A stretch of 36,717 bases of DNA from an uncultured archaeon (GTDB lineage: Archaea; Micrarchaeota; Micrarchaeia; Norongarragalinales; CABMDW01). Below, one piece after another: positions 1-36,717 of the stretch. A model generated the notes under the pieces. That model had not been told where the DNA came from. It did not search any database and was given only the letters and a program-made list of their open reading frames with translations. The position numbers and the translations under genes were made by a program. How positions within the stretch are numbered: position 1 is the first letter of the stretch; the number at the start of each line of letters is the position of its first letter. The DNA is taken from positions 1 to 36,717 of the forward strand of contig CABMDW010000108.1 of assembly GCA_902385045.1 (NCBI GenBank), in the 5' to 3' direction.

Positions 1-1644
1 GTTCCTTACTTTCTTTCCTAAAGATTCATTAGAATCTTCAACTACCGTTCTAAAACCTAATTGCCTTAAATGAGCACCTAATTTCAATGCTTCATCAGTT
101 TGCTTATCAGAAACAGGAATAATGAATACTTGAACTGGAGACAACCAAAATTCATATTCTGGAGTTGTAGTATTAAGTTTTGCTCCTTCTCGTTCTAATA
201 CAGCATAAACAACTCGTTCTACTGCTCCTGAAATTGAAGCGTGCAAAATTATTGGTTTTGCCTTCTTACCTGAATCATTAATATAATTCAAGTCAAAAGT
301 TTCTCCATTTTCAACGTCAATCTGCACTGTACTCAAAGCAGTTGCTTTCATACTTGAGTCAATGAAATTCATTTCAAATTTAGTGATAAAGTAAGCATAT
401 CTCTTGTCAAACACTTCAAACAAAACAGGCTTCTTGAATTTCAAAACCATTTTCTTATAAAACTCCATGTTTTCTTCTAAAAAGTCTTTCTGAACTCTAA
501 AAGCTAATTCTACTGGAATGTGAAATTCTTCATTCCAAGACCTACATAATTCGTATTGTCTTTCAAATTCTTTCTTTGACTGTTCTAAGTCAGCACACAT
601 AGTATGCATGTCTGGCATCGTAAATGCTCTCAATCTCTTTAGACCAGCCAATTCTCCTGATTGTTCTCTCCTGAAGGAATAATGAGTTAATTCATAAATC
701 TTAAATGGAAGAATCTTATAAGTCAAAACAGAATCATGGGCAATCAAAAATTGTCCGAAACAAGCTGAGAATCTTAAGAAGAATTTTCTCTCATCGCTTT
801 GAATAGTATATTGTCTTGCTGGAAATCTATTCAAATACTTTACTAGAGCAGGATGTGCGTAATCATACATTATTGGAGTTTCAACTCTTGACGCTCCATA
901 ATTTACGCAAATTCTTGATACTTCCTCTTCGATAATTTTCTTCATCACATGACCCTTAGGAAGCCATCTGAAGTGTCCAGAATCTGAAGCAGGTTCATAC
1001 GAAACTAAGCTTTGCTCCTTCATTAGTTTAATGTGAACAGGTTCAGTCGAATAAGCTCTAACTTTCTTTAATTCATAATCATAGAATGCTTTCAAACCAT
1101 AATTGTTTCCAAAATCAAAATTACTGGCTTCAACTAGTTGTCCGTTCTCATTCATGACATATAAAATGCTTTTTACTTCTGATTCTGTTTTCAAACTCTG
1201 AGATTCAATTTCTTTACTTAGAGAAGTATCTTTGGTAATTGTTTTGCTCAATTCGCTTAAAGGATGTCCTAAACAATTTATTGAAAAACTCTTGTACCAA
1301 CCAAAAGGACTTTTGTAGACTTCAAAATTCTTTGACTTTAATAATTCATAAAATTTGGCTAAAAGTTTCTTAGCAACATCAGGTTTTGCTAAATTACTAG
1401 ACAAATGAGCATAAGGATAAAGCAAAATTCTTTGAGCCTTGACTTTATCGAAATCGTCTGAAACAAAACTAACTGCTTTATTCAAAATTTCATCATTATC
1501 TTCACTTTCAACGCTAGTAAAGACGACTAAAACATTTTCAAGATTTTTACTCTTGTTTTCTTCATCAATTTCATCACATGAATTTAAAGCCTTATTTCTA
1601 ACTTCATAGGATGCTTTAGAACAGTGAACCTGTAGTAATTTCAT
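1..1644 (-). CDS. thrS: threonyl-tRNA synthetase, archaeal type with N-terminal editing domain (C-terminal end runs off the window)
   Basis: The minus strand is open from the ATG at 1644-1642 to the window edge. It is absent from the ORF track because it has no stop in the window. My translation begins MKLLQVHCSKASYEVRNKAL..., an archaeal ThrRS editing-domain style N-terminus. Further in it contains HFRWLPKGH and FRREQSGELAGLKRLRAFTMPDMH (class II motif 2). Confidence 0.85.
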   Translation of the reverse strand, partial: MKLLQVHCSKASYEVRNKALNSCDEIDEENKSKNLENVLVVFTSVESEDNDEILNKAVSFVSDDFDKVKAQRILLYPYAHLSSNLAKPDVAKKLLAKFYELLKSKNFEVYKSPFGWYKSFSINCLGHPLSELSKTITKDTSLSKEIESQSLKTESEVKSILYVMNENGQLVEASNFDFGNNYGLKAFYDYELKKVRAYSTEPVHIKLMKEQSLVSYEPASDSGHFRWLPKGHVMKKIIEEEVSRICVNYGASRVETPIMYDYAHPALVKYLNRFPARQYTIQSDERKFFLRFSACFGQFLIAHDSVLTYKILPFKIYELTHYSFRREQSGELAGLKRLRAFTMPDMHTMCADLEQSKKEFERQYELCRSWNEEFHIPVELAFRVQKDFLEENMEFYKKMVLKFKKPVLFEVFDKRYAYFITKFEMNFIDSSMKATALSTVQIDVENGETFDLNYINDSGKKAKPIILHASISGAVERVVYAVLEREGAKLNTTTPEYEFWLSPVQVFIIPVSDKQTDEALKLGAHLRQLGFRTVVEDSNESLGKKVRN

Positions 1645-1724
1645 TTTAATAATTAAGGTGAAAAGACTTTAAGTTACTTTCCGAAAAAGTAAAATGTTAA
1701 AAAGAATTCCTACGTAGACAATTC

Positions 1725-2045
1725 ATGACGGATAATAACATCACTAAAACTGAAGCCAAGGAATTGAAGAACAAAGTTCAAGAATTAATTGAAAGAAACA
1801 AAGAATACAATCTCGAAGTCAGAAAAACTACGATAACAACTATTGCCGGAGCTTTGACTTTAGTAGCAGGATTATTTTGGCAGGATGCAATAAAACAAGG
1901 AATCGGAGATTATCTTCCGGCAGGAAATTCGTTTACTGCAAAAATAGTCATAGCATTGATAATAACAGTAATTTTTGCAACAATAATAGTAATTCTAAAT
2001 AAGTCATTGCAGAAAACTTTAGAAAAGAAAACTGATGTTAAGTAG
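1725..2045 (+). CDS. small hypothetical membrane protein (charged helical N-terminus, two hydrophobic spans)
   Basis: 106 aa ORF with an ATG start. It has a K/E-rich N-terminus followed by ITTIAGALTLVAGLFW and IVIALIITVIFATIIVIL. Its 3' end overlaps the convergent gene by 27 nt. Confidence 0.5.
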   Translation: MTDNNITKTEAKELKNKVQELIERNKEYNLEVRKTTITTIAGALTLVAGLFWQDAIKQGIGDYLPAGNSFTAKIVIALIITVIFATIIVILNKSLQKTLEKKTDVK

Positions 2046-2657
2046 AGCTTTTTTAAAATCAACTTCAATTGCTCTTCCACTATCAAATAATTTGCTCATG
2101 TTATCGTCATTCATAATTCTATTTGATCCTTCTACCTTAGAATTATTGATTACTTCCAAAATCGGAAAACCATGTTTTTGAATTAATGACTTGGTTTCTC
2201 CAGCAATTTTTTCTGAAATAAGAGTATCTTGTTTTACAATTACTACTAAATCCCATTGAGTTTCTTCCAGCAAAGTTATTACTGCATCGCTAGTTCCGGG
2301 AGGAGCATCCGCAATCAAAAACTTAATGTCTTCCATTAAAGTATTGCCAAACAATTGTCTAATTGCACTAGTAATCATTGGACCTCGCCAAGCAACAGTA
2401 GAATCGTGTTGAATTAAGTCTATAGAGACGACTCCAAGATTTGGATTAACACTAACGGGAATCAAATAATTTCTTGAATCAAGGTTTTCAACTTTCATTC
2501 GCTCATTTAATCCTAAGTAATGCGGAATACTGGCTCCCGTAATATCACAATCCAATAATATTGTCTTTCCCTGAGAAGCATAAAATAAAGATAAGAGCAC
2601 TGAAATCGTGCTTTTTCCTACTCCGCCCTTTCCAGAACAAACTAAAATCTTTTTCAA
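2019..2657 (-). CDS. Mrp/NBP35 (MinD/ParA superfamily) P-loop ATPase, short form lacking the CxxC motif
   Basis: It has the deviant Walker A CSGKGGVGKST, then LLDCDITGASIPHYLGL, and the Walker B-like FLIADAPPGTSD typical of Mrp/ApbC. At 212 aa it is short, and the C-terminal half has no cysteine pair. Confidence 0.8.
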   Translation of the reverse strand: MKKILVCSGKGGVGKSTISVLLSLFYASQGKTILLDCDITGASIPHYLGLNERMKVENLDSRNYLIPVSVNPNLGVVSIDLIQHDSTVAWRGPMITSAIRQLFGNTLMEDIKFLIADAPPGTSDAVITLLEETQWDLVVIVKQDTLISEKIAGETKSLIQKHGFPILEVINNSKVEGSNRIMNDDNMSKLFDSGRAIEVDFKKALLNISFLF

Positions 2658-2718
2658 GCAATAAACCTACAAATATAATTAGGTTTTATCAAATAAATTA
2701 ATACAGAGTGAAAAGTAA

Positions 2719-4020
2719 ATGATGAAAGAACATTATATTTCAGAAGTACCCTTAAATCAAGAAACAACCATTGCAGGTTGGGTGCATGAAGTTCGTGACA
2801 CTAAAAACTTTTTATTCTTCGTCTTAAGAGATAAAACTGGAAAAATTCAAGTAACAATTAAGAAAGGAGAAAACGAATTATCAGAAAAAGCAATAAAACT
2901 TGTTAGAGAAGACTGCATTCAATTGAAAGGAATTTCAAAAGAAAGCAAGATTGCTAATGCAGGAATAGAATTTGTTCCAACCGAATTAACTGTCTTGGGA
3001 AAAGTCGAAGGAATAGTTCCAATTGATGTTACTGGCAGAGTAGCTGCAGAATTAGATACTAGATTAGATTATAGAAGCATAGACTTGAGAAGAGACAAGA
3101 TCAAATCAATTTTCAAAATAAAATCAAAAGTAGTACAAGAATTCAGGAATTATCTTTCTTCAAGAGATTTTGAAGAATTGCACGTACCAAGCATTTTAGG
3201 TTCAAGCACTGAAGGTGGAACTGAATTATTTGAAATAAAATATTTTGAAAAGAAAGCTTATTTGTCACAATCCCCGCAATTATACAAACAACTGGCAGTA
3301 TTAGGAGGATATGACAAAGTATACATTACTACTCCAGTTTTCAGAGCTGAAAAACACAATACGTTAAGCCATTTGAATGAATGCATGCAATTGGATATTG
3401 AAATGGGCTTCTGCGACAATAATGATGCAATGAAAGTACTTGGAGAGACGTTTATTGCAATGCTTAAGAAAGCAAGTGAAATGCAGAAAGAATTAGAAGC
3501 CATTGGAACTCAAATTAAACTTCCGAGTGAAGAAGTTCCAATAGTAACTTACAAGGAAATAATCGAAAGACTGCAAAAAATAGGTTCAAAAACTCAAGAC
3601 GGCGAAGACTTAAGCAAGGACGACGAAAAACTCATTTACGAAAAACTTGGATACGAGTACGTAATAATAAAAGATTATCCGACAAAAGTAAGAGCATTTT
3701 ATTCATTACCATACTTAGACGGAGAATCTGAATACAAGAATAAAGAATATTGTAAGAGTTACGATTTAATCTACAGAGGAACTGAAATTTCTTCTGGAGC
3801 CCAAAGAATCCACGATCCTCAACTACTAACGGATCAAATAAAAGAAAAAGGATTGAATCCTGAAGACTTCAAAGGATACATTGATTCATTCAAATACGGT
3901 TCATGCCCGCATGCAGGCTGGAGTATTGGAGCGGAAAGAATAACAATGAAAATATGTAATCTGGAAAACATTCGGGAAGCGGTATTGTGGCCTAGAGACC
4001 GAGTGCGAATCACTCCTTAG
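2719..4020 (+). CDS. aspS: aspartyl-tRNA synthetase, archaeal/eukaryotic type
   Basis: 433 aa. It has an N-terminal OB anticodon-binding region (IAGWVHEVRDTKNFLFFVLRDKTG) and the class IIb motifs LSQSPQLYKQ, FRAEKHNT and GSCPHAGWSIGAERI. Confidence 0.92.
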   Translation: MMKEHYISEVPLNQETTIAGWVHEVRDTKNFLFFVLRDKTGKIQVTIKKGENELSEKAIKLVREDCIQLKGISKESKIANAGIEFVPTELTVLGKVEGIVPIDVTGRVAAELDTRLDYRSIDLRRDKIKSIFKIKSKVVQEFRNYLSSRDFEELHVPSILGSSTEGGTELFEIKYFEKKAYLSQSPQLYKQLAVLGGYDKVYITTPVFRAEKHNTLSHLNECMQLDIEMGFCDNNDAMKVLGETFIAMLKKASEMQKELEAIGTQIKLPSEEVPIVTYKEIIERLQKIGSKTQDGEDLSKDDEKLIYEKLGYEYVIIKDYPTKVRAFYSLPYLDGESEYKNKEYCKSYDLIYRGTEISSGAQRIHDPQLLTDQIKEKGLNPEDFKGYIDSFKYGSCPHAGWSIGAERITMKICNLENIREAVLWPRDRVRITP

Positions 4021-4059
4021 CATTAAAAAAGAATTACTGAATAATTATTTGAGTTTACA

Positions 4060-5127
4060 ATGGAAACATCACTAATACTTTTAACAATAATTTCAAGTTG
4101 CGTAGGATTCATAGTTAGTTTTTTACTAATTCCAAAATTCAAGACATTTCTTCACAACATTGACATTCTAGCAATCGATCAACAAAAAAAGGAAAAACCG
4201 AGGATAGCAACTTCAGGTGGAATTCCTATTGCAATAGGATTTTTCACTGCAATAATGGTCTTCTTAATACTAAAAACATATTTTCCACTAACCTTTAATT
4301 TTAACATTAATTACGATTACATTTTAGCTGCGTGCTTAACATCTTTGTTCATTGCATTGGTTGGTTTCTTTGATGACATTTACTTGAAAAAAGTAAAAAC
4401 AAAAACAAACGATACTGCAGAATACAGGATAGGATTAAGCCAATGGATGAAACCGTTAATAACATTACAAGCAGCACTTCCCTTGGTAGTAATAATCAAT
4501 AATTATTCTAATCTAGCGATTCCATTTATAGGAAAAATTGAATTGGGAGTTATAATTCCATTAATAATAATTCCAATAGTAATCATGGGAGTAAGCAATG
4601 CTTTCAACATGTTTGCAGGGAAAAATGGTTTGGAAGCAGGATTAGGAATTCAAGCATTCTTATTTCTCGGATTAATAGGAATAACTCTCGGAAAAAATGA
4701 AATGACATTATTGTGTTTTATTTCAATGGCTTGTCTTCTAGCTTTCTTAAAATTCAACTGGTATCCGGCTTCAATATTGCCTGGAGATTCTCTAACGTAC
4801 TTTACTGGAGGAGCTTTTGCCTCAGCAATAATTTTAGGTGGAAGTCAAGTAATTTTTTATGCAGGAATAATATTCATTCCATGGATTCTAGAAGCAATAC
4901 TAAAATTACGTGGCAACTTCAAGAAAAAGAGTTTAGGAGAATTACAGAAAGACGGTACGTTAAAAGCCCCATATGATAAAATCTATTCATTAAATCATAT
5001 TGTAATGAAGATCCCAGAATGGTTTGATATGAAAAGAAGGTTCAAGGAAAGCGAAATTGCAGTCATACTAATCAGTTTTGCAAGTCTATTTTCGTTAGCA
5101 GCATTTATTTTAGTTACAATATTATAA
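4060..5127 (+). CDS. polyprenyl/dolichyl-phosphate N-acetylhexosamine-1-phosphate transferase (MraY/WecA/AglH family, GT4)
   Basis: Polytopic membrane protein carrying GFFDDIYL and NAFNMFAGKNGLEAG, the signature motifs of the MraY/WecA/AglH family. Confidence 0.8.
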   Translation: METSLILLTIISSCVGFIVSFLLIPKFKTFLHNIDILAIDQQKKEKPRIATSGGIPIAIGFFTAIMVFLILKTYFPLTFNFNINYDYILAACLTSLFIALVGFFDDIYLKKVKTKTNDTAEYRIGLSQWMKPLITLQAALPLVVIINNYSNLAIPFIGKIELGVIIPLIIIPIVIMGVSNAFNMFAGKNGLEAGLGIQAFLFLGLIGITLGKNEMTLLCFISMACLLAFLKFNWYPASILPGDSLTYFTGGAFASAIILGGSQVIFYAGIIFIPWILEAILKLRGNFKKKSLGELQKDGTLKAPYDKIYSLNHIVMKIPEWFDMKRRFKESEIAVILISFASLFSLAAFILVTIL

Positions 5128-5147
5128 ACTAAATAGAGGTTTAGTAA

Positions 5148-5594
5148 GTGAAGTTAGTTTACAAAATAATAATCGGAATAATCGTATTTTTTGCAGTAAT
5201 ACTTACTAGTTTCTTCTACTATGCCGGCGCAAGATTATACAACGCATTCCAAGGCAATCCGCCTGGAACTTTCAACAATACTTTGGCCTTAGAAATTCCG
5301 TTAGCATTAATTCAAAATTATAATAGAACATTGAATCATACGATTCCATATGAATGTGATTCAAGAAATCCATATTATTCAAATTCAAACTATTCACTAA
5401 TCCCATGCATTAATTCATTAAAAATAAATGAAACCCTGAAAAACATTTGCTTGGAAAAACAAAAACTCATAGAAAACGTAATAATCCAAAGAAGAGGCTA
5501 TTCGAAAATACAATTAGGTTGGACTTCAATGATTGATCAGAAAGTTTTCGAAATAAACGATTGCTTGGATTTAATCAGCAATTACTCAAGGTAA
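5148..5594 (+). CDS. hypothetical membrane-anchored extracellular protein, N-glycosylation sequon rich
   Basis: 148 aa with an N-terminal hydrophobic anchor (IIIGIIVFFAVILTSFFYY). It has six N-x-S/T sequons (NNT, NRT, NHT, NYS, NET, NYS) and 4 Cys. It lies directly downstream of the GT4 gene. Confidence 0.5.
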   Translation: MKLVYKIIIGIIVFFAVILTSFFYYAGARLYNAFQGNPPGTFNNTLALEIPLALIQNYNRTLNHTIPYECDSRNPYYSNSNYSLIPCINSLKINETLKNICLEKQKLIENVIIQRRGYSKIQLGWTSMIDQKVFEINDCLDLISNYSR

Positions 5595-6713
5595 GAAATC
5601 TTGATTCTTAATCTTTTCAGGCAAGTAAGTATTTGAAATATATTGCAAGTTCTTTGAAGACAAAGACTGAATTTCTGCTTTAATCTTTAGATCTAAGAAC
5701 TTATTGATTTCAGTCTGCCATTCTTTGTACTTGAACCACTCGTAGCTCTTCATTTCTTGAGCTCTTTTTATGTCCACTTCCTTTGCTTTGATAGTTACTG
5801 CCTTCAAATCATAGTGTTCAATATCAGAAATACTCATTCCCAAGAATTTAGCTTCCCTGCATCCGAGTCTTTCCGATTCATGAGCTAAAGCCATTGAACC
5901 ATATTTCATTGTAGAGTAAATATACCATCCATAAGGATCCGCGTCTGTTAAAATGTAAATTGGAAGTTTTAATTCCGTGGATAATCTCTGTAAGAATCGT
6001 CTTGCTCCTCTTGCAGCTTGTCCTGCAGTAGTCATTATCAAACTATTATTCTTCTGCCAGAATTTGTCTTCGTTTAACCTGTCGAAAATCGCATTTTTTT
6101 CTGCTACTAGAACATAATCAACATCTACTTTCTTGAAATTAATTTGCTCTACAATTGACGGTACAGACCAACCCCCTGAACCCATTTTGCTCAAGTCAAT
6201 TAAGTCGACTTTATCTCTTACTCTGTCTTCGACAGTCATGTTTCCAGCCATTCTGCCTTTAGGTTCTGCTCTTAAGTTTAATCTTTCTCTGAAAGTTTCC
6301 AAGGCTACTTCAAAATCTACTATTGCCAAGTCAGATTCTTTCTGTTCGTCAATAGTATCTTCTTTAGTTCCTTCAATCGTGTGCTTTTTGGCATAATATA
6401 AGTCTCGAAGTGTTGCAGTTAATTCGTTTGCTAGCAAATCTTTTTGAACATAAGATGCGACTAACATTGTTTGCATAAATCTTCTCGCGTGGGCTACATT
6501 GAAGAGGGATCGTTTAGCCATTTTGTCTCCGAGAATAATCTTTTGTTGTGATTCGTCAAAATGAACGTTAGCACTTCCTCTAATTGGAATATCCAAATGA
6601 GGATTATCCATTGCTTCTATTTGACTGATTAACTTTTCTCCCAAAGCTTTTATTTTTAGTGAAATGTCTTCAGTATTTCGTTTATTAGTTTTTTCTTGCG
6701 ATCTTGCTGCCAT
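5586..6713 (-). CDS. top6A: DNA topoisomerase VI subunit A (Spo11-like)
   Basis: 375 aa. The catalytic-Tyr region is LRDLYYAKKH and the Toprim region is YILTDADPYGWYIYSTMKYGS. Confidence 0.92.
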   Translation of the reverse strand: MAARSQEKTNKRNTEDISLKIKALGEKLISQIEAMDNPHLDIPIRGSANVHFDESQQKIILGDKMAKRSLFNVAHARRFMQTMLVASYVQKDLLANELTATLRDLYYAKKHTIEGTKEDTIDEQKESDLAIVDFEVALETFRERLNLRAEPKGRMAGNMTVEDRVRDKVDLIDLSKMGSGGWSVPSIVEQINFKKVDVDYVLVAEKNAIFDRLNEDKFWQKNNSLIMTTAGQAARGARRFLQRLSTELKLPIYILTDADPYGWYIYSTMKYGSMALAHESERLGCREAKFLGMSISDIEHYDLKAVTIKAKEVDIKRAQEMKSYEWFKYKEWQTEINKFLDLKIKAEIQSLSSKNLQYISNTYLPEKIKNQDFLP

Positions 6714-6744
6714 AATCTTAAATCATCCTCATATAATCAAAAAT

Positions 6745-7503
6745 TCAATATTTTACAGAACCTCCATTTTCAAGTATTTTTATTCCAGAATATTCTTTTT
6801 CTTTAAGCAATTTTAATAATTCTTCCTTTGGTTCATCTATAGTATCTAAAGCCAATCTAAATGTACCCCAATGAATTGGAATCATGTTTAAAGCTCTTAA
6901 ATCTTCATAACATTTCAAACCATGTTTTGGATTCATGTGAATAAACCAATTCAAGAAATACGGTTTATAACAACCAATCTGTATTAATGCCAAATCAATA
7001 CGATCTTTCGAAAGTTCTTTTTTAAAATAATCCCAGTACGCAGTATCACCGGTAAAGTAAACATTCTTTTCTCCTCGAATCATATAACCCGCGCACTTTG
7101 TTGGGAAAATTGCGGGAAGCCTGTAAGCAACATGTCGAGCCTTGGTCAATTCAAATTCAACTCCTTCAACAGTATATTTTTCTCCATAATCCAATTCAAC
7201 GTAATTTAACAAACCTTCTCTTTTCAAAAATTTTCCAGTTCCAACGGGAGCTAAAATCAATGTATGCGGATTCGCATTTGAAAGCAGTTTAAGAGATGGA
7301 AAATTCAAATGATCATAATGAACATGACTTATGGGAATAACATCAATCTTCGGAAGTTTTTCAAAAGGAATTCCTGGTTGTCTTGATCTTTTAATGAAGA
7401 AAGCATAATTGGTCAGATGTGGATCAGTCAAGTAAGTAATTTTTTCTTCGACTAAAACTGTGGAATGACCAACAAATGAAACTTTCAAATTATTAAACAC
7501 CAA
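6745..7503 (-). CDS. MBL-fold metallo-hydrolase
   Basis: 252 aa with the HxHxDH motif (SHVHYDHL). The N-terminus KVSFVGHSTVLVEEKITYLTDP is typical of the Lactamase_B_2/3 type. Its start lies 1 nt from the top6B stop. Confidence 0.8.
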   Translation of the reverse strand: MVFNNLKVSFVGHSTVLVEEKITYLTDPHLTNYAFFIKRSRQPGIPFEKLPKIDVIPISHVHYDHLNFPSLKLLSNANPHTLILAPVGTGKFLKREGLLNYVELDYGEKYTVEGVEFELTKARHVAYRLPAIFPTKCAGYMIRGEKNVYFTGDTAYWDYFKKELSKDRIDLALIQIGCYKPYFLNWFIHMNPKHGLKCYEDLRALNMIPIHWGTFRLALDTIDEPKEELLKLLKEKEYSGIKILENGGSVKY

Positions 7504-7504
7504 A

Positions 7505-9373
7505 TCATTCTTCAGCAGAATCTCCTAAATCTTCGTCGGAGTTCAACTCATCTTCACTTTCATCTTTAGCTTCAAGAAGAGCGGTTCGGTCTTTAGCTAT
7601 CTTTGAAAGCTTGTCTTTTAATTTTTCTTTGCTTACTCCGGTTATATCATGCAAGCAAGCAACTACTTCACCAATGTAACGCATGAAAATGCTTCTTCTT
7701 TCTTCTTGATCGGCTAATTTTTGTAGAGAGTGAATGTAAATTGAAACTTCACGAGCACATTCCATTAAAGCATTCCTGATTTCAACTACTATTTCCTCTT
7801 CAGAAGAAATAGCTAATTTTCCTGCTCCAGTGTAAGGAACGTAAACTGAAACAAAGTTAACAAAAATAGATACGGGCTGATGATCAATATCTTTCAAATC
7901 ATAGCGATTCCAGTCAATTGTTTTAACTGCTTCAGTAATAGCACAATTTCCAGCGTCAAATAATAAAGGGGTTCTGTTTGCAAACCTTAGAATTTCAACT
8001 CCTTTGCCTTCTTGTCCCAAAGTGCTTCCAGCTTCTCCTCCGAAAGCAACTGCAGCTTCAACTAAGAATGGAATTCCTCCTCTAAAAACTCTGGCTTTTC
8101 TTTCAACTACTTTCAATTGCTCTGGTTTTAGTAAACTAGTCAAACTCTTTTTAATTTGTTCTTCTCCGATTGGAACAAGAGTGTCAACTTCAGGAGCAAT
8201 CCACTTCACTTTTTGAAATTGCTGTACTAGTTTTTCAGCTTCAGTCCATTGTAATGAAGAAGGAGTTTTCTTAAAATCAATTTTGGTGAGTGCTTCTAGT
8301 TCTTTTACTTTATCATTTGAAAATCTTGAAAATTCAGTAGTAAAGAAACCACTTAACGATCTTGCTTTAGTACTGGAAATCATGTCCATTAAATCTGAAA
8401 CATTCATTCCAAGAGCATGAGGTAAAGCTGCTTTTGGTTTTTGAGGAATTTCCTTTATGGACCTTGGAAATACTACTACATTGCCAGTTGGTTCGATTAG
8501 AGTAAGTTGAGCATGAGGGTTTGCAAGGGCAGTTCTTCTCAAATATTCGTAAACAGAATATTCTGATTTATTATAACCTACTTCAGCAAATTCACAAGTT
8601 ACTTTTACTCCCCTGAATTTTCCGGCATATTCTTTTTCATTGGTAGTGACTGGATCATTTGTTTTAACGTCAATAGATAAATCACATTCGTAAACCTTGC
8701 CATCACCGATACCACTTTTAACGTGAGTTGGTTTTCCGGTAGTCATTGAACCGAATAATACTGCGTAGGCAGCTCCGATTCCTTGTTGTCCTCTTTTTTG
8801 TTTTCTTTTATGAAATTTTGTTCCAGCCAATAATTTTCCGAAAGCCTGTCCTACATTTTTCTTTGGAACTCCAGTTCCGTTATCTTCAACGCTAACTTTA
8901 ATGTGACCAGTCGCGTATTTTGCAATAATAGTATTGCCTACAGGAAGAGGAGCTTTCAAAATTATTACTTTAACTGATTCTTTGCCTTTTCTTTCAGTTT
9001 TAATGCTATAATCTACTTTATTTTGAAGCATTATTCCATTAGAATAAAATTCATACATGTCTGCTTCTAAAACTTCTTGAGGAATTTCAAACAAAGCTTT
9101 TCCGCCGTCACCTGAAGCAATTACTTCTTCTCTTTTAGCAGCAGCAACTTCTTCTAATTCAACTAGGATTTCTGGAAGAATTTCTCCTTCTTCACAAGCA
9201 TCAAGAGAATTAGTGACAAATTCGTGAACTATAGTGGTTAAAGATCTTATTTTTCCAGAGTAACCAAGCATTTGCCTGTTTCTCTTGAAAAATTCAGCTA
9301 CACTGTATTCTCTAAATTCTTTACTTAATTGTTCTTCAGATACATCATTTTTGTCGGCCATTAAAAAAATCAC
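7505..9373 (-). CDS. top6B: DNA topoisomerase VI subunit B (GHKL ATPase)
   Basis: It has the N-box HEFVTNSLDA, the G1-box VEDNGTGVP, and KRGQQGIGAAYAVLF, followed by a transducer region. The track start is a GTG at 9373. An ATG at 9361 (MADKND...) is an alternative start. Confidence 0.92.
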   Translation of the reverse strand: MIFLMADKNDVSEEQLSKEFREYSVAEFFKRNRQMLGYSGKIRSLTTIVHEFVTNSLDACEEGEILPEILVELEEVAAAKREEVIASGDGGKALFEIPQEVLEADMYEFYSNGIMLQNKVDYSIKTERKGKESVKVIILKAPLPVGNTIIAKYATGHIKVSVEDNGTGVPKKNVGQAFGKLLAGTKFHKRKQKRGQQGIGAAYAVLFGSMTTGKPTHVKSGIGDGKVYECDLSIDVKTNDPVTTNEKEYAGKFRGVKVTCEFAEVGYNKSEYSVYEYLRRTALANPHAQLTLIEPTGNVVVFPRSIKEIPQKPKAALPHALGMNVSDLMDMISSTKARSLSGFFTTEFSRFSNDKVKELEALTKIDFKKTPSSLQWTEAEKLVQQFQKVKWIAPEVDTLVPIGEEQIKKSLTSLLKPEQLKVVERKARVFRGGIPFLVEAAVAFGGEAGSTLGQEGKGVEILRFANRTPLLFDAGNCAITEAVKTIDWNRYDLKDIDHQPVSIFVNFVSVYVPYTGAGKLAISSEEEIVVEIRNALMECAREVSIYIHSLQKLADQEERRSIFMRYIGEVVACLHDITGVSKEKLKDKLSKIAKDRTALLEAKDESEDELNSDEDLGDSAEE

Positions 9374-9477
9374 TCTTTTTTAAAAATCAAACAGAATTTT
9401 GATTAGTAATAATATAATATTGACTAATTAAGTCTAGAGGAATTAAAAAAACTTTGCTCCAATAAGTTTATTAAAAA

Positions 9478-11748
9478 TTAATGAACAAAAAACTTTTGTA
9501 AAGGCTTCATTAGCTCGCTAACTTGCATCCAAACTAAAGCCCAAAGCCAAACTAGCAAGACTATTGAAAGAGGTATTTGAACCATCAAAAATCCAAATAA
9601 AGCGAAACAAGTAGCAACCAATTGAGTTATAGTAGTGGCAAGGAGTACTTGCATGCTTGGGAGATACTTGTACCATTTTTCAGAAGTATGGGCTACGTAA
9701 ATCAACATGTGACCCGATACAGTTAGTTTAAGAAAGAAGGCAGTCTGTATCAATGCAATATTCAAGTGTAAAATGTCCTTTAGAATAAAGAAAAATAACA
9801 CACTGTTAATAATTCCAACTACTCCAAAAAGACAACTCAATATTAGTCTGGCTTTAGCGTTTATTTTAGCGGGATTAGTTCCAATCTTAACATGATTATA
9901 TGCAAGCGAAACAATTGGTAGATCATTCAATATGGATAATAAGATCAATTGAATAGGGAGAAGAGGATAAGAACCAGTCATTAAACCTAAAATAACTATG
10001 GTTCCAATTAAACGGAAACTCTCAGAAATTCTATAAACTGAATAACTATAAAGTCTAGCAAAAATTTTCCTTGACTCTAGAATAGCGTCTCTGATAACAG
10101 ATATGCCTGAAGAAAGCAAAACTATATCTGCAGAACTTTTAACAGCATCTAATGCATTACTGACTGCAATCCCAATATTTGCAGCCTTTATAGCAGGCAA
10201 ATCATTAATCCCGTCTCCAGTCATAGCAACTACATGCTCACGCTTAGCAGTAGTTGCCAATTTTAATTTATCATCTGGAAGAACTTCTGCATAAATATCT
10301 TCTTCAGATAAACCAAGATCGTGACCTACTCTTTGAGCTATTGCAACATGGTCTCCAGTAACCATTTTGACTCTAACTCCATTATCTTTAAGAAAATCAA
10401 TAACATTTCTAGCATCAGCTCTTACAGGATCTGAAAGTAAAAGCAAGCCAGCTAAAGTCATGTTCGTATTATCAGCAGTTTTACTGAAAGCTACAGCAAG
10501 GGTTCTAAAACCAGTTTGAGCATAGATTTCTAAATCTTTTTCAAATCTTTTTTTAGTTTGATCATCAGTATTACAAAAACTTAAAATTACTTGAGGAGCA
10601 CCGACTGTTACGCTTATTTTATCATTCCCTAATTTTGCTATTGCGAAACTTCTTTTAGTCTTTGAATCAGCGGAGTTAAAATCTAGTATTTCATAACTAT
10701 TTTCCTGCTTGGTTTCAGTGTATTTTTTGATTATGCATTGACTAATAATACTACGAGAATCTTTTACTGAACTGAGAAAAGCATAGAATAAAACTTCTTG
10801 TTCCTTTGAAGAATAAGGAATTACCTTTTCAATCCCTATTTGATTAGTAGTGAGAGTTCCGGTTTTGTCAGTAAAAAGAATGTCAAATGTAGCTAAATCT
10901 TCAAGAGAAGACAAACGTCTTACTATAACGTTTTCAGATGAAAGTTTCAATACGCCTAAACTTATTATCAAAGTCATTACTGTAGGAAGAGCTATAGGAA
11001 TTCCAGCAATAGCTAAGCTTAGACCTAATTCCAAAATATCAGTAATGGGAGATCCTCGTAAAAAGAAAACAACTGCAACTATTACTATTCCTAATAAACT
11101 GACTATTGAAAGAAATTTTGCAATATCTAAAATATCTTTTTCTAAAACGCTTTTCTTTTCTATTTTTTCTACTGATTGTAAGGTTTTACCAAAATAAGTT
11201 TTAGAGCCGATAAATTCTACTGTAGCCTTGCAAAGACCAGTAACAACGAAAGAACCAGAATAAATTTTGTCATTATTCTTCTTTTCTTTAGGTAAAGATT
11301 CTCCGGTTAAAGTAGCATCACTAATGGTAAAATTTTCGCTCTCAACAACTTCAACGTCAGCAGGAACAATATCTCCCATAGCTAACTCTATAAAATCACC
11401 AGGAACTAAGTCTATAGAATTAACCCATATCCAAGAATTATCTCGAAAGACTTTAACATTAATTTGTAATTTTTCATTAAGCTTTTTTATTGCATTATCT
11501 GCTTTTCTTTCTTGCCAAAAGCTCAAACCAGAATTAACCATTAATAAAACTAGAATAAAGTAAAAATCAAACAATTTTCCAGAAATATAAGATAAAACTG
11601 CTGCAATAAGAAACATTATTTTGATAGGAGTAGGCTTGAATATTTTTAATATTATACTTGGTTTCCTTTCTTCAATCTTATTTTTACCGTATTCTTTACT
11701 TCTATCCTGAACTTCGCTGCTGGTAAGCCCTAGTGTTTTAGTTTCCAC
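9478..11748 (-). CDS. P-type cation-transporting ATPase, type IIIA (plasma-membrane H+-ATPase-like)
   Basis: It has TGES (LTGESLP), the phosphorylation site DKTGTLT, the hinge MTGDGINDLPAIKAANIGIAV, TM4 AGIPIALPTVMTLIISLG and TM6 LSILNDLPIVS. The two TM motifs resemble the plant/fungal/Methanocaldococcus H+-ATPase motifs IPIAMPTV and ILNDG. Confidence 0.85.
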   Translation of the reverse strand: METKTLGLTSSEVQDRSKEYGKNKIEERKPSIILKIFKPTPIKIMFLIAAVLSYISGKLFDFYFILVLLMVNSGLSFWQERKADNAIKKLNEKLQINVKVFRDNSWIWVNSIDLVPGDFIELAMGDIVPADVEVVESENFTISDATLTGESLPKEKKNNDKIYSGSFVVTGLCKATVEFIGSKTYFGKTLQSVEKIEKKSVLEKDILDIAKFLSIVSLLGIVIVAVVFFLRGSPITDILELGLSLAIAGIPIALPTVMTLIISLGVLKLSSENVIVRRLSSLEDLATFDILFTDKTGTLTTNQIGIEKVIPYSSKEQEVLFYAFLSSVKDSRSIISQCIIKKYTETKQENSYEILDFNSADSKTKRSFAIAKLGNDKISVTVGAPQVILSFCNTDDQTKKRFEKDLEIYAQTGFRTLAVAFSKTADNTNMTLAGLLLLSDPVRADARNVIDFLKDNGVRVKMVTGDHVAIAQRVGHDLGLSEEDIYAEVLPDDKLKLATTAKREHVVAMTGDGINDLPAIKAANIGIAVSNALDAVKSSADIVLLSSGISVIRDAILESRKIFARLYSYSVYRISESFRLIGTIVILGLMTGSYPLLPIQLILLSILNDLPIVSLAYNHVKIGTNPAKINAKARLILSCLFGVVGIINSVLFFFILKDILHLNIALIQTAFFLKLTVSGHMLIYVAHTSEKWYKYLPSMQVLLATTITQLVATCFALFGFLMVQIPLSIVLLVWLWALVWMQVSELMKPLQKFFVH

Positions 11749-11807
11749 AGTAGTTACAAAATTTTAATGCTTATAAATGTTTCTTGAAATTAGAAGCTAT
11801 CTAAAAA

Positions 11808-12434
11808 TTATTTTAAAGATGCTAAAATGTTAGTGATTGCCTTTGAAGAAAGTTCTCCGATGCCACTAGTTATGAAGCTAATTGCAACTGCAGTAAGTAA
11901 TAAGCCCATAACTCTCGAAAGTATGTCAAGAGTATCTTTTCCAAGAGTATTTTGCAACCATGCAGCTTGTCTCAATAAAACATAAGTTAAAAATAAGGAA
12001 AGAAAACCTGCAAACAATGTCACCAAAATCCCATAACTAGCTACTGAAAGAATGGTAATAGTAATAACACCAGGACCAGTAATCAAAGGAACACCAATAA
12101 TTATTGCAGAAGCACTAGGATCTTTTGAATCCTTGTCTCCAAAATCCAAATTTAATACCAATTCAATTCCTAAAAGAACCAAAATAATTCCTCCAGCAAT
12201 CTTAAAATCAGAAATAGTTATTCCAAACCAACCGAAAATAAAAGTTCCAGCAAAAGCAAAAAGAAGAATGGGAATAGCAGCAACAATAATAGCCTTATTG
12301 GCAGCAGCTATTTTATCAAGATTAGTAAACTTTTTTGTTACTGAAAGGAATGCGGGAATACTGACAAACGGATCCATAATAACAAAGAACTGGATAAACG
12401 TTTCAAGAAAACCGGTCCAAGAAAAATCAACCAT
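11808..12434 (-). CDS. MarC family (UPF0056) integral membrane protein
   Basis: 208 aa and about 6 TM. It has FFVIMDPFVSIPAFLS and FKIAGGIILVLLGIELV, as in the MarC family. Confidence 0.7.
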   Translation of the reverse strand: MVDFSWTGFLETFIQFFVIMDPFVSIPAFLSVTKKFTNLDKIAAANKAIIVAAIPILLFAFAGTFIFGWFGITISDFKIAGGIILVLLGIELVLNLDFGDKDSKDPSASAIIIGVPLITGPGVITITILSVASYGILVTLFAGFLSLFLTYVLLRQAAWLQNTLGKDTLDILSRVMGLLLTAVAISFITSGIGELSSKAITNILASLK

Positions 12435-12455
12435 ACTGCAATAATAAAAAACTTA

Positions 12456-12989
12456 ATGCTTATAATGATTGACATGAAAGAAATAATACTCTCAAAAAGA
12501 GCTGTAAAAAGAATTACTACTGATAGACTTAAGGAAGTAGAACACGAATTAAGCGTAAAAATAAAAAGAGAAGGAGAATTCTTTGAAATAGATGGAGAGG
12601 CTATTAATGAATGGATTGCTGAAAACGTTTTACAAGCCATTGGAATGGGATTTCTACTGAAAGATGCTTTGAAACTCAAGAATGACGAGTATTACTTGGA
12701 AAAGAGCAGCATTTCAGAATACTTTGGAAATAAAGAAAAACTAGTCAAAAGATATTCTGCAAGATTGATTGGAAGAAATGGAACAGTCAAAAAAAATATT
12801 GAAAGCTTGACTGATGTTAAGATAATAGTAGACGATGAAGAAGATGAACTAGGATTGATTGGAACCTATGAAGACTTGAAAGTAACCAAAAAAGCAATTC
12901 AAATGATTTTCGAGGGACTAAATCACGCAACAGTATTCAAATTCCTAGAAAGAAAAAGGGAAGCTAACAAATTCGCTAATTTAAGATAA
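12456..12989 (+). CDS. KH-domain RNA-binding protein (archaeal Dim2/Pno1-like)
   Basis: 177 aa. A KH GxxG-type motif is present (ARLIGRNGTVKKNIESLTDVKIIV), and an earlier degenerate KH-like segment precedes it. The true start may be the internal Met at 12474. Confidence 0.6.
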   Translation: MLIMIDMKEIILSKRAVKRITTDRLKEVEHELSVKIKREGEFFEIDGEAINEWIAENVLQAIGMGFLLKDALKLKNDEYYLEKSSISEYFGNKEKLVKRYSARLIGRNGTVKKNIESLTDVKIIVDDEEDELGLIGTYEDLKVTKKAIQMIFEGLNHATVFKFLERKREANKFANLR

Positions 12990-13010
12990 AAAAATAAAAT
13001 TAAAAAAGAA

Positions 13011-14984
13011 TTACAGCAAGTGTAATCCATACATTAAGATTGCACTTGCAAATACTAGTGAGATAGTATTCAATACTTTGATCAAAGAATTCAAAGCTGG
13101 ACCAGCAGTATCTTTGAAAGGATCTCCTACAGTGTCTCCTACTACTGCTGCCTTGTGAGTATCACTTCCTTTTCCTCCAAAACTTCCTTGTTCAATGTAC
13201 TTCTTTGCATTATCCCATGCTGCTCCACTTGTTGACATCATTAACGCTAGTAAGAATCCGCTTACTATTGATCCTGCTAGTAATCCTCCCAATGCTTGTG
13301 GACCTAAAATGAATCCTACTAATAATGGAGTTAATACTGCAAGTATTCCTGGAATTAATAATTGTGATAACGATGCTTTAGTGCAAATGTCAACACATTT
13401 TGCGTAATCTGGTTTTGCTTTTCCAGCCATTAATCCTTTGATTGTCTTGAATTGTCTTCGTACTTCTTCTACTATTGAAAAAGCGGCTGTTCCCACTGCT
13501 TTCATTAAGAATGAAGCGAAGATGAATGGAAGCATTCCTCCAATGAATAATCCAACTACTACTCCAGGAGTTAACAGGTTGAATACAGTTACGTGTGTTG
13601 CTTCAGCGAATGCAGCAAATAATGCTAGTGCACCTAGTGCTGCTCCTGCGATTGCAAATCCTTTTGTAGTTGCTTTAGTAGTGTTTCCTACTGCATCTAA
13701 TTCGTCAGTAATTTTTCTAACACTTTGAGGCAATCCTGACATTTCAGCAATTCCTCCTGCGTTGTCAGTGATTGGACCATAAGCATCTAATGCAATTACT
13801 ATTCCAGTCATTGAAAGCATTGCAACTGCAGCTAATGCAATTCCATATAATCCAGCCAAATTATAACTTAGAATTATTGCTCCAATGATTAGCAAGACAG
13901 GTAATGCAGTGCTTTGTAATCCTACTGCTAGTCCTTGTATCAAGTTTGTTCCTGCTCCAGTTTTTGAAGCATTTGCAATACTTTTAACTGGATAGAATTC
14001 TTTTGCAGTATAGTATTCTGTTATTTTGAAAATCAAGATTGTAACTAAAACTCCTACTAAAGTAGTGTAAAATAATTTTGAATCTCCTGCAGTTACTAAG
14101 TAGAAACCTCCAATTGCGAATAAAGCAGTAGCCCATAATCCTTTATACAAAGCTTTCATGATCGACTTGTCCCTTCCTACTTTCACAAAGTTCAATCCGA
14201 TGATTGTAGCTAATGCTCCAACTGAAGCTACTAGTAAAGGTAAGAAAACATATTCGGTTCCTAAAGCCGTTCCTAAAAGCATTGCTGATAAAACAGTTAC
14301 TCCATAAGATTCAAACAAGTCTGCAGCCATTCCAGCACAATCTCCCACATTATCTCCGACATTGTCAGCTATTACTGCAGGATTTCTTGGATCATCTTCA
14401 GGAATATTCTTTTCAACCTTTCCAACTAAGTCAGCTCCAACATCCGCCGCCTTAGTATAAATTCCTCCTCCAACTCTAGCGAATAATGAAATTAATGAAG
14501 CTCCAAAACCAAATCCAATGATAACAGTAACACTGTTAAACATCCAAAATAAAATGCTCAAAGCTACTAAGCATAATCCAACTAGCATTAATCCGGTGAC
14601 ACTTCCTCCTTTGAAGGCAACTCCTAAAGCATCATGTAATCCATTCTTTGCTGCTTCAGCAGTTCTAACATTAGCTCTTACTGAAACCATCATTCCAATG
14701 AATCCAGCTAGGCCAGAAGTAATTACTCCGACTAAGAATGCAATTCCTACATTCCAATTAATGAAGTATCCTACGGCTAAAAATAATAAAATCAAGTAAG
14801 GTAGTAAAGTTTTGTATTGTCTTAACAAGAAAGCAGTAGCTCCTTGCTTAATTGCCATGGAAATATCTTGCATTTTAGCATTTCCAGAACTCTTTTTCAT
14901 TACGTGTACAATCAAGTAAACAGCAAAAATTAGTGTAATAATCCCACTAAGGAAAGCAACCCATACTGTATCTAACAAATCCAA
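13011..14984 (-). CDS. hppA: membrane-bound proton-translocating pyrophosphatase, K+-independent-type signature
   Basis: 657 aa. It has GDNVGDCAGMAADLFESY, DAYGPITDNAGG and VGDTVGDPFKDTAGPALN. It also has GNTTKATTKG, with Lys/Thr at the positions that are Ala/Ala in K+-dependent enzymes. Confidence 0.93.
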   Translation of the reverse strand: MDLLDTVWVAFLSGIITLIFAVYLIVHVMKKSSGNAKMQDISMAIKQGATAFLLRQYKTLLPYLILLFLAVGYFINWNVGIAFLVGVITSGLAGFIGMMVSVRANVRTAEAAKNGLHDALGVAFKGGSVTGLMLVGLCLVALSILFWMFNSVTVIIGFGFGASLISLFARVGGGIYTKAADVGADLVGKVEKNIPEDDPRNPAVIADNVGDNVGDCAGMAADLFESYGVTVLSAMLLGTALGTEYVFLPLLVASVGALATIIGLNFVKVGRDKSIMKALYKGLWATALFAIGGFYLVTAGDSKLFYTTLVGVLVTILIFKITEYYTAKEFYPVKSIANASKTGAGTNLIQGLAVGLQSTALPVLLIIGAIILSYNLAGLYGIALAAVAMLSMTGIVIALDAYGPITDNAGGIAEMSGLPQSVRKITDELDAVGNTTKATTKGFAIAGAALGALALFAAFAEATHVTVFNLLTPGVVVGLFIGGMLPFIFASFLMKAVGTAAFSIVEEVRRQFKTIKGLMAGKAKPDYAKCVDICTKASLSQLLIPGILAVLTPLLVGFILGPQALGGLLAGSIVSGFLLALMMSTSGAAWDNAKKYIEQGSFGGKGSDTHKAAVVGDTVGDPFKDTAGPALNSLIKVLNTISLVFASAILMYGLHLL

Positions 14985-15060
14985 CCACCAAATTTAATTT
15001 TAAAAATACAAAAATAATTTACTGAAACAATCTTTTAAAAGATAATTGTTTGAAAGGAAA

Positions 15061-15630
15061 TTAAATTACGGATAAAATAAAGGCAATTAACAGAAAATGC
15101 AGGGTTCTTCCCACTATTACTCCAACTAAAAACCTCCACGAATCCATATCAAACAATCCTGCGAAAAAACAAACCACGTCAAAAACTGCCGCAAAAGGAA
15201 TTATGCCTATAAGTAACACTGCATAGTCTCCATAATCTTCAAAATAGCGTTTTATAGTTACAAAGAACCTGTGACCCGTAAATTTTTGCACTTTTTCTTT
15301 TAAACTCCAGGCAATCCAAAAACTGGCTACAGACCCAATTGTAGAAGCTAAAATAGATAATCCAATGAGAGACCATTTCTGTGAGTAAAAAGAAAAAGCA
15401 GTTATGAATACGGCGTCAATGGGAAAGGGAACAGGAAGAGAACCAAAGGTCATTACTGAAAAATAACCGAAAAGCCCATGGCCTTCTAAATAACTTTTTA
15501 AGTCAGCTTTAACGTTTGGAAAAAAAGCAAAAAGTAGGAAGAGGACGATCAGAGAACCTACTAGTAAAAGGAACCCCCAACCAACATCGCTTGCTAAAGT
15601 TTTATTCTTTTTGACAAACTCCTTTAGCAT
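15061..15630 (-). CDS. DedA/TVP38-TMEM64 (VTT domain) family membrane protein
   Basis: 189 aa and polytopic. GSLPVPFPIDAVFI and LIGIIPFAAVFDVVCFFAGLF resemble the VTT/SNARE-associated domain. Confidence 0.55.
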   Translation of the reverse strand: MLKEFVKKNKTLASDVGWGFLLLVGSLIVLFLLFAFFPNVKADLKSYLEGHGLFGYFSVMTFGSLPVPFPIDAVFITAFSFYSQKWSLIGLSILASTIGSVASFWIAWSLKEKVQKFTGHRFFVTIKRYFEDYGDYAVLLIGIIPFAAVFDVVCFFAGLFDMDSWRFLVGVIVGRTLHFLLIAFILSVI

Positions 15631-15686
15631 GTATTTAAATGGAATTTATAATTGAAAAGCCTTTGTCGTAAACAAATACGACAGGA

Positions 15687-16409
15687 TTAAAGTTTCTTGG
15701 AAAGTGTTGAAAAGTAGTGTGAAGCTTCGGTTAAACTTTGAATTGTTCCGACATCACTCCAGTAATTTTCTATTATCGAATAGCTTAATTGATTTTGTAA
15801 AGCCAAATGAGAAAACAAGTCGGTGATTTCATACTCTCCTCTTTCTGAAGGAGTTATTTTCTTAATGTAGTCAAAAACGCTGGAATCTAGAAAATAAAGT
15901 CCAGTTATTGCCAAATTGCTTTTAGGAGCCTTGGGTTTTTCAACTATTTTCAAAATCTTGTTTCCATTTACTTCAGCAACTCCGTACCGTGACGGATCTG
16001 AAACTTTCTTTAAAAAAAGCATTCCATTAAACTTAGATTTTTTAAAAGAATCTAATTCTTTCTTAAAACAATCTTGAAAAACATTATCTCCAGCCATTAC
16101 TACGAATTTATCTCCGTTAACAAAACGTTCCGCTTGAAGTACTGCATTAGCAGTTCCTTTTCTTTCGTTTTGAACTACATAAGAAGCTTTGACTCCCCAA
16201 TCACTACCATCGCCAATTAATTTTATTATTCCTTCACAATTATCTCTTCCGATTACAACTAAAACTTGAGTTACTCCAGAACATACTAAAGTATTCAAAG
16301 CATGTAAGATCATTGGCTTGTCATAAACAGGAACTAACATTTTACTAGTTGCAAGGGTTAACGGTTTCAAACGAGTTCCCAACCCAGCTGCAAGTAAAAC
16401 GCCTTTCAT
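15687..16409 (-). CDS. sugar-1-phosphate nucleotidylyltransferase (RmlA/GlmU-N-like, e.g. glucose-1-phosphate thymidylyl/uridylyltransferase)
   Basis: The N-terminus is MKGVLLAAGLGTRLKPLTLATSKMLVPVYDKPMI (G-x-G-T-R signature). At 240 aa it is the short form without a left-handed beta-helix domain. Confidence 0.85.
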   Translation of the reverse strand: MKGVLLAAGLGTRLKPLTLATSKMLVPVYDKPMILHALNTLVCSGVTQVLVVIGRDNCEGIIKLIGDGSDWGVKASYVVQNERKGTANAVLQAERFVNGDKFVVMAGDNVFQDCFKKELDSFKKSKFNGMLFLKKVSDPSRYGVAEVNGNKILKIVEKPKAPKSNLAITGLYFLDSSVFDYIKKITPSERGEYEITDLFSHLALQNQLSYSIIENYWSDVGTIQSLTEASHYFSTLSKKL

Positions 16410-16457
16410 AACAAGTAAGAAATACTAAGGACCTTAAAATAATTTCTGGTAAAACAA

Positions 16458-16886
16458 ATGTTTGAAGAAAAACTTAAAGAGAGATTTGACTTGGCTACTA
16501 GTGTCACTTTTCAAGAATCTAAAAACATTTCAGTCTACAATTGGTTTTATTATAAAGAAGGATTTTCACCGAGACTAGTGAAAACATTCGTAAGAGAATA
16601 TTCTCTTGAAGGATTAGGTTTAGATGTTTTTTGTGGAACCGGAACCACTAATTTGGCATTATGTGAAATGGGTTTGAAAAATGTTGGGTTTGACTTCAAT
16701 CCATTACTAGCACTTGTAGCAGAAGTTAAAACTACAGAATTTGATTACGATAAAACAAGTTTACTAATTAAAAAAGTGATAAACGAAAAACCTAAAATTG
16801 ACTTTAATTGGAAGACGCAATTAGTTGAAGAAACAAAATACTTTACAAAACAAAATTACGATGAAATACTTGAATTGAGAGAATAA
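16458..16886 (+). CDS. amino-methyltransferase (N4-C/N6-A type), N-terminal fragment carrying SAM-binding motif I
   Basis: It carries LDVFCGTGTTNLA (FxGxG motif I). It ends at the TAA at 16884-16886, and the next ORF continues in the same reading frame. Confidence 0.65.
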   Translation: MFEEKLKERFDLATSVTFQESKNISVYNWFYYKEGFSPRLVKTFVREYSLEGLGLDVFCGTGTTNLALCEMGLKNVGFDFNPLLALVAEVKTTEFDYDKTSLLIKKVINEKPKIDFNWKTQLVEETKYFTKQNYDEILELRE

Positions 16887-16907
16887 ATATTCTCTCTTGA
16901 TGAAGGA

Positions 16908-17612
16908 ATGGAAAAAAACTTTCTAAAAGTGGTACTAGCGTCAATGATAACTCCTTGCTCTTTCATTCACAAAGACGGAGGAGTGTTGAAAATAGAAAAG
17001 AGAAGCGTTCCTCCAGCTAAAAAATACTTTGAAAGAAAAGCAAAAGAAATGTTAAAAGAAGCCAAAAAAAGAATTCTTAAAGCTGAAAGCCAAATATTTC
17101 AAGTAGATTCCCGAGATTTTGAATTAAATAAAAAAGTAGATTTCATTATAACCAGCCCGCCTTACTTGAACAATGTAGACTATTCAAAAGTTTACGCTTT
17201 TGAAACCTCGCTAATATTTCCAAAAGAGTACCATGAATTCAGCAAAAATACTTTGAGAAGTCACGCTTTCTCTTCAGACAAAGACAATGAAGAATTTGAC
17301 TTGGATCAAATAAAGAAATTACTTGAAACAGACAGGGTTCCGCTTCAAGCCTTAAATTACTTAAGCGATTTAAAGAAAGTGATTAAGAATTGCTATAAGT
17401 ATACTAACAAAAATGCGAAAATATTTTTCAACGTAGCAAATGGCGTTTATGAAGAATCAAGACTAACTCTAGATAATGCACTAGCATTCCTAATGGAAGA
17501 AGAAGGTTTTGAAATTAATGAAATACTAGTCGCTAGAAAAATTCCTGTTTACTTGAAATCAGGAAATCGATTTACAACTAGAGAAAGCATAGTAGTAGCA
17601 GAAAAAAATTGA
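16908..17612 (+). CDS. amino-methyltransferase, C-terminal fragment carrying catalytic motif IV (SPPY)
   Basis: It carries FIITSPPYLNNVDYSKVY (motif IV, S/D/N-PP-Y). It is in the same frame as 16458..16886, separated only by a TAA plus 7 sense codons. Confidence 0.65.
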   Translation: MEKNFLKVVLASMITPCSFIHKDGGVLKIEKRSVPPAKKYFERKAKEMLKEAKKRILKAESQIFQVDSRDFELNKKVDFIITSPPYLNNVDYSKVYAFETSLIFPKEYHEFSKNTLRSHAFSSDKDNEEFDLDQIKKLLETDRVPLQALNYLSDLKKVIKNCYKYTNKNAKIFFNVANGVYEESRLTLDNALAFLMEEEGFEINEILVARKIPVYLKSGNRFTTRESIVVAEKN

Positions 17613-17624
17613 AAATAAAAAAAC

Positions 17625-18203
17625 TTATTCAAAATCTGCAGGTTGCTTGGCGAATTCTATTCCTTTTAATTCACAGTAAACTTTAGCCAATCCCCAGAAA
17701 ATTAAGGACAATGCCTTTCTTCCCTTGTTGTTAGTAGGAATTACAGCATCAACAAACTGTAAAGAATTATTAGTATCACACAATGCAATGACTGGAACAT
17801 TAATTTCAAAAGCTTCTTTCAAAGCCTGTTTGTCAACAGAAGGATCGGATAGAATAACCAAAGTAGGTTCTACAAAATCAGCTCTTGAAGGATTAGTAAA
17901 TCTACCTGGAGTAAATCTTCCAGCTATTACATTAGCTCCAATAACTTGACAAAAAGTCTTTATTGGTCTAATTGAATTGTCTTTCGAACCAATAACATAA
18001 ATGCCGCTAGCATCAAATTCTGAAAGCATTTTTGCCGCATTTCTTAAGCAGTCATCAGTTTTCTTTAGATCTAAGACGTGCAATCCGTCTTCTCTTGCCT
18101 TGTAAATATATGGTCTCATTGAACCGTGCTTTGTTTTGGTTCCAATGTGGACTCCTGCTTCTAATAATTTATCTTGTGGAATTACAAACTCTTGTTGACT
18201 CAT
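17625..18203 (-). CDS. rps2: 30S ribosomal protein S2 (uS2)
   Basis: 192 aa. LLEAGVHIGTKTKHGSMRPYIYKAREDGLHVLDLKKT is typical of archaeal uS2. Confidence 0.92.
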   Translation of the reverse strand: MSQQEFVIPQDKLLEAGVHIGTKTKHGSMRPYIYKAREDGLHVLDLKKTDDCLRNAAKMLSEFDASGIYVIGSKDNSIRPIKTFCQVIGANVIAGRFTPGRFTNPSRADFVEPTLVILSDPSVDKQALKEAFEINVPVIALCDTNNSLQFVDAVIPTNNKGRKALSLIFWGLAKVYCELKGIEFAKQPADFE

Positions 18204-18368
18204 TTAAAACACCTAAAAACCAGTTAGATTAATACTGTCTGGTTCGACTAGTAACAAATTCTTGAAACGTTAAGAAAACGGTTCAGTTGATTCGTTCCAG
18301 AAAAACTATGAAGAAAGTAGTTTAAAAACACAGTCATAAAAACAATTACTAACATATTTCTTACATCT

Positions 18369-18454
18369 GGAGGGGTAGCAAAGCCTGGTCAAATGCGCAG
18401 GGCTTAGAACTCTGTTACTTCGTGTATTCCTGGGTTCAAATCACAGCCCCTCCA
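18369..18454 (+). tRNA. tRNA-Leu (anticodon UAG), class II with long variable arm
   Basis: The acceptor stem is GGAGGGG/CCCCTCC with discriminator A. The D-arm is GCAAAGCCTGGTCAAATGC. The anticodon stem is CAGGG/CTCTG with loop CTTAGAA. The variable arm is TAC-TTCGT-GTA. The T-arm is CTGGG-TTCAAAT-CACAG with one G.A mismatch. No CCA is encoded. Confidence 0.85.
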
Positions 18455-18461
18455 CTAAAAC

Positions 18462-19016
18462 TTGCATTCAAAGAAAATCATTTTAAGCAATGAAGCCCTA
18501 ATTCGTCACGTGACACACAGAATTCTTGAAGCTGCTTTATTTTTAGCTAACAGACCTTTAACTAGAGAGGAATTAAGTAAAATTCTTCCTGGACAAAATA
18601 TAGATCAACTAGTTAATACGTTAAATCAATCTCTAGAAAATTCTTCTTTGGAAGTAATTTACGATGGAGATTCTGCCAGACTTCAAGTCAAACAAGAATT
18701 CTTGCCTAAAATTAAGGATTTGAGCAAAGGACCAGAACTAACTAGAAAAGGCATGAAAATTCTTGCGTTAATAGCTTCTAAAAAACAATTACTTCAGAAA
18801 GACTTGAAAAAATATTTCAGAGGAACATCTTACGATTACATTCACGAACTAGTAGAATTAGGATACTTGGAAAAACACAAGGACGGAAACAGTTGGTTGT
18901 TAAAACCTACGAAGAAATTTGAAGAACAATTTCAATTAGTACTCAAAAATGCTTCCGTTCCTAATACGAATTTAACTCAATTCTCTGAAAAAGAAGAAAC
19001 AGACTCTGACGAATAG
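18462..19016 (+). CDS. scpB: segregation and condensation protein B (ScpB)-like
   Basis: ILEAALFLANRPLTREELSKIL matches the ScpB N-terminal winged-helix signature. There is a second WH-like half and an acidic tail. The track start is a TTG, and no in-frame ATG lies nearby. Confidence 0.7.
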   Translation: MHSKKIILSNEALIRHVTHRILEAALFLANRPLTREELSKILPGQNIDQLVNTLNQSLENSSLEVIYDGDSARLQVKQEFLPKIKDLSKGPELTRKGMKILALIASKKQLLQKDLKKYFRGTSYDYIHELVELGYLEKHKDGNSWLLKPTKKFEEQFQLVLKNASVPNTNLTQFSEKEETDSDE

Positions 19017-19074
19017 GATAACTTAATAATTTCAGAAAGCCAATAATATTTATTCAAACAAGGTGTTTTAAAAA

Positions 19075-19812
19075 ATGCATTTCGTAGTAAAAGACTCGAA
19101 GAATTTCAAAACTTATGTTGATGCCATAACTGTTTTAGTTGATGAAGGAAGTTTTCAAATTGATTCACAAGGAATTCACTTGAGGACAATGGATCCATCA
19201 CAAATTGCGTTAGTAGATTTTAATCTTCCTAAAGAAGGATTAAAAGAATTGAATGCAGAAGAAAAAATTTCCTTAAGCTTAAACTTGCTAGACTTAGGAA
19301 AAATACTTTCCAGAGGAAAAGCAGACGATACTTTAACTGTTACTTTAGAAGAAAAGGAATCAAAATTAATGCTTGAATTCAAAGGAAAAACAAAAAGAAG
19401 TTTTAAAGTTCCATTGCTTGACTTGAACACTCAACTTCCGAAAGAACCTAAAGTACCTTTTGATTCAACCATAAAAGTTAGTGGGGGAGAATTCAAAGAC
19501 ATGCTAAAAGATGCTGGACTAGTTTCTTCACATGTAGTAATTGAAGCAAGTCCAACTGAATTAATCGTAGAAGCTCATGGAGATTCAGGAGATGTCCGAA
19601 TAGAAACTCCAAAAGGAGATTCAATAAAAATAAATGCCACTCAAAAAACTAGATCTATGTTTCCGTTTGAATACTTGGATAACATTACTAAAAATTGTCC
19701 TGACACTACAGAAATAGAATTATCATTGAAAACAGATGCTCCAATTCGAATATCATATAATCTAGGGGAAGCAACTCTAGCATATTACTTGGCTCCAAGA
19801 GTAGAAAATTAG
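19075..19812 (+). CDS. pcn: DNA polymerase sliding clamp (PCNA)
   Basis: 245 aa. FKTYVDAITVLVDEGSFQIDSQGIHLRTMDPSQIALVDFNL and the C-terminal LAYYLAPRVE are typical of archaeal PCNA. GGTG lies about 10 nt upstream of the ATG. Confidence 0.9.
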   Translation: MHFVVKDSKNFKTYVDAITVLVDEGSFQIDSQGIHLRTMDPSQIALVDFNLPKEGLKELNAEEKISLSLNLLDLGKILSRGKADDTLTVTLEEKESKLMLEFKGKTKRSFKVPLLDLNTQLPKEPKVPFDSTIKVSGGEFKDMLKDAGLVSSHVVIEASPTELIVEAHGDSGDVRIETPKGDSIKINATQKTRSMFPFEYLDNITKNCPDTTEIELSLKTDAPIRISYNLGEATLAYYLAPRVEN

Positions 19813-19819
19813 TTATAAA

Positions 19820-19833
19820 AGTATTTAAATACT
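19820..19833. promoter_or_regulatory. perfect 14-nt palindrome AGTATTTAAATACT centred on a TATA-like TTTAAA, 20-33 nt upstream of the ATG at 19853
   Basis: Read directly from the sequence. Its position fits an archaeal TATA box for a short-leader or leaderless transcript. Confidence 0.35.
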
Positions 19834-19852
19834 CTAATTGTTTTTGTAAAGT

Positions 19853-20272
19853 ATGGAGAAAATTCTTTGGCTAAGATTCGGAGGCAGTAGATTGCATTCC
19901 TTGAAAATAATTGGAGTATTTCTAATGTTTGCAAGCGCATTTCAAATTGCAGGCAGTTTCTATTCTTTATTCGTAACATTAAATCAAGCTGGAGCAGCTT
20001 TTAACAAACCAGATTATGTTCCAACATTCTTTACATGGAGTCTTGGAAGTACGGTTAATAATATTCAATTTACTAGAGAAGACTTTATAGGAGTATCTCT
20101 GAAGCCTGTGGCAGAATTATTGTTCTGGATTGCAATGGGAATATTATCTACGCTAGTCTATCAAGCTGGTAGTGTTTTCTTTCCAATAGAAGAACGAGAA
20201 CAGAACATAGCAGAACATCATAGGAAGCTTATTCAAAGAGTCGCACAAGCCAGTAAAATGAAAAAGAGATAA
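19853..20272 (+). CDS. hypothetical membrane protein
   Basis: 139 aa with two to three hydrophobic spans and a basic C-terminal tail. No family was recognised. Confidence 0.5.
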   Translation: MEKILWLRFGGSRLHSLKIIGVFLMFASAFQIAGSFYSLFVTLNQAGAAFNKPDYVPTFFTWSLGSTVNNIQFTREDFIGVSLKPVAELLFWIAMGILSTLVYQAGSVFFPIEEREQNIAEHHRKLIQRVAQASKMKKR

Positions 20273-20318
20273 ATTCGTATTCTTTTAGCATCAATATACG
20301 ATAATTATCGAAAAAACA

Positions 20319-20336
20319 AAATGCTTTAAAGCATTT
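20319..20336. promoter_or_regulatory. perfect 18-nt palindrome AAATGCTTTAAAGCATTT centred on TTTAAA, 18-35 nt upstream of the ATG at 20354
   Basis: Read directly from the sequence. A second perfect 12-nt palindrome, CGATAATTATCG, lies at 20299-20310 in the same 81-bp spacer. Confidence 0.35.
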
Positions 20337-20353
20337 CAGTCAAAATAGTTAAC

Positions 20354-21127
20354 ATGGACTGGAAGAAAATTATTACCATACTACTAATAGTAGCGTTTGC
20401 CGGAGAAATAGTAGTTTTGAGTTTTACCTCAACTAGCGCACCAGCAAATAATACTACTGAAACTTCAGTTCCTACTTCAACTCCAGCACCAGTATTATTT
20501 TCCGGAAAAGGATATAGTCAAATACAAATTCTAAATCTCAGTGGAAAAGGATATTTCCAATGTGCTGGCGAAACTACAGATTTAACTCAAATAATAAATA
20601 ATTCAAAATTATTTGATAGCATATCAAGAATACAACCTGGATTTTACAGAATTACTGCTCCAATCAATCTAACTTCAGAAGAATTTACTTCTAAGCAAGT
20701 TAAACTAGAAACATTAGTCAAAAAATACTGTAATAGCACTTTAACATACAGGTTGGGTTCAGTAAGATTACTGCTTCCTGAAGTCAACTTTACTTCTACT
20801 GATGGAAGATCACAAGTAATTAGTACAACACAACTAGAAAATTACTTTTACGATCAAGGTAGCACTGTCAACGCATTACTAATACCTACGTTTAAAGTGA
20901 ATGAAAGCGGTTATGCTGAAATGTATACTAGCACTCACGATTATGCAATAGACCCTAGTCAAGGAGATGTAGTTATAATAGAGCAAATAAATCCATTTGC
21001 ATCTTTATTTAATCAAAATACAAGCACTGATAATACTACTACAGTAAAGACAAACAATACTAATTCAACAGTAAACAGTACAGTAACAGTTAATACTAAC
21101 TCAACAAAACTTAATCAAACAAAATGA
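20354..21127 (+). CDS. hypothetical surface/secreted protein, T/N-rich and heavily sequon-bearing
   Basis: 257 aa with an N-terminal anchor (IITILLIVAFAGEIVVL). It has more than a dozen N-x-S/T sequons and a low-complexity C-terminus (NTSTDNTTTVKTNNTNSTVNSTVTVNTNSTKLNQTK). Confidence 0.55.
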   Translation: MDWKKIITILLIVAFAGEIVVLSFTSTSAPANNTTETSVPTSTPAPVLFSGKGYSQIQILNLSGKGYFQCAGETTDLTQIINNSKLFDSISRIQPGFYRITAPINLTSEEFTSKQVKLETLVKKYCNSTLTYRLGSVRLLLPEVNFTSTDGRSQVISTTQLENYFYDQGSTVNALLIPTFKVNESGYAEMYTSTHDYAIDPSQGDVVIIEQINPFASLFNQNTSTDNTTTVKTNNTNSTVNSTVTVNTNSTKLNQTK

Positions 21128-21140
21128 GGTTGTTAAAAAT

Positions 21141-21815
21141 ATGAATCCAAAGAATAATGACGTAGTAGAACTTATGCTCACTACAATGAATCAAGATAAT
21201 GCAGTTTATGACACTAATGACATTGAAGTAGCAAAAAAAAATAATATCTTTGACGAGAGAATAAGATATGAACCATTCGTAATTCCTTTAGGAAAAAATA
21301 GGATTGTCAAAAAACTTGAAGAAGAAGTTTTGAAAGCAAACGAAAACGAAGAAAAAACAATTGAAGTTGAAAATCCTTTCGGAGAAAGAAAAGCAGAACT
21401 AGTAAGAGTAATGTCAATGAACGAATTCAGAAGCCAAGACATTAACCCTTTTCCTGGAATGCCTATTGAAATTGAAGGATTGAAAGGAAAAGTCCAAAGC
21501 GTTTCTGGAGGAAGAGTGCGTGTTGATTTTAACCATGACTTGGCAGGCCAAAACGTAAAATACACGTTCAAAATATTAAAAATTGGTTCAACTCCAGCAG
21601 ACAAAGCAGGAATGCTAGTCAAGGCTTACTTAAAACAATTTGGAGAAACAACTCAAAAAATTGAAGGAGAAAAATTAATTGTAGAAGCAAACAAAAAAGT
21701 TGCCAAGACAATTGACTATCAAACCCAAAAAATAAGATTGATAGGAGATACTTTAGCCATTGTTCCTGAAGTAAAAGAAGTAGAATTCAAGGAAACATAC
21801 GGAGTACAAAACTAA
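21141..21815 (+). CDS. FKBP-type peptidyl-prolyl cis-trans isomerase, archaeal long type with IF (flap) insert
   Basis: YEPFVIPLGKNRIVKKLEEEVL..., the IF-domain region, and RVRVDFNHDLAGQNVKYTFKILKI match the archaeal FKBP/SlyD pattern (DFNHxLAGK). An extra C-terminal domain follows. Confidence 0.8.
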   Translation: MNPKNNDVVELMLTTMNQDNAVYDTNDIEVAKKNNIFDERIRYEPFVIPLGKNRIVKKLEEEVLKANENEEKTIEVENPFGERKAELVRVMSMNEFRSQDINPFPGMPIEIEGLKGKVQSVSGGRVRVDFNHDLAGQNVKYTFKILKIGSTPADKAGMLVKAYLKQFGETTQKIEGEKLIVEANKKVAKTIDYQTQKIRLIGDTLAIVPEVKEVEFKETYGVQN

Positions 21816-21861
21816 AAATCTTTTAAGCAATTGAATACACTAATTAGTTAGCACGAGCTTT

Positions 21862-21952
21862 GGGCCCGTAGTCGAATGGTAAGACGCCTCTCTCACAAAT
21901 TAAATACAATTGAGTACAGAGGAGATCCGGAGTCCGATTATCCGCGGGCCCA
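21862..21952 (+). tRNA. tRNA-Val (anticodon CAC) with a ~19-nt intron at or near the canonical 37/38 position
   Basis: The acceptor stem is GGGCCCG/CGGGCCC with discriminator A. The anticodon stem is CCTCT (21887-21891) / AGAGG (21918-21922), and the loop starts CTCACA. About 19 extra nt (~21898-21916) contain TTGAG, which can pair with the CTCA(A) of the anticodon loop, as in a bulge-helix-bulge. The T-arm is non-canonical (CGGAG-TCCGATT-ATCCG). Confidence 0.7.
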
Positions 21953-21960
21953 CTAAAAAA

Positions 21961-22731
21961 TTATTTCTTGAAAAATTCAACTATTTTACTAATAGAAGTA
22001 GAATCCAGCATGTTAGCGCCATGACCTTCATTTTGTAATTTAACAAAAGTTAAAGATCCAGTATAATTGTCTTGTATTTTCTGTGAAGAATCAAAAGCAT
22101 AAGTATCTTCGTTGCTTGCAAAAATAAGAAGAATTGGGCCGTTGCTTTGATTTAGATCATCAACAATACTTACTCCCCTGTAACTTAATCCGGGAGATAA
22201 TAGCACTGCCTTGCCAATATTATGCTTTGAAGCAAAATTAAATGCAAGATTAGCTCCAATACTCGCTCCAACAAATCCGATTAATTGAACGTTATTAGAC
22301 TTAAGGTAATTTGCTGCGGCATCAACGTCATTTTGCATGCTAATAAAATCTTGATCAGTGAATTGAAACATTTGCTTTGGATAAATGGTTTCACCCATTC
22401 CTCTCAAATCAATTGAAAGAGTAGTAATATTATTTTTGTTTAATTCTTTTTCTAAAGCAATGAAACTAGATTTGTCTTTTCCAATTTGAGGCAATAATAT
22501 GACTCCATGATTAGAGGTTTTATTAAAATCAAAACTTAAGTTAGCACCATCAATCGTTTGAATATAATTTCCTGAAGCTTGGATTGTAACAATTTGGGTA
22601 GTTGAAGAAGAATTGTTAAAATCTGATTTAGCTGCTTGGGCTGCAGAATTAAGTTGGTTAAAACCACTTAAAGCTAAATAGAATAATATGCCAGAAGAAA
22701 TGAGTATTAAAATCAACGTAGAAGTTTTCAT
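21961..22731 (-). CDS. secreted/membrane-anchored alpha/beta-fold hydrolase
   Basis: 256 aa with an N-terminal signal or anchor. The nucleophile elbow is GFVGASIGAN (G-x-S-x-G), and a C-terminal NEGHGANM region provides a candidate catalytic His. Confidence 0.7.
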   Translation of the reverse strand: MKTSTLILILISSGILFYLALSGFNQLNSAAQAAKSDFNNSSSTTQIVTIQASGNYIQTIDGANLSFDFNKTSNHGVILLPQIGKDKSSFIALEKELNKNNITTLSIDLRGMGETIYPKQMFQFTDQDFISMQNDVDAAANYLKSNNVQLIGFVGASIGANLAFNFASKHNIGKAVLLSPGLSYRGVSIVDDLNQSNGPILLIFASNEDTYAFDSSQKIQDNYTGSLTFVKLQNEGHGANMLDSTSISKIVEFFKK

Positions 22732-22744
22732 AAATAATTAATCC

Positions 22745-23305
22745 TTAAGGTATAATGTTCCCTACTTCATCCAAAGCAATGAATTTCTTGTCAGAACCCT
22801 GTTGCCATAATACAAGCCAATAAGGATCTCTTTTCAAAGTTTTAGTAAAATCATTAACTCCAGTCCATAGGAGAGGGCAACAAGTGGTGTCAATAACATC
22901 GGGTTTTGAAGCGCATGCTCTTCCGCCCTTAGAAATGATATTTTGAACGTCTAAATCTTTAGAAGAAGCTATTATGGCTTCTTCAGGTTGAATGATTGGA
23001 CCGCTAACATTGCAGTCTTTAACTAAATAAATTTTCCTAGAATAAATTGGGTTCAAATTGTATTCCATTTCAACTAAAGAAGGACAATTTGAATTAGGAT
23101 TGAGTGAAACAAAAGCGATTATTTTACTAGAGTTTTGTTCGCTATAATTCAAGCTTCTTATGCAGAAATCATTGAATTGAGTAGAAATGTCGTTTTCAAT
23201 TTTTTTGGAAATATCTAACGAAACTCCCTTCGAAGTAGAAGGAGCAGACAAATTTAACACTAATAAGACTGCTAAAAGGATTAACAGTAGAGTCCAAAAT
23301 TTCAT
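22745..23305 (-). CDS. hypothetical secreted Cys-containing protein
   Basis: 186 aa with a Sec-type signal peptide (MKFWTLLLILLAVLLVLNLSAPS). Several Cys residues are present, including CC. No family was recognised. Confidence 0.5.
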   Translation of the reverse strand: MKFWTLLLILLAVLLVLNLSAPSTSKGVSLDISKKIENDISTQFNDFCIRSLNYSEQNSSKIIAFVSLNPNSNCPSLVEMEYNLNPIYSRKIYLVKDCNVSGPIIQPEEAIIASSKDLDVQNIISKGGRACASKPDVIDTTCCPLLWTGVNDFTKTLKRDPYWLVLWQQGSDKKFIALDEVGNIIP

Positions 23306-23369
23306 TGCTAATAATATATTCTTTGAACGTATTTAATTATTAAACCTTAAACAAAAATGGTGAATTTTA

Positions 23370-23828
23370 ATGAAAATAACGGTAATAGAATGTTCTGAAA
23401 ATGCTTTTTCAGTATACAATGAATTGGTTTTGGAAGCACAACACCTTACTTCAGATTTGACGTTAAATAAACTAGAATGTCCTCTAGCGGAAAAAACTCA
23501 TGTGTTCGTTAAGAAAGCTTTGCTTAGTGGAAGTGATGCAGTAATTTATTGCGTTGATTCTCATGCTGCAGATGAAGCAAGCTTGGCGCATTTACGAGAA
23601 TTAATTGAAAAACTGGAATTAGAAACAGGAAAAATGTGTTTAGAATGTTCTCCTACTTTCAAAAATGACAAAGAAGAATATTCAAAGGAAGCACTAAAAG
23701 AATTAACTACAATAATAAAAATAATTTTAGATTCCGAAGGATACTCTGTAAAAGCAGAGTCTACATCTAATCCTGAAGAAAATAAGGAAGAAATTCTCGA
23801 CGTGGATAAAGGAAAAAGCTTGTTCTAA
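23370..23828 (+). CDS. hypothetical acidic cytosolic protein
   Basis: 152 aa with GGTG 9 nt upstream of the ATG. No motif was recognised. Confidence 0.5.
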   Translation: MKITVIECSENAFSVYNELVLEAQHLTSDLTLNKLECPLAEKTHVFVKKALLSGSDAVIYCVDSHAADEASLAHLRELIEKLELETGKMCLECSPTFKNDKEEYSKEALKELTTIIKIILDSEGYSVKAESTSNPEENKEEILDVDKGKSLF

Positions 23829-24151
23829 TTGCTCAAATCAATTATTGATTGAGCTAAATCTCCATTGTTCTTTGTCAAAGTTTGTTTTGCTATTTCAGAA
23901 GTACAACCGGTTTTTTCAATTAGTAATTTAACGTCTTCTTCAGAAAACAAACTTGTTTTTTCAGTTACCTTCCCCGAAATTTGAAAACTTTGTTCTCCTT
24001 TCATGTCAATCAATTGAACTTTCGGGTCTGAAACAACGTAAATCTTATCCTTGCCTTTAATGATGACTTCACTAGCATCAACATCTTTAACGTTAATACC
24101 CATTTGACGCATCATTGCTTGCATTTGTCTTGGGTCCATTCCTGGCATCAT
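23825..24151 (-). CDS. nac: nascent polypeptide-associated complex protein (archaeal NAC, NAC + UBA domains)
   Basis: MMPGMDPRQMQAMMRQMGINVKDVDASEVII...PKVQLIDMKGEQSFQISG is a NAC domain, and the C-terminal EEDVKLLIEKTGCTSEIAKQTLTKNNGDLAQSI is UBA-like. The track ORF starts at a TTG at 24196. I prefer the ATG at 24151. Confidence 0.85.
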   Translation of the reverse strand: MMPGMDPRQMQAMMRQMGINVKDVDASEVIIKGKDKIYVVSDPKVQLIDMKGEQSFQISGKVTEKTSLFSEEDVKLLIEKTGCTSEIAKQTLTKNNGDLAQSIIDLSN

Positions 24152-24209
24152 AATAATACATTTTAAAATAAGTTTAATAAAAATACTGTTGTTCAATCAA
24201 GTGAATCCA

Positions 24210-24620
24210 ATGACTATAAGATTTTACGATCATACTGCAGACATTAAGTTTAGAGTAACTGAAACTAGTTTCAATACGTTACTCGAAAATGCCTCTAAAG
24301 CAATGTTTAGCGTCATAGCAAAAACCAGAACACTCAAAGAAGACAAGCAAGTGAAAATAAAAGTAAAAGTAAAAAAAAATGATGAATTAATAATAAGATT
24401 ATTAAGTGAATTGCTGACGTTGCATCAGACTAAAGAATTATTCTTTAAAAGACTAAAAATTATTAAAACAGATAAAAAAACATTTGTTGAAGCAATTGCC
24501 TATGGAGAAAAAATGACGCCACAAAAAGGAAGAATTGATGTCAAGGCCGTAACTTTCCATGAATTCAATTTCAGCAAAAAAGACAAAAAACTCTCTTGCA
24601 CTATAATTTTAGACATTTAA
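24210..24620 (+). CDS. archease (RtcB tRNA-ligase activator family)
   Basis: It has the FYDHTADIKFRV signature and is about 136 aa from the ATG at 24210. The track ORF starts at an upstream TTG at 24189. Confidence 0.85.
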   Translation: MTIRFYDHTADIKFRVTETSFNTLLENASKAMFSVIAKTRTLKEDKQVKIKVKVKKNDELIIRLLSELLTLHQTKELFFKRLKIIKTDKKTFVEAIAYGEKMTPQKGRIDVKAVTFHEFNFSKKDKKLSCTIILDI

Positions 24621-24668
24621 AACCCATCGAAAATAGATTATTAAATTACAAATCGTTAATTTTGCTTA

Positions 24669-25115
24669 ATGAGAGTTCTAAGTTTTCTTTCAATGGCAAT
24701 ATTCATAGGCACTTTTGCAGTTGTATATTTTACTGACTTTAAGGATCCTTTAATGTTCAATCCTCCTTTCTTTCATGATGCTAACAACTTTTACTTGACT
24801 GAAATCGTATCTGCGTTCTTTTCATTCCTTTGCTCAATGCTATTCTTTGGAGCCTCTGGGCCAATAATAGCAATAATACAAGCATCAAGATATGCCAGCA
24901 TACTTGCGACTTCAAATTCTAATTTGAACCTGATAGCCACGGCACTATTAGCCATACCGAATCTATTATTCGTGATAGCCGGAACGGAATACGGTGGAAA
25001 ATACTTGGATCAAATGAACGGAGAAGACAAAACTTTGAACGGTAGAACTGAATTAATTTTAGGAGCACTAGCAATGGTAATAGTCATTCTACTCAAAGTG
25101 GTGATTGCAGGTTAA
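24669..25115 (+). CDS. small membrane protein A of an 8-gene cluster (about 4 TM), unknown function
   Basis: 148 aa and hydrophobic. Its stop overlaps the next start (TAATG at 25113-25117). Confidence 0.6.
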   Translation: MRVLSFLSMAIFIGTFAVVYFTDFKDPLMFNPPFFHDANNFYLTEIVSAFFSFLCSMLFFGASGPIIAIIQASRYASILATSNSNLNLIATALLAIPNLLFVIAGTEYGGKYLDQMNGEDKTLNGRTELILGALAMVIVILLKVVIAG

Positions 25116-25627
25116 TGCCAGTACTATTTGATATCTTAGGAGATATTGCAAACTTAAGTTTCGTAATAAAAATAATGTGTTTTTCATACTTGACTTACTG
25201 GCTCTATGCTACTTTTTATAATTCTAAAATAATATTCGGAATTGCACTAATTGTGGCAGGTTATTTTACGATAACTTACTCTGATGCTACTACTGCATTA
25301 GTAGCAATATTCGGTTTATTGTTTGTTTTGGGACCACAATTACAGCAGACAATTTGGTTTGGATTGGCTCCACTATTGCAGCCATTCGGAATTGATTTGA
25401 TGGGAAATACGGTAAATCAAAAAATGTCGATGTTAGAACAGGAAAAACATTCGAAAGAATTACAATCAAAGATAGCTGCTGGAGAAGCATCACAAGAAGA
25501 AGTAGAAGCTTTTCAAAGGCAACAACAGTTGCAACAAATGGCAGCTATGGAAGGTCAAGAGGACATTGGCGATGACGTTCCAAATTATGATGCAATGAAA
25601 AAAAGATCTATGATGTTAAGGAGATGA
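25115..25627 (+). CDS. small membrane protein B (about 3 TM plus Q/E-rich cytosolic tail), paralogous N-terminus to protein C
   Basis: 170 aa. The N-terminus is MPVLFDILGDIANL..., followed by YWLY. The tail is SQEEVEAFQRQQQLQQMAAMEGQEDIGDD. Confidence 0.6.
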   Translation: MPVLFDILGDIANLSFVIKIMCFSYLTYWLYATFYNSKIIFGIALIVAGYFTITYSDATTALVAIFGLLFVLGPQLQQTIWFGLAPLLQPFGIDLMGNTVNQKMSMLEQEKHSKELQSKIAAGEASQEEVEAFQRQQQLQQMAAMEGQEDIGDDVPNYDAMKKRSMMLRR

Positions 25628-25634
25628 AAATAGA

Positions 25635-25931
25635 ATGAGCATATTTGATGACATTGGAAACATTTTCAACATAATTTGGATAATAGCACTTGCATTCATC
25701 GCTTACTGGCTATATAATTGGGCTAAAGAAACATTGGTCTTTTCAAGTACTCTGGCCTATATAGTAGCAGGAATATTGATTTACTATCTAGTATTTGAAT
25801 ATCCTGTCATAGGATTTTTAGGAGTTACTGGATGGATTATAATAACTTCAGGATTGTTAATGGGATTAGCAATATTTGCTCCAGTATTCGGAAACATCAT
25901 GTATAAAATGAAAAAAGGTGAAGGCCAATGA
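25635..25931 (+). CDS. small membrane protein C (about 3 TM)
   Basis: 98 aa. MSIFDDIGNIFNI... and YWLY are shared with protein B. The gap to B is 7 nt. Confidence 0.6.
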   Translation: MSIFDDIGNIFNIIWIIALAFIAYWLYNWAKETLVFSSTLAYIVAGILIYYLVFEYPVIGFLGVTGWIIITSGLLMGLAIFAPVFGNIMYKMKKGEGQ

Positions 25932-26215
25932 GTTTGAGAAAAACTCTTGCTTTGTACAGAAAAACAAAATTAGAAAGAAATATTTGGGTTGACAAAAAAT
26001 GGCGTTTCCTAGCGTTTATTTTATTCGCATTATTTTTATGGGCATTTTACGCATGGATTCTAAACTATGATGCTTCTACATTCAGATGGTTTTTAGCAGG
26101 AATATTAATAGGATTCTGTGTTGCATCATTAGTAATAGAAATAGAACATTTACTTGGATTGTATAAAGTAGTAAAACACATGGACAAGAAAAATGTTAAG
26201 AAGATGAAAAAATGA
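25928..26215 (+). CDS. small membrane protein D (2 TM, basic termini)
   Basis: 95 aa with an ATGA start/stop overlap with protein C. Confidence 0.55.
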   Translation: MSLRKTLALYRKTKLERNIWVDKKWRFLAFILFALFLWAFYAWILNYDASTFRWFLAGILIGFCVASLVIEIEHLLGLYKVVKHMDKKNVKKMKK

Positions 26216-26445
26216 TTGAATTGAGTTTTATTCAAGATTTCGGGCTAGTAATAGTGATACTAGTGTTTTTTGCAGTGTACAGTTACTTGAATAATTCTTT
26301 AATAAAAAATCCAAGTTTAGCATTATTCGTGACCATAATAATAATGCTTTTACTCGTAATTCCTTATGATTGGTTCAAAATACTGTTGTTTCTAGCTCTC
26401 GTGTTTTACGGCTTCTTCCAAACGTTTAAGCCTTGGGAATGGTAA
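26212..26445 (+). CDS. small membrane protein E (2-3 TM)
   Basis: 77 aa with an ATGA start/stop overlap with protein D. Confidence 0.55.
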   Translation: MIELSFIQDFGLVIVILVFFAVYSYLNNSLIKNPSLALFVTIIIMLLLVIPYDWFKILLFLALVFYGFFQTFKPWEW

Positions 26446-26451
26446 AATAAA

Positions 26452-26730
26452 ATGGTTGACTTCACGTTTTTTATTTTAATAATATTTGCAGTTCTAGCTT
26501 TGCTTCAAGGTAATTTATACATTGGAATAGGATTATTTGTTGTAGCCGTACTTGTAACAAAAGATAAATTATTCATAATAGTAGGACTCTTAGCGGGAGC
26601 TTACTTTGTTGCAAGTAAATACTTGAACTGGGACTTGCCAAGCTGGATTAATTTGATAATACTTGGAATAATCATGGTTTTAATTCTTAGAAACATGAAA
26701 GAAGAGCCAATGCCGCAACAATACTATTAA
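26452..26730 (+). CDS. small membrane protein F (3 TM)
   Basis: 92 aa, 6 nt after protein E. Confidence 0.55.
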   Translation: MVDFTFFILIIFAVLALLQGNLYIGIGLFVVAVLVTKDKLFIIVGLLAGAYFVASKYLNWDLPSWINLIILGIIMVLILRNMKEEPMPQQYY

Positions 26731-26785
26731 CTCATTAATAAAAATATAAAAACAGTTTAAAAGCAAAGTAAATTAATACATTAAT

Positions 26786-27115
26786 ATGAAGACCATTACC
26801 TTCTTGGCTTTAAGCATTCTAGCATTTTACTTTGTTACAATTAATGAATACTTCATATCTTTTCTAGTACTGATTTCAATGGTTATAGCAATCGTATATG
26901 AAGGATTCAAACTACCTCACGTTGAGGGACACGGTAGCGGACATGCCGGTTCAGCACATGCGGGGCATGATAATCATCAGCCTAATATTGGAGCTAGTAT
27001 TGGTTCAATATTTGATTGGTTTGGAAGAAGCATGACCACACTAATTAGAGCCTTAAGTGGAGAGCCGAAACCAGAAAAAAAAGCTGAAACTGGAAAAAGC
27101 GACGGACATCACTAA
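26786..27115 (+). CDS. small membrane protein G with histidine-rich segment
   Basis: 109 aa. Two N-terminal TM spans are followed by HVEGHGSGHAGSAHAGHDNH, and the protein ends in DGHH. Confidence 0.55.
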   Translation: MKTITFLALSILAFYFVTINEYFISFLVLISMVIAIVYEGFKLPHVEGHGSGHAGSAHAGHDNHQPNIGASIGSIFDWFGRSMTTLIRALSGEPKPEKKAETGKSDGHH

Positions 27116-27160
27116 TCAACAAAAAGCTTTAAAATCAATTAAAACAAGAAAACTTACGCT

Positions 27161-27316
27161 ATGGCATTTCCATTTTTTGGTTTAGTAAACATAATGGGGC
27201 TAATAGACGTAATAGCAGGAATAATACTACTTAATTCTGGTTCTTCAATTTCGGGCTTTCTAGGAATATGCTTGCTAATAAAAGGAGCAATAAGCGTGTT
27301 TTCAGTAGAAGCTTAG
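27161..27316 (+). CDS. small membrane protein H (51 aa, 2 TM), not in the ORF track
   Basis: ATG at 27161 and TAG at 27314-27316. My translation is MAFPFFGLVNIMGLIDVIAGIILLNSGSSISGFLGICLLIKGAISVFSVEA. It is on the same strand as A-G. Confidence 0.4.
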   Translation: MAFPFFGLVNIMGLIDVIAGIILLNSGSSISGFLGICLLIKGAISVFSVEA

Positions 27317-27317
27317 A

Positions 27318-27599
27318 TTATTTTAACTTAAAAAGTAACTGTCTCTGTGATTCAAGTATTTGTTTATTCAAATCTATTAGAATATCTAATTTAGTTTTAA
27401 GTTCAGAATAATCTGGAGTATTAACCTGAGAAACAATATTGACTGGAGCCTGAACTTCTTTGGGCTTTTCAACAGCTTCAAGGGCTTGTGATACTAAAGT
27501 TTCTGCATTTTCTACACCCATTTGATTAAGCGTAGTAATTATGTCGTCCTTATTCATTCCCTTAGATACTAAATCTCTAATGATTTCATTAATTTCCAT
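27318..27599 (-). CDS. hypothetical small protein (helical N-terminal domain plus C-terminal coiled-coil-like segment)
   Basis: 93 aa with an ATG start. No family was recognised. Confidence 0.45.
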   Translation of the reverse strand: MEINEIIRDLVSKGMNKDDIITTLNQMGVENAETLVSQALEAVEKPKEVQAPVNIVSQVNTPDYSELKTKLDILIDLNKQILESQRQLLFKLK

Positions 27600-27725
27600 A
27601 AAACAGTTTCACTTTTTACGTTATTTAATCTTTGCACATTGTTCTTTATTTGAAGCAATAATTCAAATTTTATGGAAACATAAGGAACATATAATTTTTA
27701 ATGGATACCCACGTGAATAATATAG

Positions 27726-29090
27726 ATGCAGGAGTTAACTAAAATCATCATAAGTCGAGTTATAAAAGGGCCTTGGAAAACTATCACCGAAGGAATCTGG
27801 GGAGACGTTCCAATAGACATAATTGAAAACCAAAGCCATCAGACGATAATATTGGGTTATGACATCGTAGAAGGAAAAGTAAAAGGTGCACTAGTTCTTA
27901 CAAGAGATTATTTAGCAACTGATGAAAAAGAAGACGTGTACAATATCCCTGAAGAACTAGGAGATTATACGTTGGTAATAAAAAAAGCTAAAGAGAGAAA
28001 CACTGCTTTTGTAGCCTTCGGACCCAATTCAGCTTACGTTACTTCTGAATCAACAGTAATGGTAGAAACTATTAACAATCAAATTAATGAAATAGAATCA
28101 ATTTACGGTCAAGTAGTAAGTTCCAAAAAACTTGCTAACACGAATCTAACAAGATTATCAGATGCAAGTAAAGAATACGCTCAAGCATTATTCGGAGATC
28201 CGCTTTACATTTATTACTTAAACCAACAATACTTGAATTCCATGACTAGATTATCTAGAATCAATCTAGGATTTACGACTGGAGGAACACCATATAGTCT
28301 CATCAAAAGTAGTTTGTTCTTGACTAAAGTCATTGGAAAACAAAACAACATAAGAGATTTCGTTAAAAATCTAACTTATAATCTCGTTCAAGCGGAAAAT
28401 AACGTAGTCGTATTAAAATCTAGGGCTTTTCAAATTGGTTTTTCAGAAGCCAAGAATATTGTAACTAAAAAACTAGGAATAGATTACGGATTATTATTTT
28501 CAAAAATAACTTTACAGAATTTTATAGAAAAGTTTCTTAAAAGTCCAAGGCTTTCAGCTAAACTAGCTACTCTAGTAAAAGATAATTACGTGGTTTCCTT
28601 TGAAGAATTAATTCAAGGAATAAAAAGTATTGATGACGAAGACTTGCCGCAGTATGAAAGCTTGAAATTCGTAAGACTTTTGAAACTAATTGAGAAGAAT
28701 GGAGAGAAAAACCAGCTTTTCATGAACAAAAAAATTACAGACTACTTGTTTGAATTAAGATTGATGAACAATAGAATCTTGGTTTTGGATTCCGAAGAAA
28801 ATCAAGGACTATCAACTATGATAACCAGTTCGCTGTTAACTGAAACGGGCATGGTAAAGGAAATAAAACACAATACTTTTTTGATAGTAATCTGCGACAC
28901 GCCGTATACTGTAGAATTAGTAAAGCAGATAAAAGAATTGAACGAAGAAGGATACAAGATAATTTTAGTAGTAGATGACGATTATTCGATAACTCCATTG
29001 AAAGAGACTTTGAGAGTTGAAGATATTCAAAATAGTTTAGTAGCCAGCGATTCTTCAGGAGTTCCTCAGAGATTCCAACTAACTACTTGA
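27726..29090 (+). CDS. hypothetical protein, 454 aa, no recognisable catalytic motif
   Basis: This is a long ORF in an AT-rich genome, where long open frames are unlikely by chance. There is no Walker A motif, no Cys/His cluster and no TM segment. Confidence 0.6.
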   Translation: MQELTKIIISRVIKGPWKTITEGIWGDVPIDIIENQSHQTIILGYDIVEGKVKGALVLTRDYLATDEKEDVYNIPEELGDYTLVIKKAKERNTAFVAFGPNSAYVTSESTVMVETINNQINEIESIYGQVVSSKKLANTNLTRLSDASKEYAQALFGDPLYIYYLNQQYLNSMTRLSRINLGFTTGGTPYSLIKSSLFLTKVIGKQNNIRDFVKNLTYNLVQAENNVVVLKSRAFQIGFSEAKNIVTKKLGIDYGLLFSKITLQNFIEKFLKSPRLSAKLATLVKDNYVVSFEELIQGIKSIDDEDLPQYESLKFVRLLKLIEKNGEKNQLFMNKKITDYLFELRLMNNRILVLDSEENQGLSTMITSSLLTETGMVKEIKHNTFLIVICDTPYTVELVKQIKELNEEGYKIILVVDDDYSITPLKETLRVEDIQNSLVASDSSGVPQRFQLTT

Positions 29091-29091
29091 G

Positions 29092-30189
29092 TTAAATAAA
29101 ATCGTTTACGAATCCATCAAAATCTTCTTCAGTCAAAAATGAAATTAGTTTCACTAGTTTTTCTTTTTCTTCTTTGACAACATAGGAAGCAACTAATTCT
29201 TCAACCGGATCTTCTAGTATTATTTGGTTGGTTTGAAAGCCCTTGAAGTTATCTTCAAAATCTTCCTCTAAAAATAATTCACATTTTTGATTAACTGAAT
29301 TAATGAATTCTTCCTTGTTCCTAAAAATTCCGTTAAATTTTAATTTTATTAGAGGAAAAGAAAAAGAATTACAGGCGTCAAGCACAAATTTTTCTGCTTT
29401 AGCTTGATTGTCAGTAGATAAAAACAAGAATTTTCTGGTTTCAAATTCCTTAAACTCAATAACATTAGAATTAGTATCTACAATCAGAACTCCTTTTGGT
29501 TTTGTTTCTTCTTCTTTCATTTGAGTGACTACAGTGCTTCCTGGAATGACCAAGTGCTTTCCTTGGACAGTCAAATCTCTATGCCAGTGAATATGGCCAT
29601 TAACGTACAAATTAAAGCCATCAGGCAGATCCGAGACGCTAATGCTTTCTGGAGCCATTGGAACTATTTCTGAAACATTCTGATGAAAAACAAAAACGTT
29701 AAAAGCATTTTCGACGGGTTTGAAATTTCCTGCCTTTAAAGATTGCAAGACAAATTCTTCAGGAACTCCACCCAAACCTTGAATGCATACTTTTTCGGTC
29801 TTTCCTCCTGTTGTTTTTTCAAAAATAATTCGTTTATTGTGGCAATTTATCATTAAATGCGCGTCATCAAAGATTTCGATTATGTTAGCCAAGCCTTTGG
29901 TGCGTCTTTCATGAGTTCCATGGATTCCGATTAAAGCCGGGTAATCTGATAATTCTTTTCCAGAATCATAGTCAGAAATTTTTAAATTAGTTTTAGGCCT
30001 AGAAGTTACAAAACAGTTTACTGCTTCCTTAATAGTTTCTTGTGTAGGAATTCGGTAATCAAATAAGTCACCAGGAAGTAAAATGAAATCACAATTCAAT
30101 GAATTGCATAAGTCCAAGGCTTTTTTTGCTTGAATTGCGGCATCACCGTTAAATCCAAAGTGAAAATCCGATGCAATTCCAAATTTCAT
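29092..30189 (-). CDS. mre11: Mre11/SbcD-family calcineurin-like metallophosphoesterase (DNA repair nuclease)
   Basis: The phosphoesterase motifs are present in order: DFHFG, LLPGDLFD, GIHGTHE and NGHIHWH. The 365 aa size fits archaeal Mre11. No rad50, herA or nurA lies adjacent. Confidence 0.7.
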   Translation of the reverse strand: MKFGIASDFHFGFNGDAAIQAKKALDLCNSLNCDFILLPGDLFDYRIPTQETIKEAVNCFVTSRPKTNLKISDYDSGKELSDYPALIGIHGTHERRTKGLANIIEIFDDAHLMINCHNKRIIFEKTTGGKTEKVCIQGLGGVPEEFVLQSLKAGNFKPVENAFNVFVFHQNVSEIVPMAPESISVSDLPDGFNLYVNGHIHWHRDLTVQGKHLVIPGSTVVTQMKEEETKPKGVLIVDTNSNVIEFKEFETRKFLFLSTDNQAKAEKFVLDACNSFSFPLIKLKFNGIFRNKEEFINSVNQKCELFLEEDFEDNFKGFQTNQIILEDPVEELVASYVVKEEKEKLVKLISFLTEEDFDGFVNDFI

Positions 30190-30216
30190 GAAATAAGTAG
30201 GAAAAAGTGCAATAAG

Positions 30217-30507
30217 TTAGTTTGTTTTTTTAGAGGAGGACATTCCTTTGATTTTTTGTTCTTGCATTTCTATTACTTGAGTTCTATCCTGTAATTCTTT
30301 TAATTCAGCGCTTAATTCGGAAGCCAAAGCTTTTGAATCTTTTTTGACTAGAATGTTTCCATAAAACCGATAGGTTTCAGTAGCCTTTTCGGCTTCTGAT
30401 AAAGCGCGTTTTATTTCTTCAATTCTAAAATTCAATTCTTGCTTCTGATATGCAAATAATTGCAATTGTTGTTTAACTAAATCTTGGGTTTTATTATCTT
30501 CTGCCAT
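30217..30507 (-). CDS. pfdB: prefoldin beta subunit-like
   Basis: 96 aa with a coiled coil, then a hairpin (YRFYGNILVKKDSKALASEL), then another coiled coil. That layout is typical of prefoldin beta. Confidence 0.65.
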   Translation of the reverse strand: MAEDNKTQDLVKQQLQLFAYQKQELNFRIEEIKRALSEAEKATETYRFYGNILVKKDSKALASELSAELKELQDRTQVIEMQEQKIKGMSSSKKTN

Positions 30508-30513
30508 TAAAAA

Positions 30514-30738
30514 TCACTCTTCTTCAATTAAGGTATTTACTCTAGTAATTATAGTCAAATCCCTTAATAACGAATTCGATATTGCACGAAGTTTGGCTAA
30601 TGAAGGTTGTTTTATGGTGAAAAATAATTTGTTTTTAAGAACTGCATTATATTCTTTCTTGTCTTTTAACGCGTTGAAAATGCGTTTGTTTTCATCGCCA
30701 TCAAAATCCAATACGAAAGAACATGTAAATTCAAGCAT
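30514..30738 (-). CDS. KEOPS subunit Pcc1-like small protein
   Basis: LEFTCSFVLDF...FFTIKQPSLAKLRAISNSLLRDLTIITRV resembles the Pcc1 pattern (LRAsxNSfLr). Pcc1 commonly neighbours pfdB in archaea. I prefer the Met at 30738 over the track start at 30774. Confidence 0.5.
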   Translation of the reverse strand: MLEFTCSFVLDFDGDENKRIFNALKDKKEYNAVLKNKLFFTIKQPSLAKLRAISNSLLRDLTIITRVNTLIEEE

Positions 30739-31753
30739 TTTTCTCCAACTCTTCAATTCTTGATAAGAGTGCATTATACTTTTGAATTAAAGTATTACGC
30801 AGGTCTTCAGAAATTTCACTTCTAATAAAAGCCTGTTCTACAAAATCAATTTGAACTTCAATTAATTCTTTGACTTTAGAAGCATGATCTCCTAATTCTA
30901 ATTCAGGGTGATTCAAAACTAATTCGTTTAATCTTCTTTCAACGCTTTTTGCAAGAATCTTATGTTGTTTTGTAATATCCTTGAATATTTTTTCACTAAT
31001 CAAACCACGATCATAATCTCTCTTCAAATAACTTGAAGCAAAACTCATTGCCCTAGATTCCGTTACTAGACTCAAATATTCGTTTTCCAAAGGATTTTCT
31101 CTGATTCCCAATAATTTTGAGCTCGCAAGTTTTGCAGTGAAAACCGAAATGAGAATAGTGAAGAAAATGACTATAATTGTGATAGAGAAAATGCTTTGAG
31201 CTTCTGCCAAAGAAAACCAGCCTCTATTTACGGCAAAAGCATAAGAACCGGTTATCACTCCGGATAAGACTATTGAAGCTAAAGCTGCAGAAACTGCTCC
31301 ACGGGGATTTCCAATCCAAGAAATAAACATTTTTTCTTTGAAAGAAAAATCTTTGTCAAACAACATACTAAGCCAAATGGTCAAAGGTCGAATAAAGAAG
31401 CAGAATGCTATTGCAATCAAAAATCCTGGAAATAAATTGGAATAAAGTAAACTTAAATTAACTTCAGATCCTAGAACTAAAAAGACTAATGCAGTTGCAA
31501 TGAAATTCAAGTTTTCCCAAAAACCAAGAGTCCTGTGCCTGCTGATTGCACTAACGTTCTTGCCTCTGACATAACTACCGAAAACCAAGGCAGTGAACAC
31601 TACGGAAATAACTCCGGATGCACTAATGCCCCAAGCGTTAAGGCCTTCAGCAATTGCATATGAAGACATCATGAAAGCCAGTGAAGAAAATAATAGGTCA
31701 TCATCAACTTTGAATTGACGTAAAAGGGCGTTACCCAAAAGTCCTACAGTCAA
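30731..31753 (-). CDS. Na+/H+ antiporter (CPA1, NhaP-type), C-terminal part including cytoplasmic tail
   Basis: 340 aa with about 6-7 TM followed by a soluble helical domain. It is in the same frame as 31766..32350. The track start is a TTG with no SD-like element. Confidence 0.65.
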   Translation of the reverse strand: MTVGLLGNALLRQFKVDDDLLFSSLAFMMSSYAIAEGLNAWGISASGVISVVFTALVFGSYVRGKNVSAISRHRTLGFWENLNFIATALVFLVLGSEVNLSLLYSNLFPGFLIAIAFCFFIRPLTIWLSMLFDKDFSFKEKMFISWIGNPRGAVSAALASIVLSGVITGSYAFAVNRGWFSLAEAQSIFSITIIVIFFTILISVFTAKLASSKLLGIRENPLENEYLSLVTESRAMSFASSYLKRDYDRGLISEKIFKDITKQHKILAKSVERRLNELVLNHPELELGDHASKVKELIEVQIDFVEQAFIRSEISEDLRNTLIQKYNALLSRIEELEKNA

Positions 31754-31765
31754 ACCGACGAGACA

Positions 31766-32350
31766 TTAAAAGAAGATAATGCTAACAAATTGGGTTGAAA
31801 CTGAAGAAAAGGAAATTACTCCTCCCGCTAGTAATGTGGTTAAAACCAAGAAAATAGTAAGAGAAGAAGCATCGTTGAAAGCAGTTTCACTTTCAATAAT
31901 GCTTGAAATCTTTTTTTCAATTCTCAATTTTCTGAGTAATGGGAGAATTGAAGCAGGATCAGTGGAAGCTAAAATAGCTCCTAAGAGCAATGCAGCCAGC
32001 CAGCTGAAGCCGAGGAAAAAGTAAGCTGCTAAAGCTACTCCTGAAATCGTGAAGACTACTGCAACCGTATTAATTGACAAAACCGTAGACAATTTTTTCA
32101 ATAATTGTTTGCTGTCTGCTCTTGCTCCGTCGTTGAACAAGATTATTGGAACGCTTATGACGGCCAAAAAACCTAGGGAAATTCCTATTTCTAGGGGCTT
32201 GAAAATTTTTAAAACTTCATTACCGAAAATAAAACCTGTTAACAATAATGCAACGAATTCAGGCCAGTTGAAAAATTTGGCTATGCGCGCCACTAGAATT
32301 CCTGCAATCAAAACGAAAATAATTTGTCCAAGAAAAATGTCAAAAGCCAA
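31766..32350 (-). CDS. Na+/H+ antiporter (CPA1, NhaP-type), N-terminal part
   Basis: 194 aa and about 5-6 TM. It has ASTDPASILPLL and ESETAFNDASSLTIF (the ES..ND ion-binding motif). It ends at the TAA at 31766-31768. Confidence 0.7.
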   Translation of the reverse strand: MAFDIFLGQIIFVLIAGILVARIAKFFNWPEFVALLLTGFIFGNEVLKIFKPLEIGISLGFLAVISVPIILFNDGARADSKQLLKKLSTVLSINTVAVVFTISGVALAAYFFLGFSWLAALLLGAILASTDPASILPLLRKLRIEKKISSIIESETAFNDASSLTIFLVLTTLLAGGVISFSSVSTQFVSIIFF

Positions 32351-32412
32351 TCAAAAACCACTTAACAGTATAAATAACAAAATGGAAATTTAAAAAGTTA
32401 TAGATGAAAAAA

Positions 32413-33612
32413 TTAATCTCCTAGAATTCGTTTTTCAATTATGACTCTAATTTTATTCGGATCAAAGCCTGGACAAATTAAAGTAGCGTGTCCTCTGACT
32501 CCTTTTCCGGATTCAATTGTGGTTATGAGTCCTAAAGATTCCAAGTCATGAAGATATTCTCTATACCATCGTGAACTTCTTGGTTCAACTTTGGTTTTTC
32601 TGCAAATGCTCTTATATTTTTCGTAAACGTGACCTGAAAAATAATATTTGTCTCCATTTTCTTCAACTAGTTTACTATAGGCTTCAGAATCAGAGAGGCA
32701 TAAAGCATACAAAACTAATTGCTGATGCTGAGGGAGTCCGGAAACTAATTCGAAAGACTTGTCTTCGTCTGCTTTCTTTCTTGCATCTTCAACTTCTTTT
32801 TCAGTAACTACTTTAAGTTTTTTAGAATCAGCTAGTTCTCCGGCCCACAATAATAAAGATAACGCGTATCTTACGTCTCCATTTTCTGAAGCTGCAATTG
32901 CTGATGCTAAATTCAAGGCTCCGTGAAGTATTGCTCCATCATTAAAAGATGCTTTAATCCTATCTTCAAGGATTCCGGATAATTGTGAAGCATTGTAAGA
33001 ATGAAAAACCAATTCTTTTTCGCATAATGAACTTTTGCTTCTGGCATCTAATTTTTTCTTGAAGTCGATTCTGTTGGAAATTCCTATTACGGAAATGCTG
33101 CCTTTCTTCAAGTCATCATTTGTTCTTGTAAGCGTGTATACTAAATCGTCTAAATCTTTTACGGCGTCAATTTCGTCTAATACTACAATCAAATTTTTTC
33201 CTTGATCATCATCTTCAATCCAGTCTAGAAGTTTCTCGTAAATAGTGGCCATTGAGTGTCCGGTTCTTGGCAATTCAATGATGAAATCGCCGACCAGTTT
33301 TTGTATTACTTTATAGCGTGAATCATAAACTCTGCAATTCATGTACGTGGTAAAGACTCGGGTATTTTCTTCGGCTTTTATTTTTTGCAAAACTAGTTTT
33401 ACTGCAGCAGTTTTTCCGCAACCAGAATTGCCGTAAATAAATAAATTGTTTGGCTTTACTCCTTTGAAAGCTGGAGCAATTAATTCCATTAAAGTTCTTA
33501 ATTCATGATCACGATACAACATTTCAGGCGGATAATAGTGCGGACTCAGAACATTCTTATTCTTAAACACGCTTGCCTTGTTTAAAATATCAGAAAAAGA
33601 GAGCGAAGACAT
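32413..33612 (-). CDS. cdc6: ORC1-type DNA replication protein (Orc1/Cdc6)
   Basis: 399 aa. It has Walker A GNSGCGKTA, Walker B IVVLDEID, the sensor region ISVIGISN and a C-terminal winged helix. Confidence 0.92.
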   Translation of the reverse strand: MSSLSFSDILNKASVFKNKNVLSPHYYPPEMLYRDHELRTLMELIAPAFKGVKPNNLFIYGNSGCGKTAAVKLVLQKIKAEENTRVFTTYMNCRVYDSRYKVIQKLVGDFIIELPRTGHSMATIYEKLLDWIEDDDQGKNLIVVLDEIDAVKDLDDLVYTLTRTNDDLKKGSISVIGISNRIDFKKKLDARSKSSLCEKELVFHSYNASQLSGILEDRIKASFNDGAILHGALNLASAIAASENGDVRYALSLLLWAGELADSKKLKVVTEKEVEDARKKADEDKSFELVSGLPQHQQLVLYALCLSDSEAYSKLVEENGDKYYFSGHVYEKYKSICRKTKVEPRSSRWYREYLHDLESLGLITTIESGKGVRGHATLICPGFDPNKIRVIIEKRILGD

Positions 33613-33707
33613 AAAAAACCTAGTTTAAATTAATTAAGTTAAATACGAAGAGCAACTATTAAAAACAAAGGTCATACATTCATTTAAAAGACAATTAAAA
33701 ATAAGTC

Positions 33708-33747
33708 TAACTAGTAAGCTTTTTTAAGACAGGCTTAGTACTAGTTA
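33708..33747. repeat. imperfect inverted repeat TAACTAGTAAGC ... GCTTA(GTA)CTAGTTA in the cdc6/sepF divergent spacer
   Basis: TAACTAGTA (33708-33716) and TACTAGTTA (33739-33747) are exact reverse complements. TAAGC/GCTTA extends the arms with a 3-nt bulge. Confidence 0.5.
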
Positions 33748-33793
33748 CAAGTGATTTTAAACTGGAAATTTACTCTATTAGGTGAATAATTTT

Positions 33794-33853
33794 ATGGGAA
33801 TATTTGATAAATTGGGAAAGGCATTAGGAATAGGAAAAGAATTGAGTGTTTAA
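33794..33853 (+). CDS. 19-codon ORF encoding a SepF-type amphipathic N-terminal peptide (MGIFDKLGKALGIGKELSV), in frame with the sepF core
   Basis: ATG at 33794 with GGTG at 33781-33784. A TAA at 33851-33853 ends it, and the same frame continues into 33893..34153. Confidence 0.45.
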   Translation: MGIFDKLGKALGIGKELSV

Positions 33854-33892
33854 GAATTCATTACTTCTGAAGAAGCTGAAAATGTCGATATT

Positions 33893-34153
33893 ATGCACCA
33901 AGCTGCTGATTTTTACGTTAAACCAATCAAACTACAAACTGATGAAGATTTGAAAATTATTGAAGAAGAATTAAGTAACAAAAACATAATATTATTAAAC
34001 ATTAGTCCAGTCTCTAGAAATCCAGTTAAACTAAAAGCATACATTGGAAATATTAAAAATTTTGTAACTAGGATAAATGGAGATTTGGCAAGATTGGATG
34101 AAGATAAATTGCTGATTACTCCAATGAATGTAAAAATAGTGAAAAAAAGATAA
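33893..34153 (+). CDS. sepF: cell division protein SepF (DUF552 core domain)
   Basis: FYVKPIKLQTDEDLKIIEEELSNKNIILLNISPVSRNPVKLKAYIGNIKNFVTRINGDLARLDEDKLLITPMNVKIV matches the SepF core pattern. Confidence 0.8.
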   Translation: MHQAADFYVKPIKLQTDEDLKIIEEELSNKNIILLNISPVSRNPVKLKAYIGNIKNFVTRINGDLARLDEDKLLITPMNVKIVKKR

Positions 34154-34212
34154 CAATCATGTTTAAAAAGCAAAGGATATTAATAAAATAAAAATAATGG
34201 TGACTCGAAAAA

Positions 34213-34401
34213 ATGGATGAAAAAGGACAGGGAGCTTTTGAATATTTATTACTAATTGGAGGAGCAATCTTATTCGTAATACTAGTTATAGCTATAGTAC
34301 AATCCTCACTAGGAACACAACAGAATAATGCACTAAACGGATCAAACAAGATCGGAGACGTCACAAACCAAACATACAATAGTGTTGCGGCTACAAATTA
34401 A
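34213..34401 (+). CDS. archaeal type IV pilin-like protein (class III signal peptide, DUF361-like)
   Basis: MDEKGQGAFEYLLLIGGAILFVILVIAIV has a short charged leader, a G/Q cleavage context, and then a hydrophobic helix. Confidence 0.75.
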   Translation: MDEKGQGAFEYLLLIGGAILFVILVIAIVQSSLGTQQNNALNGSNKIGDVTNQTYNSVAATN

Positions 34402-34406
34402 GGCTT

Positions 34407-34577
34407 ATGGATCAAAAAGGGCAAATTACTACGGAATACGTTCTACTGGTAATGATAGGTTTAGTCATACTCGTAGTAGCAGTATCATTTGTAGGAAATA
34501 TGAAAACTATTTTTGATTCAATGCTTCAAAAAACTAATTTGGAAAGATCAACTGCAATTACTATGCTTGGAAGATAA
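34407..34577 (+). CDS. archaeal type IV pilin-like protein (56 aa), not in the ORF track
   Basis: ATG at 34407 and TAA at 34575-34577. My translation is MDQKGQITTEYVLLVMIGLVILVVAVSFVGNMKTIFDSMLQKTNLERSTAITMLGR. The leader architecture matches that of the preceding gene. Confidence 0.6.
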   Translation: MDQKGQITTEYVLLVMIGLVILVVAVSFVGNMKTIFDSMLQKTNLERSTAITMLGR

Positions 34578-34607
34578 GAATATAGTCTACAAAATAATGA
34601 ATTAATC

Positions 34608-35564
34608 ATGTTAGACCTAATAGCAATTATTTTACTAGGAGTATTGGGTCTTACTGCAGCTTATTTTGATTTGAAGAAAAGAATTGTTCCAAATTACTTG
34701 TCGTTACCATTATTGTTTGCATCGATATTACTTCTTATAATCAGCAATCAATTCAAAGATCTTGCTTGGATGTCTTTATTCATAATAATTGACTATGCAT
34801 TATATTCAATGGGAGTTTGGGCTGGTGGAGACTTTAAACTAACTGTGGGGATAATCGGAATCCTATTGTTTTACTCGGAAAGAAGTTCTTTCACAGAATT
34901 CATTCAGCTAGTGGGAATATTTTTTGCAATTTCATTTGGAATAGTAATACTAATGTCTGTTTTGAAAAGAATTATGATAATTAAAGAAAATAGAAAAGAA
35001 ATTATTTTGAAAATATTGAAAAATTCTGCAAAAACTCTAGTGCTCACTCAAAGCGTTTTGTTTCTGGCAGCCAGAATGGAATTATACCAGCAAATATTAC
35101 TTGGAATAAGCGTTCTAGTAATTAGTTTATTTGTTGACTTCCCGATTTTAATTACGGGAATAGTTTTTGTCATAGCATTAATAGTGGAACCATTACAGAC
35201 TATAGAAAAATCAGTTTATTCCATACCTCTCGTGTTGTTTATAACGCTCTGTTTGAACGTCATAAAAATGATTCCATTGAAAAAGAAAGTTCTTTCAAAA
35301 GAATTGGAAGAAGGAATGATACTGGAAGGAGAGTATTATCTTGAAAACAATAAGTTAAAACATGAAACAAGTTTGATTAAAACAATAACTGAATCGAAAG
35401 ACAATATCATATACTCAGACAAGAAGGCCAGGGGTTTAACTGAAGAAGAAATAGGTAAACTCAGAAAATACGGATTTGAAAGCGGTTTTCAAAAAATAAC
35501 TATTCGACTATCGCCTTTTTTAATTATAGCAAGTTTAATAATGTTAATTATAAAAATAGCGTGA
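34608..35564 (+). CDS. archaeal prepilin/preflagellin peptidase (A24 family, FlaK/PibD/EppA-like) with long C-terminal extension
   Basis: The first catalytic Asp context is LTAAYFDLKKRIVPN and the second is VWAGGDFKLTVG (GxGD type). At 318 aa it has extra TM spans and a charged soluble segment before a final TM. Confidence 0.75.
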   Translation: MLDLIAIILLGVLGLTAAYFDLKKRIVPNYLSLPLLFASILLLIISNQFKDLAWMSLFIIIDYALYSMGVWAGGDFKLTVGIIGILLFYSERSSFTEFIQLVGIFFAISFGIVILMSVLKRIMIIKENRKEIILKILKNSAKTLVLTQSVLFLAARMELYQQILLGISVLVISLFVDFPILITGIVFVIALIVEPLQTIEKSVYSIPLVLFITLCLNVIKMIPLKKKVLSKELEEGMILEGEYYLENNKLKHETSLIKTITESKDNIIYSDKKARGLTEEEIGKLRKYGFESGFQKITIRLSPFLIIASLIMLIIKIA

Positions 35565-35570
35565 AAAAAG

Positions 35571-35984
35571 TTGATAGCACAAGTTTCACTTGAGTTCTTT
35601 TTTGCAATGATAATAAGCATCGGGCTAGTCACCTATTTGGCCACTCAAATATACGCGAATGTAAGCGATTTAAGCAGGCTAAGAGACGGTGGTTCAGCTA
35701 AAACTTCATTGGATGCAGTAGCCTTGGGAGTAAACACTCTCATAACAGCAGGAAATAACAGTAACATCATAATGGAACAATACTTTCCAAGATCTTCATG
35801 CTTATACATTACTACTGATTCTAAACACTTGTACTGCGATGTAGGTTTAGATTACAATATTAACAGCACGGTACTCTTCACTTCAAATGCAGATGCAATT
35901 TACGTAAATGACAGTTGCAGAAGTAACGGCTGGATTACGTTAAACTTAACTAGAAATAATTCTGGAGTGTTTATAACTTGTTAA
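35571..35984 (+). CDS. pilin-like protein with class III signal peptide-like N-terminus
   Basis: The N-terminus is (M)IAQVSLEFFFAMIISIGLVTYL, with a TTG start and a very short leader. Several sequons (NVS, NNS, NST, NDS, NLT) and 4 Cys are present. Confidence 0.55.
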   Translation: MIAQVSLEFFFAMIISIGLVTYLATQIYANVSDLSRLRDGGSAKTSLDAVALGVNTLITAGNNSNIIMEQYFPRSSCLYITTDSKHLYCDVGLDYNINSTVLFTSNADAIYVNDSCRSNGWITLNLTRNNSGVFITC

Positions 35985-35994
35985 AGGAATTAAA

Positions 35995-36390
35995 ATGAAA
36001 GGACAAGTATCCTTTGAATACATTTTCGTAATAGCAGTCATAGTAAGCGGAGCCTACATTTTTTTACTGACTGCAGCTAAAGAAATGGAATTAAGCGCTG
36101 CACTTACTTCAGTAAGACAGAGTATTAACGATTACGAATCAATAAATGGATACCGGGTAACAATAAGAGAGATTAATTACAGTCAACCGCAATCAAATAA
36201 CGTGGTAATAACAGTGAGGGTTTTGATTAATGAAACTTATAGTGCCAGTGCTGATCCGAATGCGGTTAGCGCCATAACTTATTACAGTCTCATTGGATTA
36301 GCAAATACTTTTGCCAAATCTCCATTTCCAGATACTAACAGCACTTATTATCAATCCAGTTTGTTTAATTACAGTATACAAGTGGTTTAA
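35995..36390 (+). CDS. pilin-like protein with class III signal peptide
   Basis: MKGQVSFEYIFVIAVIVSGAYIFLL is a classical archaeal prepilin leader (K-G|Q) followed by a hydrophobic helix. Confidence 0.7.
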   Translation: MKGQVSFEYIFVIAVIVSGAYIFLLTAAKEMELSAALTSVRQSINDYESINGYRVTIREINYSQPQSNNVVITVRVLINETYSASADPNAVSAITYYSLIGLANTFAKSPFPDTNSTYYQSSLFNYSIQVV

Positions 36391-36394
36391 CCAA

Positions 36395-36717
36395 ATGAAC
36401 AATGCTACTAAATTTCAAATATGTCTCTTGTTAACAGTACCTTTAGGAGTACTCACGATAATCAATAACATTTATTTGATTCCATTAATCGTAATCTTGG
36501 GTGTTTCCATTTACTTCATAAACAAAATGGATTCTCTTGAAAAAAAGATTGGATGGTATTATTTGGTTGGAGTAATTGCCTTAATAATTCCAATACTATT
36601 AATTCAAAATCCTTATTCGATTCTATTTGCAGAATTAGTGATATACTTCATATTAATGATAATCAAAAACGTTTTACCAAAGAAAATGCAAGTAAAAATA
36701 ATTGAGACGACCAAGAA
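36395..36717 (+). CDS. hypothetical polytopic membrane protein (runs off the window)
   Basis: The frame is open from the ATG at 36395 to the window end. My translation is MNNATKFQICLLLTVPLGVLTIINNIYLIPLIVILGVSIYFINKMDSLEKKIGWYYLVGVIALIIPILL... The gene follows directly after the pilin genes. Confidence 0.5.
   Translation, partial: MNNATKFQICLLLTVPLGVLTIINNIYLIPLIVILGVSIYFINKMDSLEKKIGWYYLVGVIALIIPILLIQNPYSILFAELVIYFILMIIKNVLPKKMQVKIIETTK

Follow-up and report, generated by a model that had tools for sequence, protein, structure and literature searches.

We examined a window that spans an entire 36.7-kb contig (36,717 nucleotides) of a Micrarchaeota (DPANN) archaeon with a reduced genome of 33% GC, in which we count 46 genes, 45 of them complete. 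Three conserved genes in this window are each interrupted by a single in-frame TAA codon. The first, on the plus strand, is a methyltransferase gene of 384 codons (16458-17612), recognized by sequence motifs and a Pfam match, with TAA at codon 143 (16884-16886); an FxGxG SAM motif lies 5' of this stop, while the SPPY motif and the match to Pfam N6_N4_Mtase lie 3' of it. (A sequence search of the PDB with this protein gave marginal matches only.) The second, on the minus strand, encodes an NhaP-type Na+/H+ antiporter of 539 codons (30731-32350), assigned by Pfam and its ortholog, with TAA at codon 195 (31766-31768) in the transmembrane domain; one Pfam match (Na_H_Exchanger, residues 13-405) spans the stop. 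The third, again on the plus strand, is sepF, a gene of 119 codons (33794-34153, beginning with ATG at 33794) assigned by a domain match and homologs. SepF is the membrane anchor of FtsZ in archaea, and its layout here is an N-terminal amphipathic membrane-targeting helix, a linker and the SepF domain (residues 42-115), such that the TAA at codon 20 (33851-33853) falls in the linker, between helix and domain.

To place these interruptions, we relied on the nearest sequenced relative, GCA_041643055.1, which was reached through protein searches with the methyltransferase and SepF and which is about 82% identical to the window at the nucleotide level. All three genes are uninterrupted in this genome, encoding proteins of 384 amino acids (methyltransferase P0121 in L011, 85% identical), 539 amino acids (NhaP in L014, 6932-8551, 90.5% identical) and 120 amino acids (SepF, compared to 119 in the window), and these orthologs align gap-free across all three stop sites. 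Thus, the translations and the intact orthologs bear out the report in a first-pass annotation of the window that each frame continues unchanged past its TAA, and that all three lesions are substitutions rather than frameshifts. The same holds further afield: relatives at 85-90% protein identity, as well as more distant ones, have single uninterrupted genes, including more than 100 homologs of the methyltransferase, 17 orthologs of NhaP, and SepF in eight further Micrarchaeota genomes and 35 database homologs. None of the three stops is present in the closest relative or at the loci of eight other Micrarchaeota, and every relative has sense codons at all three positions, a distribution that differs from the conserved stops of programmed readthrough or recoding, whether of the Sec/Pyl or the viral type.

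The residues replaced by the stops differ from site to site. In the methyltransferase, the codon is TCA (Ser) in the closest relative and GCT (Ala) in the next one, and the column is variable across the wider family. In NhaP, the position is TCT (Ser) in the closest relative and serine in 17 of 17 orthologs. In SepF, it is GAC (Asp) in the closest relative and GAA, GAG or GAC in others, with 32 of 35 homologs carrying Glu and the other 3 Asp. Thus, an invariant serine, a conserved acidic residue and a variable position have been struck.

The three genes otherwise look intact. Both halves of the interrupted genes show the signature of purifying selection in their synonymous and nonsynonymous codon differences from the closest relative (46:22 and 72:37 on the two sides of the stop in the methyltransferase; 68:12 and 114:38 in NhaP), and the 19 SepF codons 5' of the stop encode a protein identical to that of the relative despite synonymous differences. 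Amino acid changes unique to the window are as few as those unique to the relative (1 vs 3 in the methyltransferase, 5 vs 4 in NhaP and 2 vs 3 in SepF). Since the window lineage likewise showed no acceleration in five genes (68 unique changes vs 64 in the relative), the lesions appear to be young. We looked in the three genes for signs of older pseudogenes, relaxed selection and further lesions, and found none; any pseudogenes here would have to be very young.

We also examined whether other genes in the window are damaged. When proteins of GCA_041643055.1 were run against the window by tblastn, 35 were matched, each in one aligned stretch and so without a frameshift, and only three of the matches hold an internal stop. 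For 34 ortholog pairs, a subset of these 35, we also compared lengths and terminators, and the other 31 pairs displayed no internal stop and no frameshift. Four further candidates were rejected. The same-frame neighbors at 26212-26445 and 26452-26730 correspond to two distinct genes in the relative as well, and the same-frame pairs 34383-34577/34578-35564 and 34608-35564/35571-35984 are likewise no interruptions; 3' of a short ParA/Mrp gene (2019-2657), the frame has no protein-like continuation.

A single type of stop codon within the frames of conserved genes might suggest a variant genetic code, in which TAA specifies an amino acid throughout the genome. However, TAA terminates 28 of the 45 complete genes in the window, and it does so at the end positions of the relative's orthologs. 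Of the 34 shared genes, 20 end in TAA in the window and 17 do so in the relative; the end positions match, and TAA interchanges freely with TGA and TAG: in seven of the 34, the window has TAA where the relative has TGA (six genes) or TAG (one gene). Moreover, the three in-frame TAA codons are the only ones in 11,279 codons, and the residues aligned with them are not one consistent amino acid. The data at hand refute global recoding, which the first-pass annotation had also thought unlikely, and we regard it as vanishingly improbable. Codetta, applied to more than 250,000 genomes, detected no UAA reassignment in Bacteria or Archaea, and the only reassignments in prokaryotes were of UGA (PMC8629427), among them UGA to Trp in Mycoplasma and insect endosymbionts and UGA to Gly in Gracilibacteria and Absconditabacteria. 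The window resembles these bacterial cases in that a small, AT-rich symbiotic genome has conserved genes with in-frame stops of a single type. In those cases, however, the codon is UGA, is lost as a terminator, occurs many times, and is read as one amino acid across a clade, none of which applies here. Our search of the literature for stop-codon recoding in Micrarchaeota or DPANN archaea returned nothing.

It was also suggested in the first-pass annotation that the interruptions might mark genuine split genes. Termination and re-initiation at a nearby start would then yield two polypeptides per gene, which would together form the active protein. Methyltransferases and transporters made of two pieces are workable in principle, start codons do occur soon 3' of each stop (ATG 16908, TTG 31753 and ATG 33893), and the database gene calls for this contig include the downstream pieces (234, 313 and 86 amino acids). 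However, in the relative these starts correspond to unremarkable conserved codons within the gene, and no Shine-Dalgarno-like core precedes ATG 16908, TTG 31753, ATG 31672 or ATG 33893, compared to 22 of 45 genuine starts that have one. Furthermore, the split is not conserved, since every relative examined keeps one uninterrupted gene rather than separate halves, and in SepF it would part the 19-residue membrane anchor from the core, leaving the anchor without a function. In Nanoarchaeum equitans, likewise a DPANN archaeon with conserved proteins in two pieces, the halves of a split gene sit apart in the genome, each under expression signals of its own, and the arrangement is stable. In contrast, the pieces in the window have not been relocated but are contiguous, in frame, one codon apart, without signals of their own, and whole in the sister genome. 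Thus, stable split genes are largely refuted, and we consider functional splitting highly improbable.

The explanation that we favor, with modest confidence, is that three independent and very recent point substitutions turned sense codons into TAA in the sequenced population, in which TAA is still the normal terminator. Recent nonsense mutation under AT-biased pressure was one of four options raised in the first-pass annotation, and it fits best with the intact orthologs and with the ordinary use of TAA. Each of the three genes carries a premature stop by base substitution opposite intact orthologs, the mark of a pseudogene formed by nonsense mutation. The simplest last steps would be TCA to TAA in the methyltransferase, TCA to TAA in NhaP and GAA to TAA in SepF, with the presumed ancestral codons of NhaP and SepF each one extra step from the codon in the relative. 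All three steps would then probably be G:C to T:A transversions, a class that unrepaired oxidized guanine and AT-biased pressure could be expected to produce in a reduced genome of 33% GC. Each gene would be truncated as a consequence: the methyltransferase would be severed after its SAM-binding motif and before the catalytic SPPY motif, NhaP would be cut within a membrane helix, and in SepF the FtsZ-binding core would be disconnected from the membrane anchor. The truncated products are probably nonfunctional.

We considered how far the pattern of lesions itself bears on this reading, since the first-pass annotation had held that three TAA codons and no frameshift were not what random decay would give. 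With the codon usage of the window, the probability that three nonsense substitutions all yield TAA is 0.12 if substitutions are uniform, 0.16 if they are AT-biased and 0.27 if they are of the G:C to T:A class only. Thus, a set of three TAA codons departs only weakly from expectation, and codon identity alone is not significant. In fact, 14% of G:C to T:A changes are nonsense with this codon usage, and 65% of these give TAA, so that three TAA codons without a frameshift are unremarkable for a process that makes only substitutions. Similarly, because most nonsense changes lead to TAA in a genome of 33% GC, a run of TAA alone is not in itself evidence of recoding. The point about frameshifts was a fair one, whereas the weight laid on TAA was overstated (P about 0.1-0.3). 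What is unusual is the density of lesions, with three in 46 genes and sepF among them, and likewise the lack of frameshifts. If the stops belong to an unselected burst of some 55 substitutions, the probability of finding no indels is about 0.004-0.06, depending on the assumed indel rate.

Host-dependent organisms with AT-rich, reduced genomes carry ordinary ochre mutations and young pseudogenes that resemble what we see: a single-base premature stop stands opposite intact orthologs, TAA is the dominant outcome, and frame and flanking conservation are untouched. Decaying genomes, however, normally show frameshifts and deletions as well as stops of all three kinds, along with relaxed selection, while in the window there are only three TAA codons, the 46 genes are otherwise free of lesions, and one of the stops hits an essential division gene. 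A viable majority genotype would be heavily burdened by three knock-outs among 46 genes, sepF included. Moreover, two of the three hits are on strongly conserved residues, which looks unselected, and errors would fit this equally well.

We also weighed consensus, base-calling or assembly errors, such as damage-induced G to T calls where coverage is low or wrong bases introduced systematically by a long-read consensus, with the genes of the organism itself intact. Errors would strike an invariant serine, a conserved acidic residue and an essential gene as readily as any other site, would leave the three genes without other signs of decay, and could produce each stop by one substitution from a plausible sense codon. 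Furthermore, the gene fragments are known only from this contig. Exact-protein look-ups with Cdc6, a 62-amino-acid pilin and the SepF fragment found nothing, Cdc6 scans of genome and metagenome contigs found only relatives at 63% identity or less, and the collections searched contain neither an identical sequence nor one from the same species. On the other hand, only 5.5% of substitutions are nonsense with the codon usage of the window, so three nonsense changes by random error imply about 55 substitution errors in 34 kb, which is far more than a consensus from short or HiFi reads would contain. Noisy long reads would have added homopolymer indels to the consensus, and their absence from the 35 matched proteins in an AT-rich, homopolymer-rich sequence argues against that source. 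Nor do the three sites share a sequence motif of the kind that might suggest methylation-linked systematic error. Amino acid changes unique to the window are not in measurable excess (76 vs 74 in the relative over about 2,900 codons), although this relative-rate test for unselected changes or errors has little power, being too weak to rule out the roughly 10 extra changes expected. We therefore consider errors unlikely, and the stops are better read as probable real alleles. Should they be plain nonsense mutations or errors, the case teaches little of practical use beyond the need to mark the three genes as interrupted in the annotation.

Finally, we considered leaky decoding of UAA, by an ochre suppressor or by weak termination, which would partly rescue TAA alleles while frameshifts and other stops were still purged. 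This could happen, for example, through a tRNA-Ser whose anticodon had changed from UGA to UUA. Such decoding would account for the restriction of the lesions to TAA with no frameshift, TGA or TAG among them, for the presence of an essential gene among those interrupted, and for the normal purifying selection on these genes otherwise; in two of the three genes, the replaced residue is serine, exactly what a serine-inserting suppressor would restore. At the third site, however, the residue is a conserved Glu or Asp, and therefore no single amino acid fits all three. TAA is also the preferred terminator and no rarer than in the sister genome, and back-up stops are not enriched (the next in-frame stop follows after a median of 10 codons, compared to 9 in the relative). 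Three sites are also too few to establish a pattern at the probabilities given above.

The window itself supplies no positive support for context-dependent readthrough or suppression, another option raised in the first-pass annotation, within the compass of one contig. Two tRNA genes lie in the window, and the inspection of tRNAs covers these two of the genome's genes: tRNA-Leu(UAG) (18369-18455, plus strand), the only one detected by ARAGORN, and tRNA-Val(CAC) with a 19-nt intron (21862-21952, plus strand), detected by Rfam. Neither is a UAA suppressor, and neither program found a tRNA with anticodon UUA in the window, which also lacks a gene for aRF1. The interrupting stops share no 3' context (the next codons are ATA, TGT and GAA), and no common RNA structure is apparent in the 75 nt 3' of them (fold z-scores of +1.3, -1.5 and -0.2 relative to shuffled sequences).

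We know of no natural UAA suppression or reassignment in Archaea or Bacteria, and of no natural ochre suppressor in an archaeon. Laboratory genetics offers the closest likeness, in the ochre-suppressor strains of E. coli and yeast, where tRNA genes are mutated to anticodon UUA. As here, one stop type is tolerated in conserved genes while the same codon ends most genes; unlike those strains, the window has yielded no suppressor tRNA, and the replaced residues are not one amino acid. We think leaky decoding quite unlikely. It is very doubtful that this is a natural ochre-suppressor or weak-termination strain in which UAA is partly decoded, most simply by a tRNA-Ser changed from UGA to UUA, such that TAA alleles including that of sepF are rescued while UAA still ends most genes. 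If it were so, the archaeon would exhibit in nature the "ambiguous intermediate" stage of stop-codon capture, and a UAA-reading tRNA together with many more TAA-only interruptions across the genome would mark the strain as a living intermediate of genetic-code change.

Translation of each of the three genes gave one continuous frame with a single internal stop, and the TAA codons lie exactly where the first-pass annotation had placed them. The methyltransferase gene (16458-17612, plus strand) is a 384-codon frame with TAA at codon 143 (16884-16886), the gene for the NhaP-type Na+/H+ antiporter (30731-32350, minus strand) is a 539-codon frame with TAA at codon 195 (31766-31768), and sepF (ATG at 33794, end at 34153, plus strand) has TAA as codon 20 (33851-33853). 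We searched the interrupted proteins against Pfam with X set in place of the stop, and found that Na_H_Exchanger (residues 13-405) spans the stop in NhaP, while in the methyltransferase the SAM-binding FxGxG motif lies N-terminal of the stop and both the SPPY motif and the N6_N4_Mtase match lie C-terminal of it. In SepF, the domain match spans residues 42-115, which places the stop in the linker that follows the amphipathic helix MGIFDKLGKALGIG at the N-terminus.

None of the three genes is interrupted in the closest sequenced genome (GCA_041643055.1), which was found through protein searches with the methyltransferase (85% identity) and SepF (88% identity), both encoded on contig JBGGHI010000001.1 (876,621 bp). 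Two stretches of this relative, L011 and L014, fetched around the methyltransferase and SepF orthologues, are collinear with most of the window from 5.6 to 36.7 kb. Its methyltransferase, at 384 aa, and its NhaP, at 539 aa, are as long as the window frames, its SepF has 120 aa compared to 119, and the stop positions are occupied by TCA (Ser), TCT (Ser) and GAC (Asp), respectively. When the relative's proteins were compared with the window by tblastn, 35 matched, each in one aligned stretch with zero frameshifts, and an internal stop was found only in the three; the first-pass claim that the frame runs on unchanged past each stop thus holds. Where the window has no counterpart in the relative, Pfam matches are likewise full-length and nothing points to an interrupted gene. 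The same-frame neighbours 26212-26445 and 26452-26730 were considered as a further interruption and rejected, as they are separate genes in the relative too.

The residues replaced by the stops differ in their conservation. Among 35 homologues, the SepF column holds Glu in 32 and Asp in 3, and in eight further Micrarchaeota loci sepF adjoins Cdc6, is uninterrupted and has GAA, GAG or GAC at this position. The NhaP column is Ser in all 17 orthologues examined. At the methyltransferase position residues vary (Lys, Ala, Arg, Glu and others); the nearest relative has Ser there and the next one Ala (GCT).

The interrupted genes are not decaying, judging from their codon differences relative to the sister genome. 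The ratio of synonymous to non-synonymous differences is 68:12 before and 114:38 after the stop in NhaP, and 46:22 before and 72:37 after it in the methyltransferase; the 19 SepF codons upstream of the stop encode the same peptide in both genomes, with synonymous differences present. Taking L013, the next relative, as outgroup, we counted 68 unique amino-acid changes in the window and 64 in the relative across five genes, and for the methyltransferase 12 in the window compared to 28 in its sister. A second comparison, with the family consensus as outgroup, yielded 5 and 4 changes (window and relative) for NhaP, 2 and 3 for SepF, and 1 and 3 for the methyltransferase. The stops are very recent in origin, relative to the divergence of the two genomes.

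We consider three young premature stop mutations the most likely cause, a preference held with modest confidence. Recent nonsense mutations under AT-biased pressure had been among the first-pass explanations and fit best: real nonsense alleles of this age would explain why the codon is TAA and why neither indels nor other decay are seen. Against this reading stands the cost of three lost genes, sepF included, in 37 kb. For the methyltransferase the last step would be TCA to TAA, seen directly against the relative's codon, and since Ser and Glu/Asp are fixed at the other two sites, the last steps were likely TCA to TAA in NhaP and GAA to TAA in sepF. Each of the three changes would be a G:C>T:A transversion, arising in a lineage whose mutation pressure is AT-biased; we can only infer this class and the ancestral codons, because ~18% of bases differ between window and relative. 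The C-to-A change that creates the methyltransferase TAA (16881-16892, GAATAAATATTC) also completes a 5+5 inverted repeat, GAATA-AA-TATTC, which could hint at quasi-palindrome (template-switch) mutagenesis or be due to chance; nothing like it is found at the NhaP and SepF stop sites. We regard the three-TAA feature as of an ordinary kind, at a slightly odd density.

The first-pass annotation had set the all-TAA, frameshift-free pattern against random decay, and only part of that argument stands. With the codon usage of the window, 5.5% of random substitutions are nonsense and TAA makes up 50-54% of these, such that three of three stops are TAA with P = 0.12-0.16; for G:C>T:A changes only, 14% are nonsense, 65% of them TAA (P = 0.27), and only ~21 changes of this class in 34 kb would be enough to yield three stops. 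At these probabilities (0.12-0.27), TAA exclusivity carries little weight. The absence of frameshifts tells more: for ~55 substitutions in an unselected burst, assumed indel rates predict 3-11 indels, with P(0) ≤ 0.06. The argument applies solely to unselected bursts in which mutations of every type arise; a substitution-only process fits the absence. An error in the sequence or consensus ranks second among the causes but seems to us an unlikely source of the stops. Random error would need a rate of ~0.1-0.2% without a single indel in AT-rich, homopolymer-rich sequence, a profile that fits neither short-read or HiFi nor noisy long-read assemblies, and an artefact would have to be one of a special substitution type.

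TAA is still a stop codon in the window. It terminates 28 of the 45 complete genes and, among 34 orthologue pairs of mostly equal length, it is the terminator of 20 in the window and 17 in the relative; terminators swap at the same position, with TAA in the window and TGA in the relative in six genes and the converse in three. The next in-frame stop past a TAA terminator lies at a median of 10 codons (9 in the relative), and we saw neither drift away from TAA nor an accumulation of back-up stops in the window relative to that genome. Since TAA termination is normal and the replaced residues are of three different kinds, genome-wide reassignment, which the first-pass annotation had already doubted, is ruled out. 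In a screen of >250,000 prokaryotic genomes, stop-codon reassignments all involved UGA (PMC8629427).

Because losing three genes including sepF would be costly, we also weighed whether a suppressor tRNA or leaky termination lets the strain tolerate UAA nonsense. An ochre suppressor that inserts Ser would suit two of the three sites, but the SepF site is Glu/Asp, termination at TAA looks entirely normal and three sites are too few; we consider suppression improbable. Neither of the two tRNAs in the window reads UAA: they are tRNA-Leu(UAG) (18369-18455, plus strand) and tRNA-Val(CAC) (21862-21952, plus strand; Rfam, 44.8 bits), which was missed by ARAGORN even in intron mode and is called as Val(CAC) once its 19-nt intron, located at the canonical 37/38 position, is taken out. 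Pairing between this intron and the anticodon region (CUCA/UGAG) is in line with an archaeal bulge-helix-bulge splice site. Context-dependent readthrough, another first-pass suggestion, found no support downstream of the stops, where the next codons differ (ATA, TGT and GAA) and the 75 nt 3' of each fold ordinarily (z-scores +1.3, -1.5 and -0.2).

Stable split genes, also proposed at first pass, are refuted, and functional expression in two pieces is very improbable. The genes are whole in relatives, and the possible restart codons (ATG 16908, TTG 31753, ATG 31672 and ATG 33893) are ordinary internal codons in the closest one. A Shine-Dalgarno-like core precedes 22 of 45 genuine starts and is absent at all four of these.

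The methyltransferase belongs to a family (P0121-P0240; ~360-420 aa) with many members across DPANN archaea (Micrarchaeota, Aenigmarchaeota, Nanoarchaeota, Altiarchaeota and Diapherotrites), with FxGxG near the N-terminus and SPPY ~180 residues further on, and no close solved structure was found. In three genomes its gene lies between a nucleotidyltransferase gene and rpS2, and it may be a housekeeping enzyme rather than part of restriction-modification. Cdc6/Orc1 and sepF (32413-34153) are divergent neighbours in the window and in nine related Micrarchaeota genomes (L001-L006, L009, L010 and L014). The 181-bp spacer between them (33613-33793) is AT-rich, with several inverted repeats (for instance 33695-33716 and 33739-33760), and is a candidate replication origin beside a division gene. 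A scan with Cdc6, one genome per species, matched only Micrarchaeota (Norongarragalinales, Anstonellales and Micrarchaeia MAGs; 47-63% identity), which places the organism among the uncultured Micrarchaeota of the DPANN archaea.

The window is a complete contig of 36,717 bases (33% GC, ~46 genes) and carries archaeal hallmark genes: threonyl-tRNA synthetase with the archaeal editing domain, topoisomerase VI A and B, PCNA, Cdc6/Orc1, archease, prefoldin, H+-pyrophosphatase, and a pilin with class-III signal plus prepilin peptidase. An uncalled 56-codon ORF (34408-34577, plus strand) lies between the genes annotated for the 62-aa pilin and for the prepilin peptidase, and its start, MDQKGQITTEYVLL, resembles a class-III (pilin-type) signal peptide; the corresponding 211-bp gap in the relative has no called gene. 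Gene content differs from L011 in three places (9478-11748, 18204-18461 and 20273-23828). A 756-aa P-type ATPase between topoisomerase VI B and MarC is present in the window only, while the relative alone has a UMPH-1-like gene and a 155-aa gene ahead of the pyrophosphatase, as well as MscL, encoded between rpS2 and tRNA-Leu. Collinearity is broken after gene 19853-20272, where the relative has a DDE transposase. Seven small genes stand in a tight row at 24669-27115 (plus strand), encoding predicted multi-helix membrane proteins of 77-170 aa, none with a Pfam match; their order and length are kept in the relative (L014, 935-3325), with 56-91% identity.

Follow-up and report, generated by a model that had tools for sequence, protein, structure and literature searches.

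The window analysed here, the whole stretch of 36,717 nt from an uncultured archaeon of the Micrarchaeota (assembly GCA_902385045.1, contig CABMDW010000108.1), carries a block of eight same-strand open reading frames between positions 24669 and 27316, all of which lie where the first-pass annotation had placed them. On the + strand, these are A, a membrane protein of 148 aa (24669-25115), followed by B (25115-25627; 170 aa), C (25635-25931; 98 aa), D (25928-26215; 95 aa), E (26212-26445; 77 aa), F (26452-26730; 92 aa), G (26786-27115; 109 aa) and H (27161-27316; 51 aa). The junctions also agree with the earlier description: A and B share TAATG (a 1-nt overlap), C/D and D/E overlap in ATGA, and gaps of 7, 6, 55 and 45 nt separate B/C, E/F, F/G and G/H, respectively. 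SD-like purine motifs (GGTGAT, AGGAG, and AGGTGA) are found 6-16 nt upstream of the starts of B, C, and D. The tight overlaps are present in the window as described, but are partly a feature of this compact genome. Kyte-Doolittle hydropathy windows predict 2-5 membrane-spanning segments per protein, or approximately 22-25 summed over A-H, and the membrane topologies given below are likewise predictions; the description of these proteins as almost nothing but transmembrane (TM) helices was slightly overstated, given the charged soluble tails on B (~70 aa), D, and G.

All eight open reading frames are under purifying selection of a strength comparable to that acting on their archease and prefoldin neighbors. 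Nei-Gojobori estimates between the window and the closely related locus L001 (76-88 % identical) gave dN/dS values of 0.06 (A), 0.13 (B), 0.08 (C), 0.06 (D), 0.07 (E), 0.08 (F), 0.22 (G), and 0.20 (H), compared to 0.07 for archease and 0.20 for prefoldin. Since A-H are kept in other genomes and their dN/dS ratios range from 0.06 to 0.22, they are real genes and not chance open reading frames.

The block had been presented as lacking any recognizable family, and profile searches bear this out, with no confident match to any known multi-subunit system. Counting as matches only scores over a family's curated cutoff or PDB hits at E<1e-3, Pfam returned no family for the block proteins of the window and of locus L002, NCBIfam, PADLOC, and PHROGs returned none for those of the window, and family profiles of A-G found nothing in the PDB by sequence; no consistent Pfam family emerged when 36 members of the B family were scanned singly. 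The best matches of A-G were scattered, below threshold, and mutually inconsistent; profile methods have difficulty with small hydrophobic proteins. At the level of sequence, the A-G families thus appear to match no known protein family.

Subunit features and conserved gene order

Protein A has 4-5 TM segments; a conserved PP(Y/F) loop follows TM1, and there is also an LFFG..P motif. In most lineages its gene opens the block, with homologs immediately preceding B in L001, L002, L005, L012/13, L014, L016, L017, and L018, but no A was found upstream of B in L003, L006, and L015, and subunit composition is therefore not fixed. In B, three TM segments precede a conserved amphipathic segment (Q..FGL.P....G) and a Q/E-rich tail of ~70 aa, probably cytoplasmic; this tail, already noted in the first-pass annotation, is conserved in all lineages and ends in a basic RRR-type motif. 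The B family is rare: 1.84 billion representative proteins contain only ~36 true clusters of it, with lengths of 89-189 aa throughout and mostly 144-189 aa. C has 3-4 TM segments and the conserved motifs W(A)xE(H)LxFS and ILIYYLV.(E)(Y/H)P. D, found in all lineages, combines a basic N-terminus (W..KWR), two TM segments, an invariant E.E closing TM2, and a basic C-terminal tail. E, with 3 TM segments and the signature LV(I/V)PYDWFK, is the best-conserved subunit (40-56 % identity across lineages) and served as the query for finding loci L003-L009. In F, which has 3-4 TM segments, the N-terminal DFT is invariant, a loop contains K.K, and the C-terminus reads P(Q/E)GY. G consists of an N-terminal TM hairpin, a variable loop, a conserved amphipathic helix (IG..(N/D).(F/L)G), and a K/E-rich tail; the His-rich loop previously attributed to it does occur in this genome, but is unique there, the closest relative lacking it as well. 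In L003 and L008, F and G share 4 nt, which makes G a member of the operon in other genomes, and additional G-like paralogs occur in L005, L014, L016, L017, and L018. H, a Gly-rich two-TM hairpin of 51 aa with 73 % identity to its L001 counterpart, is restricted to three close relatives (window, L001, and L011) and is a lineage-specific addition outside the conserved core.

Among the subunits themselves, the paralogy suggested earlier for B and C is weak (BLASTP E 1e-4; hhalign probability 30 %), and that of C and E is better supported (hhalign probability 90 %, E 2e-6); internal paralogy of this kind resembles that of many hetero-oligomeric membrane complexes. Family alignments of A-G contain no enzymatic or cofactor-binding domain and no invariant His/Cys pairs; Gly, Pro, and aromatic residues make up most of the invariant positions, as is typical of helix packing.

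An operon of many polytopic subunits of 80-170 aa with translational coupling recalls Mrp, Mbh, and complex I, and the acidic residues conserved at membrane edges (the E.E of D and, in most lineages, the Glu of the YYLV.E.P motif of C), together with a Na+/H+ exchanger gene no more than a few kb away in the window, L014, and L017, would suit an ion-translocating or energy-coupling module like the small subunits of these systems. Such a module is nevertheless extremely unlikely. In the L003, L008, and L012 lineages, C has Val in place of this Glu; the block has no large antiporter-like subunit, no hydrophilic redox module, and no sequence or profile similarity to these systems; and the MnhB-G, NuoA/J/K, and Eha/Mbh families of Pfam gave no match at E<=1 to the window and L002 proteins, with NCBIfam also negative for the window proteins.

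The order B-C-D-E-F-G is identical in all ~12 independent lineages recovered (order visible in the window, L001, L002, L003, L005, L006, L008, L012/13, L014, L015, L016, L017, and L018), which span 32-58 % GC and 25-55 % pairwise protein identity; all named relatives belong to the Micrarchaeota (DPANN archaea). Cluster and gene order, whose conservation the first-pass annotation had proposed to check, are thus kept across deeply diverged Micrarchaeota and in different genomic contexts, since the flanking genes are unrelated between lineages (archease/NAC; DUF424 and a giant protein; nitroreductase/ProRS; SerRS). What had been described as an eight-gene unit is a conserved module of seven genes, A-G, to which H is added. 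The block genes remain tightly packed across lineages, the B-C gap (<=24 nt in every lineage) being the only junction that is short throughout. In the window, archease and NAC lie upstream as reported, and the remainder is core chromosome (topoisomerase VI, PCNA, ribosomal protein S2, H+-pyrophosphatase, and Orc1/Cdc6); no plasmid or viral relatives were found, which upholds the view that the block is not a mobile island. Giant surface-protein genes adjoin it in four lineages.

Gene order kept over a long evolutionary range is a classic sign of physically interacting products. The block could instead encode co-regulated but independent small membrane proteins, such as stabilizers, stress proteins, or lipid-organizing proteins, which form no single complex; the gain and loss of A, H, and G-like paralogs between lineages points in this direction, as do extra TM open reading frames inside the block, one of 66 aa between E and F in L003/6/8 and one of 148 aa on the opposite strand between D and E in L014/L017. 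We consider this distinctly unlikely, as without co-function at fixed stoichiometry it is difficult to see why the order of six genes should stay the same over 32-58 % GC and at ~30 % identity, and dN/dS is as low as in housekeeping genes.

The linked soluble genes X and Y

Two linked genes downstream of the block had been missed in the first-pass annotation. The first, X (27318-27599, - strand, convergent with the block), encodes a soluble protein of 93 aa with a UBA-like three-helix N-terminal domain, a variable acidic/Pro-rich linker, and a conserved, heptad-patterned C-terminal helix (coiled-coil tail); its only Pfam matches are sub-threshold and of UBA type. Its dN/dS against L001 is 0.11, and it adjoins the block in seven of nine informative lineages (window/L001/L011, L002, L003/6/7/8, L014, L016, L017, and L018). 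In L014 and L017, an extra G-like TM hairpin has a C-terminal segment with weak similarity to the X head (hhalign E 6e-4 for the L014 protein only; the L017 match was made by eye). X is a candidate cytoplasmic adaptor.

The second gene, Y (27726-29090, + strand, divergent from X; dN/dS 0.06 against L001), encodes 454 aa with no TM anchor, for which AlphaFold and Foldseek suggest a HerA/FtsK-superfamily fold. The two AF2 models, of the window protein and of its L003 ortholog, are of low confidence (pLDDT 59 and 57, TM-scores ~0.3); they place an N-terminal beta-barrel before a RecA-like core, the combination of HAS barrel and RecA-like core that defines the HerA fold. Top Foldseek matches of the window protein are FtsK, TrwK/VirB4, EssC, and HerA; the L003 ortholog matches HerA first (4d2i, E 8e-9), then HerA-NurA (9x1m, E 1.7e-7, probability 1.00), VirB4, TrwB, and FtsK. 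Pfam yields one sub-threshold DUF87/HerA match and none above threshold. Membership in the HerA/FtsK/VirB4 superfamily is what these low-confidence models indicate, and nothing finer is safe; on the same models, Y would be the only fold-level link of the locus to anything known. Homologs of Y follow X in L001, L011, L003, L006, L008, L010, and L016, and four deep lineages, between which Y is ~20 % identical, keep the divergent X-Y pair at or close to the block. Y is not beside X in L002, L014, and L017, and neither gene lies near the block in L005 and L012/13, where they could be elsewhere in the genome.

In all lineages, the Walker A motif of Y (GxxxxGK[ST]) is replaced by a non-canonical loop of 3-7 residues. 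The P-loop position reads GKQNN in the window, GGNRES in L003, SSGPKPQ in P0010/L010, and AGNPQKQ in L016, and GK[ST] is absent from all four lineages (seven orthologs and L016 aligned); in the window protein, Walker A is destroyed (VIGKQNNIR) and Walker B degenerate (IVICDT). With Walker A destroyed in all four lineages, Y cannot be a working translocase.

Y might still be a very divergent HerA of Mre11/Rad50/NurA end resection, in which case the membrane block would stand alone, X would be unrelated, and the synteny would have been inherited in compact genomes. The fold predicted for Y and the archaeal HerA and HerA-NurA structures that rank first for its L003 ortholog accord with this reading, as does an Mre11-like phosphoesterase gene (29092-30189; best NCBIfam matches are Mre11, but below cutoff, 8.9e-14) that lies tail-to-tail with Y in the window, L001, and L011; moreover, L002, L005, L012/13, L014, and L017 have no Y beside the block. 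Against it stand the Walker A motif destroyed in all four Y lineages, with Walker B also lost in the window lineage, and the finding of no Rad50 or NurA in Pfam and NCBIfam scans of the main window open reading frames. The conserved synteny of Y is with the membrane genes: the Mre11-like neighbor occurs in one shallow lineage only, whereas X-Y sits beside A-G in four deep ones, and the genes on the far side of Y differ between X-Y lineages, a coiled-coil protein and PEP synthase following Y in the others. This end-resection role appears somewhat unlikely.

Comparison with secretion and DNA-transfer systems

The DNA-import systems Ced and Ted of the Crenarchaeota are domesticated archaeal T4SS; Ced comprises a VirB4/HerA-like ATPase, CedA (6-7 TM), and the two-TM proteins CedA1 and CedA2 (PMC9905601). 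As in Ced/Ted, the locus described here is chromosomal and archaeal, lies off mobile elements, and combines very small 2-TM proteins with a cytoplasmic HerA/VirB4-superfamily protein; components of both evolve fast, with sequence similarity lost between orders. It differs in having seven membrane subunits instead of three and in its host phylum, the Micrarchaeota. It could be proposed that the block is an extremely diverged T4SS/Ced/Ted DNA-transfer system, in which the small TM proteins are equivalents of VirB2, VirB3, CedA1, and CedA2 and Y is the equivalent of VirB4/CedB; the Foldseek matches of Y that reach significance include VirB4 (TrwK, 4ag5) and the coupling protein TrwB, and the components of Ced and Ted lack sequence similarity even to each other (PMC9905601). 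This proposal is very unlikely to be correct: Y has neither Walker A nor a TM anchor, and its L003 ortholog ranks HerA over VirB4 in Foldseek; the block contains no 6-7-TM VirB6/CedA-like channel protein, the largest candidate, A, having 4-5 hydrophobic segments; Pfam gave no TrbC/VirB2, VirB3, or TrbL/VirB6 match even at E<=1; and A-G profiles recover no T4SS or pilin chains from the PDB. D, G, and H are two-TM hairpins, but Pfam and PDB searches detect no similarity to VirB2/CedA1-like pilins in their sequences or to pilin-type proteins elsewhere in the block. As for type IV pilins, the N-termini of block proteins (e.g., MRVLSFLS, MKTITFLA) have no obvious [KR]G/A-Q motif by eye, and no PilB or PilC occurs within the block; the L001 ortholog of window gene 34608-35564, ~7 kb downstream, has a weak Peptidase_A24 match.

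In the T7SS (EssC/EccC, with EssA, EssB, and EsaA), as predicted for the locus, a protein of FtsK-type P-loop fold whose nucleotide sites are degenerate and non-catalytic works with several small membrane proteins and small helical soluble proteins; EssC is among the Foldseek matches of Y. However, the T7SS is bacterial, EssC carries a membrane anchor of its own and its ATPase domains are in tandem, and the locus revealed no WXG100-like substrates; the resemblance is one of functional analogy only.

A candidate envelope complex of Micrarchaeota

We infer the physical assembly of A-G, the docking of X and Y, and their function, as follows. It is possible, if somewhat short of probable, that A-G form one new hetero-oligomeric membrane complex on which X and Y dock from the cytoplasm and which acts as a conduit or platform in the cell envelope. 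Its seven subunits would together contribute ~20-25 TM helices from families known only from Micrarchaeota. In this genome, A-F would be translated from a single polycistronic mRNA with coupled or overlapping starts, G and H following after short spacers; coupled starts would lead to near-equal synthesis and favor co-translational assembly. Three subunits have charged segments that we predict to face the cytoplasm and that could be docking sites for X and Y: B through its Q/E-rich tail and basic end, D through its basic termini, and G through its amphipathic helix and K/E tail. Since its P-loop is destroyed, Y may serve in many lineages as a non-catalytic ring or scaffold and not as a motor. 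The likeliest role for such a complex would be that of an envelope conduit or assembly platform, whether for the export or anchoring of surface proteins or for the exchange of macromolecules with a host.

A more specific version of this complex is rather unlikely: A-G, X, and Y would constitute an undescribed envelope machine specific to Micrarchaeota, in which a seven-subunit channel or platform is joined to a dead HerA-like ring through a UBA-like adaptor and moves or anchors macromolecules; giant surface adhesins, DNA, or host-derived material would be its cargo at the symbiont-host interface.

Like other DPANN archaea, the Micrarchaeota live as ultra-small symbionts; most genes conserved in these archaea have yet to be assigned a function. 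The conserved gene order, housekeeping-level selection, apparently novel families, recurrent pseudo-HerA protein, and giant surface-protein neighbors make the block a testable candidate for a lineage-defining envelope machine. Y adds a further example of a HerA/FtsK-fold protein, as predicted, that has no P-loop and is under strong selection (dN/dS 0.06). Should the link to HerA be incidental, seven new membrane-protein families and two soluble ones are still defined, and their alignments, signatures (such as that of E), and fixed gene order can be used in the annotation of DPANN genomes.

Layout and chromosomal setting of the gene cluster

The eight consecutive plus-strand ORFs encoding small membrane proteins lie at precisely the positions given in the first-pass annotation: A (24669-25115, 148 aa), B (25115-25627, 170 aa), C (25635-25931, 98 aa), D (25928-26215, 95 aa), E (26212-26445, 77 aa), F (26452-26730, 92 aa), G (26786-27115, 109 aa) and H (27161-27316, 51 aa). 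The tight junctions described there were also recovered, with TAATG at A/B, 7 nt between B and C, ATGA at C/D and D/E, 6 nt between E and F, and spacers of 55 nt (F/G) and 45 nt (G/H); SD-like purine motifs precede the starts of B, C and D. Hydropathy analysis places two to five membrane-spanning segments in each of the eight proteins, and B, D and G carry charged soluble tails besides. The promoter and terminator scan of the window used bacterial models and is uninformative for an archaeon.

The window (36.7 kb, GC ~33%) is core DPANN-type archaeal chromosome and not an island. Upstream of the cluster lie archease and NAC, as previously reported, and an alpha/beta hydrolase; downstream are genes for an Mre11-like phosphoesterase, prefoldin, a Na+/H+ exchanger and Orc1/Cdc6, and the remainder of the window encodes a ParA/Mrp-type NTPase, a class II tRNA synthetase, topoisomerase VI A and B, a P-type ATPase, an H+-pyrophosphatase, ribosomal protein S2, ScpB and PCNA. 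The earlier statement that the genes do not sit in a mobile island is borne out by these core-chromosome surroundings and by the lack of plasmid or viral relatives; with no plasmid DNA match, and no relatives of C and E in IMG/VR, an origin from a mobile element or virus was ruled out.

Several further features of the window deserve mention. The mechanical ORF calls for NAC (23825-24196, minus strand, 123 aa) and archease (24189-24620, plus strand, 143 aa), both with TTG starts, are probably too long; internal ATG codons fit better, and the orthologues in locus L001, a contig from a related genome, have 108 and 136 aa. The Na+/H+ exchanger (30731-32350, minus strand) is interrupted by one in-frame TAA (31766-31768), which leaves two ORFs of 194 and 340 aa, and its L001 orthologue is one intact 539-aa gene; the split is either a nonsense mutation, making a pseudogene, or an assembly error. 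A second tRNA, missed by ARAGORN, was detected by Rfam at 21862-21952 on the plus strand (44.8 bits); its length of 91 nt suggests an intron-containing archaeal tRNA. Finally, of two adjacent plus-strand ORFs, the one at 16458-16886 matches the C-terminal part of the N6_N4 DNA methylase model and the one at 16908-17612 its N-terminal part, a permuted order; together they represent a split, permuted or frameshifted methyltransferase.

Conservation and affiliation of the membrane proteins

Among 5.8 billion proteins, a word-indexed search recovered only two relatives of B, whose contigs constitute loci L001 and L002. L001 (GCA_041643055.1, an 876-kb contig) is syntenic with the window throughout, at 76-88% identity; L002 (GC 58%) retains the A-G order unchanged at 26-56% identity in a different neighbourhood. 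Seven further loci came from scanning GTDB genomes and JGI metagenomes for the E signature LV(I/V)PYDWF; those that carry a name belong to Candidatus Micrarchaeota and Norongarragalinales. When 1.84 billion representative proteins were searched exhaustively by HMMER with a profile of the B membrane domain, 39 matches resulted. About 36 of them (89-189 aa) are genuine; the other three, the large matches P0036, P0046 and P0048 (595-1806 aa), were considered as candidate fusion proteins and rejected as repetitive artefacts. The contigs of six B-profile matches were added to the comparison, and every ORF in the loci was annotated by jackhmmer/hmmsearch.

This annotation found the order B-C-D-E-F-G to be identical in each locus where the region is visible, with A directly upstream of B in most loci (the exceptions are L003, L006 and L015); the synteny check proposed with the initial description thus shows the B-G order kept across diverged loci whose neighbourhoods change. 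The block genes are closely packed, with a B-C gap of at most 24 nt throughout, in loci whose GC content ranges from 0.32 to 0.58. Against L001, dN/dS is 0.06-0.22 over all eight genes, with dS near saturation, and the values for archease (0.07) and prefoldin (0.20) fall within that range; conservation and dN/dS together rule out spurious ORFs. Among the loci compared, H is confined to the window, L001 and L011.

Some loci carry insertions and additional neighbours. A 66-aa hydrophobic ORF lies between E and F in L003 (6235-6435), L006 (7241-7441) and the E-F gap of L008, and in L014 (9283-9729, minus strand) and L017 (2489-2935, minus strand) a 148-aa Gly-rich multi-TM protein is encoded between D and E, on the strand opposite to the block. 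Upstream of the block, a homologous trio of a giant protein, a protein of ~200 aa and DUF424 is shared by L002 (1-9359), L005 (85-4194), L014 (1-7379) and L018 (1-5825); the giant protein is likely surface-exposed and ranges in length from over 1000 to over 3000 aa. DUF424 lies 3 kb upstream of the block in L016, and the window lacks the trio.

Searches for known families were negative. A-H gave no match near threshold in Pfam (window and L002 proteins, E<=1) or in NCBIfam, PADLOC and PHROGs (window proteins); assignment to a known family was dropped, as the scattered sub-threshold matches (MotB_plug, LiaF-TM, Acyl_transf_3, Csx27 and others) were inconsistent among orthologues. When 36 B-family representatives were each compared with Pfam, none of the families recurred in more than two of them. 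A-G profiles, built from 6-8 diverse orthologues per family, found nothing meaningful among the sequences of all PDB chains, which include T4SS, pilus, Mrp, complex I, ATP synthase and Sec/Tat structures. The profile searches advised in the first-pass annotation therefore matched no known multi-subunit system in any of these collections, and no published description of the A-G cluster was found in the literature. By sequence and profile criteria A-G belong to no described family, although the small subunits may have distant structural relatives.

The internal features ascribed to the cluster fared unevenly. The proposed B/C paralogue pair is weak (hhalign 30%, E 5e-4; BLASTP 1e-4), and C and E form a better pair (hhalign 90%, E 2e-6). 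The Q/E-rich tail of B is present, is kept in all lineages and ends in a basic motif. The His-rich loop is present in the window G but already gone in L001; since it is missing from the closest relative, it does not characterise the G family, and its interpretation as a metal site was rejected.

The soluble neighbours X and Y

Two downstream genes for soluble proteins, not covered by the first-pass annotation, accompany the block in other lineages. X, a 93-aa protein encoded on the minus strand (27318-27599), is convergent with the block and adjoins it in seven of nine informative lineages. In its alignment, a UBA-like domain at the N-terminus is followed by a variable acidic linker and then by a conserved C-terminal helix with a heptad pattern. 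Additional G-like genes, encoding a TM hairpin with a charged tail, occur after or inside the block in L014 (10811-11332), L017 (3958-4428), L005 (6895-7353), L016 (8429-8788 and 9419-9838) and L018 (9239-9619); the C-terminal segment of the L014 protein gives a weak match to the UBA-like head of X (hhalign E 6e-4), and the terminal segment of the L017 protein, judged by eye, weakly resembles it.

Y (27726-29090, 454 aa) is divergent from X and has orthologues after X in L001, L011, L003, L006, L008, L010 and L016, whose identity falls as low as ~20%; its dN/dS against L001 is 0.06, indicating strong purifying selection. Sequence-based searches with Y yielded nothing except one sub-threshold DUF87/HerA match; X and Y profiles found nothing meaningful among PDB sequences, X matching designed helical repeats only. 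The AlphaFold2 models of Y are modest (pLDDT 59 for the window protein, 57 for the L003 orthologue), and both retrieve FtsK/HerA-superfamily structures only: FtsK, TrwK/VirB4, EssC and HerA for the window protein, and HerA 4d2i first (E 8e-9), then HerA-NurA, VirB4, TrwB and FtsK, among 63 matches with E <1e-3 for the orthologue. The strand-loop-helix position of the Walker A site reads VIGKQNNIR, ITGGNRESR, SSGPKPQR and AGNPQKQ in four lineages, GK[ST] in none; a Walker-B-like hhhhE(E/Q)D is kept in three lineages, and the window protein reads ICDT. The models point to Y as a HerA-fold protein for which, because the Walker A site is never GK[ST], ATP hydrolysis is very unlikely.

A serious alternative sees in Y no more than a DNA-repair HerA that has decayed. 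In the window lineage Y is convergent with an Mre11-like gene, a calcineurin-type phosphoesterase (29092-30189, minus strand) placed tail-to-tail with it, whose best NCBIfam matches are archaeal Mre11 (E 8.9e-14, well below cutoff); however, only one shallow lineage has this neighbour, and neither Rad50 nor NurA was detected when the main window ORFs were scanned. In the L003-type lineages and L010, a conserved coiled-coil protein of 134-162 aa is instead convergent with Y (L003 9351-9839, L006 10345-10800, L008 4822-5226 and L010 1812-2225, all minus strand). The large ORF beyond it (806 aa in L006, 819 aa in L008) may be a PEP synthase by likeness to the PEP-synthase-like 812-aa ORF directly after the block in L005; if so, it would hint at an ancestral neighbourhood.

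A predicted membrane complex

The strict order that six or seven small membrane-protein genes keep despite deep divergence and altered surroundings, selection at housekeeping level and the complete lack of enzymatic domains are best explained if A-G are subunits of one hetero-oligomeric membrane complex, as predicted here. The novel complex proposed in the first-pass annotation thus remains a candidate, with altered membership: A-G plus probably X (and Y), without H, given its restriction to three loci. The recurrence of X and X-Y as neighbours suggests that a cytoplasmic module of X or X-Y may dock on B, D and G at their charged tails; as its P-loop is gone, Y would serve as a scaffold ring, not a motor.

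The two closest analogies to A-G plus Y are the archaeal Ced/Ted systems, in which small 2-TM proteins are paired with a VirB4/HerA-like ATPase (PMC9905601), and T7SS EssC with its degenerate ATPase domains. A-G plus Y have neither a VirB6/CedA-like protein of 6-7 TM helices nor an intact Walker A nor any similarity to pilins, and on these defining features they belong to neither Ced/Ted nor T7SS. For the predicted complex we favour, with low confidence, a role as an envelope conduit or assembly platform.

What the first reader, a model, noticed from the sequence alone, without database searches (positions are those of the whole stretch)
33794..34153. sepF: the membrane-targeting N-terminal helix is separated from the FtsZ-binding core by an in-frame TAA
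The ATG at 33794 is preceded by GGTG, as are several other genes in this window. It encodes MGIFDKLGKALGIGKELSV and then a TAA. The same frame runs on as EFITSEEAENVDIMHQAADFYVKPIKLQ..., into a clear SepF (DUF552) core.

The 19-residue peptide looks like the amphipathic membrane-targeting sequence found at the N-terminus of bacterial and archaeal SepF. The internal ATG at 33893 has no GGTG-like element upstream. Taken literally, the cell would make a membrane helix without a core, and at best a core without an anchor. SepF is the FtsZ membrane anchor in FtsZ-using archaea, so a broken copy is unexpected.
Basis: partly seen in the sequence, partly recalled or inferred. Interest (0 to 1): 0.65.

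Follow-up and report, generated by a model that had tools for sequence, protein, structure and literature searches.

The report
Premature stop codon in archaeal sepF
A normal-looking cell-division gene (sepF) of a tiny Micrarchaeota archaeon carries one premature TAA stop. Two other conserved genes on the same contig have the same defect, so it is most likely a very recent or artefactual base change, not a special way of making SepF.

Summary
ATG 33794 opens a 19-codon ORF (MGIFDKLGKALGIGKELSV), TAA follows at 33851-33853, and the same frame continues into a complete SepF core ending at 34153.

The peptide is the true SepF N-terminus. It is 19/19 identical to the closest relative, and residues 1-12 resemble the tested Haloferax volcanii targeting sequence MGIMSKILGGGG. 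The stop lies in the disordered linker.

The stop is not conserved. All 80 species-representative loci, 21 metagenome loci and 35 protein clusters have one uninterrupted ~120-aa ORF, with Glu, Asp or rarely Asn at that position.

The stop is also not specific to sepF. The contig has two more in-frame TAAs, in a Na+/H+ exchanger (31766-31768, minus strand) and a DPANN-wide methyltransferase (16884-16886). That is 3 of 34 genes compared with a syntenic relative, with no frameshifts.

All three stops are best explained as G:C>T:A transversions. Both halves of each gene show dN/dS of 0-0.08, like intact neighbours. TAA remains the main true terminator, and no RNA structure follows the stops.

I conclude these are unselected, very recent changes, most likely assembly or DNA-damage artefacts or a non-representative allele. 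Real nonsense alleles, with or without UAA suppression, remain possible. Reads were not available.

The parts
33781..33784 (+). SD-like GGTG, 9 nt upstream of the sepF start codon
   Evidence: 13 of 49 ORF starts in the window have a comparable element.
33794..33829 (+). sepF codons 1-12 (MGIFDKLGKALG), the membrane-targeting amphipathic helix
   Evidence: Hydrophobic moment is 0.50, against a shuffle mean of 0.26, and 3% of shuffles reach the observed value. The motif is conserved in all relatives. It resembles the tested H. volcanii targeting sequence MGIMSKILGGGG (PMC8187382). The AF2 model of the 88%-identical relative has a helix at residues 5-10.
33830..33850 (+). sepF codons 13-19, start of the flexible linker
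   Evidence: AF2 pLDDT is below 50 for residues 12-38 of the relative. These alignment columns are variable.
33851..33853 (+). In-frame TAA at codon 20
   Evidence: Relatives have GAG 38, GAA 16, GAC 14, GAT 2 and AAC 2 at this position. The closest relative has GAC.
33854..33910 (+). sepF codons 21-39, the acidic remainder of the linker
33893..33895 (+). Internal ATG (codon 34). It is the only plausible restart and would give an 86-aa core without an anchor.
   Evidence: no SD-like element upstream. The record's gene call starts here (P0003).
33911..34150 (+). SepF core (codons 40-119), the FtsZ-binding domain
   Evidence: Pfam PF04472 covers residues 42-115. PDB 3ZIG aligns to residues 40-117. 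AF2 pLDDT is 81-92. dN/dS is 0.07 against the relative.
34151..34153 (+). Natural stop TAA of sepF, one codon earlier than in the close relatives (KKR* versus KKRQ*)
31766..31768 (-). Second in-frame TAA of the contig, inside the Na+/H+ exchanger gene 30731-32350
   Evidence: Pfam PF00999 is split over two ORFs. The frame is continuous across the stop. The relative has an intact 539-aa gene with TCT (Ser) at this position.
16884..16886 (+). Third in-frame TAA of the contig, inside a 384-aa SAM-dependent methyltransferase gene 16458-17612
   Evidence: The relative P0037 is 384 aa, 85% identical and covers 100% of the query. The other full-length homologues listed are about 350-420 aa. The relative's codon is TCA.
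32413..33612 (-). orc1/cdc6, divergent neighbour of sepF, intact
   Evidence: A match to the window's Orc1/Cdc6 is present in 62 relatives' sepF loci.

Best explanation
The locus is an ordinary Micrarchaeota sepF. It has a membrane-targeting helix (residues 1-12), a disordered acidic linker (13-39) and an FtsZ-binding core (40-119).

Codon 20, which is Glu or Asp in relatives, reads TAA. The most parsimonious path is GAA>TAA, a G>T change.

The stop is not programmed. It is a very recent change that selection has not yet acted on. It is one of three G:C>T:A-type in-frame TAAs on this contig.

My best single reading is that the three stops belong to the sequence record and not to the working genome. 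They could be consensus errors from oxidatively damaged or low-coverage reads, or a non-representative allele picked by the assembler. On this reading the organism makes a normal 119-aa SepF that tethers FtsZ to the membrane.

Shown: the anatomy, the non-conservation of the stop, the three stops, the absence of decay, and the substitution class.
Inferred: that the cause is artefactual and not biological.
For: 1. No relative has the stop. None was found in 80 species-representative loci. All 21 metagenome loci align to the query as one continuous segment. All 35 protein clusters from other assemblies are uninterrupted.
2. There are three in-frame stops in 34 genes compared with the syntenic relative GCA_041643055.1. 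All are TAA and there are no frameshifts.
3. dN/dS on both sides of each stop is 0-0.08. Nine intact control genes give 0.03-0.09, at dS of about 1.
4. The window branch is not longer than the relative's, and its nonsynonymous/synonymous ratio is not raised. Window-specific versus relative-specific amino-acid changes are 68 versus 64. The interrupted methyltransferase has 12 window-specific changes against 28 in the relative. SepF has only 3 conservative singleton changes.
5. All three stops are most simply G:C>T:A. Under uniform mutation rates only 29% of nonsense paths belong to that class, so P(3/3) is 0.025. On the polarised branches it is the second-rarest of the six classes, at 13 of 312 window-branch changes. 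It accounts for 0 of 10 changes at ancestral G/C fourfold sites. G>T is the classic oxidative-damage artefact (my own knowledge).
6. TAA is still the main true terminator: 20 of 34 genes in the window against 17 of 34 in the relative.
7. No unusual RNA structure follows any of the three stops (z = -0.47, -1.32, +0.89).
Against: - No reads, coverage values or independent assembly of this species could be examined. The window's proteins occur only in this NCBI record, and its own contig is masked in the look-up.
- Three nonsense errors imply roughly 20 G:C>T:A errors in 36.7 kb, about 0.2% of G/C sites. That is high for a short-read consensus.
- The polarised comparison shows no measurable G:C>T:A excess on the window branch (13 versus 18), although its power is low.
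- The precursor codons for sepF and nhaP are inferred, because the relatives differ at two positions of those codons.
Confidence: 0.5

Rival explanations
1. The nonsense alleles are real and unsuppressed. On this reading sepF is truly broken in this population. The cell makes a free 19-aa amphipathic peptide and at best a small amount of anchor-less 86-aa core by re-initiation at ATG 33893. The Na+/H+ exchanger and the methyltransferase are also inactivated. This would be a snapshot of very recent gene loss in a drifting DPANN lineage, possibly after a short 8-oxoG-type mutator episode.
For: The stops are in the deposited sequence, and the record's own gene calls start after them (P0003 86 aa, P0039 234 aa, P0160 194 aa). 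The single substitution class fits a mutator burst as well as an artefact. The 86-aa ORF contains the whole core.
Against: SepF is the only known FtsZ anchor in archaea and is essential in H. volcanii (PMC8178401, PMC8187382). All 80 related species keep it intact, and each of the 80 kept loci comes from a different assembly. Losing three strongly constrained genes (dN/dS 0.05-0.08) out of 34, with no other lesion and no frameshift, is unlikely. There is no SD before 33893.
Confidence: 0.2
2. The in-frame UAAs are real and are rescued by translational suppression. On this reading the lineage carries an ochre-suppressor tRNA or a leaky aRF1, so the ribosome inserts an amino acid at UAA often enough to make full-length SepF, antiporter and methyltransferase. 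In-frame TAAs at tolerant positions are then nearly neutral.
For: There are three in-frame stops of the same kind (TAA only) in 34 genes, with full purifying selection on both sides. All three lie at variable or tolerant positions. These are the disordered SepF linker, a variable methyltransferase column with S/A/E/L/V/M/N, and a Ser in a membrane segment of the antiporter.
Against: TAA terminates 20 of 34 orthologous genes, no fewer than in the relative (17 of 34). Back-up stops are no closer: the median distance to the next in-frame stop is 7.5 codons against 8. There is no shared sequence context and no downstream structure. The only tRNA in the window is Leu(TAG). My literature searches found no report of UAA suppression or recoding in archaea. 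P(all three are TAA) by chance is about 0.12.
Confidence: 0.13
3. The stops are a cloning artefact. On this reading the 36.7-kb sequence is a fosmid-sized insert propagated in E. coli. Knock-out mutations were selected in the genes that harm the host: an FtsZ-binding membrane-targeted protein, a foreign methyltransferase and a membrane antiporter.
For: The contig length of 36,717 bp is in the fosmid insert range, and both ends cut genes. All three interrupted genes could plausibly be toxic in E. coli (inference).
Against: Nothing in the data shows a clone origin. Related records are all metagenome-assembled genomes (MAGs). E. coli selection usually also yields IS insertions, deletions and frameshifts, and none is seen.
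Confidence: 0.05
4. The stop is programmed, sepF-specific recoding or regulation. On this reading the TAA is a regulatory device that sets the ratio of free targeting peptide, core-only SepF and full-length SepF.
For: The stop sits exactly between the two functional modules, in a linker that tolerates any residue. In H. volcanii the targeting peptide alone, and SepF without it, both localise to midcell when native SepF is present (PMC8187382).
Against: The stop is not conserved in any of more than 130 relatives, including three at 82-88% identity. There is no downstream structure. Identical lesions occur in two unrelated genes.
Confidence: 0.02

Closest known systems
Archaeal SepF (Methanobrevibacter smithii MsSepF; Haloferax volcanii SepF), Pfam PF04472
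   Same: The three-part architecture is the same: an N-terminal amphipathic membrane-targeting sequence (MsSepF residues 1-12; H. volcanii MGIMSKILGGGG versus MGIFDKLGKALG here), a flexible linker, and a C-terminal FtsZ-binding core. The core aligns to archaeal SepF-like structures 3ZIG and 3ZIE.
   Different: The reading frame is interrupted by TAA at codon 20. The protein is shorter than MsSepF (119 versus 149 aa) because the linker is shorter. FtsZ binding was not tested here.
Nonsense-interrupted genes, or 'internal stop' pseudogenes, in draft genomes and MAGs
   Same: A single base substitution creates a premature stop in a gene that is intact in all relatives, and the annotation calls only the downstream fragment.
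   Different: There is no sign of decay. dN/dS is 0-0.08 on both sides of the stop, and there are no frameshifts or further lesions. Three such events with one substitution class sit on a single 36.7-kb contig.
Oxidative-damage (8-oxoG) G>T / C>A sequencing artefacts
   Same: All three stops are most simply G:C>T:A changes. That class is otherwise among the rarest on this lineage's branch.
   Different: Such artefacts normally sit at low allele fraction and reach a consensus only at very low coverage. Coverage and read-orientation bias could not be checked.
Stop-codon reassignment or suppression (UAG>Pyl in some methanogens; UGA recoding in some bacteria and phages)
   Same: In-frame stop codons lie inside genes that are otherwise under purifying selection.
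   Different: The codon here is UAA, and I know of no prokaryotic reassignment of it. It remains the main terminator in this contig. The stops are not conserved in relatives, and the replaced residues differ (Asp/Glu versus Ser).

Membership tests
SepF (PF04472) FtsZ membrane anchor | C-terminal SepF/DUF552 core domain | tested here: met
   Pfam E 7.5e-10, 39.3 bits against a cut-off of 27, residues 42-115. PDB 3ZIG E 3.5e-8.
SepF (PF04472) FtsZ membrane anchor | N-terminal amphipathic membrane-targeting sequence | tested here: met
   Hydrophobic moment 0.50 for residues 1-12. The motif is conserved in relatives. It resembles the tested H. volcanii targeting sequence. Membrane binding itself was not tested.
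SepF (PF04472) FtsZ membrane anchor | Flexible linker joining the targeting sequence and the core in one polypeptide | tested here: not met
   The linker is present (pLDDT below 50 for residues 12-38 in the relative's model). However, the frame is cut by TAA at codon 20.
SepF (PF04472) FtsZ membrane anchor | Co-occurrence with ftsZ in the genome, and a single sepF copy | not testable with these tools
   Pfam scans of the window's ORFs found no FtsZ/tubulin domain. The rest of the genome is not available. Each of the 80 kept relatives' loci comes from a different assembly.
SepF (PF04472) FtsZ membrane anchor | Binding of the FtsZ C-terminal peptide | not testable with these tools
   This needs biochemistry.
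Programmed stop-codon read-through or recoding site | The stop codon is conserved at the same position in related genomes | tested here: not met
   No in-frame stop was found in any of the 80 genome loci. Of these, 72 had an ungapped codon 20 for the tally (E 54, D 16, N 2). The 21 metagenome loci each align as one continuous segment. The 35 protein clusters from other assemblies are uninterrupted.
Programmed stop-codon read-through or recoding site | Stimulatory context or downstream RNA structure | tested here: not met
   The 80 nt after each stop fold with z = -0.47, -1.32 and +0.89. There is no shared flanking motif.
Programmed stop-codon read-through or recoding site | Coding constraint continues past the stop | tested here: met
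   Downstream dN/dS is 0.07, 0.058 and 0.076. This is equally expected for a very recent or artefactual stop.
Genome-wide TAA reassignment or ochre suppression | TAA avoided at true gene ends, or back-up stops enriched | tested here: not met
   TAA ends 20 of 34 genes against 17 of 34 in the relative. The median distance to the next in-frame stop is 7.5 codons against 8.
Genome-wide TAA reassignment or ochre suppression | A tRNA with an anticodon reading UAA | not testable with these tools
   The only tRNA in the window is Leu(TAG). The genome is not available.
Decaying pseudogene | Relaxed selection and accumulation of further lesions | tested here: not met
   dN/dS is 0-0.08 on both sides of each stop. 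There are no frameshifts. The window branch is not accelerated.

The most novel reading that the evidence does not exclude
This Micrarchaeota lineage tolerates in-frame UAA codons because it suppresses UAA at a useful rate, through an ochre-suppressor tRNA or a weakened aRF1. On this reading sepF, the Na+/H+ exchanger and the methyltransferase are all made full-length, even though UAA is still the commonest terminator. It would be the first natural UAA suppression system described in an archaeon.
Probability: 0.12. Interest if true: 0.75.

Novelty: already known. Interest (0 to 1): 0.25.

Why it matters
If the stops are artefacts, the value is practical. This record's gene calls are wrong: an 86-aa 'SepF', a split antiporter and a split methyltransferase. 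SepF in this organism is then an ordinary full-length FtsZ anchor. The G:C>T:A signature would flag a quality problem that may affect the whole assembly.

If the stops are real, a streamlined DPANN archaeon has just lost its only known FtsZ membrane anchor. Less likely, it reads through UAA. Either would interest people working on archaeal cell division and on genetic-code flexibility. A read-level check is cheap and decides the matter.

Tried and rejected
- **Genome-wide recoding of TAA.** Rejected. The window is densely coded under table 11, and TAA ends 29 of 46 ORFs once the three in-frame TAAs are set aside. Usage is no lower than in the relative.
- **Conserved recoding site.** Rejected by 80 genome loci, 21 metagenome loci and 35 protein clusters.
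- **Downstream stimulatory RNA.** None found.
- **Independent copy of the same species to serve as a read-level proxy.** None found.
  - The window's proteins form singleton 90% clusters found only in this NCBI record.
  - Exact look-ups of three window proteins returned nothing.
  - The best hit in the GTDB representatives is 67% identical and in JGI metagenomes 57%.
- **Excess G:C>T:A or a longer or relaxed window branch, using outgroup L106.** No excess was seen, but the power is too low to detect about 20 extra events.
- **PDB search to confirm that the methyltransferase is one gene.** Uninformative. The homologue search resolved it.
- **NhaP orthologues in the sepF-flanking loci of distant relatives.** None found, so the residue at that stop is known only from the close relative.
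- **Further in-frame stops hidden as short N-terminal fragments.** None found. All the relative's proteins that match the window align from residue 1 or 2, except one that aligns from residue 7. Regions without relative coverage (1-5586, 9478-11748, 20354-23787) were checked only by Pfam coverage.

Full report
**1. What is in the sequence**

The window is a 33% GC, densely coded archaeal contig. At 33781-33784 there is a GGTG, and ATG follows at 33794. The next 19 codons read MGIFDKLGKALGIGKELSV, then TAA at 33851-33853. The same frame continues for 99 more codons to TAA at 34151-34153.

The read-through product matches Pfam SepF (PF04472) over residues 42-115, with E 7.5e-10 and a score above the curated cut-off. 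Residues 40-117 align to the solved archaeal SepF-like cores 3ZIG and 3ZIE.

The internal ATG at 33893 is codon 34. It has no SD-like element, whereas 13 of 49 ORF starts in the window do, including 33794.

**2. The upstream peptide is the real N-terminus of SepF**

A search of 5.8 billion proteins returned 36 clusters. One is the window's own 86-aa ORF call. The other 35 are single ORFs of about 120 aa from Micrarchaeota or 'Marsarchaeota' MAGs, nearly all covering the whole query, and the 21 that were aligned begin with MG[IV/L][FL]..[LI].K.[LF]G.

The closest is P0001, at 88% identity, on an 876,621-bp contig of GCA_041643055.1. It is 19/19 identical over the mini-ORF. The 7 nucleotide differences there are all synonymous.

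Residues 1-12 have a hydrophobic moment of 0.50, against a shuffle mean of 0.26, and 3% of shuffles reach the observed value. They closely resemble MGIMSKILGGGG, the H. volcanii peptide shown experimentally to target GFP to the division site (PMC8187382). In M. smithii SepF the membrane-binding helix is residues 1-12, followed by a flexible linker and the core (PMC8178401).

An AlphaFold2 model of P0001 gives a helix at residues 5-10. It has pLDDT below 50 for residues 12-38 and a confident core from residue 40. The TAA at codon 20 therefore lies in the disordered linker.

**3. The stop is not conserved**

Eighty species-representative genomes (GTDB) have an uninterrupted sepF. In the 72 ungapped matches the codon at this position is GAG 38, GAA 16, GAC 14, GAT 2 and AAC 2. 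The 21 JGI metagenome loci each align to the query as one continuous segment, most of them over residues 1-119. The three closest proteins all have Asp there.

Each of the 80 kept loci comes from a different assembly. This agrees with the literature statement that archaea have one SepF co-occurring with FtsZ.

**4. The stop is not unique to sepF**

This was the main new finding.

- **Na+/H+ exchanger.** The gene two positions upstream is split by an in-frame TAA at 31766-31768 on the minus strand. Pfam PF00999 positions 4-182 fall in one ORF and 197-368 in the next, and the frame is continuous across the stop (...FVSIIFF*CLVGL...). The relative has an intact 539-aa gene with TCT (Ser) at this position.
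- **Methyltransferase.** A SAM-dependent methyltransferase at 16458-17612 is split by TAA at 16884-16886. Motif I (DVFCGTGTT) lies upstream of the stop and motif IV (SPPY) downstream. The relative P0037 is 384 aa, 85% identical and covers 100% of the query. The other full-length homologues listed, many of them from DPANN archaea, are about 350-420 aa. The relative's codon is TCA.

I fetched two syntenic stretches of the relative (L001 and L104) and compared 34 orthologous genes. Three carry an in-frame stop, all TAA, and none has a frameshift.

**5. No decay in the interrupted genes**

Nei-Gojobori dN/dS against the relative, upstream and downstream of each stop:

| Gene | Upstream | Downstream |
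|---|---|---|
| sepF | 0.00 | 0.07 |
| nhaP | 0.049 | 0.058 |
| methyltransferase | 0.076 | 0.076 |

Nine intact control genes give 0.03-0.09. dS is about 1 in the three interrupted genes and 0.5-1.7 in the controls.

With L106 as an outgroup over 4.5 kb, the window branch is no longer than the relative's. Window-specific versus relative-specific amino-acid changes are 68 versus 64. The nonsynonymous/synonymous counts are 109/203 versus 102/180. The interrupted methyltransferase changed less on the window branch (12) than on the relative's (28).

SepF has only three conservative singleton changes: M23I, T71S and A74S. The stops are therefore very young relative to the divergence, or not real, or translated through.

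**6. Substitution class**

The simplest paths are GAA>TAA for sepF and TCA>TAA for nhaP and the methyltransferase. All three are G:C>T:A transversions.

With the window's codon usage and uniform mutation rates, only 29% of nonsense-creating changes belong to this class, so P(3/3) is 0.025. Weighting transitions lowers it further. On the polarised branches G:C>T:A is the second-rarest of the six classes, at 13 of 312 window-branch changes. It accounts for none of the 10 changes at ancestral G/C fourfold sites.

The fourfold sample is small, and the sepF and nhaP precursor codons are inferred. Even so, the stops do not look like draws from this lineage's usual spectrum.

G>T is the hallmark of 8-oxoguanine, both as a library-preparation artefact and as a repair-deficient mutator signature (my own knowledge).

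**7. Tests of recoding**

- TAA ends 29 of 46 ORFs in the window once the three in-frame TAAs are set aside.
- Among orthologues it ends 20 of 34 genes here and 17 of 34 in the relative. Back-up stops are no closer.
- sepF itself ends in TAA, followed by TAA TAA ten codons later.
- The three stops share no flanking motif: GTT TAA GAA, TTT TAA TGT and GAA TAA ATA.
- The 80 nt downstream of each stop fold no better than shuffles (z = -0.47, -1.32, +0.89).
- The only tRNA in the window is Leu(TAG).
- Literature searches found no report of UAA suppression in archaea or DPANN.

**8. What could not be done**

The window's proteins occur only in this NCBI record, as singleton 90% clusters. Exact look-ups are masked, and no conspecific assembly exists in the collections searched.

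There is therefore no read-level or independent confirmation, no coverage value and no access to the rest of the genome. I could not look for ftsZ, a second sepF, a suppressor tRNA or aRF1.

**9. Verdict**

This is a canonical sepF with a non-conserved, very recent nonsense substitution in its linker. It is one of three same-class in-frame TAAs on the contig.

| Reading | Weight |
|---|---|
| The stops belong to the record and not the working genome (damage, low-coverage consensus error, or a non-representative allele) | ~0.5 |
| Real, unsuppressed nonsense alleles | ~0.2 |
| Real alleles rescued by UAA suppression | ~0.13 |
| Clone-selected mutations | ~0.05 |
| sepF-specific programmed recoding | ~0.02 |

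The implication of a biologically meaningful split SepF is not supported by the comparative evidence.

Noticed in passing
window 30731-32350 (-), stop at 31766-31768: The Na+/H+ exchanger (PF00999) is interrupted by an in-frame TAA inside a hydrophobic segment (FVSIIFF*CLVGL). The syntenic relative has an intact 539-aa gene with Ser (TCT) at this position.
   Followed up: yes
window 16458-17612 (+), stop at 16884-16886: A 384-aa SAM-dependent methyltransferase is interrupted by an in-frame TAA. Motif I (DVFCGTGTT) comes before motif IV (SPPY), and the protein gives weak PF01555 and PF01170 hits. The family is conserved across DPANN archaea (Micrarchaeota, Aenigmarchaeota, Nanoarchaeota, Altiarchaeota, Diapherotrites), which suggests a housekeeping methylase and not a restriction-modification enzyme.
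   Followed up: partly
window 32413-33793; loci L003-L103: orc1/cdc6 lies divergently next to sepF, 181 bp apart. A match to the window's Orc1/Cdc6 is present in 62 of about 100 relatives' sepF loci. In the loci inspected it lies just upstream of sepF on the opposite strand. The intergenic region has a 22-nt imperfect inverted repeat (33695-33716 / 33739-33760). It could be an origin-recognition or promoter element.
   Followed up: partly
window 34148-34156: The sepF natural stop is one codon earlier than in the three closest relatives. The window reads AGA TAA CAA (KKR*), and the relatives read AGA CAA TAA (KKRQ*).
   Followed up: no
window 34213-36390: Downstream of sepF lies a cluster of small genes with class III (type IV pilin-like) signal peptides (34213-34401, 34407-34577, 35995-36390). 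A prepilin peptidase of the A24 family (34608-35564) sits among them. The arrangement is syntenic in the relative.
   Followed up: no
window 9478-11748 (-); L104 3822-3979 and 5170-6475: Gene content differs from the close relative. The window has a P-type cation ATPase between topoisomerase VI B and MarC that the relative lacks at that position. The relative has a UMPH-1-like gene, an extra ORF, an MscL gene and a DDE transposase that are absent from the window.
   Followed up: no
window 1-1647 (-): A threonyl-tRNA synthetase-like ORF runs off the start of the contig, with about 550 codons open and no internal stop. I named it from its sequence motifs only and ran no family search.
   Followed up: no
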